Assembly: GCF_964213995.1 (NCBI RefSeq)
Contig: NC_135820.1
Span: 868,001 to 932,000 of the forward strand
Length of the DNA: 64,000 bases
From: Mustelus asterias
Lineage: Eukaryota
Reading direction: 5' to 3'
Shown here: in pieces, positions 1 to 64,000 of the stretch
How the letters are laid out: each line of letters begins with the position of its first letter
Position numbering within the stretch: position 1 is the stretch's first letter
Translations under genes and position numbers: made by a program
Notes under the pieces: generated by a model
The model's input: the letters and a program-made list of their open reading frames with translations, nothing else
The model's database searches: none
Told to the model about the DNA's origin: nothing

Positions 1-2112
1 ATTCTTGGGGAAAAGTACCGAAGGAAAGTGGAGGATTTTCAAGGAATGTTTGTCTGGAGCTCTGCATGACAACGTTCCGATGAGACAGGGGGGTGTTGGT
101 AGGGTACGGGAACCGTGGTGCACGAAGGTTGTGATGAACCTGGTGAATAAGAAAAGAGAGGCGTACAGAAGGTTCAGAGAGCTAGGAGGTGTTAAGGATT
201 TAGAGGAGTATACGGGATGTAGGAAGGAGCTTAAGAAGGAAATTAGGAGAGCGAGAAGGGGTCATGAGAAGGCCTTGGCGGGTAAGATTAAGGAGAATCC
301 CAAGGCTTTCTACAAATATGTCAAGAGTAAAAGGATGAGATGTGAAGGCATAGGACCCTTAAAAGGTGAAGGGGGAAAAGTTTGTGCGGAACCGTTAGAA
401 ATGGCGGAGCTGCTTAATGAATACTTTACCTCGGTATTCACGGTGGAAAGGGATCTGGGTGGTTGTACTGCTGGTTTGCGGTGGACAGAAAGGATCGAGC
501 ATGTGGACATAAAGAAAGAGGATGTGTTGGAACTATTGAATGGCATCAAGGTTGGTAAGTCGCCGGGACCGGATGGGATGTACCCCAGGTTACTGTGGGA
601 GGCGAGGGAGGAGATTGCGGAGCCTTTGGCGATGATCTTTGCATCGTCGATGGAGACGGGAGAGGTTCCGGAGGATTGGAGGATTGCAGATGTGGTCCCT
701 ATATTCAAGAAAGGGAACAGGGACAGCCCGGGAAATTACCGACCGGTGAGTCTAACCTCAGTGGTTGGTAAGTTGATGGAGAGGATCCTGAGAGACAGGA
801 TTTATGATCATCTAGAGAAGTTTAGTATGATCAAAAGTAGTCAGCACGGCTTTGTCAAGGGCAGGTCGTGCCTTACGAGCCTGGTTGAGTTCTTTGAAAA
901 TGTGACCAAACACATTGACGAAGGAAGAGCGGTGGATGTGGTCTATATGGACTTCAGCAAGGCGTTCGATAAGGTCCCCCATGCAAGACTTCTTGAGAAA
1001 GTGAGAGGGCATGGGATCCAAGGGGCTGTTGCCTTGTGGATCCAGAACTGGCTTGCCTGCAGAAGGCAGAGAGTGGCTGTGGAGGGGTCTTTCTCTGCAT
1101 GGAGGTCAGTGACCAGTGGAGTGCCCCAGGGATCTGTTCTGGGACCCTTGCTGTTTGTCATTTTCATAAATGACCTGGATGAGGAAGTGGAGGGATGGGT
1201 TGGTAAGTTTGCTGACGACACCAAGGTAGGTGGTGTTGTGGATAGTTTGGAGGGATGTCAGAAGTTGCAGCGAGACATAGATAGAATGCAAGACTGGGCG
1301 GAGAAGTGGCAGATGGACTTCAACCCGGATAAGTGTGTGGTGATCCATTTTGGCAGATCCAATGGGATGAAGCAGCAGTATAATATGAAGGGTACCATTC
1401 TTAGCAGTGTAGAGGATCAGAAGGACCTTGGGGTCCGGGTCCATAGGACTCTTAAATCGGCCTCGCAGGTGGAGGATGCAGTCAAGAAGGCGTACGGCGT
1501 ACTGGCCTTCATTAATCGAGGGATTGAGTTTAGGAGTCGGGAGATAATGCTGCAGCTTTATAGGACCCTGGTTAGACCCCACTTGGAGTACTGCGCGCAG
1601 TTCTGGTCACCTCATTACAGGAAAGATGTTGAAGCCATTGAAAGGGTGCAGAGGAGATTTACAAGGATGTTGCCTGGATTGGGGGGCATGCCTTATGAGG
1701 ATAGGTTGAGGGAGCTTGGTCTCTTCTCCCTGGAGAGACGAAGGATGAGAGGTGACCTGATAGAGGTTTACAAGATGTTGAGAGGTCTGGATAGGGTAGA
1801 CTCTCAGAGGCTATTTCCAAGGGCTGAAATGGTTGCTACGAGAGGACACAGGTTTAAGGTGCTGGGGGATAGGTACAGAGGAGATGTCAGGGGTAAGTTT
1901 TTCACTCAGAGGGTGGTGGGTGCGTGGAATCGGCTGACGTCGGTGGTGGTGGAGGCAAACTCGTTGGGGTCTTTTAAGAGACTTCTGGATGAGTACATGG
2001 GATTTAATGGGATTGAGGGCTATAGATAGGCCTAGAGGTGGGGATGTGATCGGCGCAACTTGTGGGCCGAAGGGCCTGTTTGTGCTGTGGCTTTCTATGT
2101 TCTATGTTCTAT
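1..2112 (+). mobile_element. CR1 LINE: ORF2 reverse-transcriptase part (open 5..2029) and 3' UTR
   Basis: KSPGPDG, NYRPVSLTS, DFSKAFD, GVPQGSVLGP, KFADD and RPHLEYC motifs; ends in a (TTCTATG)n tail at about 2092-2112. Confidence 0.95.
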
Positions 2113-2995
2113 TAATCCCCCACTATCAACATCCTGGGGGTTACCATCACTGAATCCCCCCACTATCAACATCCTGGGGGTTACCATCACTGAATCCCCC
2201 CACTATCAACATCCTGGGGGTTACCATCACTGAATCCCCCCACTATCAACATCCTGGGGGTTACCATCACTGAATCCCCCCACTATCAACATCCTGGGGG
2301 TTCCCGTCACTGAAACCCCCCCACTATCAACATCCTGGGAGTTCCCATTGACCAGAAACTGAGCTGGACCCAGCCGTATAAATACTGTGGCTCCCAGAGC
2401 AGGTCAGAGGCTGGGAATCCTGCGGAGAGTAACTCACCTCCTGACTCCCCAAAGCCTGTCCACCATCTACAAGGCACAAGTCAGGAGTGTGATGGAATAC
2501 TCCCCACTCGCCTGGATGGGTGCGGCTCCAACAACACTCGAGAAGCTCAACACCATCCAGGACAAAGCAGCCCCGCTCGATCGACACGCTAACCACAAAC
2601 ACTCACTCCCTCCACCCCCGACGCACAGTGACAGCCGTGTGTACCGTCTACAAGATGCACTGCAGCGACTCACCAAGGCTCCTTAGGCAGCACCTTCCAA
2701 ACCCACCACCTCTACCATCTAGAAGGACAAGGGCAGCAGATACCTGGGAACACCCCCACCTGGAGGCTCCCCTCCGAGTCACTCACCATCCCGACTTGGA
2801 AATATATCGGCCGTTCCTTCACTGTCGCTGGGGTCAAAATCCTGGAACTCCCTCCCTGACAGCACTGTGGGTGTACCTACACCACACGGGGACTGCAGCG
2901 GGTTCAAGATGGTGGCTCACGCACCCCCTTTCCAAGGGGTAATTAGGGATAGGGGTAAATGCTGGGCCCAGCCTGCAAGAGAGAGACACCCGGTG
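2113..2995 (+). mobile_element. 3' fragment of a second non-LTR (CR1/L2-group) LINE family, starting with about 6 copies of a 40-bp tandem repeat
   Basis: Translates (P)TINILGV...RAGQRLGILRRVTHLL..LSTIYKAQVRSVMEYSPLAW; cactatcaacatcctggggg recurs every 40 bp over 2121-2340. Confidence 0.7.
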
Positions 2996-3364
2996 TCAAA
3001 GATTAAAATATCAGTGCAATAATGGTGGAGAACATTAGTGGACATTAATGTGCTGATGTGACGGGGGCTGTTAGAATACTGGAATAATTACTAAAACTCG
3101 CTGTGTGGGTTAGAGGAGGTTCCGTTTTACGGAATGGAAGGTGTTGTGGACACGAGGTTCGATCGGATGGTCTGAAGTCGGGTGTAGTTTCCTGTTTCTT
3201 TGCGATCTCTCCTGGGTAGAGTGATTCTGAATCTACCATCAACAGCCTCAAATAAATCAAAGGCAACAGATGTCCCCGAACATGTGGGTGTGTTAACTCA
3301 ACTGAACTTCCTGTACCAGCAGAGAGAGCGAGAGAACCTCAGAGAGCAAACACACAGGAACAAA

Positions 3365-4233
3365 CCCCCTCACTATCACTGCCTCTCACTCACTCCCCCC
3401 TCACTATCACTGCCCCTCACTCCACCCTCACTATCACTGCCCCTCACTCACTCCACCCTCACTATCACTGCCCCTCACTCACTCCCCCCTCACTATCACT
3501 GCCCATCACTCCACCCTCACTATCACTGCCCCTCACTCACTCCACCCTCACTATCACTGCCCCTCACTCACTCCTCCCTCACTATCACTGCCCCTCACTC
3601 ACTCCACCCTCACTATCACTGCCCCTCACTCACTCCTCCCTCACTATCACTGCCCCTCACTCACTCCACCCTCACTATCACTGCCCCTCACTCACTCCAC
3701 CCTCACTATCACTGCCCCTCACTCCACCCTCAGTATCACTGCCCATCACTCCACCCTCACTATCACTGCCCCTCGCTCATATCACCCTCACTATCACTGC
3801 CCCTCACTCACTCCACCCTCACTATCACTGCCCCTCACTCACTCCACCCTCACTATCACTGCCCCTCACTCACTCCACCCTCACTATCACTGCCCCTCAC
3901 TCACTCCACCCTCACTATCACTACCCCTCGCTCATATCACCCTCACTATCACTGCCCCTCACTCACTCCACCCTCACTATCACTGCCCCTCACTCACTCC
4001 ACCCTCACTATCACTGCCTCTCACTCACTCCCCCCTCACTATCACTGCCCCTCACTCACTCCCCCCTCACTATCACTGCCCCTCACTTACTCCACCCTCA
4101 CTATCACTGCCCCTCACTCACTCCTCCCTCACTATCACTGCCCATCACTCACTCCACCCTCACTATCACTGCCCCTCACTCACTCCTCCCTCACTATCAC
4201 TGCCCCTCACTCACTCCACCCTCACTATCACTG
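3365..4233. repeat. 27/31-bp C-rich minisatellite (cactcactccaccctcactatcactgcccct)n
   Basis: Direct periodicity; followed by a poly-C low-complexity tract at 4260-4665. Confidence 0.9.
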
Positions 4234-4664
4234 TCACATTCAGACTGCAGGACGTGGGGAGCACACCCCCCCCCCACAACTCCCCATCCTCCCCCCATCC
4301 ACCCCATACCACATTCCCCACCCCCCAACCCCAATCCCGATCTGCCCCACCCACACACTCCCCACCCACATCTCCCACCCCCCGCTACCCACCCTCCCCC
4401 CAGCCAAACCCACCCCACCCACATCCTCCACCCCTCCCCACCCACAACCCCCCATCCCCTGCTCCCCCCGGCCCGATCCCCCGCCACCCAATCCCACCCG
4501 CCCCCAACCCCACCCTCCCCCCCCAGCCCCATCCCTGACCCCCACCCCCATCCCCGGCTCCCCACTGTCCCCATACCCCACCCCACAATCCCCACACCTC
4601 CCCACCCCCCCCCACCACATCCCCCACTCCCCGCTCCTCCCCACCCACAACCCCTCCCCACACC

Positions 4665-7600
4665 CGCTCTTCGAAATAATGCCCATGGAAACATTTACAC
4701 CCATCCTGAGAGGGCAGACCGAGCCTCGGCACACACACTGAAAGACAGCACCTCTGACACTGCAGCACTCCCTCAGCACTGACCCTCTGACAGTGCGACA
4801 CTCCCTCAGTACTGACCCTCTGAAAGTGCGGCACTCCCTCAGCACTGACCCTCTGACACTGCGGCACTCCCTCAGTACTGACCCTCTGACACTGCAGCAC
4901 CCCCTCAGCACTGACCCTCTGACAGTGCGGCACTCCCTCAGCACTGACCCTAGACACTGCAGCACTCCCTCAGCACTGACTCTCTGACACTGCAGCACCC
5001 CCTCAGCACTGACCCTCTGACAGTGCGGCACTCCCTCAGCACTGACCCTCTGACACTGCAGCACCCCCTCAGCACTGACCCTCTGACACTGCAGCACTCC
5101 CTCAGCACTGACCCTCTGACACTGCAGCACTCCCTCAGCACTGACCCTCTGACAGTGCGGCACTCCCTCAGTACTGACCCTCTGACAGTGCGGCACTCCC
5201 TCAGTACTGACCCTCTGACAGTGCGGCACTCCCTCAGTACTGACCCTCTGACAGTGCGGCACTCCCTCAGTACTGACCCTCTGACAGTGCGGCACTCCCT
5301 CAGCACTGACCCTCTGACAGTGCGGCACTCCCTCAGTACTGACTCTCTGACAGTGCGGCACTCACTCAGTACTGACCCTCTGACAGTGCGGCACTCCCTC
5401 AGCACTGACCCTCTGACAGTGCGGCACTCCCTCAGCACTGACCCTCTGACAGTGCGGCACTCCCTCAGTACTGACACTCTGACAGTGCGGCACTCCCTCA
5501 GTACTGACCCTCTGACAGTGCGGCACTCCCTCAGTACTGACCCTCTGACAGTGCGGCACTCCCTCAGTACTGACCCTCTGACACTGCAGCACTCCCTCAG
5601 CACTGACCCTCTGACAGTGCGGCACTCCCTCAGCACTGACCCTCTGACACTGCAGCACTCCCTCAGCACTGACCCTCTGACAGTGCGGCACTCCCTCAGC
5701 ACTGACCTTCTGACAGTGCGACACTCCCTCAGTACTGACCCTCTGACAGTGCAGCACTCCCTCAGCACTGACCCTCTGACAGTGCGGCACTCCCTCAGTA
5801 CTGACACTCTGACAGTGCGGCACTCCCTCAGTACTGACCCTCTGACAGTGCGGCACTCCCTCAGTACTGACCCTCTGACAGTGCGGCACTCCCTCAGTAC
5901 TGACCCTCTGACACTGCAGCACTCCCTCAGCACTGACCCTCAGACAGTGCGGGACTCCCTCAGCACTGACCCTCTGACACTGCAGCACTCCCTCAGCACT
6001 GACCCTCTGACAGTGCGGCACTCCCTCAGTACTGACCCTCTGACAGTGCGGCACTCCCTCAGCACTGACCCTCTGACAGTGCGGCACTCCCTCAGCACTG
6101 ATCCTCTGACAGAACGGCACTCCCTCAGTACTGACCCTCTGACAGTGCGGCACTCCCTCAGTACTGACCCTCTGACACTGCAGCACACCCTCAGCACTGA
6201 CCCTCTGACAGTGCGGCACCCCCTCAGCACTGACCCTCTGACAGTGCGACACTCCCTCAGTACTGACCCTCTGACAGTGCGGCACTCCCTCAGCACTGAC
6301 CCTCTGACACTGCGGCACTCCCTCAGTACTGACCCTCTGACACTGCAGCACCCCCTCAGCACTGACCCTCTGACAGTGCGGCACTCCCTCAGCACTGACC
6401 CTCTGACACTGCAGCACTCCCTCAGCACTGACCCTCTGACACTGCAGCACCCCCTCAGCACTGACCCTCTGACAGTGCGGCACTCCCTCAGCACTGACCC
6501 TCTGACACTGCAGCACCCCCTCAGCACTGACCCTCTGACACTGCAGCACTCCCTCAGCACTGACCCTCTGACACTGCAGCACTCCCTCAGCACTGACCCT
6601 CTGACAGTGCGGCACTCCCTCAGTACTGACCCTCTGACAGTGCGGCACTCCCTCAGTACTGACCCTCTGACAGTGCGGCACTCCCTCAGTACTGACCCTC
6701 TGACAGTGCGGCACTCCCTCAGTACTGACCCTCTGACAGAGCGGCACTCCCTCAGCACTGACCCTCTGACAGTGCGGCACTCCCTCAGTACTGACTCTCT
6801 GACAGTGCGGCACTCACTCAGTACTGACCCTCTGACAGTGCGGCACTCCCTCAGCACTGACCCTCTGACAGTGCGGCACTCCCTCAGCACTGACCCTCTG
6901 ACAGTGCGGCACTCCCTCAGTACTGACCCTCTGACAGTGCAGCACTCCCTCAGCACTGACACTCTGACAGTGCGGCACTCCCTCAGTACTGACACTCTGA
7001 CAGTGCGGCACTCCCTCAGTACTGACCCTCTGACAGTGCGGCACTCCCTCAGTACTGACCCTCCGACAGTGCGGCACTCCCTCAGTACTGACCCTCTGAC
7101 ACTGCAGCACTCCCTCAGCACTGACCCTCAGACAGTGCGGGACTCCCTCAGCACTGACCCTCTGACACTGCAGCACTCCCTCAGCACTGACCCTCTGACA
7201 GTGCGGCACTCCCTCAGTACTGACCCTCTGACAGTGCGGCACTCCCTCAGCACTGATCCTCTGACAGAACGGCACTCCCTCAGTACTGAACCTCTGACAG
7301 TGCGGCACTCCCTCAGTACTGACCATCTGACAGTGCGACACTCCCTCAGTACTGACCCTCTGACAGAACGGCACTCCCTCAGTACTGACCCTCTGACAGT
7401 GCGGCACTCCCTCAGTACTGACCCTCTGACACTGCAGCACACCCTCAGCACTGACCCTCTGACAGTGCGGCACCCCCTCAGCACTGACCCTCTGACAGTA
7501 CGGCACTCCCTCAGCACTGACCCTCTGACAGAACGGCACTCCCTCAGTACTGACCCTCTGACAGTGCGGCACACCCTCAGTACTGACCCTATGACAGTGC

Positions 7601-8150
7601 GGCACTCCCTCAGCACTGACCCTCTGACAGTGCGGCACTCCCTCAGTACTGACCCTCTGAAAGTGCAGCACTCCCTCAGCACTGACCCTCTGACAGTGCG
7701 GCACTCCCTCAGTACTGACACTCTGACAGTGCGGCACTCCCTCAGTACTGACCCTCTGACAGTGCGGCACTCCCTCAGTACTGACCCTCTGACAGTGCGG
7801 CACTCCCTCAGTACTGACCCTCTGACACTGCAGCACTCCCTCAGCACTGACCCTCTGACAGTGCGGCACTCCCTCAGCACTGACCCTCTGACAGTACGGC
7901 ACTCCCTCAGCACTGACCCTCTGACAGTACGGCACTCCCTCAGTACTGACCCTCTGACGGTGCGACACTCCCTCAGTACTGACCCTCTGACATTGCGGCA
8001 CTCCCTCAGTACTGACCCTCTGACAGTGCGACACTCCCTCAGTACTGACCCTCTGACAGTGCGGCACTCCCTCAGTACTGACCCTCTGACAGTGCGACAC
8101 TCCCTCAGTACTGACCCTCTGACAGTGCGGCACTCCCTCAGCACTGACCG
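4665..8150 (-). repeat. 33-bp satellite (actgaccctctgacagtgcggcactccctcagt)n, about 100 copies, attached to Deu-domain SINE-like sequence at 4665-4760
   Basis: Periodicity. The reverse complement runs gagggagtgctgcagtgtcagaggtgctgtctttc...ccgagg..gtctgccctctcagg, resembling the Deu domain of AmnSINE1/SacSINE1 (from memory). Confidence 0.85.
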
Positions 8151-8416
8151 CTTGGTGAACTTTATCAGTGATGGAGTCACTCCCGCTCTCTGGGTCAAGG
8201 TTTTGCAAAGATTCCCAACCCTCGGAGTGAGGGCATTTCTCCTCATCTCAATCCAAAATGGCTGCCCCCCATCCCCTCGAAGGAAGCTTCTGGAATCCTT
8301 GGGAATATCTTCCTGGTGGAAGACTTCCCAGTTGGAATCAGTGAGGAGAAATATTCAGAAATTGCTGAGTAAATCGTTCCACTAATTATCTCGATATTTG
8401 TTTCAGCATTCGAGAA

Positions 8417-8462
8417 ATGGAACCCTTAATTTCCATCTTACTACTCCTGTCAAATAGCTGGT
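8417..8462 (+). CDS. Signal-peptide exon MEPLISILLLLSNSW
   Basis: ATG at 8417 in gaaATGg context, hydrophobic core, phase-1 donor T|gtaagt at 8463. Acceptor-like tttgtttcag ends at 8406. Joins exon 11570 to give ...SNSWYVVC-RAW. Confidence 0.75.
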
Positions 8463-11400
8463 GTAAGTGACTATTTAATTTAACTTTCAGGGACAGTGGG
8501 ATTAGACTGGGTGGGATATTAAAGGGTGCGGGGAGTGAGTGGGAGGGTGGGATTAGACTGGGTGGGATATTAAAGGGTGCGGGGAGTGAGGGGGGAGAGT
8601 GGGATTAGACTGGGTGGGATATTAAAGGGTGCGGGGAGTGAGGGGGGAGAGTGGGATTAGATTGGGTGGGTTATTAAAGGGTGCGGGGAGTGAGGGAGAG
8701 AGTGGGATAAGACTGGGTGGGATATTAAAGGGTGCGGGGAGTAAGGGGGAGAGTGGGATTGGACTGGGTGGGATATTAAAGGGTGCGGGGAGTGAGGGGG
8801 CGAGTGGGATTAGACTGGGTGGGATATTAAAGGGTGTGGGGAGTGAGGGGGAGAGTGGGATTAGACTGGGTGGGATATTAAAGGGTGTGGGGAGTGAGGG
8901 GGAGAGTGGGATTAGACTGGGTGGGATATTAAAGGGTGCGGGGAGTGAGGGAGAGAGTGGGATTAGACTGGGTGGCATATTAAAGGGTGCGGGGAGTAAG
9001 GGGGAGAGTGGGATTGGACTGGGTGGGATATTAAAGGGTGCGGGGAGTGAGTGGGAGAGTGGGATTAGACTGGGTGGGATATTAAAAGGAGCGGGGAGTG
9101 GGGGGGGAGAGTGGGATTAGACTGGGTGGGATATTAAAGGGTGCGGGGAGTGAGGGGGAGAGTGGGATTAGACTGGGTGGGATATTAAAGGGTGCGGGGA
9201 GTGAGGGGGAGAGTGGGATTAGACTGGGTGGGATATTAAAGGGTGCGGGGAGTGAGGGGGAGAGTGGGATTAGATTGGGCGGGATATTAAAGGGTGCGGG
9301 GAGTGAAGGGGAGAGTAGGATTGGACTGTGTGGGATATTAAAGGTTGCGGGGAGTGAGGTGGAGAGTGGGATTAGACTGGGTGGGATATTAAAGGGTGCG
9401 GGGAGTGGGGGGGGGAGAGTGGGATTCGACTGGGTGGGATATTAAAGGGTGCGGGGAGTGAGGGGGAGAGTGGGATTGGACTGGGTGGGATATTAAAGGG
9501 TGCGGGGAGTGGGGGGGGGAGAGTGGGATTAGACTGGGTGGGATATTAAAGGGTGCGGGGAGTGAGGGGGAGAGTGGGATTAGATTGGGCGGGATATTAA
9601 AGGGTGCGGGGAGTGAGGGGGAGAGTGGGATTAGACTGGGTGGGATATTTGGGGGGGTGAGGGGGAGAGTGGGATTAGACTGGGTGGGATATTAAAGGGT
9701 GCGGGGAGTGAGTGGGAGAGTGGGATTAGACTGGGTGTGATATTAAAGGGTGCGGGGAGTGAGGGGGAGAGTGGGATTAGACTGGGTGGGATATTAAAGG
9801 GTGCGGGGAGTGAGGGGGAGAGTGGGATTAGACTGGGTGGGATATTAAAGGGTGCGGGGTGTGAGGGGGAGAGTGGGATTAGACTGGGTGGGATATTAAA
9901 GGGTGCGGGGAGTGAGGGGAGAGTGGGATTAGACTGGGTGGGATATTAAAGGGTGCGGGGAGTGAGGGGGAGAGTGGGATTAGACTGGGTGGGATATTAA
10001 AGGGTGCGGGGTGTGAGGGGGAGAGTGGGATTAGACTGGGTGGGATATTAAAGGGTGCGGGGAGTGAGGGGGAGAGTGGGATTAGACTGGGTGGGATATT
10101 AAAGGGTGCGGGGAGTGAGGGGGAGAGTGGGATTAGACTGGGTGGGATATTAAAGGGTGCGGGGAGTGAGGGGGAGAGTGGGATTAGACTGGGTGGGATA
10201 TTAAAGGGTGCGGGGAGTGAGGGGGAGAGTGGGGTTAGACTGGGTGGGATATTAAAGGGTGCGGGGAGTGAGGGGGATAGTGGGATTAGACTGGGTGGGA
10301 TATTAAAGGGTGCGGGGAATGAGGAGGAGAGTGGGATTAGACTGGGTGGGATATTAAGGGTGCGGGGAGTGAGGGGAGAGTGGGATTAGACTGGGTGGGA
10401 TATTAAAGGGTGCGGGGAGTGAGGGGGAGAGTGGGATTAGACTGGGTGGGATATTAAAGGGTGCGGGGAGTGAGGGGGAGAGTGGGATTAGACTGGGTGG
10501 GATATTAAAGGGTGCGGGGAGTGAGGGGGAGAGTGGGATTAGACTGGGTGGGATATTAAAGGGTGCGGGGAGTGAGGGGAGAGTGGGATTAGACTGGGTG
10601 GGATATTAAAGGGTGCGGGGAGTGAGGGGGAGAGTGGGATTAGACTGGGTGGGATATTAAAGGGTGCGGGGAGTGAGGGGGAGAGTGGGATTGGACTGGG
10701 TGGGATATTAAAGGGTGCGGGGAGTGAGGGGGAGAGTGGGATTAGACTGGGTGGGATATTAAAGGGTGGGGGGAGTGAGGGGGAGAGTGGGATTAGACTG
10801 GGTGGGATATTAAAGGGTGCGGGGAGTGAGGGGAGAGTGGGATTAGACTAGGTGGGATATTAAAGGGTGCGGGGAGTGAGGGGGAGAGTGGGATTAGACT
10901 GGGTGGGATATTAAAGGGTGCGGGGAGTGAGGGGGATAGTGGGATTAGACTGGGTGGGATATTAAAGGGTGCGGGGAGTGAGGGGGAGAGTGGCATTGGA
11001 CTGGGTGGGATATTAAAGGGTGCGGGGAGTGAGGAGGAGAGTGGGATTAGACTGGGTGGGATATTAAAGGGTGCGGGGAGTGAGGGGGAGAGTGGGATTG
11101 GACTGGGTGGGATATTAAATGGTGCGGGGAGTGAGGGGGAGAGTGGGATTAGACTGGGTGGGATATTAAAGGGTGCGGGGAGTGGGGGGGAGAGTGGGAT
11201 TAGACTGGGTGGGATATTAAAGGGTGCGGGGAGTGAGGGGGAGAGTGGGATTAGACTGGGTGGGATATTAAAGGGTGCGGGGAGTGAGGGGGAGAGTGGG
11301 ATTAGACTGGGTGTGATATTAAAGGGTGCGGGGAGTGAGGGGAGAGTGGGATTAGACTGGGTGGGATATTAAAGGGTGCGGGGAGTGAGGGGGAGAGTGG

Positions 11401-14400
11401 GATTAGACTGGGTGGGATATTAAAGGGTGCGGGGAGTGAGGTGGAGAGTGGGGTTAGTGTGGGTGGGATATTAAATATCTCATTCCGTTGCTCGATGTTG
11501 ATTTAGAATGCACCTTGTGATGTTTGAAGTGACGAGAATGCTATATAATGCACTTTCTTCCTGTTCTAGATGTGGTTTGTCGGGCATGGAGTGTGACGGC
11601 CCCAGAGTCTGTAACTGGAGCTGAGGATTTGTGTCTGGTGATTCCTTGCACATTCCAGCATCCCCTCATGGACAAAGAGACCCTTGAGAAGGTCATGTGG
11701 TTACACGAGGACAAGGTCGATGGAGAACAAGTGATCTCTTCCGATGGTACCTCACACTCTCGCTTCCAGGGTCGCACAGAGTTCATTGGCAACTGGCGAC
11801 AAAAGAAAGATTGTAGCTTGAAAATAAAGAATTTACAGCAAGGGGATGAAGGAATATATCACTTCAGAATGAAATTCAGCAATGGAGTTAACTTCTCAGA
11901 CCCACAGGGAGTCTCGCTAAAACTAACCGGTAAGTTTAAACATCTTCCCAATCAGCTTTGCTCAATGTAACAGAAGACAAGTTCGAGGGGCTGAATGGCC
12001 TCCTCCTGTTCCTGTGTAACAGGCTCGAGGGGCTGAATGGGGCCTCCTCCTGTTCCTGTGTAACAGGCTCGAGGGGCTGAATGGGGCCTCCTCCTGTTCC
12101 TGTGTAACAGGCTCGAGGGGCTGAATGGGGCCTCCTCCTGTTCCTGTGTAACAGGCTCGAGGGGCTGAATGGGGCCTCCTCCTGTTCCTGTGTAACAGGC
12201 TCGAGGGGCTGAATGGGGCCTCCTCCTGTTCCTGTGTAACAGGCTCGAGGGGCTGAATGGGGCCTCCTCCTGTTCCTGTGTAACAGGCTCGAGGGGCTGA
12301 ATGGGGCCTCCTCCTAGTCCCGAAAGTGCTACACCCAGAACTGGGAGATAACTGTGCAAGATGTAAGAATAAGTGCGAGCTGGCCCAGAGGGCCACGGGA
12401 GGAGGTCTTCACATACAAATTAAAATTGGGCAAAAAGGGTTGAAGATGAAGGTGAAAGGTCACAGTGTAAAGTTGTGCCGTGTCGCACTGACTGCGTTTG
12501 CAAGGGAAGGTTCTGTGGGAAGAGTGTTGGGTGTGATGGACAACTGGACCAGGGTCTCCCTGAGGGAGCTGACAACAGCCAGTCCAAGGGGGGACGGTGT
12601 GGGGTAAGAGTGGCGGCATGACAGCGTCTGGAGGATCAGCCATGGTCTGGTTGAATGGCGGAACAGGCTCAAAGGGTGAAATGACCAACTCCTGCTCCTG
12701 TTTTCTATGTTTCCATGTGTACAGTTCCAGTCTCCATATCCCTCGGTTAGACCCACACCCGGAGCACTGTGCACAGTTCCAGTCTCCATATCCCTCGGTT
12801 AGACCCACACCCGGAGCACTGTGCACAGTTCCAGTCTCCATATCCCTCGGTTAGACCCACACCCGGAGCACTGTGCACAGTTCCAGTCTCCATATCCCTC
12901 GGTTAGACCCACACTGGGAGCACTGTGTACAGTTCCAGTCTCCATATCCCTCGGTTAGACCCACACTCGGAGCACTGTGCACAGTTCCAGTCTCCATATC
13001 CCTCGGTTAGACCCACACTCGGAGCACTGTGCACAGTTCCAGTCTCCATATCCCTCGGTTAGACCCACACTCGGAGCACTGTGCACAGTTCCATTCTCCA
13101 TATCCCTCGGTTAGACCCACACTCGGAGCACTGTGCACAGTTCCGGTCTCCATATCCCTTGGTTAGACCCACACTCGGAGCACTGTGCACAGTTCCAGTC
13201 TCCATATTCCTCGGTTAGACCCACACTCGGAGCACTGTGCACAGTTCCAGTCTCCATATTCCTCGGTTAGACCCACACTCGGAGCACTGTGCACAGTTCC
13301 AGTCTCCATATTCCTCGGTTAGACCCACACTGGGAGCACTGTGCACAGTTCCAGTCTCCATATCCCTCGGTTAGACCACACCCGGAGCACTGTGCACAGT
13401 TCCAGTCTCCCTATCCCTCGGTTAGACCACACTTGGAGCACTGTGCACAGTTCCAGTCTCCATATCCCTCGGTTAGACCACACCCGGAGCACTGTGCACA
13501 GTTCCAGTCTCCATATCCCTCGGTTAGACCCACACTCGGAGCACTGTGCACAGTTCCAGTCTCCATATCCCTCGGTTAGACCACACCCGGAGCACTGTGC
13601 ACAGTTCCCGTCTCCATATCCCTCGGTTAGACCCACACCCGGAGCACTGTGCACAGTTCCCGTCTCCATATCCCTCGGTTAGACCCACACTCGGAGCACT
13701 GTGCACAGTTCCAGTCTCCATATCCCTCGGTTAGACCCACACTCGGAGCACTGTGCACAGTTCCAGTCTCCATATCCCTCGGTTAGACCACACTCGGAGC
13801 ACTGTGCACAGTTCCAGTCTCCATATCCCTCGGTTAGACCCACACTGGGAGCACTGTGCACAGTTCCAGTCTCCATATCCCTCGGTTAGACCCACACTCG
13901 GAGCACTGTGCACAGTTCCAGTCTCCATATCCCTCGGTTAGACCACACTCGGAGCACTGTGCACAGTTCCAGTCTCCATATCCCTCGGTTAGACCACACT
14001 CGGAGCACTGTGCACAGTTCCGGTCTCCATATCCCTCGGTTACACCACACTCGGAGCACTGTGCACAGTTCCAGTCTCCATATCCCTCGGTTAGACCACA
14101 CTCGGGGCACTGTGCACAGTTCTGGTCTCCCTATCCCTCGGTTAGACCACACTCGGAGCACTGTGCACAGTTCCGGTCTCCATATCCCTCGGTTAGACCC
14201 ACACTCGGAGCACTGTGCACAATTCCAGTCTCCATATCCCTCGGTTAGACCCACACTCGGAGCACTGTGCACAGTTCCGGTCTCCATATCCCTCGGTTAC
14301 ACCACACTCGGAGCACTGTGCACAGTTCCAGTCTCCATATCCCTCGGTTAGACCCACACTCGGAGCACTGTGCACAGTTCCGGTCTCCATATCCCTCGGT

Positions 14401-17400
14401 TAGACCACACTCGGAGCACTGTGCACAGTTCCTGTCTCCATATCCCTCGGTTAGACCAGACTTGGAGCACTGTGCACAGTTCCAGTCTCCATATCCCTCG
14501 GTTAGACCCACACGCGGAGCACTGTGCGCAGTTCCAGTCTCCATATCCCTCGGTTAGACCCACACTCGGAGCACTGTGCACAGTTCCAGTCTCCATATCC
14601 CTCGGTTAGACCCACACTGGGAGCACTGTGCACAGTTCCGGTCTCCATATCCCTCGGTTAGACCACACTCGGAGCACTGTGCACAGTTCCAGTCTCCATA
14701 TCCCTCGGTTAGACGAGACTTGGAGCACTGTGCACAGTTCCGGTCTCCATATCCCTCGGTTAGACCACACTCGGAGCACTGTGCACTGTTCCTGTCTCCA
14801 TATCCCTCGGTTAGACCACACTCGGAGCACTGTGCACAGTTCCTGTCTCCATATCCCTCGGTTAGACCACACTCGGAGCACTGTGCACAGTTCCAGTCTC
14901 CATATCCCTCGGTTAGACCACACTCGGAGCACTGTGCACAGTTCCGGTCTCCATATCCCTCGGTTACACCACACTCGGAGCACTGTGCACAGTTCCAGTC
15001 TCCATATCCCTCGGTTAGACCACACTCGGGGCACTGTGCACAGTTCTGGTCTCCCTATCCCTCGGTTAGACCACACTCGGAGCACTGTGCACAGTTCCGG
15101 TCTCCATATCCCTCGGTTAGACCCACACTCGGAGCACTGTGCACAGTTCCAGTCTCCATATCCCTCGGTTAGACCCACACTCGGAGCACTGTGCACAGTT
15201 CCGGTCTCCATATCCCTCGGTTACACCACACTCGGAGCACTGTGCACAGTTCCAGTCTCCATATCCCTCGGTTAGACCCACACTCGGAGCACTGTGCACA
15301 GTTCCGGTCTCCATATCCCTCGGTTAGACCACACTCGGAGCACTGTGCACAGTTCCTGTCTCCATATCCCTCGGTTAGACCAGACTTGGAGCACTGTGCA
15401 CAGTTCCAGTCTCCATATCCCTCGGTTAGACCCACACGCGGAGCACTGTGCGCAGTTCCAGTCTCCATATCCCTCGGTTAGACCCACACTCGGAGCACTG
15501 TGCACAGTTCCAGTCTCCATATCCCTCGGTTAGACCCACACTGGGAGCACTGTGCACAGTTCCGGTCTCCATATCCCTCGGTTAGACCACACTCGGAGCA
15601 CTGTGCACAGTTCCAGTCTCCATATCCCTCGGTTAGACGAGACTTGGAGCACTGTGCACAGTTCCGGTCTCCATATCCCTCGGTTAGACCACACTCGGAG
15701 CACTGTGCACTGTTCCTGTCTCCATATCCCTCGGTTAGACCACACGCGGAGCACTGTGCACTGTTCCTGTCTCCATATCCCTCGGTTAGACCACACTCGG
15801 AGCACTGTGCACTGTTCCTGTCTCCATATCCCTCAGTTAGACCACACTCGGAGCACTGTGCACTGTTCCTGTCTCCATTTAGACCTAATATAATTTGGTA
15901 CCTTGTGCTCCTGTCACCCAGGAGGTATCCGGATGATTTATTTATTCTTTGAAAGCTGTCTGTTAATCAATTAACCCTGTGTCTATCTTCTCTCTTTCTC
16001 TAAAGATGTGTCTGGTTTGACAACCATTTTGCCACGGGGAGAGATGATGGAGAATACAGAGGTGAACATTCTTTGCTCAGTGAAGTATCTGTGCCCCGGT
16101 TTTCTCAGATGGGTCGGTATCAGCGGCTTAAACAGATCCTCATCAAGACAAATCGATGGTACTCTCCAAAACGGATGGGATACTGGCGTTGAACTGAGTT
16201 TCGTCACTTCATACAGGGATAATGCGAGGACACTGACATGTGAGATACAAACAGCATTTCGAGAAATTCACGCTGGAAACATCACCTTAAACGTGCAGTG
16301 TAAGTAATGAGCTCATGGAGAGGTTCTACTGTCTGGAGAAGGTCAGAGTTCACCTTGGCTCAATCACAGACTTCTAGAACAGGCGGAGCCCATTCAGCAC
16401 ATCGGGTCCATGCTATCCCTCTATAGAGCAATCCAGTCAATCCCATAGGCCCGCTCTATCCCTGCAAATCTATTTCTTGCCATTCTCCAAGAATCAGAGA
16501 ATCCCCTCAGTGCAGAAGGAGGCCATTCGGCCCATCGAGTCTGCACCGACTCTCCAAAAGAACACCCCATCCAGGCCCTCTCCTCATCTCCCCACAGATT
16601 CACCCCACAAATTTCCCTAAACTACACATCTTTGGAAACTAAGGGGCAATTTAGCACGGCCAATCCACCTAACCTGCACGTCTTTGGACACTAAGGGAAA
16701 ATTTACCATGGCCAATCCACCTAACCTGCACGTCTTTGGACACTAAGGGAAAATTTACCATGGCCAATCCACTTAACCGACACATGTTTTGACACTAAGG
16801 GGCAATTTAGCATGACCAATCCCCCGAATTTGCACATCTTTGGACACTAAGGGGCAATTTAGCACGGCCAATCTGTCTAACCTGCACATCTTTGGACACT
16901 AAGTGACAATTTACCATGGCCAATCCACCTAACCCACACCTTTGGACACTAAGGGGCAATTTAGCATGGCCAATCCCCCTAACCTACACATCTTTGGACA
17001 CTAAGGGGCAATTTAGCATAGCCAATCCACCTAACCTACACATCTTTGGACACTAAGGGGCAATTTAGCATGGCCAATCCACCTAAACCACACAGCTTTA
17101 TAGTGTGGGAGGAAAGCGGAGCACCCAGAGGAAACCCACGCAGAAACTGAGAGAATATGCAAGCCTCACAAGGACAGTCACCCAAGGCCAGAATGGAACC
17201 GGGTCCCTGGTGCCATGGTGCGGCAGTGCTAACCACTGTGCCACTGGAATGGAACCGGGTCCCTGGTGCCATGGTGCGGCAGTGCTAACCACTGTGCCAC
17301 TGGAACGCCTCAATCCAATTTCCACACGACTCGAGCCCTAGATGAAATTCCATGATCCACAATGATCTTCTGTGTAACAGGCTCAAGAGAGGCTGAATGG

Positions 17401-20400
17401 GGCCTCCTGCTGTTCCTGTGTAACAGGCTCGAGGGGCTGAATGGCCTCCTCCTGTTCCTGTGTAACAGGCTCGAGGGGCTGAGTGGAGCCTCCTCCTGTT
17501 CCTGTATAACAGGTTCGAGGGGCTGAATGGCCTCCTCCTGTTCCTGTGTAACAGGCTCGAGGGGCTGAATGGGGCCTCCTCCTGTTCCTGTGTAACAGGC
17601 TCGAGGGGCTGAATGGGGCCTCCTCCTGTTCCTGTGTAACAGGCTCGAGGGGCTGAATGGGGCCTCCTCCTGTTCCTGTGTAACAGGCTCGAGGGGCTGA
17701 ATGGGGCCTCCTCCTGTTCCTGTGTAACAGGCTCGAGGGGCTGAATGGGGCCTCCTCCTGTTCCTGTGTAACAGGCTCGAGGGGCTGAATGGGGCCTCCT
17801 CCTGTTCCTGTGTAACAGGCTCGAGGGGCTGAATGGCCTCCTCCTGTTCCTGTGTAACAGGCTCGAGGGGATGAATGGGGCCTCCTCCTGTTCATGTGTA
17901 ACAGGCTCGAGGGGGTGGAATGGGTCCTGTCCTTTACAGAGACGTATCCTGTGGTCATTTCTTGCCTTTGATGGGCTTTGGGACACCTGTATTGACTGTG
18001 ATTCCCGCTGGTATTAATGTGTCTCTTTAACTCTGTTCTCTTTCTGATCAGATGCTCCGAAGCTGGTTTACATTGATTCATCTGACTATACACAAAGCTA
18101 TGAAGGTGGCGGAGTGACTTTAACATGTATGATTTCAAACAGTAATCCTCCAGTAACACGTTACAGATGGAGGGGAGAGTCTGGTGTTCGCCTCTATGGA
18201 ATTACATATCAGAAAACATTCTCGACATCTGCAGTTCGTCAGTCTTTTCAATGTGAAGCAACTAACTCAGTGGGAACAACTGTGTCGGATTACGTCAGTC
18301 TGGTAAAGTTGAGTAGGTATCGAAATCTCCCATCACCCACCCTCAGGAAGTGTCAGCTCCGACAACCCTCCTTATCGCAGTAACCTCCTCCAGCCCCTAC
18401 ACTCCTCCCTATCGCAGTAACCTCCTCCAGCCCCTACACTCCTTCCTATCGCAGTAACCTCCTCCAGCCCCTACACTCCTCCCTATCGCAGTAACCTCCT
18501 CCAGCCCCTACACTCCTTCCTATCGCAGTAACCTCCTCCAGCCCCTACACTCCTCCCTATCGCAGTAACCTCCTCCAGCCCCTTCAACCCTCCCTATCGC
18601 AGTAACCTCCTCCATCCCCGACACCACCTTCCTATCTCTGTAACCTCCTCCAGCCTCTACACCTCTCCTTAGCTCTGTAACTACCTCCAACACCTACACC
18701 CCTCCCTATCTCTGCAACCTCCTCCAGCCCCTACACCCCTCCCTATCTCTGTAACCTCCTCCAGCCCCTACAGCCCTCCCTATCTCTGTAACTGCCTCCA
18801 ACACCTACAACCCTCCCTATCTCTGCAACCTCCTCCAGTCCCTACACCCCTCTCTAACTCTGTAACCTCCTCCAGCCCCTACACCCCCTCCCTATCTCTG
18901 TAACCTCCTCCAGCCCCTACACCCCTCCCTATCTCTGTAACCTCCACTGCCCATACAATCCCTCCAGAATGTGGGACTCGCTCCACACCCCCCCCCCCCC
19001 GCCACCCCCCCTCCCCCCCCCCACCCTCGACCCCGGGGAGTGGGGAGAATGTGGGACTCGCACCTCCCTCGGGGAGTGGAGAGAATGTGTGTCTGGCTCC
19101 CACTGGGAGTGGGGGAGAATGTGGGACTCGCTCCCACTGGGAGTGGGGGAGAATGTGGGACTGGCTCCCACTGGGAGTGGGGGAGAATGTGGGACTGGCT
19201 CCCACGGGGAGTGGTTGACGTGAATGGTATCGATGTGTTTAAGAGGGGAAGCTGGATAAACACATGAGGGTTTGATTTGATTTGATTTATTATTGTCACA
19301 TGTATTGGGATACAGTGAAAAGTTTTGTTTCTTGCGCGCTTTACAGACAGCATACTGTTCATAGAGAAGGAAAGAAGAGAGTGCAGAATGTAGTGTTACA
19401 GTCATAGCTAGGGTGTAGAGAAAGATCAACTTAATGCGAGGTAGGTCCACTCAAAAGTCTGACGGCAGCAGCAGGGAAGAAGCTGTTCTTGAGTCGGTTG
19501 GTACGTGATCTCAGACTTTTGTATCTTTTTCCCGACGGAAGAAGGTGGAAGAGAGAATGTCCGGGGTGCGTGGGGTCCTTAATTATGCCGGCTGCTTTTC
19601 CCGAGGCAGCGGGAAGTGTAGACAGAGTCAATGGATGGGAGAAAGGATTAGAAAGATATAGTGATGGCGGGGAGGTGAAGGAGATGTAGTGGTGGGGAGC
19701 GGCTTGTTTGGACCAGGAACATGGAGCAGAGGGGCTGAAAGGCCTGTTCCTGCATTGCAAATATAGAATATAGAACATAGAACAGTACAGCACAGAACAG
19801 GCCCTTCGGCCCACGATGTTGTGCCGAGCTTTGTCTGAAACCAAGATCAAGCTATCCCACTCCCTATCATCCTGGTGTGCTCCATGTGCCTATCCAATAA
19901 CCGCTTAAATGTTCCTAAAGTTTCTGGCTCCACTATCACTGCAGGCAGTCCATTCCACACCCCAACCACTCTCTGAATAAAAAACCTACCTCGGATATCC
20001 TTCCTATATCTCCCACCACGAACCCTATAGTTATGCCCCCTTGTAATAGCTCCATCCACCCGAGGAAATAGTCTTTGAACGTTCACTCTATCTATCCCCC
20101 CCATCATCTTATAAACCTCTATCAAGTCTCCTCTCAACCTCCTCCGCTCCAAAGAGAAAAGCCCAAGTTCCCTCAACCTTTCCTCATAAGACCTACCCTC
20201 CAAACCAGGCAGCATCCTGGTAAATCTCCTTTGCACTCTTTCCAGTGTCTCCACATCCTTCTTATAGTGAGGTGACCAGAACTGCACACAATATTCCAAA
20301 TGTGGTCTCACCAAGGTCCTGCACAGTTGCAGCATAACCCCACGGCTCTTAAACTCAAACCCCCTGTTAATGAACGCCAACACACTATAGACCTTCTTCA

Positions 20401-23400
20401 CGGCTCTATCCACTTGAGTGGCAACCTTCAGAGATCTATGGATATGAACCCCAAGATCTCTCTGTTCCTCCACATTCTTCAGAACCCTACCTTTGACCCT
20501 GTAATCCACACTTAAATTTGTCCTACCAAAATGAATCACCTCGCATTTGTCAGGGTTAAACTCCATTTGCCATTTTTCAGCCCAGCTCTGCATCCTATCT
20601 ATATCTCTTTGCAGCCTACAACAGCCCTCCACCTCATCCACTATTCCACCAATCTTGGTGTCATCAGCAAATTTACTGATCCACCCTTCAGCCCCCTCCT
20701 CCAAGTCATTTATAAAAATGACAAATAGCAGAGGACCAAGCACTGATCCCTGTGGCACTCCACTGGTAACTGGTTTCCAGTCCGAAAATTTTCCATCCAC
20801 CACCACCCTCTGTCTTCTGTTAGATAGCCAGTTACCTATCCAATCGGCCAAACTTCCCTCTATCCCACACATCCTTACTTTCTTCATAAGCCAACCGTGG
20901 GGGACTTTATCAAACGCCTCACTAAAATCCATGTATATGACATCAACTGCACTACCTTCATCTACACACTTAATTACCTCCTCAAAAAATTCTATCAAAT
21001 TTGTGAGGCAAGACTTGCCCTTCACAAATCCGTGCTGACTATCCCGGATTAAGCTGCATCTTTCTAAATGGTCGTAAATCCTATCCCTGAGGACCTTTTC
21101 CATCAACTTACCGACCACCGAAGTAAGACTAACCGGCCTATAATTACCAGGGTCATTTCTATTCCCTTTCTTAAACAGAGGAACAACATTCGCCATTCTC
21201 CAGTCCTCTGGCACCACCCCCGTGGACAGTGAGGACGCAAAGATCAATGCCAAGGGCTCTGCTATCTCATCCCTTGCCTCCCAAAGACTCCTAGGATATA
21301 TTTCATCAGGCCCAGGGGACTTATCAACTTTCAGTTTATTCAAAATTGCCAATACATCTTCCCTCCGAACATCTACTTCCTCCAGCCTATCAGCCTGTGA
21401 CATCCTCTCTTCCTCAAAAACATGGCCCCTCTCCTTGGTGAACACCGAAGAAAAGTATTCATTCATCGCCTCTCCTATCTCTTCTGACTCCATGCACAAA
21501 TTCCCACTGCCGTCCTTGACCGGCCCCAACCTCACCCTGGTCATTCTTTTATTCCTCACATAAGAGTAAAAAGCCTTGGGGTTTTCCTTGATCCGACCCG
21601 CCAAGGACTTCTCATGTCCCCTCCTAGCTCTCCAAACCCCTTTTTCAGCTCATTTCTTGCTAACTTGTAACCCTCCATCGGGCCAACTGAACCTTGTTTT
21701 CTCAACCTTACATATGCTTCCTTTTTCCTCTTGACAAGACATTCCACCTCTTCTGTGAACCATGGTTCCCTCACTCGGCCATTTCCTCTCTGCCTGACAG
21801 GGACATACCTATCAAGGACACGCAGTATTTGTTCCTTGAAAAAGTTCCACTTTTCATTAGTGCCTTTCCCTGACAATTTTTGTTCCCATCCTATGCTTCC
21901 TAATTCCTGCCTGATTGCATCATAATTACCTCTCCCCCAATTGTAAACCTTGCCCTGCCGTACGGCCCTCTCCCTCTCCATTGCAATAACAAAAGACACC
22001 GAATTGTGGTCACTATCTCCAAAGTGCTCTCCCACAACCAAATCCAACACTTGGCCCGGTTCATTTCCCAGTACCAAATCCAATGTGGCCTCACCTCTTG
22101 TCGGCCTATCCACATATTGTGTCAGGAAACCCTCCTGCACACACTGCACAAAAACTGCCCCATCCAAACTATTCGACCTATAAAGGCTCCAATCAATATT
22201 TGGAAAGTTAAAGTCCCCCATGACAACTACCCTGTGACCTCCACACATATCCATAATCTGCTTAGCAATTTCTTGCTCCACATCTCTGTTACTATTTGGG
22301 GGCCTATAGTAAACTCCTAACAACGTGGCCGCTCCTTTCCCATTCCTAACCTCAGCCCATATTACCTCAGTGTGCAGATCCCCCTCGAAGTGCCTTTCCG
22401 CAGCCGTTAAACTATCCTTGATTAACAATGCCACTCCTCCACCTCTTTTACCAGCTTCCCTACACTTACTGAAACATCTATACCCCGGAACTTCCAACAA
22501 CCATTCCTGTCCTTGTTCTACCCATGTCTCCGTAATGGCCACAACATCGTAGTCCCAAGTGCCAATCCACGCCCCAAGTTCACCTACCTTATTTCGGATG
22601 CTCCTTGCATTGAAGTAGACACACTTCAACCCACCTTCTTGTCTGCTGGTACCCACCTTTGACCGTGATACCCTTCCCAGTACCTCACTACACTCACTGA
22701 CCTCCGTACTACAGCTCCTTTTCCCATCCCCCTGACAAATTAGTTTAAACCCCCCCAAAGAGCCGTAGCAAATTTCCCTCCCAGGATATTGGTCCCCCTC
22801 TGGTTCAGGTGCACCCCGTCCTGTTGGTACAGGTCCCACCTTCCCCAGAATGTGTTCCAATTATCCACATAGCTGAAACCCTCCCTCCTACACCATCCCT
22901 GCATCCATGTGTTTAACTGCACTCTCTCCCTGTTCCTCAACTCGCTATCCCGTGGCACCGGCAACATACCAGAGATGACAACCTGTTTTGTCCTGGCTCT
23001 CAGCTTCCACCCTAGCTCCCTGAATTCCTGTTTTAAATCCCCGTCCCCTCTCTTACCGATGTCTTTGGTGCCGACGTGTACCACGACTTGTGACTGTTCC
23101 CCCTCCCCCTTTAGAATCCTGAAGACACGGTCGGAGATGTCACGGACCCTGGCATCCAGGAGGCAACATACCATCCGTGAGTCTCTCTTGTTGCCACAGA
23201 ACCTCCTATCTATCCCTCTAACAAATGAGTCCCCAATAACTATAGCCCTCCCGCTCTCCCCCTTTCCCTTCTGAGCCACAGGGACGGACTCAGCGCTGGC
23301 GATCTGGACACTGCGGCTTACCACTGGTAGGTCGCGCCCCTCACCTGTATCCAAAGTGGAATACTTGTTGCTAAGGGGAACGACCACAGGGGATCCCCGC

Positions 23401-26400
23401 ACCGAGTGCTTCCTCCCAGCCCCTCTCACTGTCACCCATCTATTTTCATTCCCTGGAGCAACTATATCCCTGAAGCTTGTGTCTATGGCCCTCTCTGCCT
23501 CCCTGATGACCCTAAGCTCATCCAGCTCCAGCTCCCTAACGCGGTCTTGGAGGAGCTGCAGATGGGTGCACCTCCCACAGGTGTAATCAGCAGGGACACT
23601 GACGGTGTCCCTCACCTCAAACATTCTGCAGGAGGTACATTGCACTGCTTTCACTTCCATCCCCTCCATATAACTTACTGCTACAAAGAAAAAGAATTGC
23701 TCCAATGGAACACTGAACCCTTTTTCCCCTTCCTCAGAGTGCACTGGGAAAGAAGTTTAAAAAGCAGGAACACAGAGCGGTGACAGTTTAAAAAGCAGGA
23801 ACACAGAGCGGTGACAGATGAAACCCAAAACTGATATTAAATCCAAACAACTGAGAGTAAATTGAAAACAACTAATCAAATATTAAATCCAAACAACCTA
23901 ATCAAAAATCTCCTGGAGGATTTGAACCTGGGTCTCCTGTCTCTCAGCGACACGTCTGAGTCAATGTGATGTCCCCTTCCTTACCCCACCTGATATCATT
24001 TAACTTCTAAGCCTTCTTCGGATTGGCTGAAGAAAAAGAGACATGCTGTTGAATCTTTTTCCCTTCGACTCATCAGAGCAAATGCAAAAATTCCGAAGGT
24101 ATTTGCTGCCATGCGCTGGCGTATTCCCCTCGCAGGTTACTGCTGTCAGTTCCAAAAGACTTTCTGGCCAATTGACTATCCAGGAATGGTGTATATGAAT
24201 TCCAAAGTGATGCCCATTGTGTGAGCCTGATTTCCCAACAGGCGGCTGACGGAATAAAGTAACATGTTCCCTTCTATGTTTGCAATAGCCAGAGTACAGA
24301 TTGCAACTCACCAGTTGGCATTTGCCAAACCCAAAAGAAAATTTGGTTTGATTTGATTTGATTTATTATTGTCACATGTATTGGGATACAGTGAAAAGTA
24401 TTGTTTCTTGCACGTGACCTCAGACTTTTGTCTCTTTTTCCTGAAGGTGGACGAGAGAATGTCCGGGGTGCGTGGGGGGTCCTTGATTATGCTGGCTGCT
24501 TTTCAGAGGCAGCGGGAAATGTAGACAGAGTCAATGGATGGGAGGCTGGTTTGCGTGATGGATTGGGCTACATTCTCGACCCTTTGTACTTTCTTGCGGT
24601 CTTGGGCAGAGCAGGAGCCAGACCAAGCTGTGATACATCCAGAAAGAATGCTTACTATGATGCATCTGTAAAAGTTGGTGAGAGTCGTAGCTGACATGCC
24701 AAATTTCCTTAGTTCTCTGAGAAATTAGAGGCGTTGGTGGGGCTTTCTTAACCATAGTGTCGGCACCCGGACAGGTTGTCGGTGATCTGGCCGCCTAAAA
24801 TGTCTACTGTCTGATGTGATTCCACCACTGGGCAGCACTTACTGAACATCCCTGTATGTGCTTTGTCAGTGGGGCGGCACGGATACAGAGGGGCTGAATG
24901 GCCCTTCTTCCAACTTGCACTGTAAGAATACTACCACCTCTGTGATTGTGTGTGTGTCTGTTACAGGTGACAATAACTGGGGGGTGTGGAGTCCACTCGT
25001 AGTGAGGGCTCTGAAAGGTTCGTGTGTGGTAATCCCGTGTAGGTTCCACGACCTGATCAAAGAGACCGACAGTGGTGAGAAGATTGGGAAATGGTTGAAA
25101 GGACACCACTATAATGGGGATCAAGTCTATCACAGCACAGAGGACAGCCATGCTGAGTACAATCAACGTGTCCAGTTTCTCGGGAATATGGACACCTCGA
25201 ACTGTACTTTGAAGATAAATAACTTAAAAACAACAGATAGCGGGCAATATTATTTCCGCATTGAAATGGGCAGCTATAAATGGTCCCAGAAAACTGCAAG
25301 CAGACTTCTGGTAGCTGGTGAGTTTGTGAATAAAAGAGCGGCTGTTAATTTTCTCCAGGATATTCAACGTGGCTCAGTCGGTTATTCTCCCTCTCTTCAT
25401 CCTTCCCCTTCTCCCTCGCTGTATCTCTCTCTCCCTCTCCCTCACTCTCCCTCTCTTCATCTCTCCCTCTCTCCGTCTCTCCCTCTCTCCGTCTTTCCCT
25501 CTCTCCGTCTCTCCCTCTCTCCGTCTCTCCCTCTCTCCGTCTCTCTCTCTCGCCGTCTCTCCCTCTGTCCGTCNNNNNNNNNNNNNNNNNNNNNNNNNNN
25601 NNNNNNNNNNNNNNNNNNNNNNNNNNNNNNNNNNNNNNNNNNNNNNNNNNNNNNNNNNNNNNNNNNNNNNNNNNNNNNNNNNNNNNNNNNNNNNNNNNNN
25701 NNNNNNNNNNNNNNNNNNNNNNNNNNNNNNNACTCTCCGTCTCTCCCTCTCCCATCTCTCCCTCTCTCCGTCGTTCCCTCTGTCCATCTCTCCCTCTGNN
25801 NNNNNNNNNNNNNNNNNNNNNNNNNNNNNNNNNNNNNNNNNNNNNNNNNNNNNNNNNNNNNNNNNNNNNNNNNNNNNNNNNNNNNNNNNNNNNNNNNNNN
25901 NNNNNNNNNNNNNNNNNNNNNNNNNNNNNNNNNNNNNNNNNNNNNNNNNNNNNNNNNNNNNNNNNNNNNNNNNNNNNNNNNNNNNNNNNNNNNNNNNNNN
26001 NNNNNNNNNNNNNNNNNNNNNNNNNNNNNNNNNNNNNNNNNNNNNNNNNNNNNNNNNNNNNNNNNNNNNNNNNNNNNNNNNNNNNNNNNNNNNNNNNNNN
26101 NNNNNNNNNNNNNNNNNNNNNNNNNNNNNNNCTCCCTCTCCCGCCTCTCCACCCATCACCCCCTCTCTCCCTCCGCTCTACACCCTCTTCCCCGCCTCTC
26201 CCCCCTCCTTCCTGCCTCTCCCCCCCTCCCCCCAATGTCTGTTTCTCTCTGTCTCTCTCTCTGTCTCACACTCTGTCTGTCTCTCTCCAATCCACAGACC
26301 AGAGAGCAAAATAGAGGCATGTTCAACAAGAGTTGAGCAAATGCAACACATTCACTGACCCTCTGACAGTGCGGCACTCCCTCAGTACTGACCCTCTGAC

Positions 26401-29400
26401 AGTGCGGCACTCCCTCAGCACTGACCCTCTGACAGTGCGGCACTCCCTCAGCACTGACCCTCTGACAGTGCAGCACTCCCTCAGTACTGACCCTCTGGAA
26501 GTGCGACACTCCCTCAGCACTGACCCTCTGACAGTGTGGCACTCCCTCAGCACTGACCCTCTGACAGTGCGACACTCCCTCAGCACTGACCCTCTGACAG
26601 TGTGGCACTCCCTCAGTACTGACTCTCTGACAGTGCGGCACTCCCTCAGCACTGACCCTCTGACAGTGCGGCGCTCGCTCAGTACTGACCCTCTGACAGT
26701 GCGGCACTCCCTCAGCACTGACCCTCTGACAGTGCAGCACTCCCTCAGTCCTGACCCTCTGACAGTGCGGCACTCCCTCAGTACTGACCCTCTGACAGTG
26801 CGGCTCTCCCTCAGTACTGACCCTCTGACAGTGCAGCACTCCCTCAGCACTGACCCTCTGACAGTGCGACACTCCCTCAGTACTGACCCTCTGACAGTGC
26901 GGCACTCCCTCAGCACTGACCCTCTGACAGTGCGACACTCCCTCAGCACTGACCCTCTGACAGTGCAGCACTCCCTCAGTACTGACCCTCTGACAGTGCG
27001 ACACTCCCTCAGTACTGACCCTCTGACAGTGCGGCACTCCCTCAGTACTGACCCTCTGACAGTGTGGCACTCCCTCAGCACTGACCCTCTGACAGTGCGA
27101 CACTCCCTCAGCACTGACCCTCTGACAGTGTGGCACTCCCTCAGTACTGACTCTCTGACAGTGCGGCACTCCCTCAGCACTGACCCTCTGACAGTGTGGC
27201 ACTCCCTCAGCACTGACCCTCTGACAGTGCGACACTCCCTCAGCACTGACCCTCTGACAGTGTGGCACTCCCTCAGTACTGACTCTCTGACAGTGCGGCA
27301 CTCCCTCAGCACTGACCCTCTGACAGTGCGGCGCTCGCTCAGTACTGACCCTCTGACAGTGCGGCACTCCCTCAGCGCTGACCCTCTGACAGTGCAGCAC
27401 TCCCTCAGTCCTGACCCTCTGACAGTGCGGCACTCCCTCAGTACTGACCCTCTGACAGTGCGGCTCTCCCTCAGTACTGACCCTCTGACAGTGCAGCACT
27501 CCCTCAGCACTGACCCTCTGACAGTGCGACACTCCCTCAGTACTGACCCTCTGACAGTGCGGCACTCCCTCAGCACTGACCCTCTGACAGTGCGACACTC
27601 CCTCAGCACTGACCCTCTGACAGTGCAGCACTCCCTCAGTACTGACCCTCTGACAGTGCGACACTCCCTCAGTACTGACCCTCTGACAGTGCGGCACTCC
27701 CTCAGTACTGACCCTCTGACAGTGCAGCACTCCCTCAGTACTGACCCACAGACAGTGCAGCACTCCCTCAGCACTGACCCTCTGACAGTGCGACACTCAC
27801 TCAGCACTGTCGCTCTGACAGTGCGGAACTCCCTCAGTCCTGACCTTCTGACAGTGCGGCACTCCCTCAGTCGTGACCCTCTGAAAGTGCAGCACTCCCT
27901 CATTACTGACCCTCTGACAGTGCGGCGCTCCCTCAGTACTGACCCTCTGACAGTGCGGCACTCCCTCAGTCGTGACTCTCTGACAGTGTGGCACTCCATC
28001 AGCACTGACCCTCTGACAGTGTGACACTCCCTCAGCACTGACCCTCTGACAGTGCGGCACTCCCTCAGCACTGACTCTCTGACAGTGCGACACTCCCTCA
28101 GCACTGACCCTCTGACAGTGCGGCACTCCCTCAGCACTGACCCTCTGACAGTGCGGCACCCCCGCTGTATTGACCCTCTGACAGTGCGGCACTCCCTCAC
28201 TGACCCTCTGGCAGTGCGGCACTCCCTCAGTACTGACCCTCTGACAGTGCGACACTCCCTCAGCACTGACCCTCTGACAGTGCGGCACTCCCTCAGCACT
28301 GACCCTCTGACAGTGCGGCACCCCCGCTGTATTGACCCTCTGACAGTGCGGCACTCCCTCACTGACCCTCTGGGAGTGCGGCACTCCCTCAGTACTGACC
28401 CTCTGACAGTGCGGCGCTCCCTCAGCACTGACCCTCTGACAGTGCGGCACTCCCTCAGTAGTGACTCTCTGACAGTGTGGCACTCCCTCAGTACTGACCC
28501 TCTGACAGTGCGGCACTCCCTCTGCACTGACCCTCTGACAGTGCGGCACTCCCTCAGTATTGACTCTCTGACAGTGCGGCACTCCCTCAGTACTGATGCT
28601 CTGACAGTGCGGCACTCCCTCAGTACTGACCCTCTGATAGTGCGGCACTTCCTCAGTACTGACTGTCTGACAGTGCGGCACTCCCTCAGTACTGACCCTC
28701 TGACAGTGCGGCACTCCCTCAGTACTGACCCTCTGACAGTGCGGCACTCCCTCAGCACTGACCCTCTGACAGTGCGGCACTCCCTCAGTACTGACCCTCT
28801 GACAGTGCGGCACTCCCTCAGCACTGACCCTCTGACAGTGCGGCACTCCCTCAGCACTGACCCTCTGACAGTGCAGCACTCCCTCAGTACTGACCCTCTG
28901 GAAGTGCGACACTCCCTCAGCACTGACCCTCTGACAGTGTGGCACTCCCTCAGCACTGACCCTCTGACAGTGCGACACTCCCTCAGCACTGACCCTCTGA
29001 CAGTGTGGCACTCCCTCAGTACTGACTCTCTGACAGTGCGGCACTCCCTCAGCACTGACCCTCTGACAGTGCGGCGCTCGCTCAGTACTGACCCTCTGAC
29101 AGTGCGGCACTCCCTCAGCACTGACCCTCTGACAGTGCAGCACTCCCTCAGTCCTGACCCTCTGACAGTGCGGCTCTCCCTCAGTACTGACCCTCTGACA
29201 GTGCAGCACTCCCTCAGCACTGACCCTCTGACAGTGCGACACTCCCTCAGTACTGACCCTCTGACAGTGCGGCACTCCCTCAGCACTGACCCTCTGACAG
29301 TGCGACACTCCCTCAGCACTGACCCTCTGACAGTGCAGCACTGCCTCAGTACTGACCCTCTGACAGTGCGACACTCCCTCAGTACTGACCCTCTGACAGT

Positions 29401-32400
29401 GCGGCACTCCCTCAGTACTGACCCTCTGACAGTGTGGCACTCCCTCAGCACTGACCCTCTGACAGTGCGACACTCCCTCAGCACTGACCCTCTGACAGTG
29501 TGGCACTCCCTCAGTACTGACTCTCTGACAGTGCGGCACTCCCTCAGCACTGACCCTCTGACAGTGTGGCACTCCCTCAGCACTGACCCTCTGACAGTGC
29601 GACACTCCCTCAGCACTGACCCTCTGACAGTGTGGCACTCCCTCAATACTGACTCTCTGACAGTGCGGCACTCCCTCAGCACTGACCCTCTGACAGTGCG
29701 GCGCTCGCTCAGTACTGACCCTCTGACAGTGCGGCACTCCCTCAGCACTGACCCTCTGACAGTGCAGCACTCCCTCAGTCCTGACCCTCTGACAGTGCGG
29801 CACTCCCTCAGTCCTGACCCTCTGACAGTGCGGCTCTCCCTCAGTACTGACCCTCTGACAGTGCAGCACTCCCTCAGCACTGACCCTCTGACAGTGCGAC
29901 ACTCCCTCAGTACTGACCCTCTGACAGTGCGGCACTCCCTCAGCACTGACCCTCTGACAGTGCGACACTCCCTCAGCACTGACCCTCTGACAGTGCAGCA
30001 CTGCCTCAGTACTGACCCTCTGACAGTGCGACACTCCCTCAGTACTGACCCTCTGACAGTGCGGCACTCCCTCAGTACTGACCCTCTGACAGTGTGGCAC
30101 TCCCTCAGCACTGACCCTCTGACAGTGCGACACTCCCTCAGCACTGACCCTCTGACAGTGTGGCACTCCCTCAGTACTGACTCTCTGACAGTGCGGCACT
30201 CCCTCAGCACTGACCCTCTGACAGTGTGGCACTCCCTCAGCACTGACCCTCTGACAGTGCGACACTCCCTCAGCACTGACCCTCTGACAGTGTGGCACTC
30301 CCTCAATACTGACTCTCTGACAGTGCGGCACTCCCTCAGCACTGACCCTCTGACAGTGCGGCGCTCGCTCAGTACTGACCCTCTGACAGTGCGGCACTCC
30401 CTCAGCACTGACCCTCTGACAGTGCAGCACTCCCTCAGTCCTGACCCTCTGACAGTGCGGCACTCCCTCAGTACTGACCCTCTGACAGTGCGGCTCTCCC
30501 TCAGTACTGACCCTCTGACAGTGCAGCACTCCCTCAGCACTGACCCTCTGACAGTGCGACACTCCCTCAGTACTGACCCTCTGACAGTGCGGCACTCCCT
30601 CAGCACTGACCCTCTGACAGTGCGACACTCCCTCAGCACTGACCCTCTGACAGTGCAGCACTCCCTCAGTACTGACCCTCTGACAGTGCGACACTCCCTC
30701 AGTACTGACCCTCTGACAGTGCGGCACTCCCTCAGTACTGACCCTCTGACAGTGCAGCACTCCCTCAGTACTGACCCACAGACAGTGCAGCACTCCCTCA
30801 GCACTGTCCCTCTGACAGTGCGGAACTCCCTCAGTCCTGACCTTCTGACAGTGCGGCACTCCCTCAGTCGTGACCCTCTGAAAGTGCAGCACTCCCTCAT
30901 TACTGACCCTCTGACAGTGCGGCGCTCCCTCAGTACTGACCCTCTGACAGTGCGGCACTCCCTCAGTCGTGACTCTCTGACAGTGTGGCACTCCATCAGC
31001 ACTGACCCTCTGACAGTGTGACACTCCCTCAGCACTGACCCTCTGACAGTGCGGCACTCCCTCAGCACTGACTCTCTGACAGTGCGACACTCCCTCAGCA
31101 CTGACCCTCTGACAGTGCGGCACTCCCTCAGCACTGACCCTCTGACAGTGCGGCACCCCCGCTGTATTGACCCTCTGACAGTGCGGCACTCCCTCACTGA
31201 CCCTCTGGCAGTGCGGCACTCCCTCAGTACTGACCCTCTGACAGTGCGACACTCCCTCAGCACTGACCCTCTGACAGTGCGGCACTCCCTCAGCACTGAC
31301 CCTCTGACAGTGCGGCACCCCCGCTGTATTGACCCTCTGACAGTGCGGCACTCCCTCACTGACCCTCTGGCAGTGCGGCACTCCCTCAGTACTGACCCTC
31401 TGACAGTGCGGCGCTCCCTCAGCACTGACCCTCTGACAGTGCGGCACTCCCTCAGTAGTGACTCTCTGACAGTGTGGCACTCCCTCAGTACTGACCCTCT
31501 GACAGTGCGGCACTCCCTCTGCACTGACCCTCTGACAGTGCGGCACTCCCTCAGTATTGACCCTCTGACAGTGCGGCACTCCCTCAGTACTGATGCTCTG
31601 ACAGTGCGGCACTCCCTCAGTACTGACCCTCTGATAGTGTGGCACTCCCTCAGTACTGACTGTCTGACAGTGCGGCACTCCCTCAGTACTGACCCTCTGA
31701 CAGTGCGGCACTCCCTCAGTACTGACCCTCTGACAGTGCGGCACTCCCTCAGCACTGACCCTCTGACAGTGCAGCACTCCCTCAGTCCTGACCCTCTGAC
31801 AGTGCGGCACTCCCTCAGTACTGACCCTCTGACAGTGCGGCTCTCCCTCAGTACTGACCCTCTGACAGTGCAGCACTCCCTCAGCACTGACCCTCTGACA
31901 GTGCGACACTCCCTCAGTACTGACCCTCTGACAGTGCGGCACTCCCTCAGCACTGACCCTCTGACAGTGCGACACTCCCTCAGCACTGACCCTCTGACAG
32001 TGCAGCACTCCCTCAGTACTGACCCTCTGACAGTGCGACACTCCCTCAGTACTGACCCTCTGACAGTGCGGCACTCCCTCAGTACTGACCCTCTGACAGT
32101 GCAGCACTCCCTCAGTACTGACCCACAGACAGTGCAGCACTCCCTCAGCACTGACCCTCTGACAGTGCGACACTCACTCAGCACTGTCCCTCTGACAGTG
32201 CGGAACTCCCTCAGTCCTGACCTTCTGACAGTGCGGCACTCCCTCAGTCGTGACCCTCTGAAAGTGCAGCACTCCCTCATTACTGACCCTCTGACAGTGC
32301 GGCGCTCCCTCAGTACTGACCCTCTGACAGTGCGGCACTCCCTCAGTCGTGACTCTCTGACAGTGTGGCACTCCATCAGCACTGACCCTCTGACAGTGTG

Positions 32401-35400
32401 ACACTCCCTCAGCACTGACCCTCTGACAGTGCGGCACTCCCTCAGCACTGACTCTCTGACAGTGCGACACTCCCTCAGCACTGACCCTCTGACAGTGCGG
32501 CACTCCCTCAGCACTGACCCTCTGACAGTGCGGCACCCCCGCTGTATTGACCCTCTGACAGTGCGGCACTCCCTCACTGACCCTCTGGCAGTGCGGCACT
32601 CCCTCAGTACTGACCCTCTGACAGTGCGACACTCCCTCAGCACTGACCCTCTGACAGTGCGGCACTCCCTCAGCACTGACCCTCTGACAGTGCGGCACCC
32701 CCGCTGTATTGACCCTCTGACAGTGCGGCACTCCCTCACTGACCCTCTGGCAGTGCGGCACTCCCTCAGTACTGACCCTCTGACAGTGCGGCGCTCCCTC
32801 AGCACTGACCCTCTGACAGTGCGGCACTCCCTCAGTAGTGACTCTCTGACAGTGTGGCACTCCCTCAGTACTGACCCTCTGACAGTGCGGCACTCCCTCT
32901 GCACTGACCCTCTGACAGTGCGGCACTCCCTCAGTATTGACTCTCTGACAGTGCGGCACTCCCTCAGTACTGATGCTCTGACAGTGCGGCACTCCCTCAG
33001 TACTGACCCTCTGATAGTGCGGCACTCCCTCAGTACTGACTGTCTGACAGTGCGGCACTCCCTCAGTACTGACCCTCTGACAGTGCGGCACTCCCTCAGT
33101 ACTGACCCTCTGACAGTGCGGCACTCCCTCAGCACTGACCCTCTGACAGTGCGGCACTCCCTCAGTACTGACCCTCTGACAGTGCGGCACTCCCTCTGTA
33201 CTGACCCTCTGACAGTGCAGCACTCCCTCAGCACTGACCCTCTGACATTGCGGCACTCCCTCAGTACTGACTGTCTGACAGTGCGGCACTCCCTCAGTAC
33301 AGACTCTCTGACAGTGCAGCACTCCCTCAACACTGACCCTCTGACAGTGCGGCACTCCCTCAACACTGACCCTCTGACAGTGCGGCACTCCCTCAGTACA
33401 GACCCTCTGATAGTGCAGCATTCCCTCAACACTGACCCTCTGACAGTGCGGCACTCCCTCAGTACTGACCCTCTGACAGTGCGGCACTCCCTCAGTACTG
33501 ACCCTCTGACAGTGCGGCACTCCCTCAGTACTGACCCTCTGACAGTGCGGCACTCCCTCAGTACTGACCCTCTGACAGTGCGGCACTCCCTCAGTACTGC
33601 CTCTCTGACAGTGCGGCACTCCCTCAGTACTGACCCTCTGACACTACAGCACTCATTCAATAATCCAGTATCTTTTTCCTCCTCTGTCTTTCCCACAGAT
33701 ATCCCAGAGAAACCAGTGATCATTCCGACGGGGACAATGGTGGAGGATCAAGTTGCCACAGTGACCTGTTCTGTTCAGATCAGATGTCCAGAAGATATCC
33801 CTACCTTACAGTGGGACATCCCATTCACCAATAACCAGACAGAGACCACAAGTTCTTACAGGGAGAATGCTTGGATTCAATCCCGCAGGGTGACTTTCAC
33901 CCCGAGATTTCAGGACCGGGATCAGACTGTAAGATGCAAGGCTCAGTTTGGACAGATGGGAATGTCAGCGGAAAATGAGATGAGCCTAAACCTCCAGTGT
34001 GAGTATCTGTTAATCAATCCTTCTACTAACCTGAGCACCCAGCAGATTCTCATCAATGCCACTGGGAGGCCATTCAGCCCATTGTGCATTTACTGTCTCT
34101 TTGACCCAGTGACTCATCCAACCCACCCCCAGCAATTGTTACTCTTCCCAATACCTCGGCAAGTTGCTCCTCAGTTGACTCCAATCCGTTTTCGGACACT
34201 ATTGGATTTGTTGCTGGTGAGTGAAGGTTTCCATCTCTTTCTGCAACTTAATCTCCCTCCCAAAACTCTCCTCCCGTTCCCCCTTTACTCCATCAACTCA
34301 CTCATCGACACTGGCTCTACATCAACAACTATCTGACCTCACAGTTTCAATATTTGTCTTCAAATTATCGCCATCCCTCCCTATGTCTGTAACCTCCTCC
34401 AACTCTTACACCCCTCCCTATCTCTGTAACCTCCTCCAACCCTTACACCCCTCCCTATCTCTGTAACCTCTTCCAACCCCTACACCCCTCCCTATCTCTG
34501 TAACCTCCTCCAGCCCCTACACCCCTCCCTATCTCTGTAACCTCCTCCAGCCTCTACACCCCTCCCTATCTCTGTCACCTCTTCCAACCCCTACACCCCT
34601 CCCTATCTCTGTAACCTCCTCCAGCCCCTACACCCCTCCCTATCTCTGTAACCTCCTCCAGCCCCTACACCCCTCCCTATCTCTGTAACCTCCTCCAGCC
34701 CCTACACCCCTCCCTATCTCTGTAATCTCCTCCAGCCCCTACACCCCTCCCTATCTCTGTAACCTCCTCCAGCCCCTACACCCCTCCCTATCTCTGTAAC
34801 CTCCTCCAGCCCCTACACCCCTCCCTATCTCTGTAACTTCCTCCAGCCCTTATACCCCTCCCTATCTCTCTATCCTCCTTGCAGCCCCTACAAAGTTCCC
34901 TATCTCTATAACCTCCTCCAGTCCCTACACTCCCTATGCTCCAGAGAAAAAAGTCCCAGTCTATCCAGCCTCTCCTTATAACTCAAACCATCAAATCCCG
35001 GTAGTATCCTCGTAAACTTTTTCTGCAATCTTTCTCGTTTAATAATATCCTTTCTATAATAGGGTGACCAGAACTGTACACAGTATTCCAAGTGTGGCCT
35101 TACCAATGCCCTGCACAACTTCAACAAGACATCCCAACTCCTGTATTCAAACCAAGCATGCTGAATGCCTTCTTCACCACTCTGTCCACCTGTGACTCCA
35201 CTTTCAAGGAGCTATGAACATGTACCCCTAGATCTCTTTGTTCTGTAACTCTCCCCAATGCCCTACCAGTAACTGAGTAAGTCCTGTCCTGGTTCAATCT
35301 ACCAAAATGCATCACCTCGCATTTATCTCAATTAAACTCCATCTGCCATTCGTCAGCCCACTGGCCCAATTGATCAAGATCCCGCTGCAATTGGAGATAA

Positions 35401-38400
35401 CTTTCTTCACTGTCCACTATGCTACCAATCTTGGTGTCATCTGCAAACTTACTAACCATGCTTCCTATATTCTCATCCAAATCATTAATATAAATGACAA
35501 ATAACAGTGGGCCCAGCACTGAGCCCTGAAGCAAATCGCTGGTCACAGGCCTCCAGTTTGAAAAACAACCCTCTACAACCACCCTCTGGCTTCTGTCATC
35601 AAGCCAATTTTGTATCCATTTAGATACCTCACCCTGGATCCCATGAGATTTAACCTTATGCAACAACCTACCATGCGGTACCTTGTCAAAGGCCTTGCTA
35701 AAGTCCATGTAGACAACATCAACTGCACTGCCCTCATCTACCTTCTTGGTTATCCCTTCAAAAGCCTCAATCAAATTTGTGAGACATGATTTTCCACTCA
35801 CAAAGCCATGCTGACTGTCCCTAATCAGTACTTGCGTCTCTAAATGCCTGTAGCTCCTATCTCTCAAAATACCTTCCAACAACTTACCCACCACAGATGT
35901 GAGGCTCACTGGCCTGTAGTTCCCAGGCTTTTCCCTGCAGCTCTTTTTAAACAAAGGTACAACATTTGCCACCCTCCAATCTTCAGGCACCTCACCCGTG
36001 ACTATCGATGATTCAAATATCTCGGCTGAGGGACCCGCAATTTCCTCCCTAGCCTCCCACAACGTCCTGGGATCCACTTCATCATGTCCTGGGGATTTAT
36101 CTACCTTGATGGACTTTAAGACTTCCAGCACCTCCTTCTCTGTAATATGTACACTCCTCAAGACATCACTATTTATTTCCCCAAGTTCCCTAACATCCAT
36201 GCTTTTCTCAACAGTAAATATTGATGAGAAATATTCATTTGGGATCTCACCCATCTCTTGTGGATCCACACACAGATGACTTTGTTGATCCTTTCAGAGG
36301 CCCTACTCTCTCCCTTGTTACTCTTTTGTCCTTTATGTATCTGTAGAAGCTCTTTGGATTCTCCTTTGCTTTATCTGCCAAAACAATCTCGTGTCCCCCT
36401 TTTTGCCCTCCTGATTTCTCTCTTAACTCTACTCCTACACCCCCTATACTCTTCAAGAGATCCACTTGATCCCAGCTGCCTATGCACGTCATGTGCCACC
36501 TTCTTCTTCTTGACCAGGGCCTCAATATCCCGAGTCACCCAGGGATCCCTACTTCTGCCAGCCTTGCCCTTCACTCTAAGAGGAATGTGCTTATCCTGAA
36601 CCCTGGTTAACACATTTTTGAAAGCCTCCCACTTACCAGACATCTCTTTGCCTTCCCACAGACTCCCCCAATTCACTTTTGAAAGTTCCTGCCTGATACC
36701 ATCAAAATTGGCCTTGCTCCAATTTAGAATTTTAACTTTTGGGCCAGACCTATCATTCTCCATGGCTATCTTAAAACTAATGGAATTATGGTCACTGGTC
36801 CCAAAGTGATCACTAACACTTCTGTCACCTGCCCTTCCTTATTTCCCAAGAGGGGGTCAGGTTTTGCCCCCTCTCTAGTCGGGCCATCCACATACTGAAT
36901 GAGAAATTCCTCCTGAATGCACTCAACAAATTTCTCTCCATCCAACCCTCTAATGCTATGGCTGTCCCAGTCAATGTTGGGAAAGTTAAAATCCCCGACT
37001 TTTACCACCCTATTTTTCTTGGAGCTATCTGTAATCTCCTTACATATTTGCTCCTCAATTTCCCGCCGACTATTTGGGGGCCTATAGTACAACCCTATCA
37101 AAGTGATTTCCCCCTTCTTATTTCTCAGTTCTACCCATATAGACTCAGGGGGTGAACCCTCGGATATATCCCCTCTCAGTACGACCGTTTTCCCGAATCA
37201 AAAGTGCAACTCCCCCTCCTCTCTTACCTCCTGTTCTATCTTTCCTATAGTATCTGTACCCTGGAACATTGAGCTGCCAGTCCTGCCCTTCCCTTAGCCA
37301 TGTTTCAGTAATTGCTATACTATCCCAGTCCCATGTACCCATCCATGCCCTGAGTTCATCCGCCTTGCCCGTCAGGCCTCTTGCATTGAAATAAATGCAA
37401 TTTAATCTGGCCTTCCCTTGCTCTCTGCCTTGCTTTTGCCTGATCTGTCTGGTACTAGGATTACTGACACTGCTCTTACAATTTAATGTGTTCTCTTTAA
37501 TTTCTGTGCTGTCTACAAACCCTTCCACAACCCTCCCTAGTTCTGTAACCTTCTCCAGCCCCCTACAACCTTCCTTATCTCTGCAAATTCCTCCAGACCC
37601 TACACCCCTCCCTATCTTTGTAACCTCCCCCAGCCCCTACACCCTTCCCTATCTCTGTAACCTCCTCCAGCCCCTAAACCCCCCCTATCTCTGTAACCTC
37701 CTCCAGTTCCTACAATCCTCCCTATTTCTGTAACCTCCTCCAGCCCCTACACCCCCTCCCTATCTCTGTAACCTCTTCCAGCCCCTACACCCCCTCCGTA
37801 TCTCTGTAACCTCCTCCAGCCCCTACACCCCTCCCTATCTCTGTAACCTCCTCCAGCCCCTACACTCCTCCCTATCTCTGTAACCTCCTCCAGCCCCGAC
37901 ACCCCTCCCTATCTCTGTAACCTCCTCCAGCCCCTACACTCCTCCCTATCTCTGTAACCTCCTCCAGCCCCTATACGCCTCCCTAGCTCTGTAACCTCTT
38001 CCAGCCCCTACACCCCCTCCGTATCTCTGTAACCTCCTCCAACCTCTTCACGCCTCCCTATCTCTGTAACTTCCTCCAGGCTCTAGAATCCTCCCTATCT
38101 CTGTAACCTCCTCCAGCCCCAACACGCCTCCCTAGCTCTGTAACCTCCTCCAGCCCCTACACCCCTCCCTACGTCTGTAGCCTCCTCCAACCTCTACAAC
38201 CCTACCTATCTCTGTAACCTCCTCCAACCTCTACACCCCTCCCTATCTCTGTAACTTCCTCCAGGCTCTAGAATCCTCCCTATCTCTGTAACCTCCTCCA
38301 GACCCAACACGCCTCCCTAGCTCTGTAACCTCCTCCAGCCCCTACACCCCTCCCTACGTCTGTAGCCTCCTCCAACCTCTACACCCCTCCCTACGTCTGT

Positions 38401-41400
38401 AACCTCCTCCAACCTCTACAACCCTCCCTATCTCTGTAACTTTCTCCACCCTCTACAATCCTCCCAATCTCTGTGACCTCCTCCAGCCCCCGACAACTCT
38501 CTGAGATCCCTGCGCTCCTCCAATTCCGGCCTCTTGAGCATCCCCTGATTCCCATCGCTCCACCAACGGTTGCCGTGCCTTCAGCTGCCTGGGGGACCCA
38601 AAGCTCTGGAATTCCCTCTCGAAACCTCTCCACCCCTCTTTCTCCTCCTTTGATGCTTACGTACAACGCTTTTGCTCTCCTCTCCCTAATATCTCCCCAT
38701 CTGGGTGATATGTTGTCAAATGGTATATTGATGAGTTGGGCATTGGGAGGAGACTTGTTCAGAACATGTACTCTGACATGAAGCGGGTGGTCCCAATGCC
38801 CTATTTCTGTGGTGTCAAGTAGAAGGATTTCATTTTCTCCATTCTGCGCATTTTCAGATAAACCTCGGAACATTAGCATCGCTCTGGACATAAACGGGAA
38901 AACCGGTGTCCAAACAATGAAAGAAGGAGACTTTGTTACTTTAAGGTGTGACGCTCTCATCAGTAACCCAGCAGTCAATCAATATACATGGCACAAGCCG
39001 GAAATTCGGTACTGGTCGAGCTCAGGTCAAACTCTGGAATTCCGTTCAATCTCCTACACGGATTACGGGAAATATTATTGCAAAGCTGGCAATTACATTG
39101 GGAGCAACAGCTCAGAGAACATTGAACTGCAAGGCCAGTGTAAGTATGAAACAGATGAAAGCTCTCTTTGTCGGGGTTAGGGTTAACATAGAAACATAGA
39201 AGATAGGAGCAGGAGGAGGCCATTCGGCCCTTCGAGCTGCTCCGCCATTCATCACGATCATGGCTGATCGTCCAACTCAGTAGCCTCATCCTGCTTTCTC
39301 CCCAGAACCTTTGACCCCGTTCGCCCCAAGCGCTATCTCCAGCCGCCTCTTGAATACATTCAATGTTTTGGCATCAACTAGTTCCTGTGGGAATGGTAAT
39401 GGTTGGAGTTGGCGTCACTGAGGGGATAGGGTCTCTTTAATGCTCACTTGTCAATATAGAACCATAGACCATGCAAATACAATGGCACAGAGGCCACTTG
39501 GCCCATCACATCAGTGTCAGAGGCGATACTGTCTCCAAATAATCTTCACTGGGATGAGGTGGCTTCAGTTCACGCGGAGAGATGAGGAGAAACTGGGATC
39601 GTTCCCTCAGAGCAGAGAGGGTTAAAGGGCGATTTACTCGAACGTTCCGGGGGATGAAGAGGCTTCAGTTCACGCGGAGAGACAGGGAGAAGCTGGGATC
39701 GTTCCCCTCGGAGCGGAGAAGGTTCAGGGGGAGATTGAATCGAGGCGTTCAGAATCACGAGGGAGAGGGGGGGTTTGGATGGAGTGAATGAGGAGAAAGT
39801 GTTTCCAGTGACAGGAGGCTCGGTAACCGGAGGGGACACAGATTGAAGAGAATCGGGGAAAGAACCAGAGGGGGGGTAGATGAGGGGAATTTTATTTTGG
39901 ACACACAGCGAGTTGTTGTGATCTGGAAGGCGCTGCCTGAAAGGGCGCTGGAAGCAGATTCAATCGGAACTTTCAAAAGGGGCAATTGGGGAAATACTGG
40001 AAGGGGGAACATTTGTAGGTCTAAGGCAGAGACAGGCTTTAAGCCGAGGCTCCTTCTGCTCTCCCAGGGTGGGTGTAAAAGAACCTACCATCACTATTTG
40101 GCCAAAGAGCAGGAGTTTTCCCCAGTATTCTGGTGCCAAGATTTATCTCTCAACCGTGCCATCAGTATAAGATAAGTCACTAATAAATCCAATGGGGAAA
40201 TCAGGAGAAACTTCCTTACCCAGAGAGTGGGGAGAATGTGGGACTCAGTCCCACAGAGAGTGGGGAGAATGTGGGACTCACTCCCACGGGGAGTGGGGAG
40301 AATGTGGGACTCACTCCCACGGGGAGTGGGGAGAATGTGGGACTCACTCCCACAGAGAGTGGGGAGAATGTGGGACTCGCTCCCACGGGGAGTGGGGGAG
40401 AATGTGGGACTCACTCCCACAGGGAGTGGGGAGAATGTGGGACTCGCTCCCACGGGGAGTGGGGGAGAATGTGGGACTCGCTCCCACGGGAAGTGGGGAG
40501 AATGTGGGACTCGCTCCCACAGAGAGTGGGGAGAATGTGGGACTCGCTCCCACAGAGAGTGGGGAGAATGTGAGACTCACTCCCACAGGGAGTGGGGAGA
40601 ATGTGGGACTCGCTCCCACAGGGAGTGGGGGAGTTGAATTGGGTCGATGTATTTGATGTGGGAGGGTGGGAAGGTGTGATGATAACAGGTGATTGTGGTG
40701 TGTGGTCCCAGTATTTGACACAGCGCGGTTCACACTGTGTTAAAGTGGGATCGGCTGACCTGGGAGGAGATGTCGAAGGTCGGGTGGCAAATTCTAGAGG
40801 AAGTTGCAATAAGGCAACAGGGCTGGAGATGCCTTGCAGCTGTGCAATCAAACGTGTTGGCGAGAAAGTTAGCTCGTGTCAATAAACCTGCAACTGAAAA
40901 CAGAACAGAAAGCTGCACAACCTCAGGGGGAAAGAACAGAAGGATATGGTGATGGAGAGGGGAGGGAGTTGGAGAGGGGAGGGAGTTGGAGAGGGGAGGG
41001 AGATGGAGAGGGGAGGGAGATGGAGAGGGGAGGGAGATGGAGAGGGGAGGGAGATGGAGAGGGGAGGGAGATGGAGAGGGGAGGGAGATGGAGAGGGGAG
41101 GGAGATGGAGAGCGGAGGGAGATGGAGAGGGGAGGGAGATGGAGAGGGGAGGGAGATGGAGAGGGGAGGGAGATGGAGAGGGGAGGGGGATGGAGAGGGG
41201 AGGGAGATGGAGAGGGGAGGGAGATGGAGAGGGGAGGGAGATGGAGAGGGGAGGGAGATGGAGAGGGGAGGGAGATGGAGAGGGGAGGGAGATGGAGAGG
41301 GGAGGGAGATGGAGAGGGGAGGGGGATGGAGAGGGGAGGGAGATGGAGAGGGGAGGGAGATGGAGAGGGGAGGGAGATGGAGAGGGGAGGGAGATGGAGA

Positions 41401-44400
41401 GGGGAGGGAGATGGAGAGGGGAGGGAGATGGAGAGGGGAGGGAGATGGAGAGGGGAGGGGGATGGAGGGGGGAGGGAGATGGAGAGGGGAGGGAGATGGA
41501 GAGGGGAGGGAGATGGAGAGGTGAGGGAGATGGAGAGGGGAGGGAGATGGAGAGGGGAGGGAGATGGAGAGGGAGGAGGCTGGTTTGGAGCAGGAACACC
41601 AGCATGGAGGAGATGGGCCGAATTGCCTGGTTCTGCGTTGGAAGAACTCTGTATTAAATGAACACCAAAAAATGCTTGAAAATAACAAAGCTCTCTCTTT
41701 CAGATGCTCCGAGAGACTTTGACATTTCTTACATGGTAAACAATGAGAAGGTTACTGGTTTATTTAACATTAAAGAGAAGGACTGGCTGAATATTACCTG
41801 TTCCAGTAGAAGGAGCAATCCACCAGTCACAAGGTACAGCTGGTTGAAGAATGGGGAATATTTAAGGGGAGCTACACAGACCCTCCTGTTCAGCAGCATC
41901 ACGAAACAAGACAGGGGGCAATATTACTGCCAGGCACGGAATGATGTTGGACTTGGGAAATCGAATCCCGTCTCCATTAATGTCCAATGTGAGTACCAGC
42001 TTCCTCCAAGAAATCGACAATCCTTCACTGAGACATCCAGAGGTTCAATGGGCTCTCATTGATTCATGAGGTCATGGTGTTATCTTTTCCCTTTGTCTCC
42101 CACTCTCTGTCTCTCTCTCTCTCTGTCTCACTCTCTCTCGGTCTCTCTCTCTCTCTGTCTCTCTCTCTCTGTCCCTCTCTCTGTCTCTCTCTCTGTCTCC
42201 CTCTCAGTTTCCCCCTCTCTCTGTTTCTCTCGGTCTCTCCCTGTCTCTATGTCTGTCTCCCTGTCTGTCTCCCTGTCTGTCTCCCTGTCTGTCTCCCTGT
42301 CTGTCTCTCTGTCTGTCTCTCTGTCTCTCTCTCTCTCTCTCTCTCGCTGCCTCTCTCTGTCGAGTGCTGCATTGTCACGGGGTCAACGCTAAGGCAGTGC
42401 CGCACTGTCAGAGGGTCAGTACTGAGGGAGTGCCGCACTGTCAGAGGGTCAGTACTGAGGGAGTGCCGCACTGTCAGAGGGTCAGTACTGAGGGAGTGCC
42501 GCACTGTCAGAGGGTCAGTGCTGAGGGAGTGCCGCACTGTCAGAGGGTCAGTGCTGAGGGAGTGCCGCACTGTCAGAGGGTCAGTACTGAGGGAGTGCCG
42601 CACTGTCAGAGAGTCAGTGCTGAGGGAGTGCCGCACTGTCAGCGGGTCAGTACTGAGGGAGTGCCGCACTGTCAGAGGGTCAGTGCTGAGGGAGTGCCGC
42701 ACTGTCAGAGGGTCAGTGCTGAGGGAGTGCCGCACTGTCAGAGGGTCAGTGCTGAGGGAGTGCCGCACTGTCAGAGGGTCAGTGCTGAGGGAGTGCCGCA
42801 CTGTCAGAGGGTCAGTGCTGAGGGAGTGCCGCACTGTCAGAGGGTCAGTGCTGAGGGAGTGCCGCACTGTCAGAGGGTCAGTACTGAGGGAGTGCTGCAC
42901 TGCCAGAGGGTCAGTGCTGAGGGAGTGCCGCACTGTCAGAGGGTCAGTGCTGAGGGAGTGCCGCACTGTCAGAGGGTCAGTGCTGAGGGAGTGCCGCACT
43001 GTCAGAGGGTCAGCGTTGAGGGAGTGTCGCACTGTCAGAGGGTCAGTACTGAGGGAGTGCCGCACTGTCAGAGGGTCAGTGCTGAGGGAGTGCCGCCCTG
43101 TCAGGGGGTCAGTACTGAGGGAGTGCCGCACTGTCAGAGGGTCAGTACTGAGGGAGTGCCGCACTGTCAGAGGGTCAGTGCTGAGGGAGTGCCGCACTGT
43201 CAGAGGGTCAGTACTGAGGGAGTGCCGCATTGTCAGAGGGTCCGTGCTGAGGGAGTGCCGCACTGTCAGAGAGTCAGTGCTGAGGGAGTGCTGCACTGTC
43301 AGCGGGTCAGTACTGAGGGAGTGCCGCACTGTCAGAGGGTCAGTGCTGAGGGAGTGCTGCACTGTCAGAGGGTCAGTGCTGAGGGAGTGCCGCACTGTCA
43401 GAGGGTCAGTACTGAGGGAGTGCCGCACTGTCAGAGGGTCAGTGCTGAGGGAGTGCCGCACTGTCAGAGGGTCAGTGCTGAGGGAGTGCCGCACTGTCAG
43501 AGGGTCAGTGCTGAGGGAGTGCCGCACTGTCAGAGGGTCAGTGCTGAGGGAGTGCCGCACTGTCAGAGGGTCAGTACTGAGGGAGTGCCGCACTGTCAGA
43601 GGGTCAGTGCTGAGGGAGTGCCGCGCTGTCAGAGGGTCAGTACTGAGGGAGTGCCGCACTGTCAGAGGGTCAGTGCTGAGGGAGTGCCGCACTGTCAGAG
43701 GGTCAGCGTTGAGGGAGTGTCGCACTGTCAGAGGGTCAGTACTGAGGGAGTGCCGCACTGTCAGAGGGTCAGTGCTGAGGGAGTGCCGCACTGTCAGAGG
43801 GTCAGTGCTGAGGGAGTGCCGCACTGTCAGAGGGTCAGTACTGAGGGAGTGCCGCACTGTCAGAGGGTCAGTGCTGAGGGAGTGCCGCACTGTCAGAGGG
43901 TCAGTGCTGAGGGAGTGCCGCACTGTCAGAGGGTCAGTGCTGAGTGAGTGCCGCACTGTCAGAGGGTCAGTACTGAGGGAGTGCCGCACTGTCAGAGGGT
44001 CAGTGCTGAGGGAGTGCCGCACTGTCAGAGAGTCAGTACTGAGGGAGTGCCGCACTGTCAGAGGGTCAGTACTGAGGGAGTGCCACACTGTCAGAGGGTC
44101 AGTACTGAGGGAGTGCCGCACTGTCAGAGGGTCAGTGCTGAGGGAGTGCCGCACTGTCAGAGGGTCAGTGCTGAGGGAGTGCCGCACTGTCAGAGGGTCA
44201 GTACTGAGGGAGTGCCGCACTGTCAGAGGGTCAGTGCTGAGGGAGTGCCGCACTGTCAGAGGGTCAGTGCTCAGGGAGTGCCGCACTGTCAGAGGGTCAG
44301 TGCTGAGTGAGTGCCGCACTGTCAGAGGGTCAGTACTGAGGGAGTGCCGCACTGTCAGAGGGTCAGTGCTGAGGGAGTGCCGCACTGTCAGAGAGTCAGT

Positions 44401-47400
44401 ACTGAGGGAGTGCCGCACTGTCAGAGGGTCAGTGCTGAGGGAGTGCAGCACTGTCAGAGGGTCAGTACTGAGGGAGTGCCGCACTGTCAGAGAGTCAGTA
44501 CTGAGGGAGTGCCGCACTGTCAGAGGGTCAGTACTGAGGGAGTGCCGCACTGTCAGAGGGTCAGTACTGAGGGAGTGCCGCACTGTCAGAGGGTCAGTAC
44601 TGAGGGAGTGCCGCACTGTCAGAGGGTCAGTACTGAGGGAGTGCCACACTGTTGAATGCATTGCCGCTGCAGATTGTTGAGACATCAAACAGTTTTCTAT
44701 TTTCTGTGAAGGGTGCAATTGATCATAGGGTCTCTCTACCGCCCCCCCGCCGCCCGCCCCCCCCCCCCCCCCCGGCGTCCGGGGACCAATATCTGTCCCT
44801 CAGCGAACATCACCATCGTGTCTCACTGAAGATTTCTTTTCACAGACCCTCCCACCGATGTGAGAATCGATTCTCCAGCTTCTGTTCGAGATGGAGGGTA
44901 CGTGACATTAACTTGTCAATTCGATGCCAATCCGACAACATATTCCATCGCCTGGATCAAGGAATGTGACAGTGTTTCATCAGATCTGTGTAGATATTCC
45001 TCATCTTGTGGATTCACTGCCTCACTGGATCGTGTTCACTGTGTCTATTATTGTACAGCAAGGAATAGTCTTGGAGAACAGAAGTCTGGTCCCAAACAAT
45101 TAAATATCGTGTGTAAGTATCCAGAATGTGATTCACTCTGACCCAGAATATTCACTAATCCCCTTCATACGCTTTCAATTTCAAATTCACACAGTCCAGT
45201 TCCCTTTCTTTGTAACCTCCTCCAGCCCCTACACCCCCTCCCTATCTCTGTAACCTCGTCCAGCCCCTACACCCCCTCCCTATCTCTGTAACCTCCTCCA
45301 GCCCCTACAACCCTCCCTATCTCTGTAACCTCCTCCAGTCCCTACACCCCTCCCTATCTCTGTAACCTCCCCCAGCCCCGACACTCCTCCCTATCTCTGT
45401 AACCTCCTCCAGCCCATACACCCCCTCCCTATCTCTGTAACCTCCCCCAGCCCCGACACTCCTCCCTATCTCTGTAACCTCCTCCAGCGTCTACAACCCT
45501 CCGTGATCTCTGCGTTCCACCAATTCCAGTCCCTCAAGCATCCCCCGATTCCCATCGCTCCGCCATTGGCGGCCGTGCCTTCAGCTGCCTGGGGGGCCCT
45601 GAGCTCTGGAAATCCCTCCCTGAACTTGTCTGTCTCTCTCTCCCTCTGCCTCTCTCTCTGTCTTTATTTCTTACTCCCTCACCTCCTCCAGCCCCTACAC
45701 CCCTCCCTATCACCATAGCCTCCTAAAGCCCCGACACCCCCTCCCTTTCTCTGTAACCTCTTCCAGCCCCCTAGACCCTCCCTATCTCTGTAACCTCCTA
45801 CAGCCCCTACAGCGCCCCCTTATCTTTGTAACCTCCTCCAGTCCCTACAATCCTCGCTATCTCTGTAACCTCCTCCAGCCCGTACACCCCTCCCTATCCC
45901 TGTAACCTCCTCCAGCCCCTACACCCCCTCCCTATCTCTGTAACCTCCTCCAGCCTGTACACCCCTCCCTATCTCTGTAACCTCCTTCAGCCCCCTCCAA
46001 TCCTCCGAGATCTCTGCGCTCCTCCAATTCCAGCCTCTTGAGCATCCCCCGATTCCCATCGCTCCGCCATTGGCGGCCGTGCCTTCAGCTGCCTGGGGGA
46101 TCCTAAACTCTGGAATTCCCTCCCTGAAGCTCTCCACCTCTGTCTTGATCTCTTGATCAGGGTCTAACCTGTCTGATGATCTTCCTCTGTCAGTCAATTG
46201 GAAGCATTCCTCATTGATGGCGCTACACAAAGGCAGATCTATTATTCTGTTTCTACCATTTTACTGTTTCAATTTCAGATTCATCCGTTTAAATATTAAT
46301 CTCCAGTTTTTTCTTGACGAGAATATTTGAGACATGCAGAATTATTTAAAAAGTTTCATTCTCCACAGACAAGCCGAGAAGTGTGAGGATTATTTCCGAC
46401 ACAACAGTGAAGGATGGAACACAGATTACTTTAACTTGTCAAAGTGAGGCAAACCCTCCGGCAAATACTTTTCAGTGGAGGAAGCGATGCAATAGGAATG
46501 TTCAAGTTCTCCGGGGAACTTCCCAGTCAATCAGGATTACAATGACAAGCGATGATGAGCTTTGTGACTATTTCTGTCGAGCCCAGAACAATATTGGTGT
46601 CCAGGACTCTGAAACCAAACGCATTATTGTACAATGTAAGTCGTGAGTGTGAGAGATACCTCCTCCCCGATCTTTACAGTGAGCATGGAGCAGAGTTCCA
46701 ACCTCCATCTCCCTTGGTTAGACCCACACTGGGAGCACTGTGCACAGTTCCAGTCTCCATTTCCCTCGGTTAGACCCACACTCGGAGCACTGTGCACAGT
46801 TCCAGTCTCCATATCCCTCGGTTAGACCACACTCGGGGCACTGTGCACAGTTCCAGTCTCCATATCCCTCGGTTAGACCACACTCGGGGCACTGTGCACA
46901 GTTCCAGTCTCCATATCCCTCGGTTAGACCCACACTCGGAGCACTGTGCACAGTTCCGGTCTCCCTATCCCTCGGTTAGACCCACACTCGGAGCACTGTG
47001 CACAGTTCCAGTCTCCATATCCCTCGGTTAGACCACACTCGGAGCACTGTGCACAGTTCCAGTCTCCGTATCCCTCGGTTGGACCACACTCGGAGCACTG
47101 TGCACAGTTCCAGTCTCCATATCCCTCGGTTAGACCCACACTGGGAGCACTGTGCACAGTTCCAGTCTCCGTATCCCTCGGTTGGACCACACTGGGAGCA
47201 CTGTGCACAGTTCCAGTCTCCATATCCCTCGGTTAGACCACACTCGGAGCACTGTGCACAGTTCCAGTCTCCATATCCCTCGGTTAGACCCACACTGGGA
47301 GCACTGTGCACAGTTCCAGTCTCCGTATCCCTCGGTTGGACCACACTCGGAGCACTGTGCACAGTTCCAGTATCTGTATCCCTCGGTTGGACCACACTCG

Positions 47401-59400: not shown

Positions 59401-59909
59401 TTCAGTCTGGGCTCTCTGTGTACTTGAATTTTTAACTCTCCAAGCACAGGAAAAGCACCACCTTTTAACGGGACCACGCAATGCTTTCCCCCTTCGTCTT
59501 TGACCACATTTACAAACACCAAATTCTAATTTCCTCCCTCCCAATCTACAGTTACTTTTCCCAACTCCGCAACACTGGTCCTGTGACAACACCACTGCGA
59601 TATTCGTGAGACTGTCTTCTACCTCAACCCCGCCTCCTCTTAACGCCCCAAAGTTAAAGCCAAGAGCTCCCCCCCAGTCTGAAGCGTGGGCGATGGTGGG
59701 ACATTCCCAGCACTCTGGGAGGGGGAGTATCGTACATTGAGTTCCTGCCCTGTGTTTCCCCAGGCCAAAGAGACGACGGTGTATGAGAACATGGTGATGG
59801 CGGACAGCATGGAGAATCAGGTAGCGCCTCCCTTTGCTGAGAATGTGGAATACGCCTCCATTAACTTCACATATAAACCCTCAGGAGAAGGGCAAAAGGA
59901 GGCAATTCG
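8417..59909 (+). CDS. Siglec-family / CD22-like Ig-superfamily receptor, 15 coding exons in window (leader, V-C2-C2-V-C2x7, TM, 2 cytoplasmic exons); 3' end probably outside window
   Basis: Exons 8417-8462, 11570-11929, 16006-16299, 18052-18312, 24967-25317, 33699-33998, 38858-39139, 41704-41988, 44846-45112, 46369-46635, 49160-49429, 51969-52244, 53767-53854, 57390-57474, 59764-59909. All internal boundaries are AG/GT with compatible phases (1-1 for Ig exons); 3578 nt with no internal stop. Confidence 0.85.
8490..11478 (+). repeat. 51-bp G-rich minisatellite, about 58 copies
   Basis: (gggattagactgggtgggatattaaagggtgcggggagtgagggggagagt)n fills the leader-V1 intron. Confidence 0.95.
11570..11929 (+). 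CDS. Ig domain 1, Siglec-type V-set
   Basis: AWSV...CLVIPCTF...RFQGRTEFIG...DCSLKI...DEGIYHFR. Siglec B/E-strand Cys pattern; essential Arg codon at 11866-11868; ttctag| and G|gtaagt boundaries. Confidence 0.92.
11980..12315 (+). repeat. 44-bp tandem repeat derived from the CR1 3' UTR
   Basis: (aacaggctcgaggggctgaatggggcctcctcctgttcctgtgt)n; compare the CR1 tail at 61121-61160. Confidence 0.85.
12715..15885 (+). repeat. 51/52-bp satellite derived from the CR1 RPHLEYCxQFWSP region, about 61 copies
   Basis: Unit translates VRPHSEHCAQFQSPYPS; DNA matches the CR1 at 1568-1615. Confidence 0.92.
16006..16299 (+). CDS. Ig domain 2, Siglec D2-type C2-set
   Basis: CSVKYLCP extra Cys typical of Siglec domain 2, FLRW, DNARTLTC, ITLNVQ; phase 1-1. 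Confidence 0.9.
16490..17305 (-). mobile_element. HE1/V-SINE-type SINE with a duplicated tRNA head and about 9 copies of a 52-bp internal repeat
   Basis: Reverse-complement heads gtggcacagtggttagcactgc (2 copies, 17190-17305), V-domain-like core, tttggacactaaggggcaatttagc repeats at 16630-17090, CR1-like tail at 16490-16550. Confidence 0.8.
17370..17925 (+). repeat. 44-bp CR1-3'UTR-derived tandem repeat, second array
   Basis: Same unit as 11980-12315. Confidence 0.85.
18052..18312 (+). CDS. Ig domain 3, short C2-set
   Basis: YAPK...VTLTC..SNPPVTRYRW...FQCEATNSVG. Acceptor atcag ends at 18051; donor A|gtaggt at 18313. Confidence 0.85.
18360..18950 (+). repeat. 37-bp L2-derived minisatellite (cccctccctatctctgtaacctcctccagcccctaca)n
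   Basis: Unit encodes PPYLCNLLQP; a tatcgcagtaacc variant occurs in the 5' half. Confidence 0.85.
18965..19270 (+). repeat. 33/34-bp CR1-derived repeat (GVGRMWDSLPR) plus downstream CR1 flank
   Basis: Followed by ggagtggttgacgtgaatggtatcgatgtgtttaag (GVVDVNGIDVFK). Confidence 0.75.
19272..19640 (-). mobile_element. Rex1/Babar-like LINE 3' fragment
   Basis: KAAGIIKDPTHPGHSLFHLLPSGKRYKSLRSRTNRLKNSFFP; (TCAAA)n-type tail. Confidence 0.75.
19760..23890 (-). mobile_element. Near full-length CR1 LINE: ORF1 (Zn-finger-like + SGNH esterase) and frameshifted ORF2 (APE + RT)
   Basis: ORF 22740..23744 with CxxC..CxxC, GDS, HVGTKD and DGVH; ORF 21556..22860 with APE motifs (NARSI, TETW, GDFN, SDH); ORF 19847..21604 RT (KFADD); TTCTATG-type tail at about 19760-19785. 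Confidence 0.95.
24345..24800 (-). mobile_element. Rex1/Babar-like LINE 3' fragment, internally deleted
   Basis: TLTNFYRCIIVSILSGCITAW...DRKKVQRV; same gatttgatttattattgtcacatg end as at 19272. Confidence 0.75.
24967..25317 (+). CDS. Ig domain 4, second Siglec-type V-set
   Basis: NWGVWSP...SCVVIPCRF...RVQFLG...NCTLKI...DSGQYYFRIEMGSYKWS. Arg codon at 25257-25259; ttacag| and G|gtgagt boundaries. Confidence 0.92.
25385..26290. repeat. CT-rich low-complexity tract with N runs at 25574-25731 and 25799-26131
   Basis: Seen directly. Confidence 0.9.
26353..33655 (-). repeat. 33-bp Deu-SINE-related satellite, about 220 copies, with higher-order blocks
   Basis: Same unit and orientation as 4750-8150; ends about 45 bp before the D5 acceptor. 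Confidence 0.95.
33699..33998 (+). CDS. Ig domain 5, Siglec D2-type C2-set
   Basis: PEKP...VTCSVQIRCP..PTLQW...FTPRFQDRDQTVRC...LNLQ; phase 1-1. Confidence 0.92.
34330..38630 (+). repeat. L2 LINE 3' fragment with an internal 37-bp expansion (34375-34930, 37515-38500), interrupted by a CR1
   Basis: IFVFK upstream; RSLRSSNSGLLSIP..RAFSCLG..LWNSL downstream at 38500-38620. Confidence 0.8.
34930..37512 (-). mobile_element. Degenerate CR1 ORF2 (APE+RT) lacking ORF1 and the 3' end
   Basis: Fragment ORFs 37145..37528, 36766..37101, 36371..36763, 35328..36269, 35121..35315, 34906..35127. Confidence 0.9.
38858..39139 (+). CDS. Ig domain 6, C2-set
   Basis: YKPRN...EGDFVTLRC...SNPAVNQYTW...DYGKYYCKAGN; phase 1-1. 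Confidence 0.92.
39185..39395 (-). mobile_element. CR1 3' end fragment
   Basis: aacatagaaacatagaagataggagcagg...ggccattcggccc tail. Confidence 0.7.
39540..39990 (+). mobile_element. Old CR1 ORF2 3' fragment
   Basis: TQRVVVIWKALPERALEADSIGTFK; short internal duplication. Confidence 0.6.
40165..40650 (+). repeat. 33/34-bp GVGRMWDSLP expansion inside a CR1 fragment
   Basis: Preceded by gtcactaataaatccaatggggaaatcaggagaaacttccttacccagagagt (VTNKSNGEIRRNFLTQRV). Confidence 0.85.
40950..41575. repeat. 17-bp purine-rich minisatellite (ggagaggggagggagat)n
   Basis: Direct periodicity. Confidence 0.95.
41704..41988 (+). CDS. Ig domain 7, C2-set
   Basis: YAPRD...LNITC..SNPPVTRYSWLKNG...DRGQYYCQARNDVG; phase 1-1. 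Confidence 0.92.
42095..42360. repeat. CT/CTGT microsatellite
   Basis: Seen directly. Confidence 0.9.
42395..44652 (+). repeat. 33-bp Deu-SINE-related satellite, about 68 copies, opposite orientation to the 4.7-kb and 26-kb arrays
   Basis: (actgagggagtgccgcactgtcagagggtcagt)n; Deu-like continuation ccggcgtccggggaccaatat at about 44772-44815. Confidence 0.95.
44846..45112 (+). CDS. Ig domain 8, Cys-rich C2-set
   Basis: YPPTDV...VTLTCQFDANP...W...HCVYYCTARNSLG; phase 1-1. Confidence 0.9.
45200..46135 (+). repeat. Two L2 3' fragments, each with a 37-bp expansion
   Basis: Each array ends in gatctctgcg..ccaattcc..ggccgtgccttcagctgcctgggg (45500-45620, 46005-46125). Confidence 0.8.
46369..46635 (+). 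CDS. Ig domain 9, C2-set
   Basis: YKPRSV...ITLTCQSEANPP..FQW...LCDYFCRAQNNIG; phase 1-1. Confidence 0.9.
46700..48125 (+). repeat. CR1-derived composite: 51/52-bp array (46700-47600), unique CR1 spacer, 33-bp array (47738-48125)
   Basis: The spacer translates DLIKGFKILKGF..GETRTRG..VTNKSNGEFR, colinear with CR1 ORF2. Confidence 0.88.
48168..49080. repeat. (ggggagtgac)n-based G-rich minisatellite
   Basis: Direct periodicity with 10-12-bp variants. Confidence 0.9.
49160..49429 (+). CDS. Ig domain 10, C2-set
   Basis: YGPKEV...EGDHVWLECASRSNP..YTWYK...NAGKYYCRVENIMG; phase 1-1. Confidence 0.92.
49715..51294 (+). repeat. 37-bp L2-derived array ending in an L2 fragment; N run 51295-51805 follows
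   Basis: Periodicity; RSLRSSNSGL motif at about 51170. Confidence 0.88.
51969..52244 (+). CDS. Ig domain 11, membrane-proximal C2-set
   Basis: YTPRNT...GDNITLTCRSDSNPPVDRYKW...DKGVYSCEARNQLG; donor A|gtaagt. Confidence 0.92.
52297..52467. mobile_element. Short palindromic Penelope-like terminal remnant with a candidate 10-bp TSD
   Basis: Inverted arms at 52337-52379 and 52426-52469; actcttaccc at 52287-52296 and 52468-52477. Confidence 0.55.
52553..53705. mobile_element. Fragments of the LINE family seen at 2.1-3.0 kb, in both orientations (+52553-53092, -53095-53303, -53372-53705)
   Basis: Near-identical to 2428-2960; the minus ORFs show DIKAAFDRV and GVPQGSVQGPTIFSCFINDLP. Confidence 0.8.
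53767..53854 (+). CDS. Transmembrane exon KNNIKLIVIIIVLLLVILFMVISAVLFYRR
   Basis: About 23 apolar residues followed by a basic stop-transfer; phase 1 in, AG|gtaagc phase 2 out. Not in the ORF track. Confidence 0.88.
53925..56005 (+). repeat. CR1-derived composite: 51/52-bp array (53925-55372), 33-bp array (55375-55925), CR1 end
   Basis: Ends ggagtggttgaggtgaacagtatc...gttggataaacacatgagggagaaaggaatagaagga (GVVEVNSI...LDKHMREKGIEG). Confidence 0.88.
56262..57030 (+). mobile_element. HE1/V-SINE-type SINE with 8 tandem 66-bp tRNA-derived heads
   Basis: Each unit has an A-box-like tgRcacagtggt and a B-box ggttcgattcc; V-domain gtgtggagtctgcacgttctccccgtg follows at about 56810. Confidence 0.88.
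57055..57262 (-). mobile_element. 3' fragment of the 2.1-3.0 kb LINE family
   Basis: Reverse complement of about 2720-2930. Confidence 0.75.
57390..57474 (+). CDS. Cytoplasmic exon 1 (RKRNGDSISQQRFEATNTVYSVVMKRNR), ITSM-like
   Basis: tgcag| acceptor in phase 2 matches the TM exon; donor AGG|gtaagt in phase 0; TxYxxV at 57442-57459. Confidence 0.8.
57500..58262 (-). mobile_element. Degenerate CR1 3' fragments
   Basis: ORF 57867..58325: LVRPHLEYCVQFW...YSSEFRRVRGD. Confidence 0.8.
58984..59312 (+). mobile_element. Single-head, full-length HE1/V-SINE-type SINE
   Basis: A/B boxes, V domain, and CR1-like tail gcagactcgatgggccgaatggcct...gattctat. Confidence 0.88.
59764..59909 (+). CDS. Cytoplasmic exon 2 with YENM and ITIM VEYASI
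   Basis: tttccccag| acceptor in phase 0; AKETTVYENM...NVEYASINF...EAIR; likely donor CG|gtatgt at 59910. Confidence 0.82.
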
Positions 59910-59959
59910 GTATGTACAGAATTATCGGGGCTGCCTGAGGGTGTGTGTGTGCATAGTGA

Positions 59960-61170
59960 GTCTGAGTGGGCGAGGGTCGGGCAGATGGAGAACAATGTTG
60001 GTAAACCTGAGGTCATCCATTTTGGTCGGAATAACAGCAAAATGGACTATTATTTAAATGGTAAAAAATTGCAGCTTGCTGCTGTGCAGAGGGACCTGGG
60101 TGTCCTTGTGCAGGAATCTCAAAAATGTTGGTTTGCGGGGAGGCGATGGCCCAGTGGTATTATTGCTAGCCTATTAATCCAGAAACTCGGCTAATGTTCT
60201 GGGGACCTGGGTTCGAATCCCACCACGGCAGGTGGTGAAATTTGAATTCAATAAAAAATATCTGGAATTAATAATCCAATGATGATCATAAAACTGTTGT
60301 CGATTGTCATAAAAACCCATCTGGTTCACTAATGTCCTTTAGGGAAGGAAATCTGCCATCCTTACCTGGTCTGGCCTACATGTGACTCCAGAGCCACAGC
60401 AACGTGGTTGATTCTTAACTGCCCTCCAAGGGCAACTAGGGATGGGCAATAAATCCTGGCCCAGCCAGCGACACCCGTGTCCCAGGAATGAATAAAAATA
60501 AAGTTGCAGCAGGTAATTAAGAAGGCAAATGGAATTTTGTCCTTCATTGCGAGAGGGATGGAGTTTAAAAACAGCGAGGTTATGTTGCAGCTGTATAAGG
60601 TGCTGGTGAGGCCACACCTGGAGTACTGTGTACAGTTTTGGTCTCCTTACTTGAGAAAGGATATACTGGCACTGGAGGAGGTGCAGAGGAGGTTCACTGG
60701 GTTGATTCTGGAGTTCAGAGGGTTGGCTTATGAGGAGAGACTGAGTAGACTGGGGCTATACTCATTGGAATTCAGAAGAATGAAGGGCGATCTTATAGAA
60801 ACATATCAGATTATGAAGGGAATAGATAAGACAGAAGCAGGGAAGTTGTTTCCACTGGCGGGTGAAACTAGAACTAGGGGGCATAGCCTCAAAATAAAGG
60901 GGGAGCCGATTTAGGACTGAGTTGAGGAGGAACTTCTTCACACAAAGATTTGTGTGGAACTCCCTACCCAGTGAAGCAGTTGAGGCTACCTCATTGAATG
61001 TTTTTAAGGCAAGGATAGATAAATTTTTGAACAGTAAAGGAATTAAGGGTTATGGTGAGCGGGCGGGTAAGTGGAGCTGAGTCTACAAAAAGATCAGCCA
61101 CGATCTTATTGAATGGCGGAGCAGGCTCGAGGGGCCGGATGGCCGACTCCTGCTCCTAGTTCTTATAGAT
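59960..61170 (+). mobile_element. CR1 3' fragment interrupted by a SINE
   Basis: ORF 60504..60914 with RPHLEYCVQFWSP; 3' UTR to about 61165. Confidence 0.85.
60137..60502 (+). mobile_element. tRNA-derived SINE of a second family, inserted into the CR1
   Basis: A-box tggcccagtgg, B-box ggttcgaatcc, A-rich end gaatgaataaaaa. Confidence 0.8.
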
Positions 61171-61259
61171 CATTCAAGTTCAAATTTAAATTTTAAATTC
61201 ATTTTTTAGTCACAAATAGGCTTACACTTAACACTAGAATGACGTTACTGCGAAAATCC

Positions 61260-61780
61260 AATTTGGGGTACTGCGAACAGTTCTGTTCGTCCTGCTATCG
61301 GAAGGATGTAATTAAACTGGAAAGGGTGAAAAAAAGGTTGACAGGATGTTGCCGGGACTGGAAGGTTTGAGGAGAGACTGGATAGGCTGGGACTTTTTTC
61401 CCTGGAGGGTCGGAGGATGAGGGGTGACCTTATAGAGGTCTATAAAATCATGAGGGGCACAGATGCTGGTCTTTTCCCCAGGGTAGGGGAGTCCAAAAGG
61501 GCAGAGGGCAGAGGGTTAAGGTAAAAGGGGGAAGGTTTAAAGGAGATGTGAAAGGTACATTTTTGACACGAGTGTCTGGAATGCGTTGCCGGAGGAGGCG
61601 GGAGAAGCAGATACAACAGCAACGTTTAAGAGGCACTTTGACAGATACATGAATAGACAGCGAATAGAGGGATACGGACCGCATGGAGGCAAAAGGTCTT
61701 TAGTTTTTAGCCTGTGTCAGCACAGGCTTGGAGGGGCCGAAGGGCCTCTTCCTGTGCTGTACTGTTCCTTGATCTTTGAC
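61260..61780 (+). mobile_element. Old CR1 3' fragment
   Basis: gatgaggggtgaccttatagaggtc; FKRHFDRYMNRQRIEGYG; gggccgaagggcct tail. Confidence 0.75.
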
Positions 61781-61961
61781 AGCTGAGAGAGCAGTTCATA
61801 AAGCGGATGGTATTCCGGGGTTTATTAACAGTGACACAGAGTAAAAGAACAAGGAGGTTGTGTTAACATCATATCAAACACTGGTTCACCCTCAGCTAGA
61901 GTATTGTGTCCAATTCTCGGCACCGCACTAGAGGAAGGATGTGAAGGCGTGAGACCCAGAG

Positions 61962-63320
61962 GCTGAGAGACAGACAGACTGAGAGGCAGACAGACTGGGA
62001 GGCAGACAGACTGGGAGGCAGACAGACTGGGAGGCAGACAGACTGGGAGGCAGACAGACTGGGAGGCAGACAGACTGGGAGGCAGACAGACTGGGAGGCA
62101 GACAGACTGGGAGGCAGACAGACTGGGAGGCAGACAGACTGGGAGGCAGACAGACTGGGAGGCAGACAGACTGGGAGGCAGACAGACTGGGAGGCAGACA
62201 GACTGGGAGGCAGACAGACTGAGAGGCAGACAGGCTGGGAGGCAGACAGACTGGGAGACAGACAGACTGGGAGGCAGACAGACTGGGAGGCAGACAGACT
62301 GAGAGGCAGACAGACTGGGAGGCAGACAGACTGGGAGGCAGACAGACTGGGAGGCAGACAGACTGGGAGACAGACATACTGAGAGACAGACAGACTGAGA
62401 GGCAGACAGACTGAGAGGCAGACAGACTGAGAGGCAGACAGACTGGGAGGCAGACAGACTGAGAGGCAGACAGACTGAGAGACAGACAGACTGAGAGGCA
62501 GACAGACTGAGAGGCAGACAGACTGAGAGACAGACAGACTGAGAGACAGACAGACTGGGAGGCAGACAGACTGAGAGGCAGACAGACTGGGAGGCAGACA
62601 GACTGAGAGGCAGACAGACTGAGAGGCAGACAGACTGAGAGGCAGACAGACTGAGAGACAGACAGACTGAGAGGCAGACAGACTGAGAGGCAGACAGACT
62701 GAGAGGCAGACAGACTGGGAGGCAGACAGACTGAGAGGCAGACAGACTGGGAGGCAGACAGACTGGGAGGCAGACAGACTGAGAGGCAGACAGACTGAGA
62801 GGCAGACAGACTGGGAGGCAGACAGACTGAGAGGCAGACAGACTGAGAGGCAGACAGACTGGGAGGCAGACAGACTGAGAGACAGACAGACTGGGAGACA
62901 GACAGACTGGGAGGCAGACAGACTGGGAGGCAGAGAGGCGAAGAGACAGACAGACTGAGAGGCAGATAGACTGGGAGGCAGACAGACTGAGAGACAGACA
63001 GACTGGGAGACAGACAGACTGGGAGGCAGACAGACTGGGAGGCAGACAGACTGGGAGGCAGACAGACTGAGAGGCAGACAGACTGAGAGGCAGACAGACT
63101 GAGAGGCAGACAGACTGAGAGACAGACAGACTGAGAGGCAGACAGACTGAGAGGCAGACAGACTGGGAGACAGACAGACTGGGAGGCAGACAGACTGAGA
63201 GACAGACAGACTGAGAGGCAGACAGACTGGGAGACAGACAGACTGGGAGGCAGACAGACTGGGAGGCAGACAGACTGAGAGGCAGACAGACTGGGAGACA
63301 GACAGACTGGGAGGCAGAGA
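61962..63320. repeat. 16-bp minisatellite (gacagactgggaggca)n inside an old CR1 fragment (61780-63650)
   Basis: Periodicity. The flanks read PQLEYCVQFSAPH..KDVKA before and ..MVPGMRNFS after. Confidence 0.9.
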
Positions 63321-63847
63321 GATTGGAAAAGATTGACAGAAATGGTTCCTGGGATGAGGAACTTCAGTCCGGTGGATGGATGGGAGAAGTTGGGAATGTT
63401 CTCCTGGGGGAGGGAGAAGGTGGAGAGGGAGATTTGATCGAGGTGTTCAAAATCACGAGGGGGCCCGGGACAGATGGAAGGTGATTGGAGACAGAAGCGA
63501 GGGGGACTCGAGGAGAAACTTTTCCACCCAGCGAATGGTGAGGATCGGGGAATCCACGGCCCGAGAGTGTGGGGGAGGCAGATTCAATCGAGGGATTCCA
63601 AAAGGGAACTGGATCGCAATCTGATCAGGAAGAATGTTCCGGGTCACAGGGAGAAGGTCAGGGGCGGCGGGGGGGCGGGGGTAGGGGGGGAGGTGGGGGG
63701 GCGCGGTGGGGGTGGGGGGGCACGGTGAGGGGCGTTGCGGGGGGTGGGGAGCACACACACATCCTCCTCAACATAAACAGCTTTCTCCTCTCAGAATTCC
63801 CCAGGCAGGATTCCCGGACACCGAGCGTTCATTCTCCGGGATGAGTC

Positions 63848-64000
63848 TGGCTGACCAGGCCCAGCATTTACCCCCCAATCCCTAACTGGCCCTCGGGAAG
63901 GGGGTGGGTGAGCCGCCATCTTGAACCCGCTGCAGTCCCCGTGTGGTGTAGGTACACCCACTGTGCTGTTAGGGAGGGAGTTCCAGGATTTTGACCCCAG
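63848..64000 (-). mobile_element. 3' end of the 2.1-3.0 kb LINE family
   Basis: Reverse complement of about 2830-2975. Confidence 0.75.

What the first reader, a model, noticed from the sequence alone, without database searches (positions are those of the whole stretch)
8417..59909. Siglec/CD22-like receptor with two complete sialic-acid-binding modules, one internal (V-C2-C2-V-C2x7)
Seen: two V-set exons (11570, 24967), each with an N-terminal Trp, CxxIPC, an E-strand Cys and the F-strand Arg (YHFR; YYFR), and each followed by a domain-2-type exon with the extra Cys (CSVxxxCP). All junctions are phase 1. There is no TM exon, stop or convincing leader between D3 and V2, and V2 lacks the signal-peptide remnant that V1 has. 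Known: Siglecs normally have one N-terminal V-set; Siglec-12 has two but adjacent, and CD22 has 7 domains. Inference: a bivalent 11-domain lectin with sites at two heights above the membrane, e.g. cis versus trans ligands or two linkage specificities. I cannot check whether this architecture is already reported in fish CD22-like genes.
Basis: partly seen in the sequence, partly recalled or inferred. Interest (0 to 1): 0.85.

Follow-up and report, generated by a model that had tools for sequence, protein, structure and literature searches.

The report
Shark CD22-like receptor with two lectin heads
This is a shark gene for a CD22-like sialic-acid receptor that carries a second, internal sugar-binding domain; the exons are real, but the same gene model is already in public annotation for this shark and sixteen other sharks and rays.

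Summary
Eleven open Ig exons lie on the + strand, all phase 1-1 with AG/GT borders, in the order V-C2-C2-V-C2x7. A TM exon and two cytoplasmic exons follow. The three N gaps are intronic.

All eleven exons match RefSeq XP_078092341.1 ("B-cell receptor CD22-like", Mustelus asterias, 1288 aa) at 100%. That model uses the 18312->24967 junction. All 51 elasmobranch models examined, from 17 species, join D3 directly to V2, and none starts at V2.

Both V-sets look like working Siglec heads:
- Each hits Pfam Ig_CD22.
- Each aligns its Arg with the sialic-acid Arg of sialoadhesin or MAG.
- Each folds as a Siglec V-set (Z 18-22).
- The Arg is kept in 51/51 V2 and 46/48 V1.

V2 groups with rodent CD22, with moderate support. 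V1-D2-D3 looks like an old N-terminal add-on that predates the shark/ray split.

Eight paper searches found no description of this architecture.

Verdict: a real single gene (about 0.75) whose bivalent function is untested. It is annotated but apparently undescribed. Interest is moderate.

The parts
8407..8462 (+). Leader exon. The in-window ATG is at 8417 and the donor is phase 1. The RefSeq CDS enters at acceptor 8406|8407 from an upstream exon outside the window.
11570..11929 (+). V1, the N-terminal Siglec V-set (W, CxxIPC, E-strand C, YHFR).
   Evidence: Pfam V-set 1.2e-10 and Ig_CD22 2.9e-10. Sialoadhesin 1.5e-14 with its W and FR aligned. AF2 pLDDT 93; MAG Ig1 Z 18.8 and sialoadhesin Z 18.1. 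100% match to P0165 from residue 26.
16006..16299 (+). D2, a domain-2-type C2 exon with the extra Cys (CSVxxxCP).
   Evidence: 100% match to P0165 from residue 146. No Pfam hit.
18052..18312 (+). D3, a C2 exon. Its phase-1 donor A|gtaggt sits at the same position as the other C2 donors.
   Evidence: Pfam Ig_2 8.6e-08. 100% match to P0165 from residue 244.
18313..24966 (+). D3-V2 intron (6.65 kb). It has no TM-like stretch and no good leader. It holds a LINE on the minus strand.
   Evidence: scan. (ORFs 19847-21604, 21556-22860 and 22740-23744 on the minus strand).
24967..25317 (+). V2, the internal Siglec V-set (W, CxxIPC, E-strand C, YYFR, G-strand W).
   Evidence: Pfam Ig_CD22 1.6e-15. MAG 1.5e-13 and CD22 8e-11. 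100% match to P0165 from residue 331. Arg kept in 51/51 models.
25574..26131 (.). Two assembly gaps (25574-25731 and 25799-26131) inside the V2-D2b intron.
   Evidence: V2 and D2b are adjacent in the orthologues.
33699..33998 (+). D2b, a domain-2-type C2 exon with the extra Cys.
   Evidence: 100% match to P0165 from residue 448.
38858..39139 (+). C2 exon (domain 6).
41704..41988 (+). C2 exon (domain 7).
44846..45112 (+). C2 exon (domain 8).
46369..46635 (+). C2 exon (domain 9).
49160..49429 (+). C2 exon (domain 10).
51295..51805 (.). Assembly gap inside the intron between domains 10 and 11.
   Evidence: The two domains are adjacent in the orthologues.
51969..52244 (+). C2 exon (domain 11).
53767..53854 (+). 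Transmembrane exon (phase 1 in, phase 2 out).
   Evidence: Matches P0165.
57390..57474 (+). Cytoplasmic exon with a TxYxxV motif.
59764..59909 (+). Cytoplasmic exon with a YENM motif and a VxYxxI (ITIM-type) motif. The remaining tail exons lie beyond the window.

Best explanation
The stretch is most of one gene. It is the Mustelus asterias 'B-cell receptor CD22-like' Siglec (RefSeq XP_078092341.1, 1288 aa).

The product is a type-I membrane protein built as follows: signal peptide; V1-C2-C2; V2-C2x7; TM; and a tail with several ITIM/ITSM-type tyrosines and a YxN site.

V2 and what follows it is the CD22-type body. Its first three domains (V2-D2b-next C2) form a complete Siglec head, and eight domains from V2 to the membrane compare with seven in mammalian CD22. 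V1-D2-D3 is an old N-terminal extension that carries a second Siglec V-set. It was joined through phase-1 exon borders before sharks and rays split.

Shown here:
- The exons, phases and junction-compatible splice sites.
- Identity to the RefSeq model.
- Conservation of the order in 17 species.
- The Siglec fold and Arg of both V-sets.

Inferred:
- Both heads bind sialic acid.
- The outer head reaches trans ligands while the inner, CD22-height head sees cis ligands.
- Ligand engagement tunes inhibitory signalling through phosphatase recruitment to the ITIMs, as established for mammalian CD22.
For: - All 11 Ig exons are open, phase 1-1, with AG/GT borders.
- They match P0165 at 100% in the order V1@26, D2@146, D3@244, V2@331, D2b@448 and so on. 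The junction residues are those predicted for leader->V1 and 18312->24967.
- P0165 is XP_078092341.1.
- 51 of 51 elasmobranch models from 17 species have D3 followed directly by V2, and 0 of 51 start at V2.
- There is no TM-like stretch and no good leader in 18313-24966.
- Pfam Ig_CD22 hits both V-sets.
- The PDB alignments put V1's W and FR on sialoadhesin's, and V2's W and YYFR on MAG's.
- V2 keeps Arg in 51/51 models and the G-strand Trp in 51/51. V1 keeps Arg in 46/48.
- In a paralogue's model the V2-D2b-C2 unit superposes on MAG Ig1-3 (Z 21.6, 300 aa) and CD22 d1-d3 (Z 20.1, 294 aa).
- The window's V1 model superposes on MAG Ig1 (Z 18.8) and sialoadhesin (Z 18.1).
- In the tree, V1s and V2s never mix. 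Each group splits into sharks versus batoids. V2s are sister to gerbil/degu CD22 V-sets at 85/84.
- The tail motifs are visible in P0165.
Against:
- All 51 models appear to come from automated annotation (names and accession types). Such pipelines can copy an architecture between species, so the models are not independent.
- V2 begins like a mature Siglec N-terminus, as expected if it once had its own leader.
- The D3 donor (gtaggt) is weaker than the others, and D3 lacks the usual exon ending.
- Tree support for the V2 clade (84/57) and for the V1 group (77/98) is modest.
- Binding by either head is untested. D3 is attached only a few residues before V2's A-strand Trp, which in sialoadhesin contacts the sugar (recalled), so the inner site could be hindered.
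Confidence: 0.75

Rival explanations
1. There are two tandem Siglec genes: an upstream short V-C2-C2 gene (secreted or decaying) and a normal CD22-like gene. Gene predictors merged them because every border is phase 1.
For: - V2 starts like a mature N-terminal V-set.
- V1 and V2 are only 35% identical, and D2/D2b only 29%.
- A 6.65-kb intron holding a LINE separates them.
- Reading through the D3 donor reaches a stop after about 23 codons.
- Multi-V Siglec-like models that could be fusions are common in other vertebrates.
- No RNA check was possible.
Against: - There is no leader-like exon with a usable donor and no TM exon between D3 and V2.
- The D3 donor GT is kept at the family position and in phase.
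- 0 of 51 models in 17 species start at V2.
- Pristis has three paralogues that all keep the five-domain V-C2-C2-V-C2 head on different bodies.
- V1 keeps its Arg and cysteines across sharks and rays.
Confidence: 0.1
2. It is one gene, but the heads are used as cassettes. Because all Ig exons are phase 1-1, exon skipping gives single-headed isoforms (leader->V2, or forms without V1) as major products.
For: - All exons are symmetric phase 1.
- Scyliorhinus canicula isoform X2 goes from the leader to D2 without V1.
- The Rhinoraja model lacks D2, and a Pristiophorus fragment lacks D2b.
Against: - 48 of 51 models carry V1.
- No model skips V1-D2-D3 as a block to put V2 first.
- These isoforms are predictions whose support I could not see.
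Confidence: 0.1
3. It is one gene and one protein, but only the outer V1 is a lectin. The internal V2 keeps its Arg by descent and serves as a structural or protein-binding domain, because D3 sits on its N-terminal strand.
For: - D3 ends four residues before V2's A-strand Trp.
- Heterodontus has K in place of that Trp (2 of 51 models).
Against: - Arg is kept in 51/51, the G-strand Trp in 51/51 and all three Cys in 51/51 over the shark/ray split.
- V2 is, if anything, better conserved than V1.
Confidence: 0.15

Closest known systems
Mammalian CD22 (Siglec-2)
   Same: - Pfam Ig_CD22 hits.
- V2 groups with rodent CD22 V-sets.
- V2-D2b-C2 superposes on CD22 d1-d3 (Z 20.1, rmsd 4.9 over 294 aa).
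- Long C2 stalk, TM, and a tail with several ITIM-type tyrosines and a YxN site.
   Different: - 11 Ig domains rather than 7.
- The CD22-type V-set is domain 4, preceded by V-C2-C2.
- V2 to the membrane is 8 domains.
- Ligand specificity and B-cell expression are untested.
Siglec-12 (two V-set domains)
   Same: A Siglec with two V-sets in one chain. This was seen only as a passage in PMC6288428.
   Different: From recall, its two V-sets are adjacent. Here they are separated by two C2 domains, and each has its own domain-2-type partner with the extra Cys.
Sialoadhesin (Siglec-1)
   Same: - V1's best sequence match in the PDB, with W and FR aligned.
- The idea of a long stalk lifting a head away from cis ligands. 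This comes only from the title and abstract of PMC10027830 in a search listing.
   Different: - It has one V-set and 16 C2 domains, and no ITIM tail (recalled).
- V1 does not group with the Siglec-1 V-sets in the tree.
Myelin-associated glycoprotein (Siglec-4)
   Same: - Best fold match for both heads: Z 21.6 for V2-D2b-C2 and Z 18.8 for V1.
- V2's first residues align with MAG's mature N-terminus.
   Different: - It has five domains and one V-set.
- Sequence identity is 23-28%.
Multi-V-set Siglec-like gene models of other non-mammalian vertebrates (gar and sturgeon 'MAG-like', softshell turtle 'CD22-like', caecilian, teleost and ray 'Siglec-12/8')
   Same: Repeated V or V-C2 units in one predicted chain.
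   Different: - They have other unit orders (V-C2-V-C2, V-V-V-C2, (V-C2-C2)x3) and are not collinear with this gene.
- Whether they are real transcripts is unknown.

Membership tests
Siglec (I-type sialic-acid lectins) | A V-set domain with the conserved F-strand Arg that binds the sialic-acid carboxylate. | tested here: met
   V1's FR aligns with sialoadhesin's and V2's YYFR with MAG's. Arg is kept in 46/48 V1 and 51/51 V2. That this Arg is the ligand-binding residue is recalled knowledge.
Siglec (I-type sialic-acid lectins) | The Siglec-type V-set fold. | tested here: met
   V1 model: pLDDT 93, MAG Z 18.8 and sialoadhesin Z 18.1, against about Z 14 for generic V domains. V2 of a paralogue: sialoadhesin Z 19.9, rmsd 1.2-1.7.
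Siglec (I-type sialic-acid lectins) | Three Cys in the V-set plus an extra Cys in domain 2 (intrasheet and interdomain disulfides). | tested here: inconclusive
   The Cys pattern is present in V1/D2 and V2/D2b and kept in the orthologues. The actual bonding is not testable here.
Siglec (I-type sialic-acid lectins) | Sialic-acid binding. | not testable with these tools
   This needs recombinant protein and glycan arrays.
CD22 (Siglec-2) | CD22-type first Ig domain. | tested here: met
   PF24518 scores 57.9 bits for V2 and 41 bits for V1 (cut-off 27). V2s are sister to gerbil/degu CD22 V-sets at 85/84.
CD22 (Siglec-2) | Seven Ig domains with the V-set at the N-terminus. | tested here: not met
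   There are eleven Ig exons, and the CD22-type V-set is the fourth.
CD22 (Siglec-2) | Cytoplasmic tail with several ITIMs and a Grb2-type YxN site. | tested here: met
   The motifs were read in P0165. Two of the tail exons are in the window. The motif definitions are recalled.
CD22 (Siglec-2) | B-cell expression and alpha2,6 specificity. | not testable with these tools
Siglec-12-type tandem V-set | Two adjacent N-terminal V-sets. | tested here: not met
   V1 and V2 are separated by D2 and D3.

The most novel reading that the evidence does not exclude
Elasmobranch CD22 is a natural two-site lectin. The ancestral CD22 head is kept at about its usual height above the membrane for cis ligands. 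An elasmobranch-wide three-domain extension carries a second, differently specific Siglec head for trans ligands. One inhibitory receptor would then integrate 'self on my own surface' and 'self on the other cell'. The add-on was captured by phase-1 exon shuffling from a neighbouring Siglec before sharks and rays diverged.
Probability: 0.3. Interest if true: 0.6.

Novelty: new variant of a known kind. Interest (0 to 1): 0.4.

Why it matters
From recall, textbook Siglecs have a single N-terminal lectin domain, and how CD22 balances cis against trans ligands is a central question for B-cell inhibition. A CD22-type receptor that keeps two intact heads at two heights across sharks and rays would be a natural experiment on that question. 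It would also be an example of domain gain by phase-1 exon shuffling in an immune receptor.

The value is tempered in three ways:
- The gene model already sits in RefSeq for this locus and for 16 other species.
- Multi-V Siglec-like models are common in non-mammalian annotations.
- Nothing about binding or transcripts could be tested here.

Tried and rejected

2. Transcript fragments. A search with V2 alone (candidate proteins about 64-203 aa by the tool's length window) found nothing. A search with the D3-V2 part of P0010 found only P0010 and P0019. These blanks say little, because the word index and the length window are narrow.

4. Recent tandem duplication. Rejected: V1/V2 are 35% identical and D2/D2b 29%, and V1 and V2 form separate old groups.

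5. An exon hidden in an N gap. Rejected by domain adjacency in the orthologues.

6. V1 as a Siglec-1 derivative. It is the best PDB sequence hit but is not supported by the tree, so this is left open.

7. Papers. Eight searches were made.
   - Passages were read in PMC6288428 (Siglec-12 only), PMC10768021 (irrelevant, the matches were to CD223) and PMC7226832 (teleosts only, with no shark and no second V-set).
   - Nothing was found on an internal V-set in cartilaginous-fish Siglecs.
   - Subscription papers are outside the library and may treat this. One I recall is a 2018 review of Siglec evolution, which I did not see.
   - No supplementary file was requested.

8. Tree rows left out: all primate and human proteins, isoforms, the fragments P0010 and P0019, and Mobula hypostoma. 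One Rhincodon third V-like segment is a long branch inside the V1 group.

Exons were searched one by one. The full chain was examined only as the database protein P0165.

Full report
What is in the sequence. On the + strand I read a leader exon with its ATG at 8417, ending at 8462 before gtaagt in phase 1. Eleven Ig exons follow:
- V1 11570-11929
- D2 16006-16299
- D3 18052-18312
- V2 24967-25317
- D2b 33699-33998
- C2 exons 38858-39139, 41704-41988, 44846-45112, 46369-46635, 49160-49429 and 51969-52244

Each Ig exon is a multiple of three in length, is open in the expected frame, begins after AG and ends before GT, and is phase 1 at both ends. A hydrophobic TM exon lies at 53767-53854. Two cytoplasmic exons lie at 57390-57474 and 59764-59909.

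It does sit at the same position as the donors of the other C2 exons and is the only phase-1 GT there.

The gaps. The N runs are 25574-25731, 25799-26131 and 51295-51805. The first two lie in the intron after V2, and the third in the intron between the tenth and eleventh Ig exons. None touches an exon, and none lies between D3 and V2. In the great white, basking shark and catshark orthologues, the domains on either side of each gap are directly adjacent. No exon is therefore expected inside a gap.

Between D3 and V2. A scan of 18313-24966 in three frames found no stretch with 13 or more of 18 strongly hydrophobic residues. The only ATG-started hydrophobic peptides ending at a phase-1 GT had poor donors. 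The same scan recovered the true leader at 8417 upstream of V1. About 4 kb of this 6.65-kb intron is a LINE on the minus strand, with long ORFs at 19847-21604, 21556-22860 and 22740-23744.

Identity of the gene. An HMMER search of 1.84 billion representatives with V2 returned proteins whose best match lies near residue 320 and which have two matched stretches. These are RefSeq-style 'B-cell receptor CD22-like' models of sharks and rays.

A profile search with eight of them returned P0165, 'B-cell receptor CD22-like [Mustelus asterias]', 1288 aa, XP_078092341.1. All eleven window exons match it at 100%, in order, at residues 26, 146, 244, 331, 448, 548, 642, 737, 826, 915 and 1005. Its sequence shows the residues expected at the leader->V1 and 18312->24967 junctions.

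That model begins nine residues earlier, in a coding exon that is not in the window. It ends in tail exons beyond 64000.

How widespread. I placed the window's V1, D2, D3, V2, D2b and next C2 on 51 elasmobranch models. These came from Carcharodon, Cetorhinus, Chiloscyllium, Hemiscyllium, Rhincodon, Heterodontus, Mustelus, two Scyliorhinus, Pristiophorus, Pristis, Rhinoraja, Amblyraja, two Mobula, Hemitrygon and Hypanus.
- In 51 of 51, D3 is followed directly by V2, and none starts at V2.
- Three models lack V1: two fragments and S. canicula isoform X2, which runs from the leader to D2.
- Rhinoraja lacks D2, and one Pristiophorus fragment lacks D2b.
- Pristis has three paralogues that share the five-domain head on different bodies.

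These models appear to come from automated annotation, so they are not independent proofs of a transcript.

Beyond elasmobranchs, predicted Siglec-like proteins with several V-sets in other arrangements are common. They occur in gar, sturgeon, softshell turtle, a caecilian, teleosts and rays.

Are both heads Siglec heads?
- Pfam: Ig_CD22 (PF24518) and V-set hit both V1 and V2.
- PDB sequences, V1: the best match is sialoadhesin (1.5e-14), with its N-terminal W and its FR aligned.
- PDB sequences, V2: the best match is MAG (1.5e-13), then sialoadhesin and CD22 (8e-11). V2's first residues align with MAG's mature N-terminus, and YYFR aligns with MAG's.
- V2 across the 51 models: Arg 51/51, the G-strand Trp 51/51, all three Cys 51/51, and the A-strand Trp 49/51.
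- V1 across the 48 models that have it: Arg 46/48 (Gln in two), with the aligned G-strand position always Y or F.
- Fold of V1: an AF2 model of the window's V1 (pLDDT 93.1) matches MAG Ig1 (Z 18.8, rmsd 1.5-1.6 over 114-115 residues) and sialoadhesin (Z 18.1). Siglec and PILR V-sets fill the top 34 rows.
- Fold of V2: an AF2 model of a 666-aa Chiloscyllium paralogue that holds the six N-terminal domains has pLDDT 81.6. Its V2-D2b-C2 unit lies on MAG Ig1-3 (Z 21.6, 300 residues) and CD22 d1-d3 (Z 20.1, rmsd 4.9 over 294 residues). V2 alone lies on sialoadhesin at rmsd 1.2-1.7. In that run the V1 half was barely tested, which is why I folded V1 separately.

History. V1 and V2 are 35% identical, and D2 and D2b 29%, so this is not a recent duplication. 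I built a tree of 51 V-set segments from 29 proteins, leaving out primates, isoforms and fragments.
- The 15 N-terminal V-sets fall together, along with one long-branch Rhincodon segment. Support is weak at 77/98.
- The 16 internal V-sets form one clade (84/57) that is sister to gerbil and degu CD22 V-sets (85/84).
- Within each group, batoids separate from sharks.

Taken with the CD22-like tail, the simplest reading is that V2 onward is the CD22 body. V1-D2-D3 would then be an extension gained before sharks and rays split. The source of V1 is unresolved: sialoadhesin is the best sequence hit, but the tree does not place V1 with Siglec-1.

What I could not do.
- No RNA evidence was obtained. 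No run on record as RNA holds V2.
- Two protein searches for short transcript-derived fragments crossing D3->V2 found none, which means little.

Mechanism.
- Shown: a type-I membrane Siglec with two structurally intact V-set heads, each paired with a domain-2-type C2 bearing the extra Cys, an eight-domain CD22-type body, and an ITIM-rich tail.
- Inferred from established CD22 and sialoadhesin biology (recalled, plus the listing of PMC10027830): the tail recruits phosphatases to damp antigen-receptor signalling. The inner head, at about CD22's usual height, would meet cis ligands. The outer head, three domains further out, would be freer to meet trans ligands.
- A caution: D3 is attached four residues before V2's A-strand Trp, so the inner site may be partly hindered.

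Novelty and score. Eight paper searches and passages from three papers gave nothing on cartilaginous-fish Siglecs with an internal V-set. The only two-V-set Siglec met in print was Siglec-12. Subscription literature was not searchable.

The architecture is therefore public as annotation but apparently undescribed. I file it as a new variant of a known kind, with moderate interest (0.4). I put one gene making a two-headed protein at about 0.75, and two genes merged by prediction at about 0.1.

Noticed in passing
window 19847-23744 (minus strand): A LINE with three long, nearly contiguous ORFs of 334, 434 and 585 aa (the last with a reverse-transcriptase-like sequence). It fills about 4 kb of the D3-V2 intron. 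Without it that intron would be about 2.7 kb.
   Followed up: no
window 5023-8385, 26156-33723 and 42247-44718: Very large arrays of one short repeat that reads as a 13-residue unit in long open frames. The third array is inverted relative to the first two, so inverted arms flank exons D2b to the seventh Ig exon.
   Followed up: no
window 8500-11450, 12700-15900, 46700-47600 and 54100-55900: Several other tandem-repeat families fill most introns of the gene. Open reading frames in them are mechanical artefacts of the repeats.
   Followed up: no
This gene may therefore sit in a Siglec cluster, a possible source of the V1-D2-D3 add-on.
   Followed up: no
P0008 (Pristis 'MAG-like', 836 aa) and one other model: V1 has Gln instead of the F-strand Arg while V2 keeps it (2 of 48 models). 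The outer head has lost the canonical residue in some paralogues.
   Followed up: partly
P0169 (Scyliorhinus canicula isoform X2), P0013 (Rhinoraja) and P0010 (Pristiophorus fragment): These are predicted forms that skip V1, D2 or D2b respectively, which phase 1-1 exons allow. Alternative head composition may exist.
   Followed up: partly
P0171 (Rhincodon 'sialoadhesin-like', 947 aa), residues about 639-755: A third V-like segment that sits on a very long branch with odd composition in the tree. It may be a degenerate domain or a model error.
   Followed up: no
window 35328-37528 (minus), 53340-53707 (minus), 57867-58325 (minus) and 60504-60914 (plus): Further broken LINE reverse-transcriptase fragments in the introns.
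   Followed up: no
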